Shown here: positions 1 through 64,000 of the stretch, piece by piece
Layout: the number at the start of each line of letters is the position of its first letter
Numbering within the stretch: the stretch's first letter is position 1
Virus record (IMG/VR): IMGVR_UViG_3300045973_000209
Span: 1 to 64,000 of that record
Reading direction: 5' to 3' (one strand)
Source of the DNA: a virus
DNA: 64,000 bases
Program-made: the position numbers and the translations under genes
The notes under the pieces: generated by a model
What the model was told of the DNA's origin: nothing
Seen by the model: the letters and a program-made list of their open reading frames with translations, nothing else
The model's database searches: none

Positions 1-15
1 AATGAACCTATTTTA

Positions 16-228
16 ATGGATGATGTTAATAATCCAGGAAGTAAGATTATGACTAAACCATTAACTATAACAATTAAAGTATTTCTAAAAGTTGAAGGGA
101 TTAATGCTAATTATAATATTGAAGTTAATCCTAATGATCTTGAAGTATGGAATGAATCTATGCAATTTAGACATGTTGTTACATATAGAACAAGAAAAGG
201 TATAACAAGAACTGTTTATTATAATTAA
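16..228 (+). CDS. hypothetical protein (may be 5'-truncated; the frame is open back to nt 1)
   Basis: ATG at 16; same frame has no stop from nt 1; first gene in a co-oriented, tightly packed series. Confidence 0.5.
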   Translation: MDDVNNPGSKIMTKPLTITIKVFLKVEGINANYNIEVNPNDLEVWNESMQFRHVVTYRTRKGITRTVYYN

Positions 229-240
229 GAATATATAGCC

Positions 241-582
241 ATGACAGATCAATTAATCTCATTTGAGACAGCTAAATTAGCTAAGGAAAAAAGTTTTAAT
301 GAAGATATGTGTCATTGTGGAGGATTTCCTGATTGTATATGTACTGATTTACGTCCTACTCAATCTTTACTTCAAAAATGGTTAAGAGAAGTACATCATT
401 ATCATGTTATTGCTGAACCATATCCTCATTCAGATGGATTCTTAAGATGGAATTGTTTAGTTAATAACTTACGAAAAACAACTAATAATTGTTTTCTTAA
501 TTATGCTATAATGTCACCATTTAAAGGTACATACGAAGAAGCACTTGAAATTGGTTTACAAGAAGCATTAAAACTTATATAA
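241..582 (+). CDS. hypothetical Cys/His-rich small protein
   Basis: ATG start, packed in the operon; CHCGGFPDCIC cluster; no recognisable family. Confidence 0.6.
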   Translation: MTDQLISFETAKLAKEKSFNEDMCHCGGFPDCICTDLRPTQSLLQKWLREVHHYHVIAEPYPHSDGFLRWNCLVNNLRKTTNNCFLNYAIMSPFKGTYEEALEIGLQEALKLI

Positions 583-583
583 T

Positions 584-817
584 ATGGACTATAAAGAGAA
601 AAAAGCAATAGCTGATGCTTATCTTATAAAGAAAGCTGGCGTAGATTGGGATGAACTATCTGATATTAATAGTCTTCATGATTGTGATACACAAGAAGAT
701 GTATTTGCTGCTTGTGATGATAGATTAGAAGAAGATGGATTTCCTATGGATGATATTGGACCTACTGGAGATATAAATGATGGAGAAGATGATAATCTTA
801 AATTTATTGATTTCTAA
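584..817 (+). CDS. hypothetical highly acidic protein
   Basis: ATG 2 nt after the upstream stop; D/E-rich 77 aa. Confidence 0.55.
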   Translation: MDYKEKKAIADAYLIKKAGVDWDELSDINSLHDCDTQEDVFAACDDRLEEDGFPMDDIGPTGDINDGEDDNLKFIDF

Positions 818-820
818 ATT

Positions 821-2299
821 ATGGAATTTAAAGATAAAGTATCTATATATGGTGGATATGGCTTCACCAATGATCAAGAGAGAGGTCTTGATTTATTAAA
901 CAAATGGTATAATGATCCAAAAGATCTTCTATTTACACTTAGTGGTAGAGCAGGTACAGGTAAAACATATATGCTTAAATATTTTATTGATAAAATAGTT
1001 AAGAATCCTATATGTGTATCTGCTCCTACTCATAAAGCAGTAAGACAAGTAGAAAGAAGCACAGGACGACAAGGTAAAACATTACAGAGTATTCTTGGTC
1101 TTCGTCCTAATGTAAATCTAGATACTTTTGATTTACATAATGTTCAATTTGATCAATTAGGAACTCCTACTATAAGTAATTATAGAATTATTGTAATTGA
1201 TGAATGTAGTATGATTAATTCTGATTTACTTAATTTACTTATAAAGAAAGCAAGTGATTTAGGTGTAAAATTACTTTTTGTAGGTGATCCATGTCAATTA
1301 CCACCTGTTAATAAGCATAATGAAAATGATGCTAGTATTAGTCCTACATTTGAATTGAAGAATAATTATGAATTAAAGGAGATCATAAGACAGAGTAGTG
1401 ATAATCCTCTTACACAACTACTAGAAACTATTGTTGATGATGTAAATATAGATGGTAGTAAGTTTATTAAGTATTTAATTGATCATCCTAGTAGAGTAAA
1501 TGAAAATGGAGAAGGGTATAAAATATTTAACAATAGAGAAGAATTTCAAGCAGTAGCTATTGATTGTTTTAAGAATGATAAGTTTAGTAAAGATCCAGAC
1601 TATGCTAGAATTGCTGCTTGGAAAAATGATACTGTTATGAATTATAATCATGCAGTTAGAAATGCACTTATTCCATATTTTACAGGAGAACCTGTAAAAG
1701 AATTACTTGATATGAATGATCTTCTTATTGGATATAAAACTATTACAGATGAATTTAATAATGTTACATTAACTAATAGTGAAGATTATGTAATTAATAG
1801 TGTAGTTCCTAGAGTTGCTGAAGGAGGATTTAATGCATATGCAGTTGAAATTGAACCTAGACATGGTGGTAAAATTGTTACAGTAAATGTAGTTGATTAT
1901 AGAGATAAGACTTTTATGGTATTTTATGAAATTGTGAAGAAAAAGTATTTTAATGCTTTATTTGCAAATACCGATAAAGGTGCTAAATGGAGAAAGTTCT
2001 ATGAATATAAAGATAATTTTCTTACATTAATTACATTTCCTATTAAGCAAGGTGAAGATATTAAGACTAGAGTGCAAAAAGATATTGATTATGCATTTAG
2101 TTTAACTACTCATAAGCTACAAGGTAGTACTATTGAAAATACTTTTGTAGATTTAAATGATATGCTCTATTATAGTACAGGTAGAGTTGTAATGAATACT
2201 AATTGGGCTCCTAGAGCAACTGAGATTAGAAATAAGTTGATTTATACTGCAATTAGTAGAACTAGTAAGTTTTGTAATCTATATCTAAATTTGAAATAA
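821..2299 (+). CDS. SF1B DNA helicase (Dda/RecD/Pif1-like)
   Basis: Walker A GRAGTGKTY, Walker B VIDECSMI, FVGDPCQLPPV, TTHKLQGST, IYTAISRT: the SF1 helicase motif series in the right order. Confidence 0.85.
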   Translation: MEFKDKVSIYGGYGFTNDQERGLDLLNKWYNDPKDLLFTLSGRAGTGKTYMLKYFIDKIVKNPICVSAPTHKAVRQVERSTGRQGKTLQSILGLRPNVNLDTFDLHNVQFDQLGTPTISNYRIIVIDECSMINSDLLNLLIKKASDLGVKLLFVGDPCQLPPVNKHNENDASISPTFELKNNYELKEIIRQSSDNPLTQLLETIVDDVNIDGSKFIKYLIDHPSRVNENGEGYKIFNNREEFQAVAIDCFKNDKFSKDPDYARIAAWKNDTVMNYNHAVRNALIPYFTGEPVKELLDMNDLLIGYKTITDEFNNVTLTNSEDYVINSVVPRVAEGGFNAYAVEIEPRHGGKIVTVNVVDYRDKTFMVFYEIVKKKYFNALFANTDKGAKWRKFYEYKDNFLTLITFPIKQGEDIKTRVQKDIDYAFSLTTHKLQGSTIENTFVDLNDMLYYSTGRVVMNTNWAPRATEIRNKLIYTAISRTSKFCNLYLNLK

Positions 2300-2592
2300 T
2301 GAATTTAAAACAACAAATTTCTAGATTAAAATCTCTTAATCTTCCTAAGAGTGAAAAACAAATAACAAGAATTAGAGAATATACTATTATTGACATTGAA
2401 TATGAAGATCACACTAGATCTCTTCATAGAGTTAATATAGGATTTACTGCTTATGAATTATTAGGATTACTTGAGCATGTAAGACTTGACCTTCATCAAC
2501 AATTTACTCATCCTGAACAATTCAAAACTGTTACTAGAAAAGGTGAGCATAATACTAAATTTAATATTAAAAAGAAAGATGAAGCTATTTAA
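2299..2592 (+). CDS. hypothetical protein
   Basis: ATG overlaps the upstream TAA (TAATG); 97 aa. Confidence 0.6.
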   Translation: MNLKQQISRLKSLNLPKSEKQITRIREYTIIDIEYEDHTRSLHRVNIGFTAYELLGLLEHVRLDLHQQFTHPEQFKTVTRKGEHNTKFNIKKKDEAI

Positions 2593-2761
2593 ATTTTCTA
2601 ATGAAAGACCTAATCATAAACATCATATTAGTTTTGATGCTTATTTAGAAAGTGCTTTAGTATTTGGTACTGTTATTGGGATAGATACTAATGTCAGACC
2701 TACTGAATATATATTTCAGTTGGCTATTATTTGTATAGTATTTACTATTAGAATACGATGA
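2579..2761 (+). CDS. hypothetical small protein with C-terminal hydrophobic segment
   Basis: Internal ATG (MKLFKFS...) of the listed 2486 ORF; fills the 2592-2758 gap; stop overlaps the next ATG (ATGA). Confidence 0.4.
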   Translation: MKLFKFSNERPNHKHHISFDAYLESALVFGTVIGIDTNVRPTEYIFQLAIICIVFTIRIR

Positions 2762-3333
2762 CAGAATTTACTTGTTCTAAATGTGATATATGTGTTCTTA
2801 ATAATCATCATCCATTAATTGGTGATGGTAATTTAGATGCTAATATTATGTTTATAAGTAGAAATCCAAGTGCTTTTGAAATGAAAAACGATATACCCCT
2901 CTATAGTAAAGATGGTATGTTATTTCAGAAGTATTTGGATTTATTTAATTTTAGCAGAGATTTAGTATATATTACTAATGCTATAAAATGTAGAACTCCT
3001 GGGCATAGATATCCTACTGATCAAGAAATATATAATTGTTATGAGTATCTTGATAATGAGATTAAAAATGTCAACCCTAAAATTATTGTTCTATTAGGCG
3101 ATACTACTATTAGAGCATATTTTAAGTTAGCTTTTAAGAATCTAAGTGTACATTCTGACACTCTTAATGCTAAATATATGATTCATAATGGGAGAATTAT
3201 ATTATTTATGATTCATCCTGCACATGGACTAAATTCCATATATGTTAGAACTGATATTTATAAAGCGTTTTTAACATTATTAAGTTTATATAGATATATA
3301 AACCCTGCGCATCAAATTAATTTTAATCTTTAA
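2758..3333 (+). CDS. uracil-DNA glycosylase, family 4 type
   Basis: N-terminal Cys cluster CSKCDIC, GDGNLDANIMFISRNPSAFE (family-4 motif A-like), ITNAIKCR, HPAHGL near the C-terminus. Confidence 0.8.
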   Translation: MTEFTCSKCDICVLNNHHPLIGDGNLDANIMFISRNPSAFEMKNDIPLYSKDGMLFQKYLDLFNFSRDLVYITNAIKCRTPGHRYPTDQEIYNCYEYLDNEIKNVNPKIIVLLGDTTIRAYFKLAFKNLSVHSDTLNAKYMIHNGRIILFMIHPAHGLNSIYVRTDIYKAFLTLLSLYRYINPAHQINFNL

Positions 3334-3336
3334 ATT

Positions 3337-3990
3337 ATGACTAAAAAAAGTTTTATAATCAGAGCTTGTATAGCGGTTATTGCTATAACTGTTATCCTTA
3401 TGACAGGAAGTAGCATGAGAAAAGTTAAAGTGGAGAAAGTTATTCCAACTACTGTTTGTATTGATAGTGCAATGATGAAAATGTATATTGCTCAACGTAC
3501 AGATCAATTATTTAATTATCTTCATGCTTTAAGTTTACTAGAATCAAATGGTGATCCTACTGCAAGAAGAAGTGGTAGTGGATATATTGGTAATTATCAA
3601 ATAGGTAATAGTGCTAGACAAGTTATTGGACTAGGACAATTAAATAATGAAGGTAATTATCAAGTTATGTTAAATGATTCATTTCTACAAGATATGATAA
3701 TGCTTAGACTATTACAAGCAAACGTATCAGAGATGAGAGAATATTTTAAAAAATATAATAATACAAAACGTGGTGGTTGGTATATTACTAATAGTGGTAT
3801 TCTTGCAATGACTCATCTTATGGGTGGTGGAAACACTAAAGATTTTCTTGATAAAGGAATAATATCACATGATGGTAATGGTCGTCCTATAACAGATTAT
3901 CTACAATTAAATAATTTTAATATATTTATAGATAGTATTGCTACTGGAGGATATATAAAAAATATTCTTGCTAAAGTAAAAATCAAATAA
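3337..3990 (+). CDS. membrane-anchored lytic transglycosylase (SLT/lysozyme-like), possible signal-anchor-release endolysin
   Basis: N-terminal hydrophobic helix IIRACIAVIAITVILMTG; LLESNGDPTARRSGSGYIGNYQIG resembles the SLT E-S...P.A.S..G..G.MQ motif. Confidence 0.55.
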   Translation: MTKKSFIIRACIAVIAITVILMTGSSMRKVKVEKVIPTTVCIDSAMMKMYIAQRTDQLFNYLHALSLLESNGDPTARRSGSGYIGNYQIGNSARQVIGLGQLNNEGNYQVMLNDSFLQDMIMLRLLQANVSEMREYFKKYNNTKRGGWYITNSGILAMTHLMGGGNTKDFLDKGIISHDGNGRPITDYLQLNNFNIFIDSIATGGYIKNILAKVKIK

Positions 3991-4006
3991 TTTAAAACAT
4001 AATCAT

Positions 4007-6106
4007 ATGGTTGGTGCTTATTATGATATCGAGGCGTTTGGTAATTATATTAGCTTTCTTTTTGTTAATATGGTTAATAAACAAGAATGGATTGATGCAT
4101 ATATTGAAGCTGATATTAACAATGATATAGAAGCTAAAAAAGAAGCACTCAACCATATTGATTATGCTCATTTTGTACTTCATGAAGAGCAATATGATGC
4201 TGTTGCATTCTATGAATTTATGAAAGATATAAAATTGCTTATTGGATTTAATAGTTTACGATTTGATAATCTATTAGTAGATTATATGTATATTATTAAA
4301 CCTATAGTTCTTGCTGGTGATACTAATATATGGGCTATAAATAAGATTAAGATGCTTTGTGATACTATAATAGAAAATGGTGATATAAATTATAAGTATT
4401 TTGATGAAGAACTAAAGAAGTTTAAAGAATGGTGGACAAGTATTGATCTTTTTATGGCATTATTTGAAACTGTTGCTAGAAAAAGTTTAAAACAATCTGC
4501 AATTAATATTAAATGGTATAGAATAGAAGATTTACCATTACGTCCTGATGCTACTATAACAAAAGAACAATTTCAAGAGATATTTGATTATAATATGAAT
4601 GATGTTCTTATTACTAGAGCATTGCATTTAAAGAAGAAAAAGGAATTTGAATTAAGAATTAATATTGGTGCTAAATATAATGTTAATGTTCTTACTTCAA
4701 ATAGAAGTGGTATTGCAGATAAATTAATGATTAAATTTTATGAAGATTATACAGGATTAAGATATTTTACTTTCAAAGATAGAAGAACTCTTAGAAGTAC
4801 TATTAATTTTGGAGATATATTAAATTCAAAGATAAATTTTAATACTCCTGAATTGAAAGCACATTATGAAGCTATTAGAAATACAGAGTTTTATATAGAA
4901 GGTAAATATAGAAGAATTATTCTATTTAAAAACAAAGGATATACAATTGCAACCGGTGGATTACATAGTATAGATAGACCTGCTAGATTTGAAGCAGATC
5001 ATAAAACTATTATTATGCGTGATGCTGATGTAAGTAGTTATTATCCTAAATTAATTGAAAATGAAGGTGCTTGTCCTGCTCATATTGCCGATGTAGCATT
5101 TAGTCATATTGTTCATATGATTACAGAAGATAGATTAAAATATAAATCTGATTTCAAATTACTCAAAAAACAAGGAAGATATGCTGAAGCAGAAGATGCT
5201 AAAGTTGGTGCTGAAGCACTTAAGATTGTAGCTAATAGTGGATTATTTGGTAAGATGGGTTATGATGGTTGGTTATTTGATCTTAAAGCTATGTATCAAG
5301 TTACTTTAAATGGCCAATTATATTTAATGATGATGATTGAACAATTAGAAGAAGCTGGAATTGAGATTATAAGTGCAAATACAGATGGTATTTTAGCTAG
5401 ATTTAATGTATCTAAAGAAGATGATTATAAAAGAATTACTACAGATTGGCAGAAGTTTACTAAACTTGATTTAGAGTTTGCTAATTATATTAAATATGTT
5501 AGAACAGGTGTAAATTCTTATATTGCTATTAAGAAAGAATGGTTAGATGATCCTTGTGGAGAAGATAATATTAAAAGAAAAGATGAATTCTTAATAGAAG
5601 TTGAGTTAAGTAAAGGATTTAATGCACCTATTGTAGCTATTGCTATTGATAAATATATTGTTAATCAAATACCTATTGAACAAACTATAAGACAACATAC
5701 AGATATATATGATTATTGTATAAGTGTTAAGACTGGTGAAGTATATGATAAACAATTGCATACTACACAAAAAGGTGAATATACTATTGATCCTTTGTCT
5801 AAAAATTTAAGATATTATGTATCTAATAATGGTGGTACATTACTTAAACATAAGAGAACTAAAGAAGGATTAGATAAGTATGCTCAAATGATCAAAGGAG
5901 TATTAATAACTCCATTTAATGATTATTTTAAAGTCAGTAATATGAGTGAATATGATATTAATTATCAATATTATATTAAACGTGCTACTGATTTATTACT
6001 TAAAATAGAAGGTGAATATAAACGCCCTAGTGGAAGTAGAGTATTTCATGGAAGTAAGAAAAAAGGTGTTTCACAAATTGGTCATATGTTTGATAATATT
6101 GAATAA
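4007..6106 (+). CDS. DNA polymerase, family B, with 3'-5' exonuclease
   Basis: Exo I YYDIEAF (aa 6-12), Exo II NSLRFD, Exo III YNMNDV, motif A DADVSSYYPK, motif B KIVANSGLFGKMG, motif C SANTDGI. Confidence 0.85.
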   Translation: MVGAYYDIEAFGNYISFLFVNMVNKQEWIDAYIEADINNDIEAKKEALNHIDYAHFVLHEEQYDAVAFYEFMKDIKLLIGFNSLRFDNLLVDYMYIIKPIVLAGDTNIWAINKIKMLCDTIIENGDINYKYFDEELKKFKEWWTSIDLFMALFETVARKSLKQSAINIKWYRIEDLPLRPDATITKEQFQEIFDYNMNDVLITRALHLKKKKEFELRINIGAKYNVNVLTSNRSGIADKLMIKFYEDYTGLRYFTFKDRRTLRSTINFGDILNSKINFNTPELKAHYEAIRNTEFYIEGKYRRIILFKNKGYTIATGGLHSIDRPARFEADHKTIIMRDADVSSYYPKLIENEGACPAHIADVAFSHIVHMITEDRLKYKSDFKLLKKQGRYAEAEDAKVGAEALKIVANSGLFGKMGYDGWLFDLKAMYQVTLNGQLYLMMMIEQLEEAGIEIISANTDGILARFNVSKEDDYKRITTDWQKFTKLDLEFANYIKYVRTGVNSYIAIKKEWLDDPCGEDNIKRKDEFLIEVELSKGFNAPIVAIAIDKYIVNQIPIEQTIRQHTDIYDYCISVKTGEVYDKQLHTTQKGEYTIDPLSKNLRYYVSNNGGTLLKHKRTKEGLDKYAQMIKGVLITPFNDYFKVSNMSEYDINYQYYIKRATDLLLKIEGEYKRPSGSRVFHGSKKKGVSQIGHMFDNIE

Positions 6107-6107
6107 A

Positions 6108-6569
6108 ATGAAAAATTTAATTATTGTTATTTTACTATTTAGTTCTATTATTGTTAATGCACAATCTTTAACTGTTTCTCTTGGTGATTCTCAAACTAGA
6201 GGAATGAGTAGTCTTAATTTTCAAATAGAACATATAAGTATCTTTGGTGGATGGCAACCAAATAGAACTCCATTTGCACATATACGATATAATTCATATT
6301 ATAGTGGAATTACTTATTATGTTAATCCTACTAGAAGCAATATATACTTAACTGGAGGTTATGCAATTAATGGTATATATTATTTAGAATATGGAAATAT
6401 GTTACCTAAAAATACAGTTAATTGTATTATAGGAGTTAGAACTTTTCTACATGAGTATATATGGCGCATAACTAAACGATTTTCTTTTGATATAGGAGCA
6501 GGAGCCATATTTAGTACTAATCGTGTTGATCCTAATATAGAATGTACTCTTAATTTTAAATTATTCTAA
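6108..6569 (+). CDS. secreted small beta-barrel outer-membrane-protein-like protein
   Basis: ATG at 6108, 1 nt after the PolB stop. Signal peptide MKNLIIVILLFSSIIVNA/QS. Alternating hydrophobic strands (LNFQIEHISIF, ITYYV, IYLTGGYAI, FSFDIGAGAIFS). C-terminal ...TLNFKLF ends in Phe. Confidence 0.55.
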   Translation: MKNLIIVILLFSSIIVNAQSLTVSLGDSQTRGMSSLNFQIEHISIFGGWQPNRTPFAHIRYNSYYSGITYYVNPTRSNIYLTGGYAINGIYYLEYGNMLPKNTVNCIIGVRTFLHEYIWRITKRFSFDIGAGAIFSTNRVDPNIECTLNFKLF

Positions 6570-6982
6570 TGGCAAAACAAACTAGTAATTATAATTGTAT
6601 TCTTTATGAACCTGGAGATAAGGTTAGAGAGAAGCATGGTGAAGATGAAGTTCTTGAAATAGAAGCTACGAGAATTGGTAATGTAGGTTTATTTACTTGT
6701 CAATTCTTAAGATTCAAAGATAAAGAAGATGATATTGGATGTTTTAGTAATCTATATATTCCAGTAGGTGAAACTATTGAGAAATATAAAGATGGATTAA
6801 AATATCTTGATGAAGTTAAAGTTAGAAGTAAACAAGTTGAAAAAGGTATTAAAATTCATAAACAAATAGAAAAGAAAATTAAACAGGATAACTCTCTTAC
6901 TCCTGAAGATCTAAAGCCTCATTATGTCGCTATAGGTACGTTTAACGGAAGAGCCCCCATAAATAAAGAAGGTGAGAAATAA
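6569..6982 (+). CDS. hypothetical protein
   Basis: ATG overlaps the upstream TAA; 137 aa. Confidence 0.6.
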   Translation: MAKQTSNYNCILYEPGDKVREKHGEDEVLEIEATRIGNVGLFTCQFLRFKDKEDDIGCFSNLYIPVGETIEKYKDGLKYLDEVKVRSKQVEKGIKIHKQIEKKIKQDNSLTPEDLKPHYVAIGTFNGRAPINKEGEK

Positions 6983-7015
6983 TGTAATTATAAACAGTCA
7001 ATAAAACTTAAAGTC

Positions 7016-7735
7016 ATGTCAGATAAACTTATTATTAAAATATTAGCAATAATTGCTGGAATTGCAGTAGCAACAATAATTATGATTCTTATTGTATCTA
7101 GACAAAGAGATAAACAATATCAAGCAATTAGTGATCTTAATTTTGCTTTGCAAGATAGTTTACGTGTTACTAAAAATAAACTTGGTCAATTGACTACAAC
7201 TACTACTGTATTAACTGCTGAAAATACTTATTTATTTACAAATATAAAAAGTAAAGATGCTGAAGTAATTAGATTACAGAATGTAGTTAAGACATATGAA
7301 AAAAAGAATGGAGATTTAAATACAGCATTAGCAATTAGTGATGAAACAGTAATGAATTTACAAGATAGTATAACTAATAAAATTATTGGATATAGTACAA
7401 CTACTGATACTACTGGACTTATCACAAGATATCCTATATATACTCGATCTTTTACTAAAGAATGGTATCATGGTGATGTTACAGTGGGTTTAGACACTCT
7501 AGCATTACATGTAACAAATATTAATGCATATGATATAACAATAGGTGAAGAAAAAGTATCATTATTTAAGAAGAAATTATTTGCTAATGTTACTAATCTA
7601 AATCCTAATACTGAAACTAAAGTATTAAAAGTATATCAAAAGCAGGAAGTAAAGACGAAAGTTGGAGGCTTTCTACTTAAAAATGGAGTTAAGATAGGAA
7701 TAGGAATTGGAATTGGATATATATTATTTAAATGA
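7016..7735 (+). CDS. bitopic membrane protein with coiled-coil region and Gly-Ile C-terminal hydrophobic tail
   Basis: N-terminal TM IIKILAIIAGIAVATIIMILIV, heptad-like middle region, C-terminal GVKIGIGIGIGYILFK. Confidence 0.6.
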   Translation: MSDKLIIKILAIIAGIAVATIIMILIVSRQRDKQYQAISDLNFALQDSLRVTKNKLGQLTTTTTVLTAENTYLFTNIKSKDAEVIRLQNVVKTYEKKNGDLNTALAISDETVMNLQDSITNKIIGYSTTTDTTGLITRYPIYTRSFTKEWYHGDVTVGLDTLALHVTNINAYDITIGEEKVSLFKKKLFANVTNLNPNTETKVLKVYQKQEVKTKVGGFLLKNGVKIGIGIGIGYILFK

Positions 7736-7741
7736 TATACT

Positions 7742-9253
7742 ATGGAATTAGACATTACAAAAATCGACAGACAGAAAGCAGGAATCAACAAATGGAGAAA
7801 TGCAAATGGTAAAGGTACATTAGCTCATCCTCCTAGATTCGGTAAGACTTATGAAGCAATAGTATTTGCTATTAATCCTCATTTAAATAATAATTCTAAT
7901 AACCGTGTTATAGTTTTAGTTCCATCTGAAATTACTGGTAAACAATGGGATGACAATCTTAAAAGTTATGCTGATAGTTTAGATAGAATTACAGTTTATA
8001 CTGCAAATTATTTAGCAAGTAATCCAGAAGCAAAGTTAGAATGTAGTTTTCTTATTGTAGATGAATTACAAAAATTTCTTACTGATGATAGGAAAGCAAT
8101 GCTAGATGGTACTAGAATAAAGCATCATTATAGATTAGGATTAACTGGAACTTATCCCCGTGGAATTGAATGGATTGATACTTTATATCCTATTGTTGAT
8201 ACTATTACTGAAGAAGAAGCAATTACTAATGGTTGGACTAGTCCATTTGTAGAGTATAATATTCTTCTTGAGTTTCCTGTAAATGATAAAGCTAGATATG
8301 AAAAGTTTAGCAAACCTATTACTGAAAGTTTACTTTTAGTGCATCCTCTATTATCCACTCTTATAAGAGAAGAAAATAAACCAATATTTGAAAATGAATT
8401 AAAACTTCTTCAGGCTTGTAAAGCTGGATTTAAAACTACTACATTAAGTGGTGCTGAAACATATATTACTTATGATAGATTATGTAATACCATTGCATTT
8501 ATGCAAGGTTGGTCTACATCTTTAGATGTTAGTGTTCCTGTGAATGCTGAACTTCATGCTTTATGGAGTCCTATGGCTATTCATGAGAGAGCTAAGACAT
8601 TTATGGATTATATAGGAAGAAGAAATCAATTAATGATTGATAATCCTATTAAACTTGAAATGATTGGTGAACTTATTGCAAGAAATTTAGTACCTACCAT
8701 TATATTTAATGAAAGTACTGTCTTTGCTGATAGTGTTGCTGATTACATAAATGCTAGATTTAATGGTGCATATAGAGCAGCGTGTTATCATTCTAAACTT
8801 GATTCTAAAGTAATGATTGATCCTAGTACTGGAGAATATTTTAAATTTACAACAGGAGATAGAAAAGGATTACCTAAAACTTTAGGTAAAGATAAGATAA
8901 AGAGTATTGTAATCCAGGCATTTAAAGAAGGATATTATCATTGTATAAGTACTGCTCATGCTCTAGATGAAGGATTAGATGTTTCTACTATTGAACAAGT
9001 AATTACTACTGGTGGAACAACAAACCCTATGACATATCAACAAAGAACTGCAAGAGGAAAGACTATGGATAGTTATAATCCTAATAAAGTTACTAAGATA
9101 TTCAATTTAGTATTTGATGATTTTAGTAATAGTGAAGGAGAATTAATTAAAAGCAGGGATAAAACTAAATTAGTAGTTAGACAGAAAGAAACTGGTTCAA
9201 CTGTAAAGTGGATAAAAACACTGGACGACATAAAATTTAGCGATAATGAATAA
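7742..9253 (+). CDS. SF2 helicase (DEAD/SNF2-like)
   Basis: PPRFGKTYEA (motif I), LIVDELQKF (DExx), LTGTYPR (III), ALDEGLDV (V), QRTARGKT (VI). Confidence 0.8.
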   Translation: MELDITKIDRQKAGINKWRNANGKGTLAHPPRFGKTYEAIVFAINPHLNNNSNNRVIVLVPSEITGKQWDDNLKSYADSLDRITVYTANYLASNPEAKLECSFLIVDELQKFLTDDRKAMLDGTRIKHHYRLGLTGTYPRGIEWIDTLYPIVDTITEEEAITNGWTSPFVEYNILLEFPVNDKARYEKFSKPITESLLLVHPLLSTLIREENKPIFENELKLLQACKAGFKTTTLSGAETYITYDRLCNTIAFMQGWSTSLDVSVPVNAELHALWSPMAIHERAKTFMDYIGRRNQLMIDNPIKLEMIGELIARNLVPTIIFNESTVFADSVADYINARFNGAYRAACYHSKLDSKVMIDPSTGEYFKFTTGDRKGLPKTLGKDKIKSIVIQAFKEGYYHCISTAHALDEGLDVSTIEQVITTGGTTNPMTYQQRTARGKTMDSYNPNKVTKIFNLVFDDFSNSEGELIKSRDKTKLVVRQKETGSTVKWIKTLDDIKFSDNE

Positions 9254-9327
9254 AAAATATTAACTTTTCCTTGCATATCTGGTTTTAATGTTTTATATTT
9301 ATACGAAATTCAATACAGAAAAAACAA

Positions 9328-10305
9328 ATGGGTAACGAATTAAAGACTATTGATAGGAATTTTGATGCTACGATTGCTAGTTTTGATAAGATTAAGAAGG
9401 TAGCTGAATATATAGCTACATCTGAAGCCTTTACAAAAGGTTTTGAAATGAAAGATAAAGATGGTAAGACTATCATTGATACCGAAACTGGTAAACCTAA
9501 GATTAATGTAGCAGATGTAGCTCTTTGTTTAATGGCAGGTCATGAATTAGGACTTGATATTGGTGGTTCTATTATGTATGGTAAGAAATTAAATCAACTT
9601 ACCTACATGAGTGTAATGAAAGGTAGAAGTTTAGGAATTGATTTAGCAACTTCTATTGAAAAGATCATAACTATTGTTGGAAAGAGTGGTAATGCTACTA
9701 GTTATACAATGGTTAATATTATTACTGCTAAATTAAATAGTAATAATGTAGTATTTCTACCTCTTATTAAAAATTATGCTCCATTTTATATTTATAGTGA
9801 TGCAAATGGTGCAGAATTAGAATTAGATAAAGTTCTTGATGAACAAGATGAACTTAAACCTGAATATGCTTTAATTAATCTTAATGATAAACCAGAAATA
9901 ATTCAAGTAAATGTTAAAGCTGCAAAAGATGCAGGTAAAATAATTGTTACTAGAGTTCAACATGGTTATTATACTAAAGCAAAGTTTGTTAGAACATATC
10001 CTGATGGTCATATTGTAACACATTATCAAAGATTCTCTAGTCTTGATGCAGAAAGGGCTGATTTATTACCTACTTTTCAATTGGCTCCTGATGGTAAAAC
10101 ATGGCAGAAACTTCAAGATGGTAAAGATAATTGGATAAAAAGTACTCCTCAAATGATGCTCAATAGAGTTATTAGCATTGGTGGAAGAGTAGTAGGTGAT
10201 GATCTTCTTCAAGGTGTGTATACTAGAGAAGAGGTAATTAGTGCAGGATTAGTAGATGAAAAAGATGCACCTGTAGTTGATATAGAATCCGAAGTAGTTA
10301 AATAA
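9328..10305 (+). CDS. putative RecT-like single-strand annealing protein
   Basis: LCLMAGHELGLDIGGS resembles the RecT core (..Q.GL.PG.); C-terminal W...PQMMLNRVI resembles the RecT W..M..K..IRR region. By-eye similarity only. Confidence 0.4.
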   Translation: MGNELKTIDRNFDATIASFDKIKKVAEYIATSEAFTKGFEMKDKDGKTIIDTETGKPKINVADVALCLMAGHELGLDIGGSIMYGKKLNQLTYMSVMKGRSLGIDLATSIEKIITIVGKSGNATSYTMVNIITAKLNSNNVVFLPLIKNYAPFYIYSDANGAELELDKVLDEQDELKPEYALINLNDKPEIIQVNVKAAKDAGKIIVTRVQHGYYTKAKFVRTYPDGHIVTHYQRFSSLDAERADLLPTFQLAPDGKTWQKLQDGKDNWIKSTPQMMLNRVISIGGRVVGDDLLQGVYTREEVISAGLVDEKDAPVVDIESEVVK

Positions 10306-10447
10306 ATAGATGATCAAGTAATTATTTCTAAAAGTAGATCGCAAAAGATAGGTATTATTACCATATAAGCTGAAAAGCACATAGGCGATATCTTACAATG
10401 ACAAAATAATACACTGAATCATCAACTCATTTTATAATTCGTTTTAA

Positions 10448-10457
10448 TTTTTATTTG
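10448..10457 (+). promoter_or_regulatory. candidate promoter element TTTTTATTTG
   Basis: Identical 10-mer also at 20451-20460, in both cases inside a long intergenic gap upstream of a gene start. Confidence 0.2.
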
Positions 10458-10479
10458 TTAAACTTAATTTATTATTAAC

Positions 10480-11112
10480 ATGAATCCAGTATCTAGATTT
10501 TCAAGTTCTTTCGTTGGTAAAGCAGTAGCTAGTGGTAGTAAAGTTCAGGGTAGAACGTTTCCTGCTTTGACAGTAGCATCAACAAAAGATAAATTTGTTC
10601 TTAATTCAAAAGCTCTCGCATTAATGGGACTTAGTGAAGGTTCATATGTGGTTATGATTGATATGAACAAAGGTAATGTTGTTACAGAAAATCCTAACGA
10701 AAGATTTTATCTTACAGCAGGATGGGATAAAGGTAAAGGCAACTTTGAAGGTGCAAAAATTGGTAAAGGTGGATCATTCTCATATTCTGGAGTATATTCA
10801 GCAATAGTAATGGGAAAACCTGAAATATCAGAAGCTAATATCAAAGATATGGCTGCTGCTGGAAAAGGAATTCTTAGGAAAACTAATGAAGGTACACCTG
10901 ATGAGAAAGAAACATTCATAGGAACACAGAAAGTTGAATTTAAAGTTGAGAAACTTGTTCAGCCTAATCCTACTGCAGGTGAAGCAGATCTTACAGAGTT
11001 TGAAGTATCTAGTGGTGTATTCCAGACAGTATATGCTCTTACAGAACAGGAAATTACTGCTCACACTCCACGTACCGATGGTAAAGAAGATGATGAAGCC
11101 ACTCAGGAATAA
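10480..11112 (+). CDS. hypothetical, probably abundant protein with acidic C-terminal tail (SSB-like tail)
   Basis: Preceded by the longest plus-strand intergenic gap (174 nt) and followed by a strong terminator; less AT-biased codons; ends ...DGKEDDEATQE. Confidence 0.6.
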   Translation: MNPVSRFSSSFVGKAVASGSKVQGRTFPALTVASTKDKFVLNSKALALMGLSEGSYVVMIDMNKGNVVTENPNERFYLTAGWDKGKGNFEGAKIGKGGSFSYSGVYSAIVMGKPEISEANIKDMAAAGKGILRKTNEGTPDEKETFIGTQKVEFKVEKLVQPNPTAGEADLTEFEVSSGVFQTVYALTEQEITAHTPRTDGKEDDEATQE

Positions 11113-11149
11113 TTAACTCTTTTACTTTCATATTTCAGTTTTATTACAA

Positions 11150-11188
11150 AAGGAGTAGTTATTCTTATAGCTACTCCTTATTTTTATT
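11150..11188 (+). terminator. intrinsic terminator
   Basis: Perfect 9-bp stem AAGGAGTAG (11150-11158) / CTACTCCTT (11171-11179), followed by a T-run. Confidence 0.75.
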
Positions 11189-11208
11189 AATCATTAAATA
11201 TTATTATT

Positions 11209-12063
11209 ATGCCATTACTTGATCTAACAATTTCAGCAACTACTAGACTTGGACTAGAACCTCTTAAAGGTACAGATGGTAAATATCTGTATGGAGGTAT
11301 AGTTCCTACAAGAGTAGTTGATTTTCATGTTGGTTCTCAGAAACATACAAAAGGTGAATTTAAAGACCTTGATGTTCCTGTATTACAGGTCGAATTTGAG
11401 AACTTTAAATTGAATGCTAGTGATCCTGATCGTTTTTATACTCATAGTCTTAAAATAGTTGGAACTAAGCAACTTGTTAAAGGAACTATTGATCAGTATG
11501 AAGATAGACCAGCATTAGATGTTGATAATGATACCATTTCATTATGGAAGAGCATTAAACATTTTCTTGAATCTCTTGCTGGAAGTCCTAATTACAGAAA
11601 TATAGTTGATATTCCTAAAGATATTCAACTTTCAACTTTTGATCTTCCTGGACTTCTACCTAATATTACATCCGCAGAAAGGATTACTAAATATCAGAAA
11701 TTCTTTGATTATTTAGTAGCATTTGTAAATGGTGATGGAAAAGATATTAAATCACAGATTCTTACTACTGAAGGAGATGCACTTCCTATGTGGGTAAAGG
11801 TACTTCCTAATTATGATAAAGATGCTAAACGAAATGCTAAATATTTTGGTATTTCTAGATTTATCAATCAAGGAGTATTTGAAACAATGAAATTAGATAA
11901 AGGTATTCCTGCTGGTGGACCAAAGATCATTAGAATTAAAGCAACAGAAAGTCTTGAACTTATTGCTACAACTAGTGGTCCAAGTAATATGGGAGCATCT
12001 AGTGGTAATTTACCTAATGCAGGTGGTATTGATCCTGCTGTACAAAATCTTTTGAAAGGATGA
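11209..12063 (+). CDS. hypothetical protein, monocistronic unit
   Basis: Bracketed by two intrinsic terminators; 284 aa; no recognisable motif. Confidence 0.65.
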   Translation: MPLLDLTISATTRLGLEPLKGTDGKYLYGGIVPTRVVDFHVGSQKHTKGEFKDLDVPVLQVEFENFKLNASDPDRFYTHSLKIVGTKQLVKGTIDQYEDRPALDVDNDTISLWKSIKHFLESLAGSPNYRNIVDIPKDIQLSTFDLPGLLPNITSAERITKYQKFFDYLVAFVNGDGKDIKSQILTTEGDALPMWVKVLPNYDKDAKRNAKYFGISRFINQGVFETMKLDKGIPAGGPKIIRIKATESLELIATTSGPSNMGASSGNLPNAGGIDPAVQNLLKG

Positions 12064-12082
12064 TTTGTTAATATTAATTAAG

Positions 12083-12108
12083 AGGGTAGTAGAAATACTA
12101 CCCTTTTA
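12083..12108 (+). terminator. intrinsic terminator
   Basis: GGGTAGTA (12084-12091), GAAA loop, TACTACCC (12096-12103), then TTTT. Confidence 0.75.
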
Positions 12109-12120
12109 TTATATTTAAAT

Positions 12121-13248
12121 ATGAAATTATTAGAGAGTGATAAACTTAAAGAAACTATATTAAAAGATTATGACCAGATTTCATTATTTGCTACATATTT
12201 TGAGATTGCTGAGAATGATATTAATTATTGTCTAGAGAATAAGAATTATAAGATTAGTAATCCTCTTCGCGATGATAGAGATCCTTCTCTTGGTTTTATG
12301 ACTGTAATGGATAAGCAAAGTAGTTATTTCAAATTAAAAATGTATGACTGGGCTGATCCTTATTATAGAGGAGATATATTTGATTTAGTAGGTAAGATTA
12401 GACATTTGAATAGTAATAAAGCACTTGATTTCATAACTATATGTAAAGATATTATATATACTATGAAAGAAAAGACAGTTCAACATACTATTAAAAAGTT
12501 AACTCTTACTAAAACTGAACCATTTACATTTATACATATAGAACCTAGATTATGGTGTAGTAAAGATATTGAATTATGGAATAGTTTTGGACTTCCATTT
12601 AATGAATTTAAACATATTATTTTTCCTCTTAAACATAGTTTTATTTCTAATTATTGCGATTATACTTATGATGAAAACGATCCTGGTTATGCGTGGATTA
12701 GTGGATATTATGATAGTAAGACTTTATATACTTTATATTTTCCTTTTAGAAAAGGTAATGATAAGTTCAAACCTAGATTCAAGAAAAATAATAAGTTTTA
12801 TCCATTAGAATGTATTCATGAATTAAAACCAGCTGATATTCTAGTAATTACTAAAGCATATAAAGAGAAATTACTTATTAATAGACTTCTTCCACAGATT
12901 GAAAAAGAGCATACCATTCAAGTTAGTAATTTTACTTCAGAAAGTATTGTATTATCAAATGATTTTGTAATGAAGTTATATGATATTTATCCTACTGTAG
13001 TAACTAATACTGACTTTGATTATACTGGATTAAAAACTAGTAGAGAGCATAAGAAAAGATATGGTATGCTAAGATTTGTTCCTACTAATGGAAGATTTGG
13101 AACTTATGATTTTGGAGGTAAAGATTTGTGTGAGATTCATGCTAAACATGGTTTACAATATTGTGTAGATATATTACAAGATTCCTATAATTATTTAAAA
13201 CAAGAAATAGAATATGAAAAACTCTTATCCAGTGACTCCAATTATTGA
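12121..13248 (+). CDS. putative DnaG-like (TOPRIM) DNA primase with degenerate zinc-binding region
   Basis: ISNPLRDDRDPSLGF aligns by eye with the DnaG zinc-ribbon CPFH.EKTPSF but lacks Cys/His; ILVITKAYKEK and TNTDFDYTG resemble the TOPRIM E and DxD elements. Confidence 0.45.
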   Translation: MKLLESDKLKETILKDYDQISLFATYFEIAENDINYCLENKNYKISNPLRDDRDPSLGFMTVMDKQSSYFKLKMYDWADPYYRGDIFDLVGKIRHLNSNKALDFITICKDIIYTMKEKTVQHTIKKLTLTKTEPFTFIHIEPRLWCSKDIELWNSFGLPFNEFKHIIFPLKHSFISNYCDYTYDENDPGYAWISGYYDSKTLYTLYFPFRKGNDKFKPRFKKNNKFYPLECIHELKPADILVITKAYKEKLLINRLLPQIEKEHTIQVSNFTSESIVLSNDFVMKLYDIYPTVVTNTDFDYTGLKTSREHKKRYGMLRFVPTNGRFGTYDFGGKDLCEIHAKHGLQYCVDILQDSYNYLKQEIEYEKLLSSDSNY

Positions 13249-13717
13249 AGTATTAAATACTCAAATTGACAAAAATACAGGAGCTAAACGACTGCTTTTA
13301 TTCACCCCCCTTAAAAAGAAAGAGCATGATAGTTTTTGCAATAGATTAACTTTATATCTTCAGCATCATAAAACTAGTAGCAAACGAAAAGAAATGGATA
13401 TTGAATTAGAAAAACAATATAATTTTACTTTCGGTGATGTTGTTGCTTGTGGTAATACTGAAATGGAAACTAGACAAGCAAATTCATATATAGAAGCAAC
13501 TGCTTTAAAGATTAATGAAGTATGGAGAAGAAATTATAAATGTTTTGTTAATAAAGATTGGAAGAATCCAGAGAATAGACTAAATCTTCCATATCATGAT
13601 GATGGTGGTTGTAGTTGGAATTGCCTAATGACTAAATTAAAGAATCCAAAATATGGAGTTCTATTTACTATTCCTATTGAAAATAAATCTAAATTTGGAC
13701 TAAATGGAGAATATTAA
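13214..13717 (+). CDS. hypothetical protein
   Basis: 167-aa ORF overlapping the primase 3' end by 35 nt; start uncertain. Confidence 0.5.
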   Translation: MKNSYPVTPIIEVLNTQIDKNTGAKRLLLFTPLKKKEHDSFCNRLTLYLQHHKTSSKRKEMDIELEKQYNFTFGDVVACGNTEMETRQANSYIEATALKINEVWRRNYKCFVNKDWKNPENRLNLPYHDDGGCSWNCLMTKLKNPKYGVLFTIPIENKSKFGLNGEY

Positions 13718-14078
13718 TCTTACTGATGCTCATAGAGAATTACTCTATGGGTTTTCATTGCAACAAGGTGCAAATATTACAAGACTAAGAATGTATGATG
13801 GACATAATATATTCAGATATTCTATACTTGAAGATACTCTTATAAGAGTTGCAATGGAAAGAAAAGGATCTAAAATTAAGTTTGAATATATGCCTGGTCA
13901 TATATATTTCTTTTGCCTTAATAAACATAGTGCTGAAGATAAACTTAATAAACTATTTAAAGATGTTGATGATACTATTAAATCTCAACTTACTTTAGAT
14001 AAACCTCTAGCAACCGCATCTTCTTTATCTATGGGGGTTGGTGAAAATATCATTGATAAATCAATAAATACTGAATAA
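13704..14078 (+). CDS. hypothetical protein
   Basis: ATG start, overlaps the upstream end, abuts the next ATG. Confidence 0.55.
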   Translation: MENINLTDAHRELLYGFSLQQGANITRLRMYDGHNIFRYSILEDTLIRVAMERKGSKIKFEYMPGHIYFFCLNKHSAEDKLNKLFKDVDDTIKSQLTLDKPLATASSLSMGVGENIIDKSINTE

Positions 14079-14402
14079 ATGCAAACATTATTTACCATAG
14101 AGGATAAAGAAACTGGTGGAGTTAAAACTCTTCTTCATGTATCTAGTTATACTAGTACTGGACTTGCTGTAATTATATATAGTTCTGATGAATGGGGTAA
14201 TCATATAAAGACTGTAAGGAAATTCTTTACAGGTAAAGTCGATATTCTATATCATAAGGCACTTCGTAGACAAGTAAAGATAGAAGGTGGTATTGTTCAT
14301 AAAAGAGTTAGTGATACTCCTTTACAAAGAACTAAACAAATTGAAAGTAAATATCCTAATCGAGATAGTAAAGGTAGATTTAAAAAGGCTAGAAAGAAAT
14401 GA
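14079..14402 (+). CDS. hypothetical protein with basic C-terminus
   Basis: ATG directly after the upstream TAA; ends ...SKGRFKKARKK. Confidence 0.55.
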   Translation: MQTLFTIEDKETGGVKTLLHVSSYTSTGLAVIIYSSDEWGNHIKTVRKFFTGKVDILYHKALRRQVKIEGGIVHKRVSDTPLQRTKQIESKYPNRDSKGRFKKARKK

Positions 14403-14599
14403 ATTATTTTGCTTATGTTCCAGAAGATTTTCTTCGTAAACAAGAGAAAATACATAATGAATGGCATATGCCAGATTTTAGAGATACTATTACTCTATTT
14501 AATTATTGTTTATTTGTACGAGAACGCATTAAGAGAAATCTTGATACTGCTCAAAAAATGATTGCATATAAATTTTTAATAAACTTAGAAAGATCATGA
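14399..14599 (+). CDS. hypothetical small protein
   Basis: ATGA start/stop overlap with the upstream gene. Confidence 0.5.
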   Translation: MNYFAYVPEDFLRKQEKIHNEWHMPDFRDTITLFNYCLFVRERIKRNLDTAQKMIAYKFLINLERS

Positions 14600-14781
14600 A
14601 AACAGAAATTAAATCAGATGGTAAACAGACTACAATTACTCTTATTCCTGAGAGTAGATTTGAAGAAAATATAGTTGAATCTATGAATTTATATGATGCT
14701 ACTACAACAACAGTTAGATCAGATGAAAAGACATTAGAAATAATAATACATAATCACAAAATAGATGAAAGTAGGTACTAA
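14596..14781 (+). CDS. hypothetical small protein
   Basis: ATGA overlap with the upstream gene. Confidence 0.5.
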   Translation: MKTEIKSDGKQTTITLIPESRFEENIVESMNLYDATTTTVRSDEKTLEIIIHNHKIDESRY

Positions 14782-15328
14782 ATCTCTTCTTTTTGGAGTA
14801 CACCAAGTATTTATACATCCTGTGTATGTATTTATTGCTTGGTGGAAGCTTTTTGGATTTCCTCGTGATCCTAGACTATGGGTTGCTTTTATAGTACATG
14901 ATTGGGGATATTGGGGAAAGTCTAATATGGATGGTAAAGATGAAGGTGAAACTCATCCTGAACTAGGTGCTAAAATAATGCATAGATCATTTGATAAGAA
15001 ATGTGAGAAAGGATTAAAGTATATATCACGAGGTAATGAGTGTTATATATGGTATAATTTTACTCTTTATCATTCTCGTTTTTATGCTAAAAATGATGTT
15101 CATCCTATATCTAGACTTTGTATTGCTGATAAGTATGTATTTTGTCTTGAAAATAAATGGTTTTATATACTTCGTGCTAAACTTAGTGGTGAATTATATG
15201 AATATATGGATGAAAATAAAGGTAGAGCAAAGATTCCATTTAAAAATGCAAGTGATTGGTTTGATTATGTATATAAATATATGCAAGAGTATGTTAAAGA
15301 TGAAATAGATAAACTAACTAAATTTTAA
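14765..15328 (+). CDS. hypothetical protein, possible HD-type metal-dependent phosphohydrolase
   Basis: FIVHDWGYW (HD dyad), THPELGAKIM and LYHSRFYA histidines spaced as in the HD superfamily; hydrophobic N-terminus. Confidence 0.35.
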   Translation: MKVGTKSLLFGVHQVFIHPVYVFIAWWKLFGFPRDPRLWVAFIVHDWGYWGKSNMDGKDEGETHPELGAKIMHRSFDKKCEKGLKYISRGNECYIWYNFTLYHSRFYAKNDVHPISRLCIADKYVFCLENKWFYILRAKLSGELYEYMDENKGRAKIPFKNASDWFDYVYKYMQEYVKDEIDKLTKF

Positions 15329-15331
15329 ATT

Positions 15332-15550
15332 ATGGCAACCCCAATGCATCCTGTAAAATCTTCTCAAATATCTTATATTGGATATGATGAAGATAGTAAA
15401 GAATTATTTGTTACTTTTAAGAATGGAAGTACTTATAAATATGAAGATGTACCTAAAAATAGATATGAACAATTAATGAATTGTGAATCTATAGGTAAAT
15501 ATTTTGGTGAGATGATTAAGAATGTATATGAATTTACTAAAATTAAATAA
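15332..15550 (+). CDS. KTSC domain protein
   Basis: SSQISYIGYDEDSKELFVTFKNGSTYKYEDVPKNRYEQLMNCESIGKYF matches the KTSC pattern (S.I..IGYD....L.V.F..G..Y.Y..VP......L....S.GKYF). Confidence 0.75.
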   Translation: MATPMHPVKSSQISYIGYDEDSKELFVTFKNGSTYKYEDVPKNRYEQLMNCESIGKYFGEMIKNVYEFTKIK

Positions 15551-15551
15551 G

Positions 15552-15920
15552 ATGAACATAGTTAATGTTCTTAATGAACAACTTAAACATACTACTCATA
15601 AATATTTATTTGTATCTATTATACAATCTAGTAAAAAGTTTGATTATAGAGATAGAGTAGAGCAATGTACTGATTTTAAATTAAGATGTATATCTGAAGT
15701 ACATAAAGATTTTTATGATATTATTAATTTACAATTTTGTAGTACAGATATTAGAGAAGTTAATATGGATAAAGCTGTAGAACGATATAATGAAGAGTTA
15801 ATCAAAGTTCTTGCTTTTAGTAAAGAAACTATTGGATTAGAAACTCTACAGAGTACTCCTGTTAAAACTTTTAGAGACATTATGAAACTAATTAGTGAAG
15901 ATAAACCTTTAAGTAAATAA
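15552..15920 (+). CDS. hypothetical protein
   Basis: Internal ATG (MNIVNVL...) 1 nt after the KTSC stop, preferred over the listed 15522 start. Confidence 0.5.
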   Translation: MNIVNVLNEQLKHTTHKYLFVSIIQSSKKFDYRDRVEQCTDFKLRCISEVHKDFYDIINLQFCSTDIREVNMDKAVERYNEELIKVLAFSKETIGLETLQSTPVKTFRDIMKLISEDKPLSK

Positions 15921-15923
15921 ATT

Positions 15924-16769
15924 ATGATTATAGGTGTTAGTGGTAAAATAGGTAGTGGTAAAGATACTGTTGGTAATATTATACAGTATCTTACTGAACC
16001 AGAACTACAAGAAAATAGTGATTGTTTAGACTTTCTTAAGAATGGATTTGCAATGACGCAATATCCTTTTACTTGGCAAATTAAAAAGTTTGCTGATAAA
16101 CTTAAAGAATGTGCTAGTTTAATTCTTGGTATTCCTAGAGAAGATTTAGAGAAGATTGAAGTTAAGAATAGAGTACTTGGAAAAGAATGGATTAGATATG
16201 GTAAAGCCAATGGATTTTTTATTAAAGGTGATGAACGTATTATGAATAATGAACCTTGTAGTAAAGAAGAATATGAAATAGAATTAAAAACTAATTGGCA
16301 GACAACATATAAACTTGAACATACACCAAGAACTATTCTTCAATTATTAGGTACAGAAGTTGGTAGATTTATTCATCCTGATTTCTGGATTAATGCATTG
16401 TTTGTTAATTATAAATTAGTATCTTTTCAACATTCTCTAATTGATCATTCTGGAAATAGTAATCCAAATATTATTATGGTTGGAGAACTAATGGTTGTTG
16501 AATTTCCTAATTGGATTATTACTGATATGCGATTTCCTAATGAATTAGATAGTGTTAAAAGTAGAGGAGGAATTACTATTAGAGTTAATAGAGGTATAAG
16601 ATGTAAAGATGGCCTTTCAGATATTACTAATAGAATGATACAAGAAATACATCCTTCTGAAACTGCTCTTGATAATGCTATCTTTGATTATACTATTGAT
16701 AATAATGGTACTATTGAAGAGTTAATTGAAAAGGTAAAAGAAATATTAATTAAAGAAAAGATAATCTAA
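15924..16769 (+). CDS. deoxynucleoside monophosphate kinase-like P-loop kinase
   Basis: MIIGVSGKIGSGKDT P-loop, LQLLGTEVGRFIHPDFWINAL, ITDMRFPNELDSVKSRGG: the pattern of phage dNMP kinases. Confidence 0.7.
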   Translation: MIIGVSGKIGSGKDTVGNIIQYLTEPELQENSDCLDFLKNGFAMTQYPFTWQIKKFADKLKECASLILGIPREDLEKIEVKNRVLGKEWIRYGKANGFFIKGDERIMNNEPCSKEEYEIELKTNWQTTYKLEHTPRTILQLLGTEVGRFIHPDFWINALFVNYKLVSFQHSLIDHSGNSNPNIIMVGELMVVEFPNWIITDMRFPNELDSVKSRGGITIRVNRGIRCKDGLSDITNRMIQEIHPSETALDNAIFDYTIDNNGTIEELIEKVKEILIKEKII

Positions 16770-17056
16770 TGGAAGTAATAGGTGAATTTAAAGATGGTTA
16801 TATAACCAAGGTAGATATTAATGAATTAGCTAATCTAACAGGTTATAATTCTAAATATACTAGTGGATTTAAATATCCTAAAATTGGAGATAAAATAGAT
16901 ATACCTAGTTTATATGAAAGAGTTACTAAAATAGAAAATTTAATAGATAGCGGTTTATCTGATAGTATTGATGATTTAAATAAAAAAATCAAATCACTTA
17001 ATGTTGTTAAAGATATATTTAAAGATATAGTAACTAGAAAAAAAGAAACTCCATGA
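16769..17056 (+). CDS. hypothetical protein
   Basis: ATG overlaps the upstream TAA. Confidence 0.55.
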   Translation: MEVIGEFKDGYITKVDINELANLTGYNSKYTSGFKYPKIGDKIDIPSLYERVTKIENLIDSGLSDSIDDLNKKIKSLNVVKDIFKDIVTRKKETP

Positions 17057-17301
17057 TTAATGTATCTATAAATAGTATTCATTTTGGACATTTAGGACAT
17101 GGTATTGTTGTATGGACTACTGAAATAGAAGAAAATAATAATTATAAAAAACTAGCCCATATTAATCCAGATAGAATAATTACATGGTATGAACAATGTA
17201 ATGGTAAGATTATAAATAAAGTAAGATTATATGCAAGAACTGCTAATCCTACTATATCTGTTACTCAAAATGATCAATTTGTATTTAATAAGAAAGTATA
17301 A
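17053..17301 (+). CDS. hypothetical protein
   Basis: ATGA overlap with the upstream gene. Confidence 0.55.
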   Translation: MINVSINSIHFGHLGHGIVVWTTEIEENNNYKKLAHINPDRIITWYEQCNGKIINKVRLYARTANPTISVTQNDQFVFNKKV

Positions 17302-17510
17302 TGTGGAAATATATAATTTTCTATTGTATGCCATTGTTTACTATCACTACTGATAGTATTCCTGATGTAATAACTAATAAAGATACTTGTTTTATATATG
17401 TATCTTATACTAATCGAGAACTAGCTTTTCTTAGATATAAATTATTGAAAGAAGATACTAGTCCAAAGAATGATGTAAAGATTGATAGTGTTTTTATAAA
17501 AACTAGATAA
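17301..17510 (+). CDS. hypothetical small protein
   Basis: TAATG overlap with the upstream gene. Confidence 0.5.
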   Translation: MWKYIIFYCMPLFTITTDSIPDVITNKDTCFIYVSYTNRELAFLRYKLLKEDTSPKNDVKIDSVFIKTR

Positions 17511-17511
17511 A

Positions 17512-17700
17512 ATGAGCAGATCAGATGAACCATATTATCCAATTAATAGTTTTATTGGTATTACTATTGAAGAAAAAATAATATTAGAGTTTGTAAAAAT
17601 AACTCGTATAACACATCCTAATTATACTATTGAAGCTATTTTAGAATATGCTATAAAAGATGCAAATGTATTTATTAAACAAATTATTAATACTAATTAA
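17512..17700 (+). CDS. hypothetical small protein
   Basis: ATG 1 nt after the upstream stop. Confidence 0.5.
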   Translation: MSRSDEPYYPINSFIGITIEEKIILEFVKITRITHPNYTIEAILEYAIKDANVFIKQIINTN

Positions 17701-17701
17701 T

Positions 17702-17869
17702 ATGGAAATAATAATCAGAAGTAAAAGTACTTCTTTATTAGAAGAACTTGTAGAAGCATTTAAAGAAGGTAATTATGTAGAAGGTGATACTCAATCTTGT
17801 TATATAGGTGATAGAACTATAGAAGTTAATGATAATAATAAAGATTTAGTAATTATTAATATTGATTAA
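17702..17869 (+). CDS. hypothetical small protein
   Basis: Internal ATG (MEIIIRS...) 1 nt after the upstream stop, preferred over the listed 17660 start. Confidence 0.45.
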   Translation: MEIIIRSKSTSLLEELVEAFKEGNYVEGDTQSCYIGDRTIEVNDNNKDLVIINID

Positions 17870-17870
17870 T

Positions 17871-18812
17871 ATGGAATTAATAAAATCATCTAGTGAAGTT
17901 ATGCCTTATGATGATAATCCTCTTAAGCATATAGAACTTGTAGCACGGAATTGTTATAAGAGTGAAGACAAGATAACAAATGAATCTTGTACTCCTTTTG
18001 TACAAATGCTTAAGGATAGAAAACATATGGCTATGCTTGAGTTTTATCCTTTTTACTTTCATATTGATACTGAATTTAGTCATAGGCTTCTAAGTATTAA
18101 TAATCTTCCTGATGTAAATGGTGATTTAATGTTACATAATGATCCTCATCAACCATATACACAAGCAAGTTGTAATCTTAGAACTGCTATGATGATAAGT
18201 AAATATGATGGTTATCTTGCTGGTGCAATACATCAAGAACATCCAAGTCTATATTTTCTATTTGATAGTATTTTAAGTAGTATAGGAGTTAATAATTATT
18301 GTCATTTAGTACAAGAAGATATGGTTGTTCCTGTACTTCGTTATCTTACTGGTCGTTTCATTTGTGATCGTGGTGTCAGTCATGAATTAGTTAGACATAG
18401 AATGTGTAGTTTTGCACAAGAAAGTACTAGATATTGTAATTATGGAAAAGATGATGTAAAGTTTATTATACCTAGTTGGATCCATGTTAAAGAAGGTATT
18501 TATAAATCTCCTATGGATTTTGAAGAAGTAATGTCTGTTGAATCTGATATGTTATTTGGACAGATGTTTCGTGCTGAAGGTACATATAGTGATCTTATTA
18601 AATTAGGATATGCGCCACAACAAGCACGTACAATACTTCCTAATAGTCTTAAAACTGAGATCATTGTTCAAGCTAGATTATCTGAATGGAAACATATATT
18701 TGAGCAAAGATGCTCTAAATCTGCACATCCTGATATGCAAGCATTAATGATTCCATTTAAAGAGAAAGTTTGTAAACACAATAGTGAATATAATACATAT
18801 TTAAATTCTTAA
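17871..18812 (+). CDS. thyX: flavin-dependent thymidylate synthase ThyX
   Basis: ThyX signature RHRMCSFAQESTRY (RHR..S....S.R). ATG at 17871 preferred over the listed TTG at 17862, which overlaps the upstream gene. Confidence 0.85.
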   Translation: MELIKSSSEVMPYDDNPLKHIELVARNCYKSEDKITNESCTPFVQMLKDRKHMAMLEFYPFYFHIDTEFSHRLLSINNLPDVNGDLMLHNDPHQPYTQASCNLRTAMMISKYDGYLAGAIHQEHPSLYFLFDSILSSIGVNNYCHLVQEDMVVPVLRYLTGRFICDRGVSHELVRHRMCSFAQESTRYCNYGKDDVKFIIPSWIHVKEGIYKSPMDFEEVMSVESDMLFGQMFRAEGTYSDLIKLGYAPQQARTILPNSLKTEIIVQARLSEWKHIFEQRCSKSAHPDMQALMIPFKEKVCKHNSEYNTYLNS

Positions 18813-18815
18813 ACT

Positions 18816-18971
18816 ATGGCACTTAATACTAAACGTAAAATATTCGATGAATTACAGTCCATTTGTGAAAGTGATAATATAGAACAAATGACACAATATT
18901 TATGTGATTATTTTACTACTGATGAATTGGTTGGATTAGTTGAACATATAAGAGAGGAGAAAGGATTATGA
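18816..18971 (+). CDS. hypothetical 51-aa protein (below the ORF-track cut-off)
   Basis: Hand translation MALNTKRKIFDELQSICESDNIEQMTQYLCDYFTTDELVGLVEHIREEKGL*; fills the ThyX-ligase gap exactly, with ATGA overlap onto the ligase start. Confidence 0.45.
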   Translation: MALNTKRKIFDELQSICESDNIEQMTQYLCDYFTTDELVGLVEHIREEKGL

Positions 18972-20140
18972 GACTATTTGCAAGAGATATAAAAGGGAAC
19001 ATTAAAGAGTGGAATATCACTCCTATTCCTGCATCTAATTCTGCGTCTATACAGACTGGCAGATTAGGTGGACAATTAATTGAAACTATAATAGAACATC
19101 CTGATATTACTACCCATATAGCAAGTAGAATTGCTAAGAAGAGAAAAGAAGGATATGTAAGTTTGAAAGATACTGGATTTCCTAATCCTAATGCTACATT
19201 ATTTAATGCACAATTATATACATGGTTAGAAGGTACATTAACTAAATGTAATACAGATGCAAATAACAATCTTAAACCTATGAAATGTCAGAAGTTTAAA
19301 GAAGGTGTTGTTAAGTATCCTGCTATTGCTCAACCTAAATATAATGGATTACGAGCAGTTCTTAGATGGGAACATTGGGTTATTAATGAAGGTATATTTG
19401 CTGAACCTAAAGATGGTGCTAAACTAAGAACTAAAGAAGGATTAGAATATGTGTTACCACAGATTACTAGTAATCTTAGTAAAGCAATGTTTCAGTCTGA
19501 AATAGGTGAGTTAGTATTTGATGGTGAATTATATATTCATGGTAAACCATTAAACTATATTAAATCTAGTTGTCCTATGACTAATAGTCATGGTACGATT
19601 AGTAAACCTAGTGGTAATCCAGATGAAGTTGTATTTGTTATATTTGATCTAGCTATTCCAGATATTCTTCAAGATTGCAGATTAGTAGAATTAGCATCAT
19701 TAGAATCTACAGCTAAACTTTGGATTGCTCCTCATATTACAATAAGTACTGATGCAGCAGCAATGGAATATAGAGATCTTTGTATTAAACAAGGATATGA
19801 AGGATGTGTGATTAGAGAAACAGATGAAGAATATGCATTTGGATTTAGACCTTCATTTATTCGTAAGTTTAAAACTCATTTAGATAGTGAATTTCTTATA
19901 GTTGATTTAATTCCTAAACCTAGTGATGATAGTTTGCCTTTATTTATACTTAAGAATGATATAAATAATGAGGTATTTGAATGTAATCCAACTGGGAACT
20001 GGGATTATCAAAGAGATTTACTTAATAATAGAGAAGAGCTTATTGGGAAGTTTGCAACAGTGAGATATAGAGAAAGAACTGGAACTGATAAGAAACTTCC
20101 TTTCCATGCAAATGTGATTGATATACGTGATAAAAAATAA
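18968..20140 (+). CDS. ATP-dependent DNA ligase with WGR-like N-terminal domain
   Basis: Motif I KYNGLR (19337-19354), FDGELYI (III), VVFVIFDL (IV), EGCVIRE and FIRKFK (V). N-terminal KEW.I....GRLGGQ....AKKRKEGY resembles the WGR domain. Confidence 0.8.
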   Translation: MRLFARDIKGNIKEWNITPIPASNSASIQTGRLGGQLIETIIEHPDITTHIASRIAKKRKEGYVSLKDTGFPNPNATLFNAQLYTWLEGTLTKCNTDANNNLKPMKCQKFKEGVVKYPAIAQPKYNGLRAVLRWEHWVINEGIFAEPKDGAKLRTKEGLEYVLPQITSNLSKAMFQSEIGELVFDGELYIHGKPLNYIKSSCPMTNSHGTISKPSGNPDEVVFVIFDLAIPDILQDCRLVELASLESTAKLWIAPHITISTDAAAMEYRDLCIKQGYEGCVIRETDEEYAFGFRPSFIRKFKTHLDSEFLIVDLIPKPSDDSLPLFILKNDINNEVFECNPTGNWDYQRDLLNNREELIGKFATVRYRERTGTDKKLPFHANVIDIRDKK

Positions 20141-20143
20141 GAT

Positions 20144-20398
20144 ATGCAAAAGACTACCAAAGATTTATTTCTTAAACTTAAAGGACTTCGTCCTATTGTT
20201 CATGGAGTGAGTAATGATTATGATACTGATTGGAAAACTGGACAAGTTATTGAATTATGGTTTTTACATATGCCTAATAAATATATTCCTTATAAGACAG
20301 AAAAAGAACTTCAAGATGCTATTAAAGTGCTTATTGATAGTACAGAAACTGATTTAGGATTTAGACTGCCAGAAACATTTAAAAAGATACCGCAATAA
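20144..20398 (+). CDS. hypothetical protein
   Basis: ATG 3 nt after the ligase stop; 84 aa. Confidence 0.55.
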   Translation: MQKTTKDLFLKLKGLRPIVHGVSNDYDTDWKTGQVIELWFLHMPNKYIPYKTEKELQDAIKVLIDSTETDLGFRLPETFKKIPQ

Positions 20399-20450
20399 TC
20401 ATTGGTATTAGTACTTATAAAAAAGTTTATTATTATCAAAAATAATTTAC

Positions 20451-20460
20451 TTTTTATTTG
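20451..20460 (+). promoter_or_regulatory. candidate promoter element TTTTTATTTG
   Basis: Second copy of the 10-mer found at 10448-10457; lies in the 105-nt gap upstream of the Nudix gene. Confidence 0.2.
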
Positions 20461-20503
20461 GAAATGTCGTTTAGATTAATTAAATTTAATAAAACATATT
20501 AAT

Positions 20504-20944
20504 ATGAATTACGTTGTTGGATTCCTATTTTCTCCTGATAGAAAAAATGTTGTATTGATTAAGAAAAACAGACCTGATTGGCAAAAAGATCAATTTAATG
20601 GTATTGGTGGTCATGTAGAAGAATATGAGACTGCTTGGGAAGCTATGGGACGTGAGTTTAATGAAGAAACTGGCGTGTTCTTTGATAGATGGGAATGTTT
20701 TCATGTAGGAAAGAGTATTGATGATCCTAGTGTTACAGTTTCTTTCTTTAAAGCATTTGATAAAGTATATGAGCGTGTATGTAGTATGGAAGATGAAGCA
20801 GTTGAAATAGTTTCTGTTGATTCTTTAAAGTCAATTAATTTAATATATAATCTTAATTGGCTTATTCCTCTTGCTCTTGATGATCAAACTTTTGAAACTA
20901 CTGGTAAATTTACACTTAATAAAAACTGGAATGAACGTATTTGA
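20504..20944 (+). CDS. Nudix hydrolase
   Basis: Complete Nudix box GIGGHVEEYETAWEAMGREFNEETGV (G.5E.7REU.EE.GU). Confidence 0.85.
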   Translation: MNYVVGFLFSPDRKNVVLIKKNRPDWQKDQFNGIGGHVEEYETAWEAMGREFNEETGVFFDRWECFHVGKSIDDPSVTVSFFKAFDKVYERVCSMEDEAVEIVSVDSLKSINLIYNLNWLIPLALDDQTFETTGKFTLNKNWNERI

Positions 20945-21647
20945 TATAGTAAAACAATATGATCTTTTAATGGCAGAATTAGAAGATAATGGAGGAGAAC
21001 TTACTCCTGAACTTGCTACTGCTTTAACTGTTAACAAAGATGAACTTGATAAGAAAGTTCATGCTTATCATTTTATCATTAAAACTAAAGAAGCTGAAAT
21101 TCAACTTGCTAAAGATGAACAACAAAGATTAATGAATGTTCGAAAGTCTAAAGAAGGTGTTATTGAAAAACTTAAGAATCTAGTTGATTTAGCAGTTGAA
21201 ACTTTTGGTGTATATAAACCTAAAGCAGTCAATAAAAGTCTTACATTTAGTGATTTAAGTGTATCTCAAAAGAAAACTGAAGCATTAGAAATAGATGGTG
21301 AAATAGATGATGAAAGATTCTGTAGAAAACAACTTACAATTACACTTTCATATGAAGATACTAAGAAATTCAATGAACAATTAAGAGGTACTGAATTTTA
21401 TCCAACTGAAACTATAATTGTTGATAATGCTAAACTTAAAGAATGGTTAATTGATAATGAAGAAGAACATAAAAATCTTTTATATCAATACAAAGAAAAA
21501 ATGAATAGTCCTAATACTTTCTTTGATGAAATGGAAGTAATTACTGGTGATAAACCTGTAGATGAAACAAAGATACTTAAAGAAAAAGATATTTCTATTG
21601 TTTTGAAAGCTAAGATTAATCATAATTCAACAGTAATTTTCAGATAA
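20931..21647 (+). CDS. Siphovirus Gp157-like protein
   Basis: MNVFDIVKQYDLLMAELEDNGGELTPELATALT...KVHAYHFIIK..EAEIQLAKDEQQRL follows the Gp157-family N-terminal coiled-coil pattern. Internal ATG at 20931 preferred over the listed 20871 start. Confidence 0.55.
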   Translation: MNVFDIVKQYDLLMAELEDNGGELTPELATALTVNKDELDKKVHAYHFIIKTKEAEIQLAKDEQQRLMNVRKSKEGVIEKLKNLVDLAVETFGVYKPKAVNKSLTFSDLSVSQKKTEALEIDGEIDDERFCRKQLTITLSYEDTKKFNEQLRGTEFYPTETIIVDNAKLKEWLIDNEEEHKNLLYQYKEKMNSPNTFFDEMEVITGDKPVDETKILKEKDISIVLKAKINHNSTVIFR

Positions 21648-21665
21648 CCCCATAAAAAGAAGAAT

Positions 21666-21995
21666 ATGACACAAGCCGAATTTGCAGGTACTCTTAATAA
21701 TTATCATAAAGATAATTTTAAACAATTTGCTACTGAATTTATGCATAATATTACTAGACTAAGTATGGATTTATGTAGTAGAGTGGTTACTAGTTTATGG
21801 GGATGTTCAGAAGTTGGTTATTTTGGTAATAATGTATATCATTTACTAGAAACTGCTGCTAGTGCTGATCCTAATGTACAACTTGAACCTAAACTAAAGA
21901 CTAATAGTTGTACTGTATATGTTATTTATCCAGATCAACATGCTGCTGTTTTTGCATTGTATAAAGTAGAGAAATATAAATCACTTAATAATTAA
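21666..21995 (+). CDS. hypothetical protein
   Basis: 109-aa ORF in the operon. Confidence 0.55.
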   Translation: MTQAEFAGTLNNYHKDNFKQFATEFMHNITRLSMDLCSRVVTSLWGCSEVGYFGNNVYHLLETAASADPNVQLEPKLKTNSCTVYVIYPDQHAAVFALYKVEKYKSLNN

Positions 21996-21999
21996 AAAT

Positions 22000-22080
22000 A
22001 TGGAAATAATAAGAGATCTATGGCCAATATGGCTAATAGTTGTATTAATATTAATTTCATTAATACCTAATAAGAAATGA
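22000..22080 (+). CDS. 26-aa hydrophobic micro-ORF
   Basis: Hand translation MEIIRDLWPIWLIVVLILISLIPNKK*; fills the gap exactly; stop overlaps the DUF932 ATG (ATGA). Confidence 0.35.
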   Translation: MEIIRDLWPIWLIVVLILISLIPNKK

Positions 22081-23120
22081 GTGCTAATATAAATAAGAAT
22101 AGGTTTACGGGAACTATGTCATTTGTGTCTGCAATCGAGCCTGCATGGCATAGAATGGGAACTATACTTCCTGATAAGTTTACTGCCGAAAATGCTATAT
22201 TATATGCTAATATGGGATATGTTGTTGCTAAAGCACCATTATATGCTAAGTTTTCAGATGATAGACGTTTACCTGATAATGAAAGAGGTTGTTTAGTAGA
22301 AGATAATTTTGCTACATATCGTACTGATACTAAAGATATCTTTGGTGTTGTTGGAAGTAGATATGAAGTAGTTCAAAATAAAGATGCTTTTGGATTTTTT
22401 GATAGCATTGTTGGTGAGGGAAAAGCAATATATGAAACTGCTGGAGTATTAGGTAAAGGTGAAACTATATTTCTTAGTGCTAAGTTACCTAATAATATTG
22501 AACTTCCTGGTAAGGATTTAGTTGCATTATATGTTCTATTGTCTATGGGGCATGATGGATTAAGAAGTGTTAGTGCTATGTTAACTCCAACTAGAGTAGT
22601 TTGTGCAAATACTTTGGCTATTGCTTTAAGTAATGGACAAAATAAAGTAATTATAAAACATACCAAATCTGCTTTAGATAGAATTAAAGAAGCAGGTAAA
22701 GTAATGGGATTAGTTACTAAAACTAGTGATGTTACTTCTGAATTACTTAATGCTATGGCAAAAGTAAAAATTACTGATGAACAACTTAAGGAATATGTAA
22801 CAATGGTATTTCTTAATGAAGAAGAAAGAAAAAGACTTGCTTTAACTGGTGATCATAGGATAGCTGAAATTCCTACTAGAACTATTGGAGTAATGGAACA
22901 AGTAGCTGAATATTATTATAGTGGAGTTGGGCAAGATACATTAAGTACTAAAGGAACATTATTTGGTGCATATAGTGGTGTAACTGGTTGGTTGTTTAAT
23001 AGTAAACAGTATAAAAATAATGATGCAAGATTGAAAAGTCTTGTATTTGAAGGTGAAGATTATAAGTTGAATGGAAAAGCATTAAATATAGCTGAATCAC
23101 TAATTAATACATGGAGATAA
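22077..23120 (+). CDS. DUF932 / phage-plasmid-like protein (TIGR03299-type)
   Basis: EPAWHRMGT...AKAPLYAKF...ATYRTDTKDIFGVVGSRYEVVQNKDAFGFFD...ETAGVLGKGETIFLSAKL matches the conserved DUF932 N-terminal pattern. Confidence 0.7.
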   Translation: MSANINKNRFTGTMSFVSAIEPAWHRMGTILPDKFTAENAILYANMGYVVAKAPLYAKFSDDRRLPDNERGCLVEDNFATYRTDTKDIFGVVGSRYEVVQNKDAFGFFDSIVGEGKAIYETAGVLGKGETIFLSAKLPNNIELPGKDLVALYVLLSMGHDGLRSVSAMLTPTRVVCANTLAIALSNGQNKVIIKHTKSALDRIKEAGKVMGLVTKTSDVTSELLNAMAKVKITDEQLKEYVTMVFLNEEERKRLALTGDHRIAEIPTRTIGVMEQVAEYYYSGVGQDTLSTKGTLFGAYSGVTGWLFNSKQYKNNDARLKSLVFEGEDYKLNGKALNIAESLINTWR

Positions 23121-23121
23121 T

Positions 23122-23625
23122 ATGAAAGTAAAAGTACAAGTCTTTAATAAGAGTAAAAATGCTCTTCCTGAATATGCAACTATTGGATCTGCTGGTATAG
23201 ATTTATTAGCTGATCTTCAATCATTTCCTAATATTCATCCAAATGATAAAGTATTGATTCAAGCTGGATCTCGTAAATTAATTCCTACAGGACTTCATAT
23301 GGCAATTCCAGAAGGATTTGAATTACAGATTAGACCTAGAAGTGGATTAGCACTTAAGAAAGGAATTAGTATTGTTAATACACCAGGGACTATAGATAGT
23401 GATTACAGAGGAGAAGTTGGAGTAATTCTTATTAATCATGGTGAAGAAGCAGTTGGTATTGGTCAAGGAGATAAAATATGTCAAGCAGTACTTAAAAGAG
23501 TAGATCAACTTGAATGGGATTCTGTAGATAAACTTGAAGATTTATCTAGTACAGATAGAGGACAAGGAGGATTTGGTAGTACTGATAATAAAGAACTCTC
23601 TTTACCTTTTAATCAAAATAATTGA
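23122..23625 (+). CDS. dut: dUTP diphosphatase (trimeric dUTPase)
   Basis: GSAGIDL, RPRSGLA, GTIDSDYRGEVGVIL, RGQGGFGST: the dUTPase motifs in order. Confidence 0.9.
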   Translation: MKVKVQVFNKSKNALPEYATIGSAGIDLLADLQSFPNIHPNDKVLIQAGSRKLIPTGLHMAIPEGFELQIRPRSGLALKKGISIVNTPGTIDSDYRGEVGVILINHGEEAVGIGQGDKICQAVLKRVDQLEWDSVDKLEDLSSTDRGQGGFGSTDNKELSLPFNQNN

Positions 23626-23686
23626 TCTCGGTTTTTGTCATGGAAAAGATGAGTAATATCAACTCTATTTAATTACGTTTAAGAGT

Positions 23687-23716
23687 GAGGGAGAACTTGT
23701 CATTCTCCCTCTTTTA
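23687..23716 (+). terminator. intrinsic terminator
   Basis: GAGGGAGAA (23687-23695) / TTCTCCCTC (23703-23711), then TTTT. Confidence 0.75.
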
Positions 23717-23737
23717 TTAATACTAATATAAAATGAA

Positions 23738-24043
23738 ATGTATCTAGAAATACTTGAGAAAGCAGTTGCTGATTATCTTAGTCCTGCTAATAGTGCTACT
23801 GTAAAAGAAATTATAATTAAACTTACTCCATTTTTATATAAGACTTTACAATTAGAAATCAATAGTATTGTTAAATTAAATACATTAGTACCTATTGAAG
23901 AATTAGGAATAATGTCTATTAAATTACATAAAAGAACTATTACTATTGAAAAAAGTAATACATTAGATGGAAAGTTTGAATTATATATGGTTGAAAAAAT
24001 GATGAAATATAATAATACTAAAACTGAAACAAATGAAACTTAA
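23738..24043 (+). CDS. hypothetical protein
   Basis: 101-aa ORF after the terminator/promoter gap. Confidence 0.55.
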   Translation: MYLEILEKAVADYLSPANSATVKEIIIKLTPFLYKTLQLEINSIVKLNTLVPIEELGIMSIKLHKRTITIEKSNTLDGKFELYMVEKMMKYNNTKTETNET

Positions 24044-24236
24044 ATATTTTCTCATGCAGGGAGTAGACTTAATACTACTCTTTATTTTTATAGGGTTGCT
24101 CATTGTATATATGATAACTGGAAGTAATATTACTCAAGCTTTAATATTAGCCGTAGGATATGTTAGTTATAATATTTATAATAAGGCTAAATTCGCTAAA
24201 GGTGTTGATGATGGCAATATAATTATTAAACCATAG
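24033..24236 (+). CDS. hypothetical two-TM membrane protein
   Basis: LILLFIFIGLLIVYMI and ALILAVGYVSYNIY hydrophobic segments. Confidence 0.5.
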   Translation: MKLKYFLMQGVDLILLFIFIGLLIVYMITGSNITQALILAVGYVSYNIYNKAKFAKGVDDGNIIIKP

Positions 24237-24245
24237 AATAATAGT

Positions 24246-24339
24246 AAAGATGAAATTTATGCCTCTGTAGAGTGAGTCAAAATTAAAGTTCCTGTACGAT
24301 TCTCTAGAAACTTTGACCTACACCAACAATTTCATCTTT
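24246..24339 (+). other. 12-bp perfect inverted repeat enclosing about 70 nt of potentially structured RNA, upstream of the GIY-YIG gene
   Basis: AAAGATGAAATT (24246-24257) / AATTTCATCTTT (24328-24339). Internal complementary pairs TAGAG (24268-72) / CTCTA (24302-06) and GTCAAA (24276-81) / TTTGAC (24312-17). T-rich tract follows. Confidence 0.4.
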
Positions 24340-24369
24340 CTTTTTATTCTCACTAACAAAATCATTATT

Positions 24370-25098
24370 ATGTTTCCAAATTTCATTCAAAAAGCAATAA
24401 CTAATGATATTAGTATCGTTACTCCTATCATTTCGATTCCTATCAAACAAAGAATTAGTCCTGATTTATATGCCAGTTTTTCTAATTTGAATTTTGCAGG
24501 TGTTTATAAAATAGGTTCTGAAGTCAATAAAAAAGATTGTTATATAGGTAGTGCATATAATATTACACTTAAAGTAATACATCATATGAACCTTCTATAT
24601 AATAATAAACATCATTCTAAAGGATTACAAGATTGGGTTAATGAAAATGGAATTGAAGCATTAGATATTTCACTTTTAAGCTGGTCTAAACCATTTCCTA
24701 ATGAATTTGAGAAGCTAGAGCAATATTATTTAGATTTAATTAAACCTAATTTCAATAGTGTATTAAATAAGAAAGTTATTACTGTAAAAACTAAAGAAGA
24801 AAAGAACATTGGATATTATAATTATAAGATTTTAAATGAGTTTGGTAAATTAATGGTAACTAGTTTTAGTAGTCATTATCCAAATCATTATCCAGATATT
24901 ATTGTTAAAAGTGAAGTTGATGAAGAAAGAAAACATTGGACTCCTACTATATGTATTAATACTGAAAGTCAGTTTAGTATAAAGAGAGGAGATACAAATA
25001 ATTTACCTAAGAAAAAGAAGTTTGAATCTGATAAAGATGTAACTGAAATTACTATCGTTAAAAGAAATCTTGGATTAATAGGACGTGTAGCACAGTAA
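24370..25098 (+). CDS. GIY-YIG homing endonuclease
   Basis: GVYKIGSEVNKKDCYIGSAYN (GIY...YIG), ..HH.....HHSKGLQDWVNENG, LEQYYLDLIKPNFN. ATG at 24370 preferred over the listed TTG at 24313. Confidence 0.75.
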   Translation: MFPNFIQKAITNDISIVTPIISIPIKQRISPDLYASFSNLNFAGVYKIGSEVNKKDCYIGSAYNITLKVIHHMNLLYNNKHHSKGLQDWVNENGIEALDISLLSWSKPFPNEFEKLEQYYLDLIKPNFNSVLNKKVITVKTKEEKNIGYYNYKILNEFGKLMVTSFSSHYPNHYPDIIVKSEVDEERKHWTPTICINTESQFSIKRGDTNNLPKKKKFESDKDVTEITIVKRNLGLIGRVAQ

Positions 25099-25113
25099 TT
25101 AAAATATTAAAAT

Positions 25114-25512
25114 ATGAAACAAAATTCTTTTTATTTTAAAGATGCTAATTTAAGAAGTAAATATAATATTAGTTTAACTGCATATAATGAGATATTTATT
25201 ACTCAAAATGGAAGATGTGCAATATGCAATACTCATCAATCTAATTTAACAAGACCATTATTTGTAGATCATGATCATAAAACAAATACAATACGAGGTT
25301 TATTATGCCAAAGATGTAATCTATTTTTAGGTGCTAATAATGATAATATTCATACTATGCTTACTAGAATTAAAAAATATGAAGAGAATATTATTCTTTT
25401 TAAAACTATGATTGACTATTTAAATAAACAAAATCCTTTTACTCCTAAAGTAAAAATAACATATATAACTAAAGATACTATTGTTAAAAAAGATAGTTTT
25501 CCATTTGATTAA
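25114..25512 (+). CDS. HNH endonuclease, recombination endonuclease VII type
   Basis: NGRCAICNT....LFVDHDHKTNTIRGLLCQRCNLFLG: the Endonuclease_7 zinc/HNH signature. Confidence 0.8.
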   Translation: MKQNSFYFKDANLRSKYNISLTAYNEIFITQNGRCAICNTHQSNLTRPLFVDHDHKTNTIRGLLCQRCNLFLGANNDNIHTMLTRIKKYEENIILFKTMIDYLNKQNPFTPKVKITYITKDTIVKKDSFPFD

Positions 25513-25560
25513 TTATCTATTACTATTTAATTAAGAAAAAATACTATATATCAAAAAATT

Positions 25561-25593
25561 AGCCCTGCCAGAAGTATCTAGCAGGGCTTTTTC
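25561..25593. terminator. bidirectional intrinsic terminator at the convergence of the two modules
   Basis: AGCCCTGC (25561-25568) / GCAGGGCT (25581-25588), flanked by an A-run upstream and TTTTT downstream; lies between convergent stops at 25512 and 25619. Confidence 0.8.
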
Positions 25594-25618
25594 ACAACCA
25601 TTCACACTAATTCCTAGA

Positions 25619-28600
25619 CTAACCCCTAAACAATATATAGTATTTATTAAACTTATTTATTCGTTGTATCTGTTGTACTTTATTCCAAATCGGCACTAAT
25701 TTCACTGTATTTACTTTAAGTTTAGTATCTCCTTTATAAACGCCAGTTGAATATACTCTAGTCTTATCAGTTTGAAATGGATAACTAACTAAACTAGCAG
25801 CTGCTTTATAAAGATCAATTGCAGTACCTTGAACAGCAGCAGGAGATTTAAGAATTTTAGTACCTTCATTAATCACACCAAATGGAGTGTACATCATTAA
25901 TTCACTTAATGCTCTGTCTATTTCATAAGCAGTCAAATCATATCCCCAATCTTTATCATCATCTGTAGGTTTTAAATGTTTAACCATAGCACCGGCAAGT
26001 AAACACATTGCAAGATAACCAAATTCTAATAATGCACGTTTAATATTACCTTTTTCAAAATCATCTAGAGTATTCCAGTAAATTCCTATATTAGTTATAA
26101 ACTTACCATAATCACTCATAATCCTTCCCATTGCACTTTGAAATTGTTTACCTTCCTCATCATCCATTACTTTAGTTCTATTTAATGGACTAGTAAGAAA
26201 TCTATATAAACTTACATATGAACCCTTATCATATTCATCTCTACTTTCAGTCCAAAAACTCTTACCAAATTTAGTACCAAATCTCTTATTCCATCCAGGA
26301 CGCATATACTTTCTAAATTGAATAACCATCTTACCTAATGCTCGTCTACTCATAGTATTTGCATCTTCCTTATTGTAAATACCTTGTTGTTTTTGAACTA
26401 CTTTTACTGCTTTATTTCTAAATTTAGCATATTCATTCTCATTCAACATAGTACTCACTTTCTTTCCATCTATTTCAACTTCATCTTGTAATTGAGCATA
26501 TCCATTTTCATCAAGATAAAAAGCATCATGTAATTTAGGATTAACTTCAAATTTAACAAGACTATCTTTATCTATTACCTTCTTAGCCTCAACAAACGCA
26601 TTTCCTTTACTTATGGGGAGGGTTAAAATATAATCACGTAAATAGTCATGTTTAGCCTCTTTAAATTCTTCTTCTGCAAATCTTGCTTTTAAATATGCAT
26701 CTAATTTAACTTTCTCTTCATCATTTAAAATACTTTGTAATGCTTCTTTATAATTATCAAATTGATAATCAGCGAGAGATTTAATATTACCATTAATAAT
26801 TCTATAATGATCTAACATTGCAAGAGTACTAACATTCTGCATATAATGCTCACCCATATCATTCATAAAATATGCACTACTCCAACTAAATAATTGTTTT
26901 CTTAACATACCAGTTGAAAAGTCTCTTTCATTAGTATTCTGAGTAATATCCATTTTCTTAATAATAGCACCAGTCAATGTTTTAGATCTAGTACTTCCTA
27001 AACTAGAAATAATATCAGGAATAGTGCTAATATACATCTTATCTGCTTTTCTTAAGTTCTCAGATTTAAAATACCAACCAGCAAATGCTTCCATCTTTAT
27101 TTGAATCTTGCCAATAATCACGTTATTAACACCTGCTGTCATATTAAACCACATATTTTTCATAGATGTATATTTCATTAACATCTTGCTAATTGTAGTC
27201 CATGCACCTTCTTCTATATCAAAATTACCATAAAATATAGCTTCAAGCCATTCAGCATAATGTTTTTCAATATTAGTTCCTTCACCATTAACTGTTCCAG
27301 TTATATTCTTATCAAGAATTTTACTAGCAGCTTTGTTCTTTATAATCTCACCAGTACTTTGACGTTTATTGAATTTAAGATCTCTTAATTTAAATAATCC
27401 TAAATCATATTCATGTTTCATATCAGCTTTTACTTTATAAGTAGTAGCCTCTTTTATAAATCTAGTAAATACATCTGCAAGATTATAATTCAATTTACCA
27501 GCATGATAAGCATCATTTGCCGTTTTAATTTCTTTATTTCTATTAAATACTTCACCTATGGTTTTAAATCTTCCTTTACCAGAAGCATTTCCAGCACCAA
27601 CTACTCTTTTTTCATAATCACTTTGAAGTTCGTCTTTAGTTCTATGAGGAATTTCAATTTCTTTTTCTTGTGAGAAATAATCAACCATAGGTATAGTTAA
27701 ACGATAAACCATCTCATCATTTTCACCTACAAAGTGCTCACTTTCATCATGAATTTTATTAACTGCAATCCAATCTTTAACTTTCTCACTAATACTTCTA
27801 GTGTCTTCTCCATGCTCTTGTAATGTAGGAATAAATCCTTTATTAAGAACTGTAGCTCTACCAAAATAGTCAGTATATTTAGTTAATATCTCAACAAATT
27901 TCTGATATAATTTATCATCTTTTAATGCAGTCCATTTAGGATTAATATAAAGATCAGAAGGAGTAGCAAGACTACTATCACCAACTAAAAATCTAACTTC
28001 ACCATCTACTTCTCTAATATTACGTTTTTTCCATGCAGTAAATTCACTTGCACTTAAATCTTCTTTTTTCTGTCTAACTATATTTTCAAATTCTTCATCT
28101 GAAATGTTACGTTGTTCATTCTTATTATACCATGCTTTAGAACCATTATAATAACTTTGACTCTTAGCACCATATGTTTTAATTAAATACTGAAAATGTC
28201 TTTTCTTATCAGCATAAAATTTATCCATATCATATTTCTGGATAAGTTTACCTGTTCTTTTACCATCTTTAGTTTCAAGATATTTACTAAAGTCAGCATC
28301 AGTTAAACTAGTAATATTTTTACCAGCAAATGCTTTTCTTAGTAATCCTTCTAATTCACCTATATTTTTACTTGCATCATCTTCACCATTAATCATGTTA
28401 ACCATATACTGTTTAACCATATTGGCTACAAATGGATTATTAGTATCAGCAAGTGCATCAAGTTTTAATTGTACATAACTTTCATCATCACCTACGTCCA
28501 TAATTTTTCTTAAACCAGCAAGTATTTCAGGATTACTAGTAAATTTTTGTAAGTTTTGTTCATAAAATTTAGTAGATAATGCATCAACTCTATTCTGAGC

Positions 28601-31600
28601 ATTATTAATAGTAGGAAGTAAATTTTGAAGTTGTTTAATTACATCAGTAACTACTTTCTCTTCTGGAAGTAATTCATTACTATCTACTGATTTTAAAAGA
28701 TCAAACGATGTAGCCCCCATAAAGAAAGAATGTGTTCTAGATAGAAATCCTGTGAAACTCTTACGAGTAATAGCATCAGTAAGAATAGTATTCATATCCA
28801 TATTCTCAAACTCATTAAGTCTAGCAAGAATACCACCTTTTTTAGTTTCAGTTTTAGGATCACTTAAATCAAAATCATATTGTTTAAGAACAGTAGTTAA
28901 TCCTGTAGCAAGAGTAGCAAGATCATTTTGTTCAATAAGTACTTGAAATTGTTTATCTCCAAGAAGTTTAACTGCATCTTTTAAAGTACCTACACCAGTT
29001 AGAATTTTAATTCTATTAGCATAACTTCCTGTAGTTTTATCTATGAAAGGTTTAACTGAATCAATAGCATTATTGATAGATTGATTTGTTGAAGAAGTAT
29101 AAGAAACAGGTTTAATATCAGAAATAGGATTAACATAACTATCTGCTAAAAATACTATTTCATCATTAATATTACCTTTAAATGTTTTTCCGTTTCTAGT
29201 ATATGATATAATGGAACCATTTTGATCAGTTACCATATTATATTCATTACCATTGTTTTTATTTTTAGCAATAATATTATAATTATTATCAGGTAATAGT
29301 CTAACATTATTTATTATTACTTTTTGTCTATATTGTTCTCCCTTTTCATCTTCTCCTACATTAAAATCAAAAGTTTTTCCTACGATATTATTAGTATTGT
29401 TTCCAAATCCAATTGGAGAAATAGTTTCATCAATTAATTTAATTAATTCTTCTTTAGTATTAGCTTTCAAATTTTGTTCTTTATCTTGAATATTTCTAAA
29501 TATAGTATAATATCCAATATTTCCTTTATTTATATTTTTTATAGCAGTTTGTTTTATTTCATTAAATCTATCTTTTGTTGAAGATATCGTAGTACTAGTT
29601 TGATTAAAATCTTCATCTGTATCTCCTTCATTACTAAAAGTTGCATTTGCATCTTTCATTACAGCATCTAAATTACCAACATATTCAAAATGAAATTCAA
29701 ATAAATCAGTTCTATTTTGATGTTCTATTCCATCTTTTACTTCATGTAGCCTTTCAATTGGTAATTGATTTTCTTCTGCCCATTTTAATCTAGCAGGAAG
29801 TCCTGTTAAATTAATATTCATTAATGGTTTAGTAACTTTTACATATTCACCATCTAAATTAATTTGAACATATTCTCCAACTTTAAGTTTAGACCATACT
29901 TCAGCAGAATCTAAACCACCAACAGTAAATGCAGTAGTTTTACCTTCTCTAATAGATTGTAAATTACTAGCAATTACTCTAGTAGTAAACATCTTTTTAT
30001 CAATACTTTCTTTCAGATTTAAATGATTAATCATTCCAATATAATCATCTGGACTCTGTATTTCAGTTCCATCTTTAAATTGATTATTATCTTCAAATAT
30101 ACTTCTTTCTTCATTCTCAGATTTCTCAAGTTTATTAATAGGATAATAATACATAGTTCCACTTCTATTACCCCATTCATCAACATCTATAAAACTTCTA
30201 TATGCTTGATATAATTGCCATTTAGTTACTTCATTTTCATCTGCATTCTTTACAACATGATTTAATTTAATAACATCTCTTTCTTTAACTTTATTAGCAA
30301 TCTTACCAGTAGGTATATTATCTAAAGTTTTAATAGGCATTACTATAATACCATCTTTTCTAACTTGAAAATATCTAACTGATCTACCATAACTACCATC
30401 TTCATTCTGAATAGTTTTATCATATCTAGTAAGAAGTGCAGCATTTGGAACTATATTATCATCTTGCCAATTAGACTTAAGGAATCTTTCTTTATAATTA
30501 CTATTAAATATTTGATCACTATATTGAGTCATTTCCTGAGGACGATTCTTTTCATCTTCATCAAACTCAAGATTATTTACTTCATCTAATTTATTATATA
30601 AATGATCACTTAATCCAATACCTTTTTCATTATTTGAACCTTCCATAAATGGTTCATTTGCATAAGAAAATAAAGTATTTGGAATAATCTTACTAAATGA
30701 AGTATATCCAAATCCAAATCCATTTACTATGTATTCATATCTAAGTAAGTTTCTTGCAGTAACTCTTTCAAATTCATTATCACTATACCATAAATCATTA
30801 AATGTCTGAGATATAGTATCAGGAATATCATTGTTTACATACTCAATTTGATGATGACGATATTTCTTTATTTCACTATCTTGTAATCTAGTTCTTAAAT
30901 GATTTAATAAATGATCATTTCCGTAATCATTATGATATCTAAGAAGTTCAACTTGATTAGCTACACTAAGTTGATTAAATACTTCTATACTTTCTGGCGT
31001 TTTCAAATCCAGACTATAATCTAATTCAGTTTCGATACCAAGAATAGTTCTTTTTTCTTCTATACTAAGATCATTTAACCAAGGTAAATCTTTAAGCAGA
31101 CTATTATTCAAATAACTAGTAAGTTTATTAGTTAATTTATCATCATATTTCTTATCTGTAGTATATTTATTTATTTCTTCTTTAATTAAAGTATAGAATT
31201 GACTCTCACCAATAAAATGTCTACTAAATGCTTGTAAACTTAATAGATTACTAAATGTAAGAAAATGTTCAAGAGTAGGATAAGAACTTTTAATAGGACT
31301 ATTCTTTCCTAATAAATATTTAGGAAATATTCTACTCATTGCGCTTGCACCATTTATCTCCAGTATTCCTTGTTCATTAGTTCTTTTAATATCATATAAA
31401 AGCTTACGAGTAACACTAAAAGTAGGGCCAGCGCCAATTTTATCAGTATTAAGAGTATTAGTACCATCTGTAACTGCATCAGAATAAGATTTAAGATGTT
31501 TAAAAGTTTCAAGTATTTGTAACTGATAACGAAGTTGATTTTCTACTTCTTTAAGTCTATCTATATTTTTATCTGTAATTGCACTCTCTACTTCTTTAGA

Positions 31601-34600
31601 TGTTTCATTAGTAAAAGTAATAGTATTAATATTTTTTAATAATTCTTCTGAATTTAAATTAATACCTCTACCATTTTCATATCCTAAATACTTATACTGT
31701 TCATCTTTCATCTTATCTCCACCACCTATGAATATAAGTTTGCCATCTTCAATTGCAGTATCCCATCCTTTAATATGTTTATCTGTCTGTGCAAGAATAA
31801 TTCTATAAAGTAAGGTCTGAAACTTACGTTTAGTTTGTTCTATTTCACTACCTCTTTTTACATTATTTGCATTAAGAAAGAAAGTATCAGTAAGATCTCT
31901 AATTATAGGCTGATTAATTAATGATGTAGAAGTTTCAAAATTAGAACCTAAACTAACTAACATTTTCCAAATACTAACTGTATATTCATTAATATTACTA
32001 GGTAAAGGAAATGCAACGTTATCAAGAATATTTGCAGTAGTTTGTGCAGAATATGAATTTATAAGTTTACCTTCAACATTCTTAAATGTATTAGTAGGAT
32101 TATTACCAATAAATCTATGTGTAACTATTGCATATTCATTTATATTTTCACCTACTCCTCTCTTTTCAAATTTAACATCATCTCCATATAAATCTTGTAT
32201 TTGTTTATGTCTAGCAGAACTAGTAACAAGATATTCTATTACAGGTAATGTACTAAATTTAGATATTTTATTCTTATCATCATTAAGTTTCTCCGTTAAG
32301 TTTATTCTAGCAACTTGTGCAATAGAATTAAATCTATCTAATGCTAAACTTATTCCTTTTAAATCTCTACCTTGATGTGATTTCTCTCTATAATCTTGCT
32401 GACCATCAATAGTAAGATTATTAATCTTATCATTAGTTAAACTTAAACCTTTATCAGTAAGTTTTTTAGCATTAGTAATATCATTAAAGTTAGATGTAGC
32501 TATAGTTTCTTGATAATGATATGGATTCGTAAGAATACCATAATAAACATCCATTATTCTATTTTCTCTAGCTTTCTTAGTATTCTGTTCATTTTCATTC
32601 CAACTAGAAATGATATCAAATATCTTTTTTTCAACGTCTTTAAATTCTGGACTTTCTTTATAATGATCGAAGGTTGCAACATCGTATTTATATATATTGA
32701 ATTTATCTCTAATTAATTTAGTTTTAGTTGCACCAGTTGCTTTAGCAATTTGATCTTCATATGCTTTAATCTCATTTTGATACTGTTGATATGCTTTATA
32801 TTCTAATGGATTATCTTTTATTAATTCAAAATAACTACTCATTGCTTTATTCATACCAACAATAAGATCAGTTATCTCTTTGTTATTATATTCAGTAGAA
32901 AGAACATGAACTAACTGAGAACGATCTTGCATAATAGATTGTACACGACTATTTATATTAGATAAACTATCTCCTTCTATAAATGGAATACGTTCTACAA
33001 TAGGAGTATGATGCTCTTCTCCATTTACAGTTTCAGTAGTATAATTAGTTTGTAATCCATATATAAATGCATATACAGTATCCATATCAAAGTCAGATCC
33101 TGTCTGTGTTACAAAATCATCAGGAAGTACAATACTTGGACCATTATCATCAGGTAAAAATCCAACAACTTTAAATACATATGCACTATATTTGGCTTCC
33201 ATAGGAATACGATAACCAATCATAGTTCTTACTTCATCTGATAATGTATTTATATCTACATATTCTTTCTTACCGTTTGCATCTTCTTTGTAAAATTGTT
33301 TTGCCCATCTAGGAAGTAATACTTCAGCTTCCTGAATCATATTTCCTTTTCCTTCTTTTTCATCATATAATATAGTAGAATGAAGTTTAAGATCTTTTCT
33401 TTGAACTTCTTTACCATCTACATTAGTAGTTGCTTCCATACTTTTATGCCAGTTAACTCCTTCAGTAGAAGTTAATTGTGACCACTTAACACCTTTCTGT
33501 TTATTCATAAACAGACTAGACATCTGTGCAGCTTTAAGTCCAGGAAATTTCTGATTTGTTACACCATTAGTAAACAAACTAGTAAGAATGTTCTCCCATT
33601 TATTACTATTAGTATTAAAAAAGATAGGTAACATTGCTCTACCTTCATCATCTTTAGTAATACTATAAATAATATTCTTAGTTAAATTACGATCAATTCC
33701 TTCTTTTTCAAGTATAGTTGAAATATTATCATAATTTAATTCTCCAATAATTCTACCATTTTTATCAACTCTAACATCAAAAGGAGTTAAAGTTCTACAT
33801 GCATCTTGATATATATTACTATTTATTAAATCAAAATAATGTTGTTTAAGTGCATTACCTTGTAACTTCTTATCTTTAACTTTGTATTCTAATTCATCAG
33901 GAATATTTTCAATAACTTTTTTAACAAACTGACGACTCATAGTAATAGAATCTTCATACAATGAGTTAGAAACTTCTAATTGCATACGTAATCCTTCATA
34001 ATTATAACTACGAGTAGCTTTAGTAAGTTCTTGCTCTAATGTATTATCATCTGTAATATTACCATCTTCATCTGCAATATTTGCAATATATAATGAACCT
34101 TCCTTTTCAGCACTTCTTAAATTTATTTGAGATAAGTTTAATTTATCCATCATCTTATCAAGATTCTCTAATTGAAGATCTTTAATAAGAGCAGGAGTTA
34201 ATACAACTTCAGCATTTTTAACTTGTGTAGGAACCATCTTCTGAAGAAACTCATTATAGTCCATACTATAATAAAAGTTCTTCTGCATAGATGCAAACTT
34301 AGTAGTATCTCCTCTATCTAATTCTTGACCATTTCTAACTTTATTAATAATAGTTTTATAATTATCAGTTAATCCAAATCCACTGATTCTTTTTACAAAT
34401 TCATCAAATCTAATCAAAGATACAGCATTAGCACTATCATTAGATAAGTAAGGAGAAACTATATTATATACTTCTCTTTCAGCATCAGTAAATAATTTTG
34501 GATTCTTTAATTCTTCTTCTGTATATTGTTTATTTAATCTACTAACTCTTATATCTTCTAATTTATATCCTAATCCAAGAGTTACAGTATTAATCTTATG

Positions 34601-37600
34601 TCTATATACTTTTGATTTTAATTTAACATCATTTATAGTAGCACCATAATAAATACCTTTATGTACACTAGGTATACCATTTGCTATAACTTGCCCACCT
34701 CTTTTATTTAAGTCAACATTACTTTTATAATCTGCTACACTTCCATAAAATAATCTTACTTGTTCTATATTAAATAAATAACTATTTAATGCATATTCAG
34801 CAATAGCATGATTAAACTGTTTATCTTTAAGAATATAACTCTTTTCTTCTCTATTTAAATTCTCTTTTTTAACATATGCTTTCTCAAGAAAATCTTTATA
34901 TACAGTTAAAGTATTATTTGCATTTATAATTTGAGAACTAACAAAATTAAGTATAAATTGTTCTAATCTGTTCTTAAATGTGCTATTCACATCTTCTTTA
35001 TTTAAGGGGGTGTGTAAAGCATTGTTTAATGAATCACTAGTAAGAAGATGTTTAGTAAAATTAATACCATTAATAAATATATCACTAAATATAGTTTGAG
35101 CACTACCAACTTTAATAGTAAGATTATTAAGATCAAATATATTTCCACTACGTTTAGTATCTAATCCATAATGACCATTTTCTTTCTTAACAAATTGACA
35201 GTAAACTTTATTACCATTTTCATCTTCTTTATAATGATAATATATTTGACCAGATTGAGTACCATCAAGAATTTCTTGTTTAACTAAAGGATTCTGATTT
35301 TCATCTACAAGAACTCTTCCATTATTATCTAATTGAAATAGAATTTGTTTAGCAGTATTCATTGCTATAAGTTCATCAACTGCATTTAAATAAATTGCTT
35401 TAAAAATAGGAATTTCTCTAACTAATTTTAATCCTTCTTCTCCTTTAGTATTAATACCAATTAATAGATTCTCAAAATCAGCACGACTAAGTTCAACAAT
35501 AGGAGATTCAAATAGTCTAGTATTTTTTCTATCTGAAGGATTTATTAAAGGAAATATAGCAGTTAATTTTTTACTAACATTATTCTCTTTTATAGTTTCA
35601 CCTCCACCAAAATAATATATAAGATTTTTTAAAGTCCAATCATGTTTAGTTAAATCAGCATATTCATTTGCAAATCCTTCATTTAAATCTTTAGTTCCTT
35701 CATATCCAAAAGACTTGATTCTTCCAAGATTTTCTTTATTAATTCCAGTTGCTTGCCTAATATTATTAACTATAGTATAATCAAAAATTCCTCTACCTTT
35801 CTTTACTATTTCACCTTCAACTATTTGATCACCCCATAATAATAAAGAATGTTGATTAGATAAAATTTTAGTATGATTAACTAACGCATTAAAAACTACT
35901 TCATCAGTATCTTCAAGTTTCTTAAAGAAATTACTTAGAAAACTAGGATTAGTAGCATCAAAAACTAAATTATTATTAAGATTAGTACTACTAAAATTAA
36001 AATGATCTTCTCTAAAATATTTTACTTTACTAGCAAATCGTAATAGATTACCAAATTCATTAAATGCAACTTTAGGATTAGTTTGAAGTTGAACAATATA
36101 TGGTACATTTTTCTCTTTACTATAATCTTTACCAGGTATTCCAGCAATATTACGTAAAGGAGCAATCATAGTATTAATGAAAGTATCTTGATAATTCTTA
36201 AATTCATAATTAAGATTATCAATACTAACTTCCATTCTAAGAAGATTATATAATTGTACTATTCCAGCAGCAGCTTCAGCAGGAAGTTTACTAAAATTAG
36301 AACTTAATGCAGAAACTTCTTTATACTGTTTAGTATATTCATCATACCAATCTTTATCAAAGAATCCATTTTCACCTTTACTAACTATATTATTAGTCCA
36401 TTCATTAGCAATAAAATATTCTATTGCATTTTTATTTCCATGATTTATATTAATTTCATGTAAAGTATCAGATTCAGTACTAACTTCTCTAGTTAAATCT
36501 CTATATGAATCTAGGATTGCTTTATCAAATGATGTAAACCAAGCATTAAGTAACTCAGGATTATTACTAAGCTCTTTATGAATATTATATAGACTTTTAG
36601 ATAAAACTGTATTTTGATCTGAAGCATAATTGAATAATGCAGTAAGCATATCTTCTTTAGTAAGACTACCTCTCATTAAATCAATAAGTTTATTACCTAC
36701 TTCAGAAAAATTTAAAGTATTAGCAAATCCAGTAGGTGTTTTTTCATTGGTTCTATAAACTACCTTACCATCTACAATAGTTGAAAGATTTGGATTTACT
36801 TCATAAGTTCTATTAATAAGATTTTTAATTTGATCAGCAACAGTACTTAATGGATTCTTAGTAAGTACATCAGTTTGATCCCATGATTTCTCTAATAATT
36901 CAATATCTTGAATATAATCTTCTTGTTCATTAATATTATAACCATATTGATTACTTAAATGAATACGAAAATACTTCCAGAATTTATCGTTATCACGAAG
37001 TTCACGAAGTGCTTTTAATATAAGAGTTTCTTGATCTGGAGTAATATTACCATCTTTTTTACGTTGTGTATATTGCAACCAAAATTCTTTTCTTATTTCA
37101 GTTCTAATTTGATCAACAATAACATCACTACCTTTAACTCCTTTATATTTAGATGCAAGTCTTTCTATAGTAATATTAGAAAGAACATTAAGAATATTTT
37201 TTTCTTCATCTATTTCAAATGGAGAACCAGTAAGTTCTTTATTAACAGTAGAAGAATATGAAACTGGTTTAAATGTTTTACTATTTGAATCTTTTTCAAA
37301 ACTTATAATAGGTTTCTCAACTCCATCTTCTCCAAATTCATCTGCATATTCTTGTGCAGTAGTATCTGTGGGAATTTCTCCTAATAATTCTTTACTAGTA
37401 TTACTAATAGAAGATATTTTTTCTCCTCCAATAAATTGATTAAATATATTATTTAACTCATCTAATTTAGTACTAATACCAAATGATTTAGCAATCTCAC
37501 GTATAAGATCTTTTAATTTACTCCAGAATGTTTTACCAGTAGTATCTTCAGTGCTTTTAATAGTATCAAGATATCTAGCAAAATCAATATCAGTAAGTCC

Positions 37601-40600
37601 ATAAGTAAGAATTTCTTCACTATCTTTCATATTTAAGATAGTAAGAATTTTATTATCTATATCATTCTTATCTACTTTCTCACTTAATTCTTTATATTCA
37701 GGAGTATTTTTAATATCATCTCTAAACTTATCTAAGGATTCAGTTAATTTAGTCTGTTCTTCTTTACTTCTAGTTCCATTCAAAGCATGAATCATATCAT
37801 GCATTAAAGCAAGAGTTGCAGCAATTTGATCTTTTTTATATAAATCAACCCATGCCTGAGTAATACTAATAGAATTCTTACTAGGTGTATAATATACCAT
37901 AACTGGATTACCAGTCTCTTTATCTATCTTCTTACCAGATACAACTCCATTAAATTTAATTTTACCAGATCTAATAAGAGTATCTATAAATTCAGTAGCA
38001 AAATTATATCGTTTATCTAACTGATAATCTAAAGTAAATTTACGTAAACTAGGAGTAGTATTAGTTTCAGTTTTAATTTTACTAGTATCTATATTAAGTG
38101 ATAATGGAGTTTGATTACCAGTACCATCTTGTCTTAATGTAAAATTACTAATCTTATTTCCTTTTTTATCAACTAATTGTCCTATATCAGTAACAACTGT
38201 ATTACTATTAACTAAATATTCTTCATAACTATTGTGTTTATTACCAAGAATATCAGTAAAAGGTTTTCCACCAAGTAATTGATAATTAACATTTCTATTT
38301 AAATTACCTAATGCTTCAGTAAATTCACTAGGAGTAATAACTTTAGTTATTTTATTCTTACCTTCAGTTCTTTCAGTTCTAAATTTCTTACTATAATAAT
38401 CATATACATAATAATCATTTCCAGATTTAAATCTTATATCATGATTACTAACTACTAACTCATTAGTATGACCTTGACTTTCATGTTGGATATTTAAAAC
38501 AGTTTTAAGTCTATCAGTAATAATTTTATCATTTTTCTGATGTTCTTCAACTTTAACTTGATCTTTTGAATTAAATGCAGCAACTGCAAGTGCTTTCTCT
38601 TTACCAAGATTAATAATAAGATTACTTATTTCTTCTAATACTTTATCACTATTTTTATCTGTAAGTAATTTGCCATTAAGTGAATTAATTTGTACAGGAA
38701 CTACAGTCTTATTTCCTCTATTATCAGAAACCCCCATAAGAAAAGAAGATGAGAATGTCTGTGTTAAACCTTGTTTAACAACAGTATCTTTATTATCTCT
38801 AGTATTTTCAACAACTGTTTTGTTACTATTATTCTGTATAATATAAAATTGAACTTTACTAGGATCATTAACTACTGAAAGGTTTCTCCAGATAATATTA
38901 CCTTTACTATCTTGACTTTTAACTAGAGTACCAGAAGTAATATGTTTAACTTTACTAGTAATAACTTTATCGATATCTGTTCCAAGTATTTCTCTAATCT
39001 TCGTATATCCAATTTGATCTCTAATTAATTTATCCTTCCAGCGAATCACATTTGCAATAATATCATTTCTTTTAAATGCTATAGGAGTAACTCCTTCAGT
39101 ATTCATTCCATGAAATAATACATTTGAAATATGAATAAACGCTGTCATTCCATCATTACTCCTAAGATTTATACTTTTAGGAACTAAATCATATAATATA
39201 CCATGAACATCAGCATCTAATAAGTCACTATATGCTTGTGATACTTCAGCACTACTTGCCTTCATTTTCTTAGCATTATAAAATGCTTGAATTAATGGCA
39301 TGAGTCTATTGATATATTCTAACTTACTATTTGTAGTACTTGCATCATTAATTATATCATCCGTCCAATCTTTACCATCAAAATTATACTTAACTCCATT
39401 GTGAATACCAGCTAAAGTAGGAATAGCCACAAGTGGAATACCGCCTTTATCATTTACAAGTTTCACAATGATAGGCACGTTTTTTGAATCATTTTTATTT
39501 TGGCTGAAGCCTTGTAGACCAGATAATTCAGTATTGATCTGCACAATTACCTGTGAATTTTCAGCTACACCGTTCAAAAGAGTAGTTACACGTTCTAAAT
39601 CTTTATCATTAACAACTTGATCACCATTTTCATTAGTAGTAAAATCAACTTTATATACAAAAGTATTTACTACATCTTCACCACCAGTTGGAGTAAGATT
39701 ATTAATATTGTTAATTTGAAGTTCTTTGTACTCATCATTAAGACCATAAACCTCTATAAGTTTATCTATTGTAATCTTTGCTAAAGTCTTATCAGTATTA
39801 TAGATACGTTTCTGTCCAGTTTCAGGGTTAATTTTACTATTACGAATTATAGTATATGCTTGTTTAAGTGCATCAAAATCTTCTCTTAATTTATTTGCAC
39901 CTACTAATTCACCATATCTTGCAGCAATAGTTTCAAATTTAAACTGTGTACCATGATCAGGAGATTCTTTAAATAATGGATTTTCTCCATCATTAACAAT
40001 ACCTGTTATCCATTTATTGGCTCTATCAACTACATTTGTAGTTATAGGGTTCTGTGATGTGAAGTCAACTATATTTTTAGAAGCCTCAGTATTTAAACTA
40101 TCTTTAAATGCTTGAGCATTATCAATATGTTCTTGTGCTTTATTACTTCCTTCTGGAGTTGTTCCTTTAGTTTCAACAATATATCCTGCATTTACTAAAA
40201 GTTCATTTATAATTTCTTCAAGTAAATTACCAGATTTAAACTGATTAAACTGATTATTTAATTCATCACGAAGTGCAGTTAAATTAGCAGGAGTATATTC
40301 TTTTAATAATTCACTATCATTTACTAATTGAACTAATCTACCAAAAGGTAATGCTTCATTAGGATTTAATGCTAAATTGGTAACTTCTTGTGTAATATAT
40401 TTATTAGCTTCAGAATGTCTTTTTCCAGTAAATTTTCCTTCTACACCAGTAACTCCAACATCTTTTAATATTTTATTAAAAGTATTAGTTAATTCATTAT
40501 TTTTAGTAGTAATATAACTATCACTTTGTTCTTCAGTAATTTTAGTAGTTTTCTGTTGTGCTAACCAAGTACGTCTTTGATTAAGTACGTCAATATATGC

Positions 40601-43093
40601 ATCCAATTTCTCTTTATTAAGTTTTTTAACAGGAGATTTCTCATCTGCAAAAGGATCAACTTTACTTTTATTAAGATCTTCTATTGTTTTATCAATAGCT
40701 GCAATTTTTTCATCTAATGTTGTAGTATTATCTACTTTAAGATCAACATTAGTCTGTTCTCTTATCTTATTTCTAAATGTATCAAATGCTTTACCATATT
40801 CAATATCAACTGCTAATTTTAATTCACCTTCAGTTTTAGAAATACTTTTATTAGTATTTACTACTTCTTCATAAAGACTATTATCTTTATGTAAAAATAT
40901 ATCATATAATCTTGCTTCTGCTTCAGAATTAATAATATCTTCTACTGAATTAAAATCACCAGTAGCTTGTGTATCTTTTAATTCTTTATCTTTAATTTTA
41001 AATTCATCTTTATATACTTGTGCTCTTTCTTGCATTACTTTTTTAGCAATAGGATCACTTTCTTTACTAATTTCATTATCTATAGTTGCAATAACTCTAG
41101 CATTAATAAGATTATCTAAAGTACCATCAAAGTCTTTATCTTTGTTCTGTTCTTTAAGTGCTTCTAATGCAGGATTATTAGTTCTAAGATTTGCTGACTG
41201 CTGTCTTGCATTATCACGAAGTTTAGTAGTTTGTTTAATCTCAGCTTTTTGATTTATTGCTTCACCAATTATAAGATCTCTTAAATGTTCTTTTCCAGTA
41301 GTAGCAACAAATATCTTACCATATACATTTTTATATGTATGCTCTGCATCAACTATATCAGATTTAATCTTAGCTAAATCTTTATCAAAATTACCATCAC
41401 TACTAACACCCATTTCAATCATTTTTTGTTTGAAATTTGGATGCTCAATCATATCAAGAAGTAACTGAACATTACCTACTCTACTAGCATTAAAACCTAA
41501 TGTATAACCCATTGAAGTTTTAATTCTATCAATTCTTTGTTCTTGACTTTTTTTAATTTCCTCAGGAGTTCCTTCAAATTTCTTATTGGTATTTATATCA
41601 ATACCATCTTGAGTTTTCTTTATATTATCAACATGATTTAATATACTAACGTATCTATTATTAATTTCTTCAATTCTCTGATCAGTTCTATGTGGATCTT
41701 TATAGTCTTTAACTATTTCATCCATACGTTCAACAGCTCTAGTGGCGCCACTAAATATAACACCACCTGCAAATCCCCAAAATGCTTGTTCCCATGTAGA
41801 TGGATTTCTAGCATATACTTTAAATCTATCTATAAGATCATTATTATCAACTATAATATTACCTTGATCATCTTGATGACTATTACCACTATTTGTCATC
41901 TGACCAAGTAACATTTTGCCATAATGATTACCTTCATTCTGAGCAACAGCATTTACTAATTCTTCAACACCTTCTCCAACTTGTTCACCTAAGAATATTT
42001 TTGCTCCTTTAAGAAAAGTACCAGTATTAAACTGTGCTTTTGCAACTGCTTCAGCACCTTGAACTCCAGTTGCAGTAGCTTGAGCAACTTTAGTTGCTTT
42101 AGTAGTTAACCAATCTTTAACTCTAGTTTCAACTTTAAATCCTTTAAATATTGGTGCTAATTGCATAGCGTCAAATACTACGTTGACTGCATTAGTTGCA
42201 TAATCTCTCCATGCTCCTTTAGATGCAATAAAATTAGCAAGTTCTACTTTACTAGGAGTTCTACCTTCACTAAGAAAATCTTTACCTACTTCAGAATTTA
42301 ATACTTCATTATATTTTTTATCATCTTGAAACTGATTTAGTGCATCAGTTTTAACATTATTAAAAGTCTGATTAGATTCTCTAAAGTTTTCAGCATTACG
42401 CATAGTTATAGCACTATGAGTAAGTTTCTGCCAATACTTTTCAGTATCAAATACACTAGCAACTGCATTTACACCTTTAGAAATACCTCGTTCAAGTTTA
42501 GTTGCATCTTGAATTTCAGACATTGCTTTAAGTGCTTTAGCAAAATATCCTGCGACTTTTTCTTCTCCAAGTGCAGGAATTAACATTCCTAATGAACTAA
42601 AAGTACTTACACCATTATTTGCCCACCATGCGGGATCTTTCCAATCAAAACTTTTATTAGGATTATATCTTAAAATAGGAAATTTATCTTGTAAAGTATT
42701 GGTTAAATCATTAGCAAACTGAGTAAGAAAATTATTAAAATCGGCATCTCCTTTAGTAAGTTCATTATGTATTGCTTGAGGTACACCAATTATTCCCCCA
42801 ATTCCACCAACAACACCTTGTCCAAGTATTTCTCCTACTATTCCTTGAGTAAACATATTACCAAACTTGCCAGCAACACTTTGATTAGTTGCAGCTTCAC
42901 GATCAATTGCTTCAGGATATACATTAGGAACAAATCTTTTAAAATGATCTGTAGGTACATCAAAGTTAAATCCTGCTAAATTAGATTCAGTAGGATTACT
43001 AGAAGGAAGTGTACCATATTTAGATGGATCTAAAAGAGTAGGCTTCGGAGTGTCTTTAACTTCGAACTTAGTAGGATCAAGTAGTTCAGGCAT
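25619..43093 (-). CDS. giant virion protein (5,824 aa) containing a DxDxD two-barrel RNA polymerase signature
   Basis: Uninterrupted 17,475-nt ORF. GSDFDMDTVYAF with DFDMD encoded at 33080-33094 (aa 3334-3338). N-terminal Gly-zipper GIVGEILGQGVVGGIGGIIGV. Hydrophobic segment near the C-terminus. Confidence 0.75.
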   Translation of the reverse strand: MPELLDPTKFEVKDTPKPTLLDPSKYGTLPSSNPTESNLAGFNFDVPTDHFKRFVPNVYPEAIDREAATNQSVAGKFGNMFTQGIVGEILGQGVVGGIGGIIGVPQAIHNELTKGDADFNNFLTQFANDLTNTLQDKFPILRYNPNKSFDWKDPAWWANNGVSTFSSLGMLIPALGEEKVAGYFAKALKAMSEIQDATKLERGISKGVNAVASVFDTEKYWQKLTHSAITMRNAENFRESNQTFNNVKTDALNQFQDDKKYNEVLNSEVGKDFLSEGRTPSKVELANFIASKGAWRDYATNAVNVVFDAMQLAPIFKGFKVETRVKDWLTTKATKVAQATATGVQGAEAVAKAQFNTGTFLKGAKIFLGEQVGEGVEELVNAVAQNEGNHYGKMLLGQMTNSGNSHQDDQGNIIVDNNDLIDRFKVYARNPSTWEQAFWGFAGGVIFSGATRAVERMDEIVKDYKDPHRTDQRIEEINNRYVSILNHVDNIKKTQDGIDINTNKKFEGTPEEIKKSQEQRIDRIKTSMGYTLGFNASRVGNVQLLLDMIEHPNFKQKMIEMGVSSDGNFDKDLAKIKSDIVDAEHTYKNVYGKIFVATTGKEHLRDLIIGEAINQKAEIKQTTKLRDNARQQSANLRTNNPALEALKEQNKDKDFDGTLDNLINARVIATIDNEISKESDPIAKKVMQERAQVYKDEFKIKDKELKDTQATGDFNSVEDIINSEAEARLYDIFLHKDNSLYEEVVNTNKSISKTEGELKLAVDIEYGKAFDTFRNKIREQTNVDLKVDNTTTLDEKIAAIDKTIEDLNKSKVDPFADEKSPVKKLNKEKLDAYIDVLNQRRTWLAQQKTTKITEEQSDSYITTKNNELTNTFNKILKDVGVTGVEGKFTGKRHSEANKYITQEVTNLALNPNEALPFGRLVQLVNDSELLKEYTPANLTALRDELNNQFNQFKSGNLLEEIINELLVNAGYIVETKGTTPEGSNKAQEHIDNAQAFKDSLNTEASKNIVDFTSQNPITTNVVDRANKWITGIVNDGENPLFKESPDHGTQFKFETIAARYGELVGANKLREDFDALKQAYTIIRNSKINPETGQKRIYNTDKTLAKITIDKLIEVYGLNDEYKELQINNINNLTPTGGEDVVNTFVYKVDFTTNENGDQVVNDKDLERVTTLLNGVAENSQVIVQINTELSGLQGFSQNKNDSKNVPIIVKLVNDKGGIPLVAIPTLAGIHNGVKYNFDGKDWTDDIINDASTTNSKLEYINRLMPLIQAFYNAKKMKASSAEVSQAYSDLLDADVHGILYDLVPKSINLRSNDGMTAFIHISNVLFHGMNTEGVTPIAFKRNDIIANVIRWKDKLIRDQIGYTKIREILGTDIDKVITSKVKHITSGTLVKSQDSKGNIIWRNLSVVNDPSKVQFYIIQNNSNKTVVENTRDNKDTVVKQGLTQTFSSSFLMGVSDNRGNKTVVPVQINSLNGKLLTDKNSDKVLEEISNLIINLGKEKALAVAAFNSKDQVKVEEHQKNDKIITDRLKTVLNIQHESQGHTNELVVSNHDIRFKSGNDYYVYDYYSKKFRTERTEGKNKITKVITPSEFTEALGNLNRNVNYQLLGGKPFTDILGNKHNSYEEYLVNSNTVVTDIGQLVDKKGNKISNFTLRQDGTGNQTPLSLNIDTSKIKTETNTTPSLRKFTLDYQLDKRYNFATEFIDTLIRSGKIKFNGVVSGKKIDKETGNPVMVYYTPSKNSISITQAWVDLYKKDQIAATLALMHDMIHALNGTRSKEEQTKLTESLDKFRDDIKNTPEYKELSEKVDKNDIDNKILTILNMKDSEEILTYGLTDIDFARYLDTIKSTEDTTGKTFWSKLKDLIREIAKSFGISTKLDELNNIFNQFIGGEKISSISNTSKELLGEIPTDTTAQEYADEFGEDGVEKPIISFEKDSNSKTFKPVSYSSTVNKELTGSPFEIDEEKNILNVLSNITIERLASKYKGVKGSDVIVDQIRTEIRKEFWLQYTQRKKDGNITPDQETLILKALRELRDNDKFWKYFRIHLSNQYGYNINEQEDYIQDIELLEKSWDQTDVLTKNPLSTVADQIKNLINRTYEVNPNLSTIVDGKVVYRTNEKTPTGFANTLNFSEVGNKLIDLMRGSLTKEDMLTALFNYASDQNTVLSKSLYNIHKELSNNPELLNAWFTSFDKAILDSYRDLTREVSTESDTLHEININHGNKNAIEYFIANEWTNNIVSKGENGFFDKDWYDEYTKQYKEVSALSSNFSKLPAEAAAGIVQLYNLLRMEVSIDNLNYEFKNYQDTFINTMIAPLRNIAGIPGKDYSKEKNVPYIVQLQTNPKVAFNEFGNLLRFASKVKYFREDHFNFSSTNLNNNLVFDATNPSFLSNFFKKLEDTDEVVFNALVNHTKILSNQHSLLLWGDQIVEGEIVKKGRGIFDYTIVNNIRQATGINKENLGRIKSFGYEGTKDLNEGFANEYADLTKHDWTLKNLIYYFGGGETIKENNVSKKLTAIFPLINPSDRKNTRLFESPIVELSRADFENLLIGINTKGEEGLKLVREIPIFKAIYLNAVDELIAMNTAKQILFQLDNNGRVLVDENQNPLVKQEILDGTQSGQIYYHYKEDENGNKVYCQFVKKENGHYGLDTKRSGNIFDLNNLTIKVGSAQTIFSDIFINGINFTKHLLTSDSLNNALHTPLNKEDVNSTFKNRLEQFILNFVSSQIINANNTLTVYKDFLEKAYVKKENLNREEKSYILKDKQFNHAIAEYALNSYLFNIEQVRLFYGSVADYKSNVDLNKRGGQVIANGIPSVHKGIYYGATINDVKLKSKVYRHKINTVTLGLGYKLEDIRVSRLNKQYTEEELKNPKLFTDAEREVYNIVSPYLSNDSANAVSLIRFDEFVKRISGFGLTDNYKTIINKVRNGQELDRGDTTKFASMQKNFYYSMDYNEFLQKMVPTQVKNAEVVLTPALIKDLQLENLDKMMDKLNLSQINLRSAEKEGSLYIANIADEDGNITDDNTLEQELTKATRSYNYEGLRMQLEVSNSLYEDSITMSRQFVKKVIENIPDELEYKVKDKKLQGNALKQHYFDLINSNIYQDACRTLTPFDVRVDKNGRIIGELNYDNISTILEKEGIDRNLTKNIIYSITKDDEGRAMLPIFFNTNSNKWENILTSLFTNGVTNQKFPGLKAAQMSSLFMNKQKGVKWSQLTSTEGVNWHKSMEATTNVDGKEVQRKDLKLHSTILYDEKEGKGNMIQEAEVLLPRWAKQFYKEDANGKKEYVDINTLSDEVRTMIGYRIPMEAKYSAYVFKVVGFLPDDNGPSIVLPDDFVTQTGSDFDMDTVYAFIYGLQTNYTTETVNGEEHHTPIVERIPFIEGDSLSNINSRVQSIMQDRSQLVHVLSTEYNNKEITDLIVGMNKAMSSYFELIKDNPLEYKAYQQYQNEIKAYEDQIAKATGATKTKLIRDKFNIYKYDVATFDHYKESPEFKDVEKKIFDIISSWNENEQNTKKARENRIMDVYYGILTNPYHYQETIATSNFNDITNAKKLTDKGLSLTNDKINNLTIDGQQDYREKSHQGRDLKGISLALDRFNSIAQVARINLTEKLNDDKNKISKFSTLPVIEYLVTSSARHKQIQDLYGDDVKFEKRGVGENINEYAIVTHRFIGNNPTNTFKNVEGKLINSYSAQTTANILDNVAFPLPSNINEYTVSIWKMLVSLGSNFETSTSLINQPIIRDLTDTFFLNANNVKRGSEIEQTKRKFQTLLYRIILAQTDKHIKGWDTAIEDGKLIFIGGGDKMKDEQYKYLGYENGRGINLNSEELLKNINTITFTNETSKEVESAITDKNIDRLKEVENQLRYQLQILETFKHLKSYSDAVTDGTNTLNTDKIGAGPTFSVTRKLLYDIKRTNEQGILEINGASAMSRIFPKYLLGKNSPIKSSYPTLEHFLTFSNLLSLQAFSRHFIGESQFYTLIKEEINKYTTDKKYDDKLTNKLTSYLNNSLLKDLPWLNDLSIEEKRTILGIETELDYSLDLKTPESIEVFNQLSVANQVELLRYHNDYGNDHLLNHLRTRLQDSEIKKYRHHQIEYVNNDIPDTISQTFNDLWYSDNEFERVTARNLLRYEYIVNGFGFGYTSFSKIIPNTLFSYANEPFMEGSNNEKGIGLSDHLYNKLDEVNNLEFDEDEKNRPQEMTQYSDQIFNSNYKERFLKSNWQDDNIVPNAALLTRYDKTIQNEDGSYGRSVRYFQVRKDGIIVMPIKTLDNIPTGKIANKVKERDVIKLNHVVKNADENEVTKWQLYQAYRSFIDVDEWGNRSGTMYYYPINKLEKSENEERSIFEDNNQFKDGTEIQSPDDYIGMINHLNLKESIDKKMFTTRVIASNLQSIREGKTTAFTVGGLDSAEVWSKLKVGEYVQINLDGEYVKVTKPLMNINLTGLPARLKWAEENQLPIERLHEVKDGIEHQNRTDLFEFHFEYVGNLDAVMKDANATFSNEGDTDEDFNQTSTTISSTKDRFNEIKQTAIKNINKGNIGYYTIFRNIQDKEQNLKANTKEELIKLIDETISPIGFGNNTNNIVGKTFDFNVGEDEKGEQYRQKVIINNVRLLPDNNYNIIAKNKNNGNEYNMVTDQNGSIISYTRNGKTFKGNINDEIVFLADSYVNPISDIKPVSYTSSTNQSINNAIDSVKPFIDKTTGSYANRIKILTGVGTLKDAVKLLGDKQFQVLIEQNDLATLATGLTTVLKQYDFDLSDPKTETKKGGILARLNEFENMDMNTILTDAITRKSFTGFLSRTHSFFMGATSFDLLKSVDSNELLPEEKVVTDVIKQLQNLLPTINNAQNRVDALSTKFYEQNLQKFTSNPEILAGLRKIMDVGDDESYVQLKLDALADTNNPFVANMVKQYMVNMINGEDDASKNIGELEGLLRKAFAGKNITSLTDADFSKYLETKDGKRTGKLIQKYDMDKFYADKKRHFQYLIKTYGAKSQSYYNGSKAWYNKNEQRNISDEEFENIVRQKKEDLSASEFTAWKKRNIREVDGEVRFLVGDSSLATPSDLYINPKWTALKDDKLYQKFVEILTKYTDYFGRATVLNKGFIPTLQEHGEDTRSISEKVKDWIAVNKIHDESEHFVGENDEMVYRLTIPMVDYFSQEKEIEIPHRTKDELQSDYEKRVVGAGNASGKGRFKTIGEVFNRNKEIKTANDAYHAGKLNYNLADVFTRFIKEATTYKVKADMKHEYDLGLFKLRDLKFNKRQSTGEIIKNKAASKILDKNITGTVNGEGTNIEKHYAEWLEAIFYGNFDIEEGAWTTISKMLMKYTSMKNMWFNMTAGVNNVIIGKIQIKMEAFAGWYFKSENLRKADKMYISTIPDIISSLGSTRSKTLTGAIIKKMDITQNTNERDFSTGMLRKQLFSWSSAYFMNDMGEHYMQNVSTLAMLDHYRIINGNIKSLADYQFDNYKEALQSILNDEEKVKLDAYLKARFAEEEFKEAKHDYLRDYILTLPISKGNAFVEAKKVIDKDSLVKFEVNPKLHDAFYLDENGYAQLQDEVEIDGKKVSTMLNENEYAKFRNKAVKVVQKQQGIYNKEDANTMSRRALGKMVIQFRKYMRPGWNKRFGTKFGKSFWTESRDEYDKGSYVSLYRFLTSPLNRTKVMDDEEGKQFQSAMGRIMSDYGKFITNIGIYWNTLDDFEKGNIKRALLEFGYLAMCLLAGAMVKHLKPTDDDKDWGYDLTAYEIDRALSELMMYTPFGVINEGTKILKSPAAVQGTAIDLYKAAASLVSYPFQTDKTRVYSTGVYKGDTKLKVNTVKLVPIWNKVQQIQRINKFNKYYILFRG

Positions 43094-43094
43094 A

Positions 43095-45512
43095 TTATTT
43101 GGAGTTAGAAAGTGCTTTGTTGTGTTGTATATATAAACTTCTTATCATATCAGGAATACTATTTCCAATAGCAACTGGAAGATTAGTAGGAGTAGTTACT
43201 CCATTTCTAAGTGCAGATTCTGGAGTAATAAATAAACTATAATTTACTCCATCTCCAGTTGAATTTGCAGTAGGTTTTAGTTCCATTGTATATGATTTAT
43301 TACCAAAAGGAACATTTAAAATAGTTCTTTCATCTTTAAGATTTTGTCCACCACCTAGTTCAACTCCTACTGCAAGATTATTTAATAATGGAGCAAATGT
43401 ATCTCCATATAATGACATTGCCATTCCTTCTTCTGCATAATTTTTTATTTCAGGTGCAGTAGAATTATCATAAAGATATTTACTATTTGTAAATAAATCT
43501 GCATTTTTTACAGAAGCATCAGGTCTAATAGTAACTGGAGGAATAATAGGTGCTGTTACACCATTTGGAAAATTCTTATTTGGTGTAAATTTAATAACTC
43601 CTGTTCCAAATCCAGTAGAAGTATTATCACTAGGAAAATATTCAACATTCCATTGATCAGGATTATAACCTGCACCTTTAAGTTTATTATCTTTAATAAG
43701 TTTAGGAATATAATCTTGTAATTTAATAGGTTCTCCTTGTTTATTTAAATTACCAGGAAGTATCCAACTATCTCCATGTTGTTTAATATAGTCACCTTGT
43801 TGTGCATGAAATGGAGATTGTTTACCATCTTCTCCTCTAAATACTCTATAATTATTTTCAATAGTTAAACCATTCTTAAGTTGTTTATCAATTTCTTTTT
43901 GAAATTGAATCTTAGAGTCTTGAAGATGACTAAATTGAGGCACATATGTCATAACTGGAAATCCACCTACAGATGGTGTAGGAACTTTATTAGGATCGGT
44001 TCCAACTGGAATTCCACCTCTATTAAATAATAATGCAACATCATCTGGTATAGTACCAGTTCCAGTAAGATAATCTTTAAATGCTTGTTTATATGTTTTA
44101 TTTGCAATATCTACTTTATCTAAAGGTAATTCTTTAGTTGCATCATTCCATAATTTATCAACTAATATTTGTCCATTAGGAGTATCAGCAAATGTTTTAC
44201 TAAGAACTTGTATATTCTGAGTTTGTTCTTTATATTTCTGAATAATATCAGGAGTTTGTGGTTGTGCATGTAATTGATCAGCATAATTTTGAGCATCTCG
44301 CATACTATAATCTGTAGTATATAATCCTGCTTTATCTGAACTCATATAAGCAAGTCCAGCAGCAGTTTCTTTTTCTTTCTGTGCTTTTCTATTTAACCAA
44401 TATCCTTCATCTTTAATAGTATCAACTGCAGCAACTTTTTGAAAAGCAAACTTTTCATAATCTTCTGCTATTCCATTTAATTGACTATTAAGTTTATGAC
44501 TTAAATACGTTTGTTTTAAAGCATCTTCTAATGATAATTTATCTTCATTCATTAAAAGTTTAACATTAGCACTTTCCATTAAACTAGAAGGAGCATCTTT
44601 AATTTGAACACTTTTACCTTTTTTATCTTTTACTATATCAAACTCACCTTTACCATTAATATAATGTTGATAATTATCAAGGAGATTACCATTATTATCT
44701 ACATTCCAACCAAGATTTCTATATTCATCTACTAATTGAGGAAGAATACTTTTAGTATGAACATCACCTTTGTTATCAATAACTCCAGTTTTAGCAAGTA
44801 AATCAGCATTATTAATATATTGATAATATCCTTTTACTTCTGGACTATTAGCAAGATATCCTTTTACTAATCCAAATATCTTATCTGCACCAACACCTTC
44901 ACTTCTAACTCTTTCTAAATATCCAGTGTTAACACCATTTTTATCTAATATAGTTCTTAATCCACTATCAATACTATCTGGATTTTTAAGAAGTATATCA
45001 ATCATTTTAGTTGCTTGTGTATCTATATCAGGTTTATTTGGTGCAGAAATATTTGCCCATCTATTTTTTATAGTGCCAGTTGGATCAACTTCAATTGATT
45101 TAGTATTATAAAATTTATTATATACATTATACGCATCTAATACTTCCTGAGTAGTCTTTCCTTCTTCAAATCTCTTCTGTAATTCAGTTTGTTCACTAGT
45201 TTTTTTTGCATAATCTTCAACAGATGCATTTAATGCTTTATCATTTACAATTCTATCTTTAGCATTAAATAAAGCATTAGTTGCATACTGCCACTGACCA
45301 TTAACACTATTTAATATTTGTTCTGTGTCAGTAGTTGCTTTTGCAAGTATATTTAAATTACGATCTTCTACTTTAGTATTAGACATTGCTTGTCTAAGCA
45401 TACTAGATTGTTCTCTATTCTTATAATAACTATTTTCAAGTGCCTGTCCAGTCTGTTCATAAGTCTGAATAGGAAGAGGTTTATAAGTAGATTGAAATTG
45501 AGCAAATTTCAT
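43095..45512 (-). CDS. large virion (cargo/tail) protein, function unknown
   Basis: 805-aa ORF; its stop lies 1 nt from the giant ORF start; no motif recognised. Confidence 0.65.
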   Translation of the reverse strand: MKFAQFQSTYKPLPIQTYEQTGQALENSYYKNREQSSMLRQAMSNTKVEDRNLNILAKATTDTEQILNSVNGQWQYATNALFNAKDRIVNDKALNASVEDYAKKTSEQTELQKRFEEGKTTQEVLDAYNVYNKFYNTKSIEVDPTGTIKNRWANISAPNKPDIDTQATKMIDILLKNPDSIDSGLRTILDKNGVNTGYLERVRSEGVGADKIFGLVKGYLANSPEVKGYYQYINNADLLAKTGVIDNKGDVHTKSILPQLVDEYRNLGWNVDNNGNLLDNYQHYINGKGEFDIVKDKKGKSVQIKDAPSSLMESANVKLLMNEDKLSLEDALKQTYLSHKLNSQLNGIAEDYEKFAFQKVAAVDTIKDEGYWLNRKAQKEKETAAGLAYMSSDKAGLYTTDYSMRDAQNYADQLHAQPQTPDIIQKYKEQTQNIQVLSKTFADTPNGQILVDKLWNDATKELPLDKVDIANKTYKQAFKDYLTGTGTIPDDVALLFNRGGIPVGTDPNKVPTPSVGGFPVMTYVPQFSHLQDSKIQFQKEIDKQLKNGLTIENNYRVFRGEDGKQSPFHAQQGDYIKQHGDSWILPGNLNKQGEPIKLQDYIPKLIKDNKLKGAGYNPDQWNVEYFPSDNTSTGFGTGVIKFTPNKNFPNGVTAPIIPPVTIRPDASVKNADLFTNSKYLYDNSTAPEIKNYAEEGMAMSLYGDTFAPLLNNLAVGVELGGGQNLKDERTILNVPFGNKSYTMELKPTANSTGDGVNYSLFITPESALRNGVTTPTNLPVAIGNSIPDMIRSLYIQHNKALSNSK

Positions 45513-45530
45513 AGTAGTATAATTAATATA

Positions 45531-47993
45531 TTAACGCATCATCATCATTGATTTCTTCTTGCCTATTCTGCCACCATATTTACGTTCAAAGGTATTTCCA
45601 ATAGTTCCTTTCCATCTAGACTCTAAACTTTTCATCATATCGCTATCACGAAGAATCGTATTAAACTCAGAAATAGCACCTTGATTATTTGCAAGATTTG
45701 CACTAGCAGCATCACCTAATTCTTGATTTGCATTAATTCTAGCATTAAGTTTCATAAGATTACTCTGATTTGTAATCTCATTATTACTAGTATTATTTTG
45801 CATAATATTCATGGTATTCTGATTACGAATACCCATAGACATTCTATTTCTATTTCCAAATATAGAATTTAATTGACTTATTCTACTAGAATTAGCATTA
45901 TTTTTTAAAGCACTTGCAGTAGCAGAATCCATTCCATCTAAACTAGATATACTTGAAGCATAACCTTGATTAACTGAACCAACTTGATCATTAATATCAA
46001 CATTATCATTAAGTAAATAATTTTTATTTAACTTAGGTTTATATGATAAAGATTCATTAAGACTATCATTTATAAGACCTTTCTGATATTTTAAAGTCTT
46101 ATTACTCATAAGTAAATTACCTAATGTACCAGCAGCACCAACTATAGTATTCATATTATTACTACCTTCAAGTGCAGTTCCAATATTATTACCAATAATT
46201 CCTAATTTACCCAAGAAAGAAGTAGATTTAGATAAAGTATTAATATTACCCATTTTTCTTAATCCAGACATACTAACTCCACTATTAAATTTAGGAGTAA
46301 TAGGACTAATACCTAGATTTAAACCACTTTTTGCATATTTATTTTTAGGTGCAACTTTATCATTCATATTAACTAAATTTGCTTGTTCTACTTCAATTTG
46401 TCTTACATTAGAACTAGTTTTCATATTTTCTAAATCCATAAACTTCTGTGCAAAACCTAATCTTTTACTAAGTACAAATGGTACATTACTAATAGATTTA
46501 TCATTAACAAGTACTTCACCAGGTTCTCCAACTGCAATAGTCTTATTATTTTTCTTTATGGGGATATTCTGTCCAGATTCATGTGTACCACTAGTTCCTC
46601 CTCTAGAATTAGTAATAAGTTTATTACCATCACCTAATGACATTCCTTTAACATTAATTGGACCACCCATTGCATGATGAAATTTTCTAGCATTAACTGC
46701 AAATTGAGCCATACTTCTAACATGAGCATTAGATGAATGTAATGCTTCACTAGTAGTTTTGCCAGTCCTTTGTTTATATGCAGTAAATCTACCTCTATGA
46801 GAAGGTTTAATCATACCTCCTTTACTCATAAATAAACTACTAGAATTATTCATACTTATATTATTTAATTCATTAAAGTCATTTGCTCTAACTCCTTTTT
46901 TATATAATTTATCACTTTCTTGTTTAGCAATATTATTTGCTTCCATCATTTGTTGTGCAAGTCGTTTCTGTTCTCTAGCTTTTTTATTTTCACTTGCATT
47001 ACCAAATAATGCACCACCTATTACACCTACAGCAGCACCAACTCCTGTACCAATAGGACCAAACATACTTCCCATACTAGAACCCATTTGAAATCCATTA
47101 CTTGCTCCAGTTAATGCACCACCCCAATCTTTACGAGGTAAATTTGCATAATATCCATTACTATATTTCATTGTAGATGTATTATTACTAAGAGTATGAT
47201 TATATACAGAATCAGCGTAATTATAGAGATCCTTATTATTAAGAATAACGGACTTTTCTCTGTCAAGTTTTGATTGCCTATCTTTTTCACCAGAATTATA
47301 TTTAGTACCAGAATTATTTTTAAGAAATCTCATTTCTTTTCTAAATGGTTCTGCAAGTGTACTATCTACTTTAAAAGAGTTTATATAGTCAGAATATTCT
47401 TTTGCATTTTGTCTTCTTTCAATATCGTCTTTATCTTTAACATAATATCCACCACTAGTTTTACCAATTCTTTCTGGTGGAACTAAATTATTTTTTAATC
47501 TAAATTGATCATAATCCATTGGAATACCTTCAACTCTATTTGCATTCCATGCTTGCATTACCATTGAAGGAAGATATGTTGAACCCAATAGTTTATTTGC
47601 ATTATACGGAGCAGTATTACTACCAAGTCCACTTTCTCGCATAGCTGTTGATAAAGCATCCATTAAAGGAACATTTTCTTTTGCAGCAGCTTTAGAAAGA
47701 TCTGCAACAACTTGTTTATTGATAATTGCACCATGTCTAATACCAGGTTTACCATTTTCAATATCTTTTATTCTAAAAGTAGAATTAATTGCAAGTGGTG
47801 CTGGAGAATCAAATTTATCTATTATATCTGCATATTTATCATTACCATTATAATATACTCTATTTATATCATATGCATTATTTAAAATAGGATCAGTTGT
47901 TGTTGGTTTAGGAATAGCAGTATATTTACTTAAATCAATTCCATTTCCAGCTTTAGGAATTCTTTTTACCTTATAATTGCTAGTATATTTCAT
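45531..47993 (-). CDS. putative ejection/internal virion protein with glycine-zipper membrane segment and possible lysozyme-like N-domain
   Basis: GGALTGASNGFQMGSSMGSMFGPIGTGVGAAVGVIGGALFG (about 46990-47125). AMRESGLGSN...SMVMQAW is weakly SLT-like (about 47560-47640). N/S-rich low-complexity C-terminal third. Confidence 0.5.
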   Translation of the reverse strand: MKYTSNYKVKRIPKAGNGIDLSKYTAIPKPTTTDPILNNAYDINRVYYNGNDKYADIIDKFDSPAPLAINSTFRIKDIENGKPGIRHGAIINKQVVADLSKAAAKENVPLMDALSTAMRESGLGSNTAPYNANKLLGSTYLPSMVMQAWNANRVEGIPMDYDQFRLKNNLVPPERIGKTSGGYYVKDKDDIERRQNAKEYSDYINSFKVDSTLAEPFRKEMRFLKNNSGTKYNSGEKDRQSKLDREKSVILNNKDLYNYADSVYNHTLSNNTSTMKYSNGYYANLPRKDWGGALTGASNGFQMGSSMGSMFGPIGTGVGAAVGVIGGALFGNASENKKAREQKRLAQQMMEANNIAKQESDKLYKKGVRANDFNELNNISMNNSSSLFMSKGGMIKPSHRGRFTAYKQRTGKTTSEALHSSNAHVRSMAQFAVNARKFHHAMGGPINVKGMSLGDGNKLITNSRGGTSGTHESGQNIPIKKNNKTIAVGEPGEVLVNDKSISNVPFVLSKRLGFAQKFMDLENMKTSSNVRQIEVEQANLVNMNDKVAPKNKYAKSGLNLGISPITPKFNSGVSMSGLRKMGNINTLSKSTSFLGKLGIIGNNIGTALEGSNNMNTIVGAAGTLGNLLMSNKTLKYQKGLINDSLNESLSYKPKLNKNYLLNDNVDINDQVGSVNQGYASSISSLDGMDSATASALKNNANSSRISQLNSIFGNRNRMSMGIRNQNTMNIMQNNTSNNEITNQSNLMKLNARINANQELGDAASANLANNQGAISEFNTILRDSDMMKSLESRWKGTIGNTFERKYGGRIGKKKSMMMMR

Positions 47994-50900
47994 AATATAC
48001 TTTTTATATTAGGACTAATATTAGAAATTCTAAACTTTTTATTAGCAGTTGTATTGTCATATATCAGTCTGACTATTATAAAGCTACCAATAAAAAATGA
48101 CTTTTCAAAATATTCTTTAGACAAATTTAATGCAGAAGTGATTAAATTTCCATTAGCATCAATAAATTCACTGTTTAAATTAGTGAGATAATCCAATGCA
48201 TCATTATATATCCATTCTCCATCTAAAAATACTGCGTTACCAACTTCTATTGGTTCATGACTAATAGGATCATAATCATAAGAATGTTTAACAATACTTA
48301 TTTCATTAGAGCATTGATTCTTAGAATAAACTAATAATCTACTAATTGTTTCATCCCAATAATTTATTCCATCTTTTTCAACATTAGTAACCCATTTAAT
48401 AGATTTAAGTAAAAATCTATCTTTAGTATTCTGATTAAATATAAAATCAATAGAAGAAGAAAGACATTTATCATATGAATATTCTATAATTGCAGGACTT
48501 GTTGCATTAGTTTCAACATTATTATATGCACAATATGCTTCTGTTGTTAATACTGCCCATTCTGCATTATTTATAATATTTGATATTAAATCTCCATTAC
48601 GATATTTTGTTTCTGCAAGATTTTGTACTACCCATTCTTGAGTACCTATACAAATTGTTGTATAAATCTTTCCATCATTTCCTGTATATATACCCGTTTC
48701 CCCATTAGTAAGAATTGTAGAATCTTTAATAAGACGAATACTATGACCAACGTTATATAAATCAAGGCCAGCATTTATATGATTTGGCATTACTTCATTA
48801 TTATTATAATGAAGCTCCCATACATGAGCACTTGATATTCCAGAACTATAATTGGAAAGCCATCCTGCACACATTGCATTCAATGTAGTAAATATACCAG
48901 TATCTGATCGTCTTCCTCCTCCTAATGCTTTAAAACCACTACTATTAGTTGCATCTGTATTTGGACTATTCCAATAAATAAAGCCAATTTCTTTTAAATC
49001 TCCTCCTTTGTATTGACCACCAATAAAATCAACTAGTGTTAACCATTCAGTACGACTTGGAAGATGTGCTCCACTAGCAGCAATATGTCTTGCATCAGTT
49101 GCAGCATACCAATTATATAAATAACCATATTTTATAATACCAGGTATAGTATTTGATATATGAAAAGTATTTGGATTTCCGGTAAGTTTTTTATAAAGTA
49201 TATTATCACCACTTAGTTGATATATTCCATTACTATTCCATATATATTTATCAGGAGTATAATCATGAAAACATACCCAAAACATTTTTTCAAAATGAAA
49301 TGATAATGTAAAACTAGATAAATAATCTAAAGTATTAATTATATCTTCAATATTATCATAATAACACATTGCACCATTAATATCATTAGACCATTCAGTA
49401 TCATCTACAATATTTGGTATTAAACTTCCATCATTATATCGTTTACTATTATAGTTTGCAGCTAACCATTCTTGATTTCCAATACATATTGTAGGATATA
49501 TATTTCCTTCTGGATCAATCATACTTCCAGATTGACCATTAGTAAGTACTGTATTATTTTTTATAAAACGAATAGAAAAACCATAACTATATAGATTACC
49601 TTGTCCACTAATATCAGCATATCCATAATTTAAAGCATATGCTCTTTGAAGTCCTCCTCCAAGATCAGTATTTGTCCAAAAATCACCATGTAATGTTTTT
49701 CCTGAAAAATCTCCATTATCTGTTCGTATTCCAGATGGCATTCCATTAAACTTTGTTATATTTGTTGCTCCTAAATTTGGAGTTTGCCAATGAACAAGTC
49801 CTAATTCTTTTAATTTACCGCCAGCAACTGTATATCCTCCAAGATAATCAACTAATTCTTGCCATTCATCATTGGTTCCAATATGGTAACCTTCAGGACA
49901 AAATATAGATACATTTTCTCCAGGTAAACATCTAGCACCAACAGTATCATTAGACCATTCAGTATTATCAAGTAATTCAGGAATTAAAGTACCATTATTA
50001 TAACGTGTACAACGATAATTCTCTGCCATTATAACTTGATTTCCAATCTTAACAAGAGGATAGATATTACCATCATAATCAGTTACAGTTCCATCACCTA
50101 AATCTGAATCATCTTTTATAAATCTTACTGATTCTCCTTCATTCTTAGAATTACCACTCCAGCCAGTTCCATTATTTGGAGTTAAATCATCTGAAATACT
50201 AATTAAAGTCCAAATTGAACCTACATCTGGAGCACTACTGTCATATTCTGTTGAAAGCCATCCTTGAAATGCCTCTTTAAAATCACTATATGTACTTCCA
50301 TTACTTAATCTATGCCCACTTGCAAGCATATTTAATCCATATTCATTAGTACCTGGAGTAACACTATTATTCCAATGTATTAATCCAATTTCTTTTAATT
50401 TATATCCATTTGTATATCCACCTATATCAGTTCCTAATTGAAATATTTCATCTCTTGTAGGAAGATGATAACCAATAGGAGGAAATAAACTATTAGTGGC
50501 ACAGTACCAATTATAAAATCTACCCCATTCTGCAGGATTAACTAAAACTACTTTTGTCTTATCAATAGCAAACTTATTATATAATGCGCCATATCCATAA
50601 ATAGAAGATAATGGTAGTTTATTTTGTATTGTTAATAATAATCTCTTATATAAATCATCATAACCTAAATTAGCATGTATATCTTTAGGTTGTGCTGCAA
50701 GAGATATTAAATTTTTAGTTTGATTTCTAAACCAATCTTCAATACCTAATTTACTAATTTCATTTGCTTTATCAGAAATAATATATATACTTCCTTTATC
50801 TAAATCAACTGTAACTAATCCATATGGAGTTAATATAGTTCCTTCTCTATTCCAAGGTTTAATATAACTACCATCAGCATCAAGTAACTCTTGTACTGGT

Positions 50901-53900
50901 CTATCAAACATTTCACCAGTTTTTAATGCTGCATCAATATTATCAGTAACAAGTTTATCAACTACAATACCTCTAAATATACTATATTCAGTTTGAATAT
51001 AAACTATATAATCATTACCAATAATTTTATAAATTGCACCTTTATGATTAGGAATATCAATATAATCTAATATTTTAAATTTCCTCCAATACATAGAATT
51101 TGCACCATCAGGTTGTTTAATAGAACTATATATTCTATCTTGAAACTTAACAGAAATTGGTGTTAATTCATTATCAATATTATCTTGACGAAGATTATTT
51201 AAAAGATGATAATCATTATTATAAAAATAATAATTAGCAATTCCAGCATCTACCATTGCTGTTATATATTCTTGTACTAAAGGGGAACCAGTCCATTTAA
51301 GTATATTAGTTGCAGGATAAAACTTTTCATATTCATTTTTACCTTCATATCTAAGACCACTATTTAATACACTTTCTATAGGAAAATACCATATTGCAGC
51401 ACTAGTAGTAATAACTCCAGTTATCACAGAATTGTGTCCAATATATGTATCCCCCCCATATAAAGAAAATACAGGAGTATCTATGAGTGGTTTAACAACT
51501 CCTGTACTTATAAGTTCTTGATTACTAAAATCTAGATAAACATTATCTTTAATATTAATTAAATTTACTAGATGTTTATCAAAAGTATTAGATAAAGGTT
51601 CAAAATAATAACAGTTTTCTTTACCTTCATTTGAAGGAACTGTAGCACTATTATAAGCAGGAAGATAACTTATCTTTTTAACTTTACTAATTTTTCTAGT
51701 AGTATTTAAACTATAATTAGTAACTTCTACTATATTACTAGATGAACTATAATCTGTAGATTCAAGATGTAGTTCAGATTTAATATGACTAGGTTCTATA
51801 TTAAGCAAATTAACCATACTATCAAATCCATGGAATCTATATCCTATACCATCTGCTAATGCAATACTTTGATCTAACATTAATTGATTATTCAAAGTAC
51901 GTTTAGCATATAATATTTCCCATCCATCTACAGCACTTTCTAATGAGGTTCTAATAGTAGGATCTATACTAGACCAATTTAAACTAATTCTTAATCCAAG
52001 TATATCTTGATTCATACTACCTTCATATATTGAAAGATCACATGAACCACCATCATTTATTCCAATACTGCCACCTGTAGTAGCAGCTTCCATATCTATC
52101 TGAATAGTAATATATTCATCTACTAATAGTGGACAATCAGCAGTATAATTAAAATGTAATGTTTCTACGTTTTCATTATATATAGGTTGTACTTTAGGTT
52201 CAGTATATAATATGCTTTCTATAAAATTAACCCCTACTTTAGAAAATTTCTTAATTGTTACTGTAGCTCTACCTTTATATTGAGTCATACCTTGAGTATA
52301 ACTAGCAACAACACATTGAATATCTAAATCAATATGTAGCGTTTGAGTTGTAGTAGCAGTATAAGTATTATAATCATCCCCTGCATCACTAGCAGGAATC
52401 CATGTTCCATATTTTGGAAGACTAGTTGTAAATATACCATGAAAAAAATGACCATTATATAGAAAATCATTAGCTATCAAATGTAAATTATCAAGTACTA
52501 CATTTTTTGCAGTATTATGTAATACTCCATTTTTCCAACTATGTATTTGTCCAGCAGATGGAAAACGATGATGTCTAACTTTAGAGTCTGCTAAAATAGT
52601 ACCATATTGATTATTATATCTTTCATTTTCATTTTCCCAAAATCCCATCTTGCCATAGTACTCTCCAGAATCACTTTCTATAGTTGCAGTACTTCCAAGT
52701 TTATATTCTTTTATACTATCACCATCATAAGTATTTGTATCAACATCTTCTCCATTTTCAGCAATTCTACCAGGAAGGTGATAAATACCATAGAATCCAC
52801 CTCTCTTATCTCTTAATCCTAAATATAATGCATATACTTCATCACTTCTAAATTCTCTGAAATTAAAAATAAATGTAGAATCTTTATAACTATTTTTACT
52901 TGTACTAAGAGATACAGTTTGATCAGATACCCAATTTACTGTTAATTTAGGTATTACATTATCATATATTTCAGCTAAAGATACTTTATCTATCTTAGAT
53001 GGATTTCCTAAACGTAATTTTCGATTAGATTGTGTAATTGTTTTAATAGTATCAAAAGAAGGAGATGATATAATAACTTCATTAAGATTAAATGGAATCA
53101 ATTTATCTATATCATCTATTAATACATCAGTACTATTATCACCTATTTTAATTCTCTTTGTAATAAAGCACAATGTTCCAGTTTCAGTTCTTTGTATTAC
53201 TGCAAGTTTAAAATATTTTCTTGTAATATCAAGATTAGAAACATTTATAGTAATTGCTTTATTTGTAACTACTAAAGTAGCATTTCCTTTAAATTGCCTA
53301 TATGCAGTAAGAATATCATTTTCTGTTATAAAAATGGGATTTGATATTATACCAAAATTAGTATTAACATCAGGTTCAATTTCATATGTTAAACTGACAA
53401 AATATGCTGCGGCAGGAAGTCTACCTCCAGTAGTAATAGTACTACTTGTACTTGCTGTATTATTTAAAGCATTGAAATTATTATGAGTAAATTCTGGAAA
53501 TAGATAAATATCTTTTAAATCAAATTCATTATTTATTGTAATAGGAGAAGTCAATGCTCCACTTATATTTATTATCATAGGTTTATGAAAACCTGTTGTC
53601 CATGCTACAATAAGATCACCTTTTGCATTATAACAATGGACACCTTCTATATAAATATCAGGAAATGTGAGAGGATTGTAATTTAAGAAAGTATCTATAG
53701 AAGTTAATATAGTAATTAAAGTTCCAGTTTTAGATAGATGTTTAATATATGTAGTACTATTATTATAGATATATAAAATAATATCATTAGGTGTTGTAAT
53801 TCTACCTATAATCGTGCCAGTAATTTCATTATTAAAAATAGTATCTCCAGGTTCATTTTCAACTTCATCAAACCCTCTACTAATTAAAATATTTTTTGCA

Positions 53901-53965
53901 TGTGCCCATGTATATAACGCACTATCTGCAAATTTACCATCTAATCGAAGTCCTTTAAGATTCAT
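47990..53965 (-). CDS. large tail/receptor-binding protein with repeated FISUMP-type modules
   Basis: 1,991-aa ORF with ATGA overlap onto the downstream gene. C-terminal third has repeated D.DGN.Y..V.IG.Q.W.A.N...Y.NG / YG.LYNW / LP...EW..L...GG...GG.LKE.G..HW motifs. Confidence 0.75.
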   Translation of the reverse strand: MNLKGLRLDGKFADSALYTWAHAKNILISRGFDEVENEPGDTIFNNEITGTIIGRITTPNDIILYIYNNSTTYIKHLSKTGTLITILTSIDTFLNYNPLTFPDIYIEGVHCYNAKGDLIVAWTTGFHKPMIINISGALTSPITINNEFDLKDIYLFPEFTHNNFNALNNTASTSSTITTGGRLPAAAYFVSLTYEIEPDVNTNFGIISNPIFITENDILTAYRQFKGNATLVVTNKAITINVSNLDITRKYFKLAVIQRTETGTLCFITKRIKIGDNSTDVLIDDIDKLIPFNLNEVIISSPSFDTIKTITQSNRKLRLGNPSKIDKVSLAEIYDNVIPKLTVNWVSDQTVSLSTSKNSYKDSTFIFNFREFRSDEVYALYLGLRDKRGGFYGIYHLPGRIAENGEDVDTNTYDGDSIKEYKLGSTATIESDSGEYYGKMGFWENENERYNNQYGTILADSKVRHHRFPSAGQIHSWKNGVLHNTAKNVVLDNLHLIANDFLYNGHFFHGIFTTSLPKYGTWIPASDAGDDYNTYTATTTQTLHIDLDIQCVVASYTQGMTQYKGRATVTIKKFSKVGVNFIESILYTEPKVQPIYNENVETLHFNYTADCPLLVDEYITIQIDMEAATTGGSIGINDGGSCDLSIYEGSMNQDILGLRISLNWSSIDPTIRTSLESAVDGWEILYAKRTLNNQLMLDQSIALADGIGYRFHGFDSMVNLLNIEPSHIKSELHLESTDYSSSSNIVEVTNYSLNTTRKISKVKKISYLPAYNSATVPSNEGKENCYYFEPLSNTFDKHLVNLINIKDNVYLDFSNQELISTGVVKPLIDTPVFSLYGGDTYIGHNSVITGVITTSAAIWYFPIESVLNSGLRYEGKNEYEKFYPATNILKWTGSPLVQEYITAMVDAGIANYYFYNNDYHLLNNLRQDNIDNELTPISVKFQDRIYSSIKQPDGANSMYWRKFKILDYIDIPNHKGAIYKIIGNDYIVYIQTEYSIFRGIVVDKLVTDNIDAALKTGEMFDRPVQELLDADGSYIKPWNREGTILTPYGLVTVDLDKGSIYIISDKANEISKLGIEDWFRNQTKNLISLAAQPKDIHANLGYDDLYKRLLLTIQNKLPLSSIYGYGALYNKFAIDKTKVVLVNPAEWGRFYNWYCATNSLFPPIGYHLPTRDEIFQLGTDIGGYTNGYKLKEIGLIHWNNSVTPGTNEYGLNMLASGHRLSNGSTYSDFKEAFQGWLSTEYDSSAPDVGSIWTLISISDDLTPNNGTGWSGNSKNEGESVRFIKDDSDLGDGTVTDYDGNIYPLVKIGNQVIMAENYRCTRYNNGTLIPELLDNTEWSNDTVGARCLPGENVSIFCPEGYHIGTNDEWQELVDYLGGYTVAGGKLKELGLVHWQTPNLGATNITKFNGMPSGIRTDNGDFSGKTLHGDFWTNTDLGGGLQRAYALNYGYADISGQGNLYSYGFSIRFIKNNTVLTNGQSGSMIDPEGNIYPTICIGNQEWLAANYNSKRYNDGSLIPNIVDDTEWSNDINGAMCYYDNIEDIINTLDYLSSFTLSFHFEKMFWVCFHDYTPDKYIWNSNGIYQLSGDNILYKKLTGNPNTFHISNTIPGIIKYGYLYNWYAATDARHIAASGAHLPSRTEWLTLVDFIGGQYKGGDLKEIGFIYWNSPNTDATNSSGFKALGGGRRSDTGIFTTLNAMCAGWLSNYSSGISSAHVWELHYNNNEVMPNHINAGLDLYNVGHSIRLIKDSTILTNGETGIYTGNDGKIYTTICIGTQEWVVQNLAETKYRNGDLISNIINNAEWAVLTTEAYCAYNNVETNATSPAIIEYSYDKCLSSSIDFIFNQNTKDRFLLKSIKWVTNVEKDGINYWDETISRLLVYSKNQCSNEISIVKHSYDYDPISHEPIEVGNAVFLDGEWIYNDALDYLTNLNSEFIDANGNLITSALNLSKEYFEKSFFIGSFIIVRLIYDNTTANKKFRISNISPNIKSIL
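48505..50600 (-). repeat. tandem protein-level repeats of a Fibrobacter succinogenes major paralogous (FISUMP)-like domain
   Basis: Unit ends SVRFIKDD (about 50110), SIRFIKNN (about 49560) and SIRLIKDS (about 48725). Unit starts DYDGNIYPLVKIGNQ, DPEGNIYPTICIGNQ and GNDGKIYTTICIGTQ. Confidence 0.7.
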
Positions 53966-53979
53966 TGGTATATTGTCTA

Positions 53980-54729
53980 TTATACTAATCCTGTTTGTCC
54001 AGTAATACTATTTTTCAAATGCAATGTGGCTTCTTCTCTAAATGTATCACTTATAGGTAAATTCAGATTAACTATAAATGTTCTAATTAACTGACTCATT
54101 TGTGATCTTTCTTCAGAATCTAAAGCACTTACTTGATTCCTACCTTTTTTACTTTCTTGAATCCACATACTATATGGATTAGTAATAGGATTCTTACTAT
54201 CTAAACTAAATATAGGATGTTTATGACCACGTTTTAATATAGAATATATAATATACCATTCTATAGCACCCTGTACAATAGAATTCATAGGAACTCTAGG
54301 AAAATATACTAATAATTCAGGATCATATTCAATAGGAAGTGCTTGATAATATACTCTAGCAATACCATCTTCAAGAGATGTTACAATATAACCATTTTTA
54401 ATTGTATATGTATTACTACCATCTAATTGTGCATTAAAAGAAGGCTCCTGAATAGCATTTATTTTATTTAATCTATTAAGTTTAAATCCATCATGAAATA
54501 CACCTAATATTCTTCTTATATCTTGTGGGGTATCATCTGGTAATGAAACAATATAATCTACTATAGAAATATCAATATACTTTTCTTCATATAAACTAAC
54601 TAATTGCATTTGATCCATAGCATCTGCTATCCAAAGAGGTGTTCTAGGAATCCAATCACTATAATCAATAGAAAAGTTATTATCTATACGAGCAATAATC
54701 TCTTTAGCAGAACCTAATTGATATATCAT
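53980..54729 (-). CDS. hypothetical structural-module protein
   Basis: 249-aa ORF, first gene after the tandem terminators. Confidence 0.6.
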   Translation of the reverse strand: MIYQLGSAKEIIARIDNNFSIDYSDWIPRTPLWIADAMDQMQLVSLYEEKYIDISIVDYIVSLPDDTPQDIRRILGVFHDGFKLNRLNKINAIQEPSFNAQLDGSNTYTIKNGYIVTSLEDGIARVYYQALPIEYDPELLVYFPRVPMNSIVQGAIEWYIIYSILKRGHKHPIFSLDSKNPITNPYSMWIQESKKGRNQVSALDSEERSQMSQLIRTFIVNLNLPISDTFREEATLHLKNSITGQTGLV

Positions 54730-54750
54730 TATTTTAGATTTTATCTAATA

Positions 54751-54784
54751 TACAAAAAGAAATTGACATTTACAAGTCAATTTC
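54751..54784 (-). terminator. intrinsic terminator (second of a tandem pair)
   Basis: GAAATTGAC (54759-54767) / GTCAATTTC (54776-54784); on the minus strand it is followed by a run of five T (complement of 54754-54758). Confidence 0.7.
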
Positions 54785-54790
54785 GATAAT

Positions 54791-54828
54791 AATTTTAAAA
54801 GTGTGACTCCTCTATTAGAAGTCACACT
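54791..54828 (-). terminator. intrinsic terminator (first of a tandem pair)
   Basis: AGTGTGAC (54800-54807) / GTCACACT (54821-54828); on the minus strand it is followed by TTTAAAATT; starts 10 nt after the stop of the 153-aa gene. Confidence 0.65.
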
Positions 54829-54837
54829 AGTATTTTA

Positions 54838-55299
54838 TTAGTCAGCTACAAGAAATTTAGTAGTATTCCAACCAACTGCAGCACTTTCATATATCATAAT
54901 ATATGTATATAAAGCAGTACCAGATATAGCTGCACCAGCAGTTCCACTGTCTATCTTTTCAGCAGCTCCAGGATATATCTTTAATACAGCATTTTCTGGA
55001 TTAATAATAATATGTACTGTACCAATACTAGGAGTACTAGGAAGTTTAACTCCAGCAGCACCAGCTGCAGCAACTGCACCACTTATTCGATGAATAAATC
55101 TATTAGATGCAAGAGCACCAGCACCTACGGCATCAGTACCAGCAGCTGCCATCTGTTCAGCAATTCCATTACCACTCATAATTGCAGTAATTAAACTGAG
55201 ATTATTAGCAATATTTGTTACATTTGTGTTGTAACCAACAATCATTTCATTAATCTTACGCTTTGCAGCAGTAACTACTTTACCAGGTAGAATGTTCAT
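54838..55299 (-). CDS. small Ala/Gly-rich protein, probably abundant (structural?)
   Basis: 153 aa, A/G-rich (AAAGTDAVGAGALA, AVAAAGAAGV); less AT-biased codons; followed by two terminators. Confidence 0.65.
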   Translation of the reverse strand: MNILPGKVVTAAKRKINEMIVGYNTNVTNIANNLSLITAIMSGNGIAEQMAAAGTDAVGAGALASNRFIHRISGAVAAAGAAGVKLPSTPSIGTVHIIINPENAVLKIYPGAAEKIDSGTAGAAISGTALYTYIMIYESAAVGWNTTKFLVAD

Positions 55300-55326
55300 A
55301 ATAATATTTATTAATGGGTTTATAAC

Positions 55327-55941
55327 TTATTTTTTAATTAATGAATCTAAAACTCTAATATCATCTTTTATTAAAGAATCAATTAAAGGAGCATTATTTT
55401 GATCTTTATTCATTTCTAATGTAGTTGCTTTTAATAAAAGATTACTACTTACTCCAATAACACCATTTGCTTTTATACTATTAGTTTGTATATCAAGTTT
55501 TTTAATAGTAGCATATGTACCTAGTACCATAATTACACAAGTAAATGCTAATACACCAATAGCTATTTTAGGATACTTTTTAAAGAATCTATATTCTCTT
55601 AAATCAACATTTAATTCTTCTAATTTCTTTTCAGTATCAGCTTTCTTATCATCAATCTTTTTATCTATTCTTTCTAATACTTCTTTTTGAGGACAATTTA
55701 AAATATGATTAGTTTCATCTAATTGAACATTAGTAATAGTTTGTTCTAATGTAGTAACTCTACCATTAGTTTTCATTGTTTGTGCTTCAATTCTAGCTAG
55801 AGTAACATCTTGTGCAGTCATTCTAGCATTAAGTACTGTAGATTCTGCACTATGTTGAATAACAACTATCTTAAGCTTATCATCAAAGGATCTTAACTTC
55901 TCATCAAAAAGTTCTCTGAGAAGATCTATATTTTCAGGCAT
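55327..55941 (-). CDS. coiled-coil protein with one transmembrane segment
   Basis: Heptad-rich N-terminal 120 aa, TM IAIGVLAFTCVIMVLGTYATI, roughly 55-aa C-terminal tail. Confidence 0.6.
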   Translation of the reverse strand: MPENIDLLRELFDEKLRSFDDKLKIVVIQHSAESTVLNARMTAQDVTLARIEAQTMKTNGRVTTLEQTITNVQLDETNHILNCPQKEVLERIDKKIDDKKADTEKKLEELNVDLREYRFFKKYPKIAIGVLAFTCVIMVLGTYATIKKLDIQTNSIKANGVIGVSSNLLLKATTLEMNKDQNNAPLIDSLIKDDIRVLDSLIKK

Positions 55942-56037
55942 AATTATATATGTTATAATATAATTAGTAATATTTTATCTTTATATTAGTACTTTTTTGC
56001 TTGCTGTTTTGCTTAGTTATAATGAAATCCGAAAACA

Positions 56038-57177
56038 CTAATTACTCCCTGCTGTTGGTATTATCTGCAACATTAAAACCTTCCCCTTTGCAGAATTATA
56101 TTCAATCTCATTGTCTGTTGATTCTTGTATCTGACATCTATACCAGTTGTTATTATCTGGCCCGTGACATGAATTATAATATCCTCCTGTTAATAAAGTT
56201 GGGCCTCCCGGAAGAGATTTTGTCTCCCACGTAGTTCCAAGATCACAAGAAAGATATATACTTTCAAGTAGGTATTCATTAGAGAATAATATACCCAAAT
56301 CATTCCCGTATGTCATATCTAAAACATCATTGGCATTTTCAATTTTCACATACGTGGCCTCATCTAATATAGAACTGTATGGTGCTTTCCAAAAGCCAAG
56401 ATAAGCTGCCCCAGAATCACTTGCCCAATAAGCGTAACCATTATTTACATTGAAATAGAAACCCGATGTATGCCAACGATTCCCAACATCAACATATCCC
56501 CTTACTTTCGTCCAAGACCAAGTATCTAAACTCATATTATAAAAACCCTGAATCCATCCACTATCACCACCATCACCCACTGATGCCCACCATGAGTTAT
56601 CAATAGGACAATAATCAACAGCCTCAAAATGTCTTATTGAAATACCTCCGCACGTTACTCCTATTTTAAAAGCACTTTTTATAGTCTTAAACGAATCAGT
56701 AGAATACCAAATATTTCCTGCTGTTCCACTTTGTATTGAATATTTGCCCCAAACTATCATTTGCTTGCCACCAACAATAGTATTTTTTGATATTGACTGA
56801 ATGCCTTTAAAGTTATCATAAGTCTCAAAACCAGTAGGAGTCCATGCACTGCCATTAATATCTAAAATAGTTGATAAATGATAGGAAGAAAGGTTATTTG
56901 TAGAATAGAAGCACTGTGTTCTGTTTGCCCATCCTATTGTTCCGTCAGCACATATAATAGCATAATCTATTATGTCACAAACTCCAGTTAAATCTAAACT
57001 ATAGGGATAAGTAACACCTCCATCAAGACTCAAAGAAAGAACACTCACATTATCAAACTTCAACCACTTATTTCCATATACAGTACATATATGGTTTGTT
57101 ACAGTAGTGAAATAGTATGACTTCAAGCCACCAACCGATCCCCTTTTGACTGAACTATAACTACCGTATGTTATCAT
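56038..57177 (-). CDS. BNR/Asp-box repeat beta-propeller protein (sialidase-like fold), putative receptor-binding or glycan-cleaving tail protein
   Basis: Asp-box-like motifs SLDGGVTY, STDSFKTI, SCDLGTTW; W/G-rich blade-like repeats; ATGA overlap with the upstream fibre gene. Confidence 0.5.
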   Translation of the reverse strand: MITYGSYSSVKRGSVGGLKSYYFTTVTNHICTVYGNKWLKFDNVSVLSLSLDGGVTYPYSLDLTGVCDIIDYAIICADGTIGWANRTQCFYSTNNLSSYHLSTILDINGSAWTPTGFETYDNFKGIQSISKNTIVGGKQMIVWGKYSIQSGTAGNIWYSTDSFKTIKSAFKIGVTCGGISIRHFEAVDYCPIDNSWWASVGDGGDSGWIQGFYNMSLDTWSWTKVRGYVDVGNRWHTSGFYFNVNNGYAYWASDSGAAYLGFWKAPYSSILDEATYVKIENANDVLDMTYGNDLGILFSNEYLLESIYLSCDLGTTWETKSLPGGPTLLTGGYYNSCHGPDNNNWYRCQIQESTDNEIEYNSAKGKVLMLQIIPTAGSN

Positions 57178-58439
57178 ATATTTGCTCCTAATGAAGTTAA
57201 ATATCCTGTTTTAAATACTGTTATTATATCAGCAACATCCTGATCAGTAAAAGCACCCCCGACAATAGCAAAAGATACTTGATTTGTGTCTTGACATATC
57301 AATACATTCGCATTTGCAATAGCAGAAGAACCTTTTGCCTGACTGGTTTTAGAGTTTCCTATATAAACATTAATAGTTGTATTATCTGGTCTAACGCTTA
57401 TCAGCATGTCTTGAATGTTCGCTTTTGATGCACCAAAATAGGTGGCGCTATTTATTTGGCTATATAGAAAACCGTCTGTGTAGTATTGAATATATGAATT
57501 TGTGCCAGTAGTAGTACCAATAATAGGCTTTGCATTTTTATTATTAGTTCTTGAATAAACCCCTATAGATGTACTATTTAATGATAAATGAATTGCATTA
57601 GTTGATGGATTATAATTAGTGTCTATGTATTTAGTTCCACCATCTCCAGTCCATCCTCTATCTGTTACAAAGGTTGGGGTACTTACAAGTGTAATGTTGT
57701 TCCTATTTGCTAATATATTTAATCTGGAACTTAAAGTCCCGTGAGAAGCAAGCAAGTAAATACAATCTGTTTTTGCCCAAAATGCTTTAGTTTTTCCAAG
57801 AGTAAACGCATCACTTATTATTTGTTTTCTTGCATCAGAAGGCGTTTCAGAAAGTGCTGTCATTCTTGAAAAAAGTGCAACTGCATCTGTATCATAAGGA
57901 GGAGCAGGAGCAGTCTTGTATACTTCACTACTGTAGTCAGAGAAGAACTCTGTATTTTTTGCTCTAATTTTATAATACACAACCGACGTAGTGATTACGT
58001 GATCGTAGGCTTGAGTTCCGGCAGTAACAGTAGTAAGCAAGGAATATCCTCCTCCTGCTATGTTTGCATAAATCTCTATATGAGTTGCATCAGTATTGTT
58101 ATCAGCCCATGTTAATCTTAAACCACCTGTAATTATTGCAACGGATAGTGTTGATGGAACACTTAAAGTAATAAGCTTTGACCTTAGTTTATAATCAACT
58201 ATCTCAGCATACAACCCTGTATGATCATAGGTTTGAACTCCGATATTAAGAGTAGTTAAAAGAGCATAAGCAGCACCGTCAATACTTGCCCATATCTCTG
58301 TCTGAGTTCCCGCAACCGAAGTAAATGTAATTCTATTACCTCCTGTTATTGGAGTAATAATAACATTGGTAATTTGTGAAGTCCAGTTACGACTCCACGA
58401 AGGATTCAATATCTTACTATTTGTATTATTAAAATTCAT
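57174..58439 (-). CDS. tail fibre protein with two FN3-like repeats
   Basis: ITGGNRITFTSVAGTQTEIWASIDGAAYALLTTLNIGVQTYDHTGL and ITGGLRLTWADNNTDATHIEIYANIAGGGYSLLTTVTAGTQAYDHV are tandem FN3-like units. Confidence 0.6.
   Translation of the reverse strand: MNFNNTNSKILNPSWSRNWTSQITNVIITPITGGNRITFTSVAGTQTEIWASIDGAAYALLTTLNIGVQTYDHTGLYAEIVDYKLRSKLITLSVPSTLSVAIITGGLRLTWADNNTDATHIEIYANIAGGGYSLLTTVTAGTQAYDHVITTSVVYYKIRAKNTEFFSDYSSEVYKTAPAPPYDTDAVALFSRMTALSETPSDARKQIISDAFTLGKTKAFWAKTDCIYLLASHGTLSSRLNILANRNNITLVSTPTFVTDRGWTGDGGTKYIDTNYNPSTNAIHLSLNSTSIGVYSRTNNKNAKPIIGTTTGTNSYIQYYTDGFLYSQINSATYFGASKANIQDMLISVRPDNTTINVYIGNSKTSQAKGSSAIANANVLICQDTNQVSFAIVGGAFTDQDVADIITVFKTGYLTSLGANI
57915..58367 (-). repeat. 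two tandem FN3-like modules (protein level)
   Basis: aa ~25-90 and ~97-175 of the 421-aa protein share the ITGG.R.T....T..EI.A.I.G..Y.LLTT...G.Q.YDH pattern. Confidence 0.6.
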
Positions 58440-58442
58440 ATA

Positions 58443-58706
58443 CTACAAATTAAAACCAAACACATTGCCACCACTATAAGTAATATTTTTTATTTTACCA
58501 GCACTACCAGAAGCTAATGTTATAGGTTCATTAAAAGTAATTCCAGTTAAATTTTTAGCAGTTAATAAATTAACACCATTTGCATCTGCAAGTACTGTTA
58601 ATATAACACCTACACCTATTACTATAAAGTCATAAGTTTTAGTGGTATTACCAGAAAGTACAAATTCACCACCATCAATACCACCTAATAATTCTAAATA
58701 TCTCAT
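58443..58706 (-). CDS. hypothetical small structural-module protein
   Basis: 87-aa ORF, 3 nt from the downstream gene start. Confidence 0.5.
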   Translation of the reverse strand: MRYLELLGGIDGGEFVLSGNTTKTYDFIVIGVGVILTVLADANGVNLLTAKNLTGITFNEPITLASGSAGKIKNITYSGGNVFGFNL

Positions 58707-58718
58707 ATCTTTATAATT

Positions 58719-59585
58719 TTAATTATTAACAAATTCTTTTTGATGAATCTCTTTTTTAATCTCTTTTTCAGGACGTCTATAATTCAAAAAATGTATAGAA
58801 TCTATCTTCATTAATTCTAGCATCTTATTAAGAATACCAATCTCAGTAGTATTAAGAATTTCATCTTTGTTATTAAATACAATATCCTTCTTACTGCCTC
58901 TTCTAGTAAACTTACTAGGTATAAACTTAAAAAATCCTCTATTTTCTATAGCACCTGCTTCCCACCAAAACCAATATCCATAATCACTATTATGATGTGT
59001 ATGCCATTTAACTCCATCTGGTGCATTTGCAGTATTAAAAGGAGTCTTACCTTCTTCTATTAATTGTTTCTTATATTTATTACTATTACCCCAATCTACT
59101 GGAAGTTTTACAGGAACTCCTTTAAAAAGAAAAGTACGAGCTTTTTCCCTTATATATAATTTACCAGCATTTCCAAATGTATAATATCCACCTTTAAGTA
59201 TATATTTAGCTATTTCTTGATTACTATATCCTAACATTTTAAGATATACTTCATAAGGCATTATAGCTTTATTAAGACGTTCATAAAGAAGTTCATGAAG
59301 TGTAGTATAACGAATAGCATTTACATATGACTTAACATAATGTGCAACTCGTGTTAATTGACCATTTTCTACGAGTTGTTTTATTTTTATATAAGCTATA
59401 TATGGATTTTCAAAAAGATTATCAACATTAATACCTACGTTTTCAAACTCAGATTTATTATTAATAATAGCATTTTTAAGATATTCTTTACTACCATAAT
59501 ATTGAGTAATTTTATTACTAACTGTAGCAATTTTGATCTCAAGATTAGTAATATAATCTTTATATAAATCTTTAGTTTCTAACAT
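58719..59585 (-). CDS. hypothetical structural-module protein
   Basis: 288-aa ORF in the operon. Confidence 0.6.
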   Translation of the reverse strand: MLETKDLYKDYITNLEIKIATVSNKITQYYGSKEYLKNAIINNKSEFENVGINVDNLFENPYIAYIKIKQLVENGQLTRVAHYVKSYVNAIRYTTLHELLYERLNKAIMPYEVYLKMLGYSNQEIAKYILKGGYYTFGNAGKLYIREKARTFLFKGVPVKLPVDWGNSNKYKKQLIEEGKTPFNTANAPDGVKWHTHHNSDYGYWFWWEAGAIENRGFFKFIPSKFTRRGSKKDIVFNNKDEILNTTEIGILNKMLELMKIDSIHFLNYRRPEKEIKKEIHQKEFVNN

Positions 59586-59589
59586 TGTA

Positions 59590-60234
59590 TTATTCTATAT
59601 CTCTAGTTGTAACTGGATTTTTTGACTGTGCATCAGAAGTATTTCTAACTAATCTAGTAACTTCTTCAATAACTGCATTTAGCATATCTCCTGCAAGAGG
59701 AAATTCCATATCATCTTTATAACATAAACCTGTAGGATCATCACTATCTCTAGTAACATCTAATCTCTCATATACTGCATCTACTAATAACCATTCAAGT
59801 TTAGTATTGTTCCAAATATATATATATTCATTTGTATAAATATAAGCAATTCCACCTCCAATAAGTCTTAGATGTCTACTAAACATCATGATATAGGGCT
59901 TAATATGCCTAAACGGAACCATCCTATCGGTCTTACCCACAAATACAAAAGGAGTATCTGACTGGTGTCTAATAGGGGCAGGAATCTTATATTTAGTTCT
60001 TAGAATAGTATATCTAGAAGGTGTATTTGGATCAATAGATGCATTAACTAAAATTAGTTCAGCTACGTATGGCTGAATATATCTTTCATTAATTCCATAT
60101 TTATCTGCTTCTCTATGAACAAAAGTATTTCTAGTTTGAATAATTAAATCTTTTAATCTTTCAAGAAAAAGAATATCATTACCTCTGTCAAAACTTTCAG
60201 CAATTTGAGATGCTAATGTACTAAGTGTAGCCAT
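59590..60234 (-). CDS. hypothetical structural-module protein
   Basis: 214-aa ORF in the operon. Confidence 0.6.
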   Translation of the reverse strand: MATLSTLASQIAESFDRGNDILFLERLKDLIIQTRNTFVHREADKYGINERYIQPYVAELILVNASIDPNTPSRYTILRTKYKIPAPIRHQSDTPFVFVGKTDRMVPFRHIKPYIMMFSRHLRLIGGGIAYIYTNEYIYIWNNTKLEWLLVDAVYERLDVTRDSDDPTGLCYKDDMEFPLAGDMLNAVIEEVTRLVRNTSDAQSKNPVTTRDIE

Positions 60235-60235
60235 A

Positions 60236-62872
60236 TTATTTCATTAAATATTTACCATTATGTTTCTTATGTTTACCATTATGCATTATAAATTGAGAAA
60301 GTGTTTTTCCAGAAACTACACTTCCATATCCAGTACCTGTACTATTTGTTGCATAAGCTCTAAAATAATATCTAGTAGTAGAAATAAGTCCTGTAACTGA
60401 ACTAGTAAAACTACCTACTCCTGTTCCATCTGACGTTTTATTATTACTAATTGTAGGATTAGTAATTATATCCCAACATATTCCCTTTTCTATAACTGTT
60501 GCTCCACCATCATTTGTAACATTACCTCCACCATTTAATATTGTTCCATGAATATTAGATAAACTACCAGTAGTAACTGTTGGAATACTTCCACTAGTTC
60601 CATATATTCTAGCGCCTATTTGCCAAGTTCCATTTTGATTTGTAGTTGCAGGAGTACTTCCAGTAACCCAAGTACTTGTAGTAGTTAATCCTGTTTGCCA
60701 AGTACTAGTTAAGTCAGTACCATTAATACGAACGGCTGGTACAAAATCAGTAACATTATTAAAATTAGGATTAACAACTAAAGAATGTGTATCATATCCT
60801 AATACTTGCCATTGTGCAAATGTTAATACATTACCATTATATGCAAATAATGGAGTACCACTACTACAATAAAAAATATTATAATCACTTTCAAAACCGC
60901 TAGTGCAACTAGCATCTTCAAGATTGATAGATATTATTCCATATTGAGTTGTATATATAATATTGTTTTTAATCTTAGTACCTGTAGATGGAGCATTACC
61001 TCCTTCAGGACTATCATTTTCTTGAACATATATTATTGCACCTTGACTAACAGGATATGGAGCAAATGATTGATAAAAGGTATTATTATATATTTTTGCA
61101 CCATTAATACCACGTACAATAACACCAATCATACAATCTTTAAAAATGTTATATGCTACTCCATTTGTAGTATTGGTCATACTACTTCCTGCACTTCCTG
61201 ATTTTAGTACAACACCGTATGGTGAATTAAAAACATAATTATATCGTATATCATTATTTATATTAAATCCTACAAATATACCATGTGTAGGATAATCAGT
61301 AGCCGGTGAACCAGTCCAATGTATATAATTACCAGTAATAACTTGACCATCAAGTTTATTATTTAAAGTAGAACTATATGCTTCATCACCAGAATTTAGC
61401 ATATATCCACTAGTTGGTCCTGTACTTAAATTATTATTTGTAAAAACAAAATTAGTTTGTGATGTATGTAATGTATTATATGTACTAGTAAGATTCTGTC
61501 CAGTAACAGTTAAATTTATAGTACCTCCTCCACCAGTAGAATTGGTTTCAAATACACCCATATCTGGTGCAGAACCATTAAATGGTAATCCTACATCAAT
61601 TCCTGCATCAATTAAATCAGAACTACTAAGTAAATGCCCAAAAGTTATATCTGGTAAACTACCATCTGTTTTTCTTGTTCCACTTAATTGAGAAATAGTA
61701 ACACTACTAAAATCTCCAGTATTTACAGTAATCCCTCCATCCCAAGTATTATGATCACTAGTTGATGTTGCTAAATGGACTTGAACTGTTCCTGCTCTAT
61801 TATTAAAAGCTGCATTATTACGAAATATATTTCCTATTCCACTAATATAACTAAATTCCCAACCCATTTGTGCATTATCAAATGCTAAATTGTTATAGAA
61901 ATTCATTCTACAAGTACCCCAACCTGATCCCCAGTTTTGATCAAAACCATGATGTTTATTACCAGCAGCAATACAATTTGTAATTATCCTTCGTACTGTA
62001 CTATTATAAGAAGTTCCAGTATAACCTGGCCCTAATTTAAATCCTTGTCCATTACCCATTGGAGAACCATCATCTTTATAACCATTATAAAATGACCAAC
62101 AATTTTTAAGAGTTATATAAGAATCTACTCCATATAAATCCCAACCATCATCTGCATTTCTCCATGCTCTACATCCATCAAATATAATATTATCAGAAGT
62201 ATTTGCAGATGCTCCACCAGTTACACCAAATCCATTTGCATTTTCAAATGGTGCAAATACTCCAGAATTAGATGAATTAGGATCTATACAATAATATGCA
62301 TCACAATTCTTATATGTTACATAGGTAGAATTATTACAAGTGAATCCATAACCTCCCATATCATGAGCAACACAATTTTCAATAGTAATATGATTTGAAC
62401 TAGTAGTATAAAATCCTGCTATATTAGGTGCTTCTGGTAAACCATGTGCAGGATCAGCAGGTGGTTGTAGTATTCCAGTTATAACTAATCCTTTTATATC
62501 TAAATAACTACAACTTCTATTTATAATAACAAAACACGCAGATTGATTGGTGGTAATATTACTTAAATTAAAAACTGGAACTTCTCCAGGATAAGCACTA
62601 ATAACAACATGAGAACTACTTGTTCCATTTAAATTTTCTATATATAAATGTGCAGCTGCACTATTACCATAAGTTGAACGATATGTTCCACCTCTAATAT
62701 ATAAAATATCTCCTGCGCCTATACGACTGACACCATATTGTATATCTAACCATGGACTATTAATACTTGTACCATTATTAGCATTACTTCCATTTGTAGC
62801 TACATAATATGTAGTTGCATTAGATAATAATGTAATAAAAACTAAAGATAAAATAATAATTAACTTTTTCAT
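60236..62872 (-). CDS. right-handed beta-helix (pectate-lyase-like) protein with N-terminal signal peptide; putative polysaccharide depolymerase
   Basis: MKKLIIILSLVFITLLSNA/TTYYVATNGSNANNGTSINSPW..IQYG....AGDILYIRGGTY is the classic pectate-lyase-fold N-terminus, followed by many N/G/T-rich coil repeats. The C-terminal GICW...T.YYFRAYATNSTGTGYG module is one I recall as common in Bacteroidota surface proteins (from memory, not checked). ATG at 62872 preferred over the listed 62908 start. Confidence 0.65.
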   Translation of the reverse strand: MKKLIIILSLVFITLLSNATTYYVATNGSNANNGTSINSPWLDIQYGVSRIGAGDILYIRGGTYRSTYGNSAAAHLYIENLNGTSSSHVVISAYPGEVPVFNLSNITTNQSACFVIINRSCSYLDIKGLVITGILQPPADPAHGLPEAPNIAGFYTTSSNHITIENCVAHDMGGYGFTCNNSTYVTYKNCDAYYCIDPNSSNSGVFAPFENANGFGVTGGASANTSDNIIFDGCRAWRNADDGWDLYGVDSYITLKNCWSFYNGYKDDGSPMGNGQGFKLGPGYTGTSYNSTVRRIITNCIAAGNKHHGFDQNWGSGWGTCRMNFYNNLAFDNAQMGWEFSYISGIGNIFRNNAAFNNRAGTVQVHLATSTSDHNTWDGGITVNTGDFSSVTISQLSGTRKTDGSLPDITFGHLLSSSDLIDAGIDVGLPFNGSAPDMGVFETNSTGGGGTINLTVTGQNLTSTYNTLHTSQTNFVFTNNNLSTGPTSGYMLNSGDEAYSSTLNNKLDGQVITGNYIHWTGSPATDYPTHGIFVGFNINNDIRYNYVFNSPYGVVLKSGSAGSSMTNTTNGVAYNIFKDCMIGVIVRGINGAKIYNNTFYQSFAPYPVSQGAIIYVQENDSPEGGNAPSTGTKIKNNIIYTTQYGIISINLEDASCTSGFESDYNIFYCSSGTPLFAYNGNVLTFAQWQVLGYDTHSLVVNPNFNNVTDFVPAVRINGTDLTSTWQTGLTTTSTWVTGSTPATTNQNGTWQIGARIYGTSGSIPTVTTGSLSNIHGTILNGGGNVTNDGGATVIEKGICWDIITNPTISNNKTSDGTGVGSFTSSVTGLISTTRYYFRAYATNSTGTGYGSVVSGKTLSQFIMHNGKHKKHNGKYLMK

Positions 62873-62876
62873 AATA

Positions 62877-63701
62877 TTAATTAAAAGGATGTGTTTTTCC
62901 AGCACCACTATTATATAATGTAGTAACTTCAGTTGAAGTTAATCCTCTATTCCATATAGCAATTTCATCTAATATACCAACTATTCCATTTAAACTATTT
63001 ACTAATTCATTACCAAAGTTTAAATAATTAATTGTTGGAAGAACTCCAGTTGTAGTACCTCCAGTATTAGACACATATTTATCTACAGTATTTAAATATA
63101 TCTTAGCATTTTGCCCAGTACCAGATAACACAACAACTAAATTATACCACGTGTTTATTACATATTGATTATCACTAGCATAAAAATATCTATTTGCACC
63201 ACTTACATCATATACTTTAAAATATAAACCATCATCTGTTCCACCATAATTCATAATTATACTTATTCCATTATATGGCGCAGTTGCATATACTTCATCA
63301 AATAAATAATAAGTTCTGCCTGTAACATGTGGTAATGCAGTTAATTTAAACCATAATGAAATAGATAATGCTGAACTACTATATTGTATATTAGTTAAAG
63401 TAGCAACATTAATAAAATCACCAATATTTGAAAATGTAACTCCTTTATTTATTATACCTGTTGCATTTGAAGTAGCGCCACTTAATGCAGCATTTGCACT
63501 AGTTCCAACTGTTGCAACTTCTGTAGTTCCACTAGTAGCATCTAGTTTCCAATAAGCAATAAGTCCATTTAATAATGTTGAACTAGTACTTCCTACTGGA
63601 TAAGAACTTTGTACAACTCTTTGTAAATTACGTATAGGTGTTTGTGCAGTAACACTTATTACTATACATAAAAATAATGGAAATATTAATAGTTTTCTCA
63701 T
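62877..63701 (-). CDS. LamG/concanavalin-A-like lectin domain protein with N-terminal signal peptide
   Basis: MRKLLIFPLFLCIVISVTAQ; LIAYWKLD...LSISLWFKL...NTWYNLVVVLSG...KIYLN...GILDEIAIWNRGLTSTEVTTLYNSG matches the Laminin_G_3 pattern. ATG at 63701 (ATGA overlap) preferred over the listed 63728 start. Confidence 0.6.
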   Translation of the reverse strand: MRKLLIFPLFLCIVISVTAQTPIRNLQRVVQSSYPVGSTSSTLLNGLIAYWKLDATSGTTEVATVGTSANAALSGATSNATGIINKGVTFSNIGDFINVATLTNIQYSSSALSISLWFKLTALPHVTGRTYYLFDEVYATAPYNGISIIMNYGGTDDGLYFKVYDVSGANRYFYASDNQYVINTWYNLVVVLSGTGQNAKIYLNTVDKYVSNTGGTTTGVLPTINYLNFGNELVNSLNGIVGILDEIAIWNRGLTSTEVTTLYNSGAGKTHPFN

Positions 63702-64000
63702 GGTATTAAACTTCCTGTTAAATCCCAAACATTAGTCGATCTTTGAATAAATATAACATATGCATATCTAGCACCTACCTTTAAATATGAACTAGGACTA
63801 TGAATAGTTACATTAGTTCCAGCTACAATACTTGTTTGTCCAGTTCCACCCATAGTTACCATTACTGGAATATTAAGTGGAAAATTAACACTAGAATTTT
63901 GTAATATAGTAACAGTATTAGTACTCGAACTAGTCATTTCAATCACTTTGTTTTTATCAGTTAAAGCAACATTATATGCAGTTCCACTTTGAGTATTATA
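63698..64000 (-). CDS. hypothetical protein, probably 5'-truncated by the window edge
   Basis: The listed start at 63946 is GTG; the frame stays open to nt 64000 (..YNTQSGTAYNVALTDKNKVIEMTSS..). Confidence 0.5.
   Translation of the reverse strand, partial: YNTQSGTAYNVALTDKNKVIEMTSSSTNTVTILQNSSVNFPLNIPVMVTMGGTGQTSIVAGTNVTIHSPSSYLKVGARYAYVIFIQRSTNVWDLTGSLIP

Follow-up and report, generated by a model that had tools for sequence, protein, structure and literature searches.

The window analysed here is the whole 64,000-nt stretch of DNA that forms positions 1 to 64,000 of the IMG/VR virus record IMGVR_UViG_3300045973_000209. Its minus-strand late block closes with a single 17,475-nt open reading frame (25619..43093, minus strand; hereafter the giant ORF), which begins with ATG, contains no internal stop and encodes 5,824 aa with a pI of 5.8. 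A first-pass annotation, made from the sequence alone, had described this ORF and put the size of its product at ~0.65 MDa; both are confirmed, with a computed mass of 664.3 kDa. The protein has only three Cys residues (aa 2632, 3099 and 5697). An 805-aa ORF lies upstream and ends 1 nt ahead of the ATG of the giant ORF. About 30 nt past the stop, between convergent gene blocks, is an intrinsic-terminator-like hairpin (25561..25588, minus strand; 12 bp, 7 GC, followed by a T-run), one being found where 0.3 was expected. Neighbouring genes encode, among others, large tail proteins and a CrAss_Ring_1 protein; these and cargo-sized ORFs precede the giant ORF, which stands last in the structural block. 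Stop usage among 32 ORFs of the window is TAA 24, TGA 6 and TAG 2; stop-codon reassignment was rejected because the standard code reads through the ORF without interruption.

An ORF of this length might be an assembly or sequencing artefact in which a missing stop codon, an erroneous frameshift or a chimeric join has run two or three normal genes together. The identical protein is known only as a JGI/IMG singleton cluster on one 92.7-kb contig, the Logan contigs of SRR35489367, which represent a second assembly, break within the ORF at window ~35997–36025, and the closest relatives are interrupted (L007 by an in-frame TAA and L014 by an in-frame TAG). However, the Logan contigs match the giant ORF at 100% identity over aa 1–2365 and over its last 3,468 aa, with an overlap of ~30 nt, although the two assemblies probably come from one sample and are then independent at the assembler level only. 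Both module junctions (see below) lie deep inside these contigs, the first in aa 1–2365 and the second in the last 3,468 aa, and no stop or frameshift splits the ORF there into conventional genes. The Logan break falls within the polymerase module, where homologs run colinear and unbroken, and several unrelated fully fused ORFs exist. Given a stop probability of 0.096 per codon from the base composition, a stop-free run of 5,824 codons has a chance probability of ~1e-255, and the remaining five frames across the ORF hold 263–1,307 stops. We therefore regard an artefact as highly improbable.

The order of parts along the protein is an N module with a glycine-zipper segment, a zincin-like domain, an acidic linker, an RNA polymerase (RNAP) module, a lineage-specific insert and an all-alpha C module. 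Matches by blastp to crAss-like phages are colinear (crAssphage gp45+gp44, crAss002 gp32+gp33, R. jaberico, cr271, cr8, ctbg and phi14:2 g066/g065) and, for the crAssphage-type pairs, run from aa 18 to aa 5819; identities to cultured phages are only 23–31%. The block length of 5,824 aa also falls within the 5,398–7,369 aa summed for the reference phages. The first-pass annotation had spoken of several thousand residues of unknown cargo; this does not stand, since the greater part of the protein lines up in order with modules that Crassvirales conserve (a gp45-like N module with a zincin domain and a gp65-like C module), and the lineage-specific part amounts to ~150 aa (aa 4505–4655). The sequence itself is very divergent, with at most 54% identity to any of 1.8 billion cluster representatives and less than 32% to any deposited phage. 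Pfam and PHROGs searches over eight overlapping 1,000-aa tiles returned nothing usable (a sub-threshold PARP_reg match and one unknown PHROG). A word-indexed protein search, too insensitive for an AT-rich divergent protein, gave one match (P0001) for the N-terminus and none for the junction region, and no relatives emerged from IMG/VR scans in which single proteins served as queries. Because of the gp66 homology, the colinearity with crAssphage gp45+gp44, the CrAss_Ring_1 and tail neighbours and the synteny of the window with its closest relative L014, we conclude with good confidence that this one gene holds the whole transcription block of a crAss-like (Crassvirales-type) phage that has diverged strongly.

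The N module begins with a conserved domain (40934..42976, minus strand; aa ~40–720) that is homologous to the N-termini of crAssphage gp45, crAss002 gp32 and the R. jaberico 'ZnMc' protein (blastp identity 25–28%, E 1e-30 to 1e-46) and has no match in PDB, Pfam or PHROG. It carries the glycine-zipper hydrophobic segment GIVGEILGQGVVGGIGGIIGV (42782..42844, minus strand; aa 84–104), which its homologs also have. The first-pass annotation was right that the segment is present, and its span of 42785–42844 was 3 nt short. Apart from this segment, 19-aa windows of strong hydrophobicity occur at only one other place in the protein, near the C-terminus. By likeness to the N-terminal domain of N4 gp50 (PMC13434306), the glycine-zipper segment is a candidate membrane-insertion element.

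Further along the N module lies a zincin-like domain with a minigluzincin/SprT-like core (37427..38044, minus strand; aa ~1684–1889), although the first-pass annotation had recognized no catalytic motif besides that of the polymerase. In alignment A1 of this domain, H191, H195 and E253 are invariant and correspond to the two His and a downstream third zinc ligand Glu. Its profile matches 9sfn_G, an internal virion protein, in the PDB (E=1.6e-3), as well as selecase, abylysin and Spartan (E=3e-3 to 2e-2). The AF2 core has a pLDDT of 75–92, and the top Foldseek match, selecase, reaches only E=0.2 (prob 0.87). A PDB sequence search with the N module (aa 1–2100) gave no meaningful match. In place of HExxH with its catalytic Glu, the giant ORF has HDMIH (37787..37801, minus strand; aa 1765–1769), in which Glu is replaced by Asp (codon GAT, 37796–37798). 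All 18 other aligned homologs have HExxH, so that the giant ORF alone has the Asp; the syntenic L014 has HEILH. The Asp codon is identical in the Logan contig. Asp sometimes partly substitutes for Glu in zincins, so the domain may keep slow activity.

The RNAP module (29594..37126, minus strand; aa ~1990–4500) has counterparts in phi14:2 gp66, PhicrAss001 gp50 and the N-terminal ~2,500 aa of crAssphage gp44. Aa 2746–3354 (33032..34858, minus strand) align with gp66 856–1395 (phmmer E=1.9e-19), and with the published gp66 domain limits (bioRxiv 10.1101/2020.03.07.982082) this sequence alignment extends over both flanks of the gp66 Connector (1095–1238), i.e. both double-psi beta-barrel regions. 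A weak additional segment aligns over gp66 1612–1674, the trigger-loop region. The metal-binding motif DFDMD (33080..33094, minus strand; aa 3334–3338) is part of GSDFDMDTVYAF, which begins at aa 3332, and lies opposite gp66 1361-DFDID-1365; the catalytic motif alignment against phi14:2 gp66 reads TQTGSDFDMDTVY / TKTGSDFDIDKMY. The first-pass annotation had placed the motif at exactly this position and had taken DxDxD for the metal site of a crAss-type virion RNAP. The latter reading is borne out by the ~600-residue alignment found around aa 3334, in which the motif is in register with that of the solved gp66 (PDB 6VR4).

Each of the three Asp of gp66 DFDID is essential (bioRxiv 10.1101/2020.03.07.982082), and the gp66 paper gives Ile or Val at position 4 of DFDxD as a rule for all crAss-like RNAPs. 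The Met of DFDMD is a minor departure from this rule, and the closest relatives P0002, P0003, P0005, P0008 and P0025 also have M, F or L there. An exhaustive HMMER search recovered 1,082 homologs (271 matches below 1e-30), DFDxD is kept at the metal-site column in hundreds of homologs, and tblastn matches fall on 91–94 Crassvirales records annotated as RNAP. Three further D.D.D strings occur in the ORF by chance and neither Pfam nor PHROGs match, which would be compatible with a giant structural or tail protein that lacks a polymerase and bears DFDMD fortuitously. However, a motif in register within a 600-residue alignment to a solved RNAP, and conserved at that column in hundreds of homologs, makes such a coincidence close to negligible. 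Sequence homology thus indicates that the giant ORF carries a phi14:2 gp66-type two-barrel virion RNAP with DFDMD as its catalytic motif.

The C module ends in a conserved all-alpha domain (25622..27616, minus strand; aa 5160–5824; terminating in NKYYILFRG) that was found in 83 of 151 proteins and always forms the extreme C-terminus of the homologs. It matches phi14:2 g065 937–1406 by blastp, and its AF2 model (pLDDT 69) retrieves only crAss-like proteins from BFVD by Foldseek, including phi14:2 S0A048 (i.e. gp65; E=2.6e-14). Against the PDB, Foldseek found no similar fold (best E=0.55, TM<0.15), so no enzyme can be assigned to the domain, and a PDB sequence search with the C module (aa 4101–5824) gave no meaningful match. 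A second hydrophobic helix (25979..26035, minus strand; aa 5687–5705), followed by an acidic DDD patch, is also carried by the homologs. It contains GYLAMCLLAGAMV (aa 5692–5704; 25982–26020), the hydrophobic segment that had been noticed earlier at about 25985–26025.

The polymerase and its companion modules, which most relatives spread over two or three separate genes, are thus one polypeptide here, as the first-pass annotation had proposed. Its implied rarity of such a fusion is not upheld: fully fused ORFs of 4.8–6.2 kaa are present in public data, and among the 150 closest cluster representatives at least 5–7 show the complete fusion, the longest with 6,244 aa. All modules occur in one ORF in P0025 (6,244 aa), P0058 (5,715), P0010 (5,642), P0014 (5,557), P0071 (5,182), P0068 and P0143. 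Fusion and a size of ~6,000 aa have also been published (bioRxiv 10.1101/2020.03.07.982082; PMC10136315): Drobysheva et al., with reference to Yutin 2018, mention 'a single huge polyprotein', and RNAP genes are described as 'up to ~6000 aa'. Giant genes (up to ~6,000 codons) are therefore a known hallmark of crAss-like phages, and fusion into one ORF is uncommon, not unique. The fused metagenomic homologs resemble the giant ORF in having a Gly-zipper N-terminus, DFDxD and a YYKLF-type C-terminus in one ORF, but they all retain HExxH where the giant ORF has HDMIH. Since they are only 24–32% identical to the giant ORF, these are probably independent fusions.

Mapping the ORF boundaries of the relatives onto the giant ORF places them exactly in its two linker regions, both of which are polar and of low complexity. 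The first is an acidic/polar linker between the N and RNAP modules (37124..37426, minus strand; aa ~1890–1990), to which the gp45/gp44-type boundary maps and where ORFs start in P0003 (at giant-ORF aa ~1988) and P0004 (at ~1917). Its aa 1890–1914 have an AF2 pLDDT of ~32 and the alignment is gappy there. The second, between the RNAP and C modules, holds the lineage-specific insert (29129..29581, minus strand; aa ~4505–4655; alignment gaps at 4501–4655), which has no Pfam match; P0002 and P0003 bear different inserts at this place and P0008 none. A motif common to both junctions occurs as KPVSYSST (37247..37270, minus strand; aa 1942–1949) and as KPVSYTSS (29090..29113, minus strand; aa 4661–4668), the latter at the start of the C module. 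KPVSY[ST]S[ST] is kept at module starts in the closest clade only (three times in P0002, and in P0004 and P0005); the second copy is also present in P0002, P0003 and P0008 and at residues ~96 of the separate C-module ORF of L013. We also tried to read the fused junction as the concatenated split termini of the reference phages (strand-turn-strand); this was dropped because the MAFFT alignment was unconvincing.

These junctions invite the explanation that the chain is a maturation polyprotein, cut in the procapsid at both linkers, either by a head protease or by the zincin-like domain that it contains. The boundaries of the split relatives within exactly these linkers, the motif shared by both junctions and the built-in zincin-like domain are all in keeping with this explanation, and Drobysheva et al. 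considered fused versions 'likely cleaved'. However, the catalytic Glu is replaced by Asp in the giant ORF only, and the junction motif is not conserved beyond the closest clade. As a mark of cleavage sites the KPVSY[ST]S[ST] repeat is no more than a candidate, because the internal self-repeat is not above chance (7 diagonals against 3.3 in shuffles). The N4 virion RNAP, moreover, functions uncleaved. We consider such maturation, which would yield the three proteins that other crassviruses encode separately (~218, 313 and 134 kDa), rather unlikely. A further point against cleavage comes from the cysteines of the split relatives.

RNAP-block proteins are otherwise poor in Cys, but where the block is split, Cys residues stand at the termini that face the junctions. 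Among ORFs that start at an internal junction, 101 of 121 have a Cys in their first 7 residues, compared with 0 of 29 that start with the N module (p=3.5e-18). Likewise, a Cys is present in the last 10 residues of 41 of 53 ORFs ending at an internal junction and in 0 of 97 ending with the C module (p=2.3e-26). In many 4–5 kaa proteins the C-terminal residue is the sole Cys, whereas fused junctions lack these cysteines and five fully fused proteins contain no Cys at all. The rule is obeyed in phi14:2, crAssphage and PhicrAss001, and it is kept even by PhicrAss001 gp47, which lies on the strand opposite to gp50/gp49. A nucleotide-level translational-coupling signal was rejected as an explanation, because PhicrAss001 gp47 and gp50 fit the pattern from opposite strands.

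Paired terminal cysteines at exactly these junctions point to joining, not separation, and suggest that the split pieces are re-linked head to tail through their terminal Cys. Disulfides between subunits are known from the PhicrAss001 virion (PMC10172136). Alternatively, the terminal cysteines could bind metal or another partner. We tentatively propose, with somewhat less than even confidence, that across Crassvirales the RNAP block always works as one ~6,000-residue chain and that split products are rejoined by a terminal Cys–Cys link, presumably a disulfide formed in the virion. The remaining protein would have been purged of cysteine, so that mis-pairing is avoided, and fully fused ORFs would be the peptide-bond form of the same chain. 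We found no description of covalent concatenation of ejected cargo proteins in the literature searched.

Since the split relatives carry these junction-specific cysteines, a continuous ~6,000-residue chain may be the normal working form. Because of this pattern and the N4 precedent (PMC13434306), we lean slightly towards a chain that stays whole through packaging and ejection, in the 'beads on a string' manner of N4 gp50, with no cutting in the capsid. A putative protease that lacks its catalytic Glu also counts in favour, while linkers at both junctions that would be open to protease count against. By analogy with phi14:2, PhicrAss001 and N4, the giant protein would be made late and packed in the capsid as cargo, in keeping with the place of its gene at the end of the structural block, and would leave through the tail before the DNA, partly unfolded. 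Its hydrophobic N-terminal part would engage the envelope or an ejection channel, and the polymerase would refold in the cytoplasm and transcribe early genes. Separation of the modules, if any, would occur only after entry.

We compared the giant ORF with named systems. phi14:2 has the same polymerase family (gp66, with DFDxD in register) and the same C-terminal domain (gp65), and its gp67/gp66/gp65 likewise stand at the end of the structural operon, convergent with replication genes. By contrast, its block is divided into three abutting ORFs (1,797 + 2,180 + 1,421 aa, together 5,398 aa), its zincin HExxH comes after the polymerase (gp65 aa 245) and not before it, its motif is DFDID and not DFDMD, and identity is ~23%. 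All split termini of phi14:2 have Cys (gp67 ending TIC, gp66 beginning MAC and ending ECK, gp65 beginning MSC), whereas the fused junctions here have none.

crAssphage (Carjivirus communis) gp45+gp44 show the same module order (N, zincin, RNAP and C), as do the corresponding two proteins of crAss002, R. jaberico, cr271, cr8 and ctbg. Unlike the giant ORF, crAssphage-type pairs comprise two ORFs 70–170 nt apart (1,957 + 4,070 aa; up to 2,749 + 4,620), retain an intact HExxH and have Cys at the gp45 C-terminus and the gp44 N-terminus; identity is 25–31%. The crAssphage annotations read 'RNAP-associated protein fused to zincin protease' for gp45 and 'RNAP catalytic subunit fused to unknown subunit' for gp44.

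The likeness to coliphage N4 gp50 (3,500 aa) is functional and architectural. It is a single giant chain that passes through the tail like beads on a string: the N-terminal domain has membrane helices and interacts with membranes, the polymerase sits mid-chain and the C-terminal domain includes an HExxH subdomain. N4 gp50 is active uncleaved (PMC13434306). However, its polymerase is a T7-like single-subunit enzyme and that of the giant ORF, of gp66 two-barrel type, has no T7-like core; its HExxH domain is C-terminal and not before the RNAP. PDB searches with the giant ORF gave no sequence match to N4 gp50, and the zincin model matches 9pnr (N4) by Foldseek only at E=6. In Thermus phage P23-45, a two-barrel virion RNAP is reported to be joined to a very long ejected structural polypeptide and to form the N-terminus of the siphovirus tape-measure protein, the fused protein having 5,002 aa (bioRxiv 10.1101/2022.12.01.518664).

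In brief, the giant ORF is a very divergent example of an already known hallmark. Being a natural fusion, it fixes the three RNAP-block modules in their order and at a stoichiometry of 1:1:1, its zincin motif without catalytic Glu is a natural test of whether the domain is needed in processing, and its comparison with split relatives brings the junction-specific terminal cysteines to light. If the block does work as one chain throughout Crassvirales, the fused ORF would be the Rosetta-stone control for covalent concatenation of ejected cargo. This would explain (i) the fixed order and stoichiometry of the modules on leaving the capsid and (ii) how cytoplasmic reduction could free them.

The ORF at 25619–43093 (minus strand) is a single open frame of 5,824 codons that starts with ATG and holds no internal stop. 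The local base composition would produce a stop about once in 10 codons; the probability of a frame this long staying open by chance is ~1e-255, and each of the five other frames contains 263–1,307 stops over the same span. Because an 805-aa ORF ends one base before this ATG, and a 12-bp GC-rich hairpin followed by a T-run lies downstream of the stop codon, the ORF closes the minus-strand block, as the first-pass annotation had it. The exact protein is a singleton in JGI/IMG, on a 92.7-kb contig. In a second assembly (Logan, run SRR35489367) the gene is split over two contigs, each matching the window at 100% identity: the first covers aa 1–2365, the second the C-terminal 3,468 aa, and ~30 nt are shared at ~35997–36025. 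The contigs extend well beyond the two module junctions and the uncommon GAT codon of the zincin motif, and the break between them is within the polymerase module (aa ~2357–2365), where homologs are colinear and uninterrupted. The 30-mer at the break is unique in the window; the break itself may stem from coverage or strain variation. The two assemblies probably derive from one common sample, and their identity excludes assembler artefacts, though not every artefact.

A 2,100-aa slice around DFDMD matches gp66, the virion RNA polymerase (RNAP) of Cellulophaga phage phi14:2 (PDB 6VR4; E=1.9e-19). In the PDB alignment TQTGSDFDMDTVY of the ORF is in register with TKTGSDFDIDKMY of gp66, and the aligned gp66 span (856–1395) lies on both sides of the Connector joining the two double-psi beta-barrels. 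The motif sits exactly where it had been placed (aa 3334–3338, 33080–33094), and this alignment bears out its proposed role as the metal site of a crAss-type virion RNAP. Using tblastn, 91–94 Crassvirales genomes were matched, every match being below 32% identity and annotated as RNAP subunits. DFDMD has Met at position 4, where Ile or Val was reported for all crAss-like RNAPs (bioRxiv 10.1101/2020.03.07.982082); in the clade of the ORF this residue is M (the window and the homologous cluster representatives P0002, P0005 and P0008), F (P0003) or L (P0025).

Neighbouring genes are consistent with a crAss-like phage. Upstream of the ORF come a CrAss_Ring_1 gene, a gene for a 1,991-aa tail protein and two ORFs of ~800 aa; helicases, ThyX, ligase, DUF932 and a dUTPase (167-aa ORF, 23122–23625, plus strand) are encoded on the opposite strand. 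The 1,991-aa protein (47990–53965, minus strand) contains four Fib_succ_major (PF09603) repeats (E=1.8e-55). Its gene, flanked by CrAss_Ring_1 on one side and the ~800-aa ORF pair on the other, occupies the place of the gene for the crassvirus large tail 'stabilization'/muzzle-type protein. An 890-aa ORF with a Pel9A-like pectate-lyase beta-helix (60236–62908, minus strand) is likely a tail depolymerase. The last plus-strand gene, a 132-aa Endonuclease_7 ORF (25114–25512), ends ~50 nt from a terminator hairpin shared with the minus-strand block, so the two gene blocks are convergent.

In blastp, colinear matches to adjacent gene pairs of reference phages span aa 18–5819 of the protein; these are crAssphage gp45 (1,957 aa, 'RNAP-associated protein fused to zincin protease') and gp44 (4,070 aa), crAss002 gp32 and gp33, R. 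jaberico (2,018 + 4,098 aa), cr271 (2,749 + 4,620 aa), phi14:2 g066 with the C-terminus of g065, and further phages. Since the RNAP block sums to 5,398–7,369 aa in these phages, a total of 5,824 aa is ordinary. The protein consists of an N module (aa 1–~1890), with a conserved N-terminal domain (~40–720) and a zincin-like domain (~1684–1889); an acidic linker and junction (aa ~1890–1990; 37124–37426); the RNAP module (aa ~1990–4500); a lineage-specific insert (aa ~4505–4655; 29129–29581) at the RNAP/C junction; and a C module (aa 4661–5824). Strongly hydrophobic 19-residue windows occur, over the whole protein, only at the Gly-zipper segment (aa 84–104) and at GYLAMCLLAGAMV (aa 5692–5704); the two peptides noted earlier are present, and only their nucleotide coordinates were a few bases off. 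The most widely conserved part is the last ~650 aa of the C module, found in 83 of 151 proteins and always at the extreme C-terminus. Its all-alpha model (pLDDT 69) has no match among PDB structures but does match models of crAss-like proteins, phi14:2 gp65 among them; for the N module, the PDB search returned no relative. The first-pass description of unknown cargo was overstated, most of the protein being the known crAss transcription block: the flanking modules are not novel cargo.

No family was detected for the ~150-aa insert, and the RNAP/C junction is a hot spot for small accessory-domain insertions that differ among relatives (P0002, P0003, P0013, P0014 and P0022). In the contig carrying P0004 (L013, Logan SRR20000429), five small ORFs (59–134 aa) rather than the N module precede the RNAP ORF, so that the N module is elsewhere or absent; similarly, PhicrAss001 encodes its N module (gp47) on the strand opposite to gp50/gp49.

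With the polymerase core (aa 2651–3750) as query, exhaustive HMMER searching gave 1,082 homologs. Among the best 150 cluster representatives, four module queries gave RNAP+C in 92, RNAP alone in 29, N+RNAP in 24 and all three modules in five (P0010, P0014, P0025, P0068 and P0143); P0058 and P0071 are likewise complete, judged by motifs. All modules of the reference gene pairs are indeed fused in one ORF here, but the novelty of this had been overrated: the largest fully fused representative, P0025, has 6,244 aa, and crAss-like RNAP genes of up to '~6000 aa' are a published hallmark of the group (PMC10136315; PMC7886860). The ORF is thus of an already known type of giant crAss-like RNAP gene. 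Its closest relatives (46–54% identity) are unfused at the first junction: P0003 begins at a position corresponding to aa ~1988, and P0004 at one corresponding to ~1917. Fusion and fission are thus evolutionarily labile. Two relatives of 40–50% identity each have one in-frame stop in the N module, after which homology resumes in the same frame: TAA at 4728–4730 of L007 (ENA ERZ27257423 contig), equivalent to aa ~858, and TAG at ~9040–9045 of L014 (ENA ERZ1292626, 'Hain_H43'), just ahead of the zincin domain. L014 then restarts with 'NMACVYRIKG', an M-x-Cys type start, and has a scaffold gap (Ns) at the N/RNAP junction.

An alignment of 14 zincin-domain homologs shows no variation at two His or at a Glu located 58 residues further on. 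All but the ORF studied here also have the HExxH catalytic Glu; this ORF has HDMIH (Asp codon GAT, aa 1766, 37796–37798, minus strand); the other HMM-aligned sequences have HExxH in 18 of 18. The closest syntenic relative, L014, keeps HEILH, which indicates a recent E-to-D change in this lineage. Searched as a profile, the domain gives weak matches to minimal zincins of the selecase, abylysin and Spartan type, and to a phage 'internal virion protein' (9sfn_G, E=1.6e-3). The AF2 model is confident in its core, with a weak Foldseek match to selecase (E=0.2). Because its catalytic residue departs from that of strict zincins, we call the domain zincin-like; its zinc ligands are retained, and its protease activity is probably reduced or lost.

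The split relatives share a terminal-cysteine pattern, of which we found no description in the searchable literature. Across 150 representatives, Cys occurs in the first seven residues of 101 of 121 ORFs that start at an internal junction versus 0 of 29 N-module starts (p=3.5e-18), and in the last ten residues of 41 of 53 ORFs that end at an internal junction versus 0 of 97 C-module ends (p=2.3e-26); downstream ORFs start with M-x(1-3)-Cys. The family is Cys-poor (0.25%): the sole Cys of several N+RNAP proteins of 4–5 kaa is the C-terminal residue, and five fully fused proteins have none. In phi14:2 the termini are gp67 ...TIC*, gp66 MAC... and ...ECK*, and gp65 MSC..., with no other cysteines in these proteins; in crAssphage, gp45 ...SCM* and gp44 MSC...; and in PhicrAss001, gp47 ...RCNS*, gp50 MSKRC... 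and ...KICGANTLYEL*, and gp49 MAKKC.... A translational-coupling effect was ruled out, as PhicrAss001 gp47 is on the strand opposite to gp50/gp49. Disulfides between subunits are known from other parts of the PhicrAss001 virion (PMC10172136). On the simplest reading of the pattern, covalent bonds between terminal cysteines would join the split modules back together, head to tail. The ORF studied here has three cysteines (aa 2632, 3099 and 5697), none at a junction (37124–37426 and 29090–29581).

Its junctions hold similar octapeptides, KPVSYSST (aa 1942) and KPVSYTSS (aa 4661). Across the closest clade the octapeptide again stands where modules start (three times in P0002, and in P0003, P0004, P0005 and P0008), as it does in the separate C-module ORF of L013; within the ORF itself, the repeat does not exceed chance (7 such diagonals versus 3.3 in shuffles). 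We use it solely as a marker of module starts and as a candidate processing site.

At the sequence level, identity, module order, motifs and synteny are established for the ORF. By analogy with phi14:2, PhicrAss001 and N4, its protein would be synthesised late in infection, stored in the capsid cargo zone and extruded through the tail, partly unfolded, before the DNA, and the refolded polymerase would transcribe early genes. The product is 664 kDa, compared with 694 kDa per set for the three PhicrAss001 block proteins. Cutting of the chain inside the capsid seems less likely to us, even though the gp66 authors suggested cleavage, the junction linkers look accessible and the Asp in HDMIH might sustain slow catalysis. 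We lean slightly towards a chain threaded intact because of (i) the terminal-Cys pattern in split relatives, (ii) the degraded protease motif and (iii) the precedent of N4 gp50, a beads-on-a-string chain that functions without cleavage and in which an NTD bearing membrane helices is followed by the RNAP and by a CTD containing an HExxH subdomain (PMC13434306). The junction-cysteine rule is the most interesting outcome of this analysis, and the fused protein serves as its natural control.

Follow-up and report, generated by a model that had tools for sequence, protein, structure and literature searches.

The question raised by this locus is what a domain known from the surface lipoproteins of Bacteroidota and Fibrobacter does, in several copies, in a phage protein of 1,991 amino acids. 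The window (the whole stretch of 64,000 nucleotides that was analyzed, from the metagenomic virus record IMGVR_UViG_3300045973_000209) holds on its minus strand an open reading frame at 47990-53965, in which an original prediction had noticed repeated FISUMP-type blocks. All of the motifs quoted there were found in place; GRFYNWYCA lies at aa 1148-1156 (nt 50498-50524) and AYCAYNN at aa 1810-1816 (nt 48518-48538). The FISUMP assignment held in profile searches, with TIGR02145 (NCBIfam) giving E = 4.6e-55 (187 bits against a cutoff of 41.65 bits) and PF09603 giving E = 1.8e-55 in four stretches of the protein (188.6 bits against a cutoff of 33.9 bits). The matches span aa 1124-1816, and in a piecewise PF09603 scan single pieces scored 50.5, 89 and 56.5 bits. 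The domain is FISUMP, with scores far beyond chance.

Identity of the carrier protein

Two genes were used to place the locus:

47990..53965, minus strand: muzzle protein gene, homologue of PhicrAss001 gp44, 1,991 aa (open reading frame and family-profile match)
53980..54729, minus strand: ring protein R1 homologue, 249 aa, upstream of the muzzle gene (PF24228 CrAss_Ring_1)

Profile comparison and gene order identify the 1,991-aa protein as the muzzle (gate) protein of crassviruses, here from a crAss-like phage. The family profile, taken from an alignment (A1) with this protein as its first row, matched the muzzle protein gp44 (PDB 7QOK chain A) at E = 2e-51 in two stretches, aligned onto gp44 residues 10-392 and 928-1305, and the backbone is homologous to PhicrAss001 gp44 over the N-terminal ~380 and C-terminal ~380 residues. 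This match was reached by the family profile only, a PDB search with the single sequence having returned nothing. Additionally, PF25731 crAss_MUZ is listed in precomputed Pfam annotation for relatives 50-59% identical to the protein, and both PF25731 and PF25729 crAss_MUZ_C were matched in a Pfam scan of a more distant relative (P0018). A direct Pfam scan of the 1,991-aa protein (E ≤ 1) gave PF09603 only and no crAss_MUZ match; since the same scan missed crAss_MUZ on P0004, P0008 and P0015 too, this result is a matter of the reach of the model and not of absent homology. PHROGs returned no match for the protein and next to none for ten neighboring open reading frames.

The R1 assignment is a precomputed PF24228 match on the identical gene in L001. 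The position of R1 directly upstream of the muzzle gene is a synteny of the gp43-gp44 type, R1 being gp43 and the muzzle gp44 in PhicrAss001 (PMC10172136), where the muzzle gene follows R1 in the same order. Downstream of the muzzle gene lie open reading frames of 820, 805 and 5,824 aa, which fits the large cargo-type genes expected there, and a Pfam search of these three gave nothing above threshold. The muzzle of PhicrAss001 (PDB 7QOK, 7QOL and 8CKB) was found by cryo-EM to be a hexameric tail-tip gate (PMC10172136), and by homology with gp44 the same role is predicted for the 1,991-aa protein. The earlier description as a tail protein was right in so far as this is a tail-end virion protein; the generic tail protein or trimeric fiber gave way to a crassvirus muzzle, with a hexameric homologue in PhicrAss001.

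Insertion sites and permuted order

A BLASTP comparison with the relative P0004 gave three colinear backbone blocks (query 1-1115, 1553-1601 and 1836-1991), from which the protein was divided as follows:

50627..53965, minus strand: conserved muzzle backbone, aa 1-1113 (59% identity to P0004 over aa 1-1115)
49310..50626, minus strand: insert 1, in loop "site 1", aa 1114-1552 (loop-length table, colinear standalone proteins)
49163..49309, minus strand: backbone segment between the insertions, aa 1553-1601 (53% identity to P0004 residues 1195-1242)
48461..49162, minus strand: insert 2, in loop "site 2", aa 1602-1835 (loop-length table)
47990..48460, minus strand: conserved muzzle C-terminal region, aa 1836-1991 and stop (57% identity to P0004 residues 1248-1401)

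By homology, aa 1-1113 comprise N-terminal beta-propeller blades and an Ig-like and crass-fold region, and the alignments place the FISUMP material in two nested insertions in loops of the C-terminal beta-propeller region. Among 44 family members, site 1 measures 439 aa in the 1,991-aa protein versus 5-13 aa in most relatives, and site 2 measures 236 aa versus ~9 aa; PhicrAss001 gp44 is essentially loopless at both sites (~1198 and ~1247). The segment between the inserts (47 aa conserved) reads from its sequence as four beta-strands, about one propeller blade, aligns to approximately gp44 residues 1199-1245 and keeps a length of 44-61 aa in 44/44 family members. The third unit could be taken for a canonical domain interrupted by 74 aa, but this reading was rejected, since the supposed insertion aligns to the muzzle backbone of P0004. 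The modules do not form a distal C-terminal array, as had been supposed, and lie internally in the two loops, followed by the conserved C-terminus at aa 1836-1991.

The comparison with related phages for gain, loss or swapping of units, which had been suggested, was informative: in relatives 50-59% identical to the protein the loops are bare or hold an unrelated ~80-aa module in site 1 or site 2. The site-1 inserts of P0027 (157 aa) and P0029 (371 aa) gave nothing above threshold in Pfam. Published length variation of the muzzle was put in the crass and IG2 domains and not in the propeller region (PMC10172136), unlike the sockets described here, which belong to the propeller region.

The GC3 content of the inserts was 8.0-8.1%, close to the 7.1% of the backbone, and on this basis a recent horizontal capture from a compositionally different donor was rejected. 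The metagenomic origin of the record, with only one cluster member known, might also suggest an assembly chimera of a muzzle gene with unrelated FISUMP genes. This is scarcely credible. The identical protein is on record twice, from a 92,699-bp JGI contig and, separately, from the Logan assembly SRR35489367; one uninterrupted frame runs through both inserts and through the conserved backbone on either side of them and between them; GC3 is uniform; and the same architecture was found in another muzzle protein (P0225).

Within the inserts, the following elements were distinguished:

50573..50593, minus strand: y0, an additional YGxLYN strand of degenerate sequence (YGALYNK, aa 1125-1131) at the head of insert 1 (sequence)
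49913..50533, minus strand: FISUMP unit 1, permuted, aa 1145-1351 (profile 48-187, then the N-part of the next match)
49352..49912, minus strand: FISUMP unit 2, permuted, aa 1352-1538 (PF09603 piecewise scan)
48518..49135, minus strand: FISUMP unit 3, permuted, aa 1611-1816, in insert 2 (PF09603 piecewise scan)

The PF09603 profile can be divided into an N-part (positions 1-47) and a C-part (positions 48-187). In the piecewise scan, aa 1145-1284 corresponded to profile positions 48-187, aa 1305-1469 to 1-187, aa 1495-1541 to 3-45, aa 1612-1747 to 49-187 and aa 1773-1821 to 3-47; aa 1539-1612 matched no Pfam family. The chain order is C, N, C, N, backbone, C, N, which is not the N-then-C order of the model, and only the central N+C pair fits PF09603 end to end. 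As read from these profile alignments, all three units are circular permutations of the Pfam model, with the C-part first and the N-part second. Insert 1 consists of y0, unit 1 (y1, C-part and N-part) and unit 2 (a C-part that lacks YGxLYNW, and an N-part), and insert 2 of one C-part and then one N-part, predicted to fold as a single domain. The AF2 model of aa 1596-1840 (insert 2) had a pLDDT of 89.0 and a pTM of 0.85, with pLDDT values of 97-98 in the N-part, and the model of insert 1 had a pLDDT of 91.7 and a pTM of 0.78, with a pLDDT of 93 in the y0 region.

The ends of a permuted unit are covalent neighbors in the canonical domain, so that its chain ends are adjacent, and a domain that is to sit within a hairpin loop needs adjacent ends. 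Unit 2 would have had its YGxLYNW strand relocated to the very start of insert 1 (y0); unit 1 would then be nested inside unit 2, and the whole insert would again be a module with adjacent ends. Among the CNCN proteins classified by their YGxLYNW motifs at the front and between units, 30 were "2+0", 13 were "1+1" and none was "2+1".

A Foldseek search of the PDB with the two confident AF2 models gave no match at E ≤ 0.001 (best E = 0.07 and E = 0.2, TM ≤ 0.15), a comparison whose sensitivity may be limited by the permutation and the loop-rich fold, and a sequence profile search of the PDB with the FISUMP module gave nothing at E ≤ 10. There appears to be no experimental structure for this FISUMP fold. 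In the literature on diversity-generating retroelements (DGRs), a C-type-lectin or FGE-like fold is commonly assumed for FISUMP/DUF1566, which no match in these searches confirmed.

Relatives and origin of the modules

The three muzzle units are 37-45% identical to one another in protein, and at the DNA level 71-80% identity was seen only over stretches of 49-70 nt, which bears out the view that the units are old and diverged. The best outside matches were P0061 for unit 1 (48% identity), P0071 for unit 2 (48%) and proteins 50-52% identical for unit 3. Triplication in place was rejected on these values, the units being nearer to units of other proteins (48-52%) than to their sisters (37-45%), and with it fell the claim that a host module had been multiplied within the gene.

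FISUMP in a muzzle protein is rare and not unique, and the module family is common to several phages. The y0-y1-C-N-C-N module recurs in site 1 of the distant muzzle protein P0225, and in the muzzle protein P0121 permuted units occupy site 2 and a third loop; none of the 80 IMG/VR muzzle loci had FISUMP. Insert 1 and standalone proteins of ~430 aa are colinear over their full lengths, and the standalone proteins examined lie in phage tail modules. The standalone permuted proteins (such as P0064, P0074, P0062 and gp88 of Rhodobacteraceae phage LS06-2018-MD05) have the permuted order of the muzzle units. Like insert 1, they begin with two YGxLYNW motifs, lack the one in the middle and stop just past the N-part. 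They differ in being free-standing (209-520 aa), whereas the muzzle module is fused into loops, and overall identity is 33-39%. Their genes follow the tape-measure and distal tail genes or stand beside tailspikes. A phage or phage-like context was found for 6/6 permuted proteins examined (P0064, P0074, P0155, P0061, P0140 and gp88 of the same Rhodobacteraceae phage), and the sole canonical-order protein examined for context (P0122) was bacterial.

Canonical FISUMP proteins of Fibrobacter and Bacteroidota belong to the same sequence family, with the shared motifs DxDGNxY..IGxQxW, YGxLYNW, PxGWHLP..EW, GGKLKE and SxRxxK, but have the N-then-C order and mostly a Cys in SVRC, whereas the muzzle units are swapped and nested, carry F, F and L after S-V-R and have no signal peptide context. 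The usual context of FISUMP is a secreted protein or lipoprotein with conserved cysteines (PMC5758913); the muzzle domains are internal to a virion protein, and Cys-Pro-x-Gly-Trp is retained in one unit only. The same division was seen among the homologues at large, of which 60/122 finish with an N-part and 50/122 with a C-part at the exact C-terminus. A Cys after S-V-R was present in 61/69 canonical motifs versus 9/61 permuted ones, and a signal-like N-terminus in 28/47 canonical versus 6/56 permuted proteins; canonical-order homologues look bacterial and secreted. These sequence features suggest that a permuted FISUMP lineage, mostly without signal peptides and mostly without the SVRC cysteine, circulates among phage tail proteins, and this phage pool, not a host lipoprotein, is most likely the direct source of the muzzle module.

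The original prediction favored a different origin, in which a surface-lipoprotein module of Bacteroidota or Fibrobacter was captured directly, duplicated in place and put to use for receptor binding at the distal end of a trimeric tail protein. In its favor, bacteria supply many homologues at 40-45% identity, namely canonical FISUMP proteins that bear T9SS sorting domains, dockerins or signal-like N-termini, and crassviruses infect Bacteroidota (PMC10136315). Nevertheless, this origin is considered improbable. The outside units nearest to those of the muzzle have the permuted order, and the identity values already point away from the muzzle units being mutual closest relatives within one bacterial clade. 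Insert 1 matches whole standalone proteins, which in the cases examined belong to phage tail modules, and a distant muzzle protein has the same module in the same loop. The inserts lie inside the chain and not at its distal end, the homologue in PhicrAss001 is hexameric, not trimeric, and the GC3 values bear no sign of recent foreign origin. The view of FISUMP as confined to Bacteroidota and Fibrobacter lipoproteins also had to be abandoned, as the domain was found in several phage proteins, including that of a Rhodobacteraceae phage, and is a published class of DGR target in phages (PMC5758913, PMC8143477).

Predicted role at the tail tip

The best explanation, to which a probability of about 60% is given, is a crAss-like muzzle in which two loops nest permuted FISUMP modules from the phage pool, presumed to act as adhesins. 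Two neighboring loops of the C-terminal propeller would have taken up FISUMP, with a two-unit module at site 1 and a one-unit module at site 2, and the three units per subunit would give 18 per virion if the muzzle is hexameric. Given a suitable orientation of the loops, the FISUMP domains would encircle the tail tip as lectin-like adhesins in a multivalent ring, predicted to bind a glycan or protein of the host surface and to add avidity, and binding may be coupled to opening of the muzzle gate. The "evolved" Dit proteins of lactococcal and Lactobacillus siphophages, in which carbohydrate-binding modules are inserted in loops of a baseplate protein, are a comparable case. They too are ring-forming tail-tip proteins with loop-nested binding modules, the sites being multiplied by the symmetry of the ring, but are unrelated to the present case in carrier protein (the muzzle being a podovirus-type nozzle/muzzle propeller), in inserted fold and in virus order.

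A surface-binding role of the FISUMP domains can reasonably be inferred by analogy, as published surveys count FISUMP/DUF1566 among the classes diversified by DGRs (PMC5758913) and the domain is a DGR target in Bacteroides phages that differ in host range (PMC8143477). It is unlikely, though somewhat less so than direct capture from a host, that the domains bind non-receptor targets (animal or environmental glycans such as mucus) or are structural decorations of the tail tip outside host recognition. The biochemical function of FISUMP is unknown according to PMC5758913, FISUMP is missing from all 80 IMG/VR muzzle loci, and closely related phages have bare loops or the unrelated 80-aa module, so that the inserts are dispensable for muzzle function. 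Elsewhere, however, the permuted module is encoded by the last gene of the tail module or beside beta-helix tailspikes, the usual place of receptor-binding proteins, and DGR diversification of the FISUMP class in phages tracks host range (PMC8143477).

The same literature raises the question of whether the muzzle units are themselves DGR targets, as in the Bacteroides "Bacuni" phages and other crAss-like phages. FISUMP/DUF1566 is a recognized target class (PMC5758913, PMC8143477), and DGRs are present in several crAss-like families (PMC12386605). This is very improbable for the present locus: a repeat search of the 64-kb window found no template-repeat-like FISUMP copy, only the diverged units with their short stretches (49-70 nt at 71-80%), and no reverse transcriptase was found among the open reading frames scanned, which were part of those in the window (~29 kb of the 92.7-kb contig lies outside it). 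The DGR variable proteins that end in DUF1566/Fib_succ_major domains (the Legionella LdtA class and those of the Bacteroides uniformis "Bacuni" phages) have the same or a related domain class and a presumed role in host adhesion, but their domain is C-terminal and accompanied by template and variable repeats, whereas the muzzle FISUMP is internal, with no such pair in the window.

Returning to the nested phage-pool modules, a bolder version of this reading can be offered tentatively, and is thought rather less likely than not to hold. Permuted FISUMP would be a phage-specific "plug-in" adhesin, whose adjacent chain ends allow it to be nested in loops of other proteins and even within a second copy of itself (the y0 arrangement). 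It would pass between free-standing siphovirus and podovirus tail proteins and crassvirus muzzle loops, at least three of the latter, and the muzzle gate itself would be receptor-binding. If so, the gate would carry 18 binding domains, and receptor binding could directly trigger its opening.

Host recognition by crassviruses is largely unknown, their tail fibers are poorly resolved, and contact of the muzzle with the cell was proposed solely from its position (PMC10172136). A muzzle with three copies of a phage host-range domain class would be a concrete and testable candidate for tail-tip adhesion. In the literature searched, a limited collection of papers, neither a permuted form of FISUMP nor a muzzle protein with FISUMP is described. 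Canonical (NC)n proteins and permuted (CN)n ones separate cleanly, which shows that the Pfam and TIGRFAM boundaries misfit about half of the close homologues, and a permuted FISUMP model would improve annotation. The two loops, together with the third in P0121, can be regarded as sockets for interchangeable modules, useful for host-range annotation and engineering.

FISUMP assignment and muzzle identity

The 1,991-aa protein matched both profiles proposed for its verification, Pfam PF09603 (E = 1.8e-55, 188.6 bits vs a cutoff of 33.9) and NCBIfam TIGR02145 (E = 4.6e-55), far over cutoff, so its FISUMP assignment is secure. The original prediction of FISUMP-type modules in the 47990–53965 protein was thereby borne out; all the motifs that it quoted were found, and its span of 48505–50600 is in good agreement with aa 1124–1816.

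Features of the window
22077–23120, plus strand, DUF932 match (E = 2.3e-51), in a replication block with an SF1 helicase, an SNF2-type helicase and an ATP-dependent ligase
25619–43093, minus strand, 5,824-aa ORF, downstream of the muzzle gene and of 820- and 805-aa ORFs
47990–53965, minus strand, muzzle ORF, 1,991 aa, read from the window
53980–54729, minus strand, CrAss_Ring_1 homologue, directly upstream of the muzzle gene
60236–62908, minus strand, 890-aa Pel9A-like right-handed beta-helix protein (E = 2e-18), tailspike or depolymerase-like

The homologues of the protein form a family of 1,175–1,804 aa, the closest members of which (50–59% identity) are without FISUMP and carry Pfam crAss_MUZ, while more distant members carry both crAss_MUZ and crAss_MUZ_C. 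A profile of 44 family members, the 1,991-aa protein itself included, matched gp44, the muzzle protein of PhicrAss001 (PDB 7QOK, 7QOL, 8CKB), with E = 2e-51. One relative bears the label of a Candidatus Omnitrophica MAG, probably a binned viral contig. [quoted passage not shown] The 1,991-aa protein is by homology a crassvirus muzzle and, by analogy with this hexamer, is not regarded as a trimeric fibre; the tail protein originally predicted was thus retained as a tail-end protein, but not as a trimer, since its PhicrAss001 homologue is hexameric.

The gp43-gp44 gene order of PhicrAss001 is mirrored here by the CrAss_Ring_1 homologue and the muzzle gene. The rest of the window, with its plus-strand replication block, very large ORFs grouped on the minus strand and a distant tblastn match of the N-terminal part of the muzzle protein to the crAss-like phage cr127_1, is compatible with a crAss-like phage. 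The 5,824-aa ORF, no third of which matched a Pfam family over threshold, could by its position be a cargo or virion-RNA-polymerase-type giant crassvirus protein. The window is extremely AT-rich (28.4% GC), with third-codon-position GC of just 7–11% in the muzzle gene.

Two insertion sites in the muzzle backbone

The FISUMP region was scanned piecewise against Pfam, and the whole protein was compared by BLASTP with the homologous protein P0004 (59% identical), with which it shares three colinear backbone blocks.

Segments of the 1,991-aa protein (aa)
1–1115, backbone block 1, P0004 1–1114 (BLASTP)
1114–1552, FISUMP insertion at site 1 (BLASTP)
1145–1284, PF09603 profile positions 48–187 (scan)
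1305–1469, PF09603 profile positions 1–187 (scan)
1495–1541, PF09603 profile positions 3–45 (scan)
1539–1612, no Pfam family matched (scan)
1553–1601, backbone block 2, P0004 1195–1242, 53% identity (BLASTP)
1602–1835, FISUMP insertion at site 2 (BLASTP)
1612–1747, PF09603 profile positions 49–187 (scan)
1773–1821, PF09603 profile positions 3–47 (scan)
1836–1991, backbone block 3, P0004 1248–1401, 57% identity (BLASTP)

The comparison with P0004 refuted the C-terminal array of units originally described, as there are two separate nested insertions with conserved backbone between and after them. A '74-aa interruption' of the third unit was ruled out as an insert in FISUMP, since the block at 1553–1601 aligns it to conserved muzzle backbone. 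In place of the proposed comparison with related phages, loop lengths at the two sites were taken across the 44 family members, in which the sites are bare or hold other modules or FISUMP. Site 1 is usually 5–13 aa long and 439 aa here, with 39–87 aa in about 14 members (seven of them 78–87 aa), 157 aa in one and 371 aa in one; site 2 is usually ~9 aa, with 81 aa in three members and 236 aa here. The ~80-aa module is a small T/G/V-rich domain, present in six of the seven long-site-1 relatives and in the three site-2 relatives; the 78-aa site-1 insert of P0019 looks unrelated to it.

Homologues with the T/G/V-rich module (~70–80 aa)
Site 1: P0004, P0009, P0010, P0011, P0013, P0014
Site 2: P0003, P0005, P0006

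The consensus of this module resembles VRSGTGGVTVTVTTTxxHxLxTGD..CNGxFxITVTGLTTFTY; the P0003 copy gave a weak E1_FCCH match below threshold (E = 2.4e-4) and the P0004 copy no Pfam match. The loops holding modules in the relatives are homologous to aa 1113/1553 and 1601/1836 and, since the same module occurs at site 1 in some phages and at site 2 in others, both loops behave as sockets for interchangeable modules. On gp44 the alignment locates the sites near residues 1198 and 1247, beyond its IG2/crass region (residues 318–1021; PMC10172136), which places both in the C-terminal part of the propeller. Between them lies a 47-aa segment predicted to form four beta-strands, about one blade, in which case both loops would lie on the same face. 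This two-socket arrangement in the propeller region is apparently undescribed in the literature searched. A different way of adding binding-type domains is seen in the distant muzzle relatives P0036, P0037 and P0042–P0045 (~1,780–1,800 aa), with cadherin/Big_9 repeats, a DUF5977 end and a C-terminal region enlarged to 676 aa vs 156 aa here.

Circular permutation and likely nesting of the units

In both insertions a C-part (profile positions 48–187) comes first and an N-part (positions 1–47) last. Insert 2 (unit 3) holds exactly one C-part followed by one N-part and was modelled by AlphaFold2 with confidence as one compact domain (mean pLDDT 89.0, pTM 0.85, N-part pLDDT 97–98), the FISUMP units here being circular permutants of the domain that the profile describes. 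The permuted arrangement is widespread: of 122 homologues, 60 are (CN)n proteins ending a few residues past an N-part, and 50 are (NC)n proteins, the canonical order, ending exactly with a C-part. Cys follows S-V-R in 61/69 canonical motifs vs 9/61 permuted ones, in which this residue is mostly Leu (F, F and L in the muzzle protein), and a signal-like hydrophobic N-terminus occurs in 28/47 canonical vs 6/56 permuted proteins; T9SS sorting domains, dockerins and FN3 domains co-occur with canonical proteins. The first and last residues of a permuted unit correspond to neighbouring positions of the canonical chain, so that its termini would lie close together, as a domain nested in a hairpin loop needs. 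Circular permutation of FISUMP and its phage association are apparently undescribed in the literature searched.

Insert 1 (units 1 and 2; confident AlphaFold2 model, pLDDT 91.7, pTM 0.78) aligns end to end with standalone ~430-aa proteins (e.g., P0052, P0062, P0064, P0068, P0074), sharing with them paired YGxLYNW motifs at the start (y0 and y1; y0 region pLDDT 93), no further copy of this motif where the first N-part gives way to the second C-part, and a terminus shortly after the second N-part. Among proteins starting C-N-C-N, two YGxLYNW strands stand in front with none in the middle in 30, one stands in each place in 13, and no protein combines two in front with one in the middle. The strand total equals the unit number while its placement differs between the two classes, which suggests that in the two-in-front class unit 1 may be nested in unit 2, directly after the first strand of the latter. 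Such likely domain-within-domain nesting also appears undescribed in the literature searched.

Origin, probable binding role and distribution

The three muzzle units are 37–45% identical to each other, and their best outside matches, in permuted register, reach 48% for unit 1 (P0061), 48% for unit 2 (P0071) and 50–52% for unit 3 (P0139, P0107, P0094). All six permuted proteins examined have a phage or phage-like genomic context.

Contexts of permuted FISUMP proteins
P0074, closing gene of a siphovirus tail module, preceded by those for tape measure and distal tail
P0064, 57.9-kb contig, with a lysozyme gene coming next
P0155, followed directly by a Pel9A-like beta-helix gene, on a contig that also has an SU10-type capsid gene
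P0061, beside a (Pel9A-like) beta-helix protein, near a 5,005-aa ORF
P0140, 81.9-kb phage-like contig
gp88, 209 aa, Rhodobacteraceae phage LS06-2018-MD05 (OP947161.1; L089 5019–5648), directly after a virion structural protein

P0122, the only canonical protein whose context was examined, has bacterial neighbours (GH16, UvrA and a toxin-antitoxin pair). GC3 is 8.0–8.1% in the inserts vs 7.1% in the backbone. Given the closer outside relatives, the phage contexts and the matching GC3, capture of a host lipoprotein followed by local multiplication, as first proposed, is unsupported in its recent, direct form; acquisition from a phage module pool is the better reading, which leaves untouched an ultimately shared ancestry with bacterial FISUMP proteins. 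The gp88 protein consists of one permuted unit (y-C-N), and its sole annotation is the note 'Fibrobacter succinogenes major domain'; FISUMP is therefore also in use in a phage whose host range lies outside Bacteroidota and Fibrobacter. The presence of FISUMP in phages is already recorded by automatic annotation, since three phage proteins in BFVD share the fold (best E = 2e-18) and two of these bear the label Fibrobacter succinogenes major paralogous domain. Pel9A-like beta-helix genes adjoin those of P0155 and P0061 in other phages, and a Pel9A-like protein is also encoded in the window.

Among DGR-diversified ligand-binding proteins, those with FISUMP/DUF1566 ends are a recognised class (PMC5758913), differences in such a domain track host range in Bacteroides uniformis phages (PMC8143477), and the muzzle sits at the point of first close cell contact (PMC10172136). 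In the contexts examined, the standalone permuted proteins sit where receptor-binding proteins typically do. By analogy, the FISUMP domains of the muzzle are probably adhesive or binding, with confidence limited by the close muzzle relatives that are without inserts; hexameric symmetry would set 18 of them around the tail tip. Two negative results limit confidence as well. No DGR-type repeat was found in the 64-kb window. The commonly assumed C-type-lectin fold is putative for these domains, because structure and sequence profile searches of the PDB found no solved structure resembling the AlphaFold2 models. A probable adhesive role could thus be kept from the predicted receptor-binding part, but not its distal position in the chain; of the interpretation as a whole, FISUMP, the tail-end protein and probable adhesion stood, and anatomy, oligomeric state and origin needed correction. 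Its ingredients are each of a known kind, namely a FISUMP domain, a muzzle, and the nesting of binding modules in a tail-tip protein that forms a ring.

None of the 80 muzzle loci of crAss-like phages taken from IMG/VR held FISUMP, and a search of 1.84 billion cluster representatives yielded one further full-length FISUMP muzzle, the distant P0225 (1,919 aa), with a y0-y1-C-N-C-N module at site 1 as in the protein here. In the muzzle fragment P0121, permuted units occupy site 2 and a third position close to the C-terminus. Muzzles of this kind are rare but recur, and their scattered occurrence agrees with an exchange of modules or with repeated insertion into permissive loops. In a second FISUMP-bearing crassvirus the muzzle gene, at 186–3835 of the 4,420-bp contig L003 (JGI 3300046710), was called as two ORFs, 566 aa and 649 aa long, which meet in different frames at a TAA-ATG junction; the gene could be split, or a frameshift or sequencing error could lie behind this.
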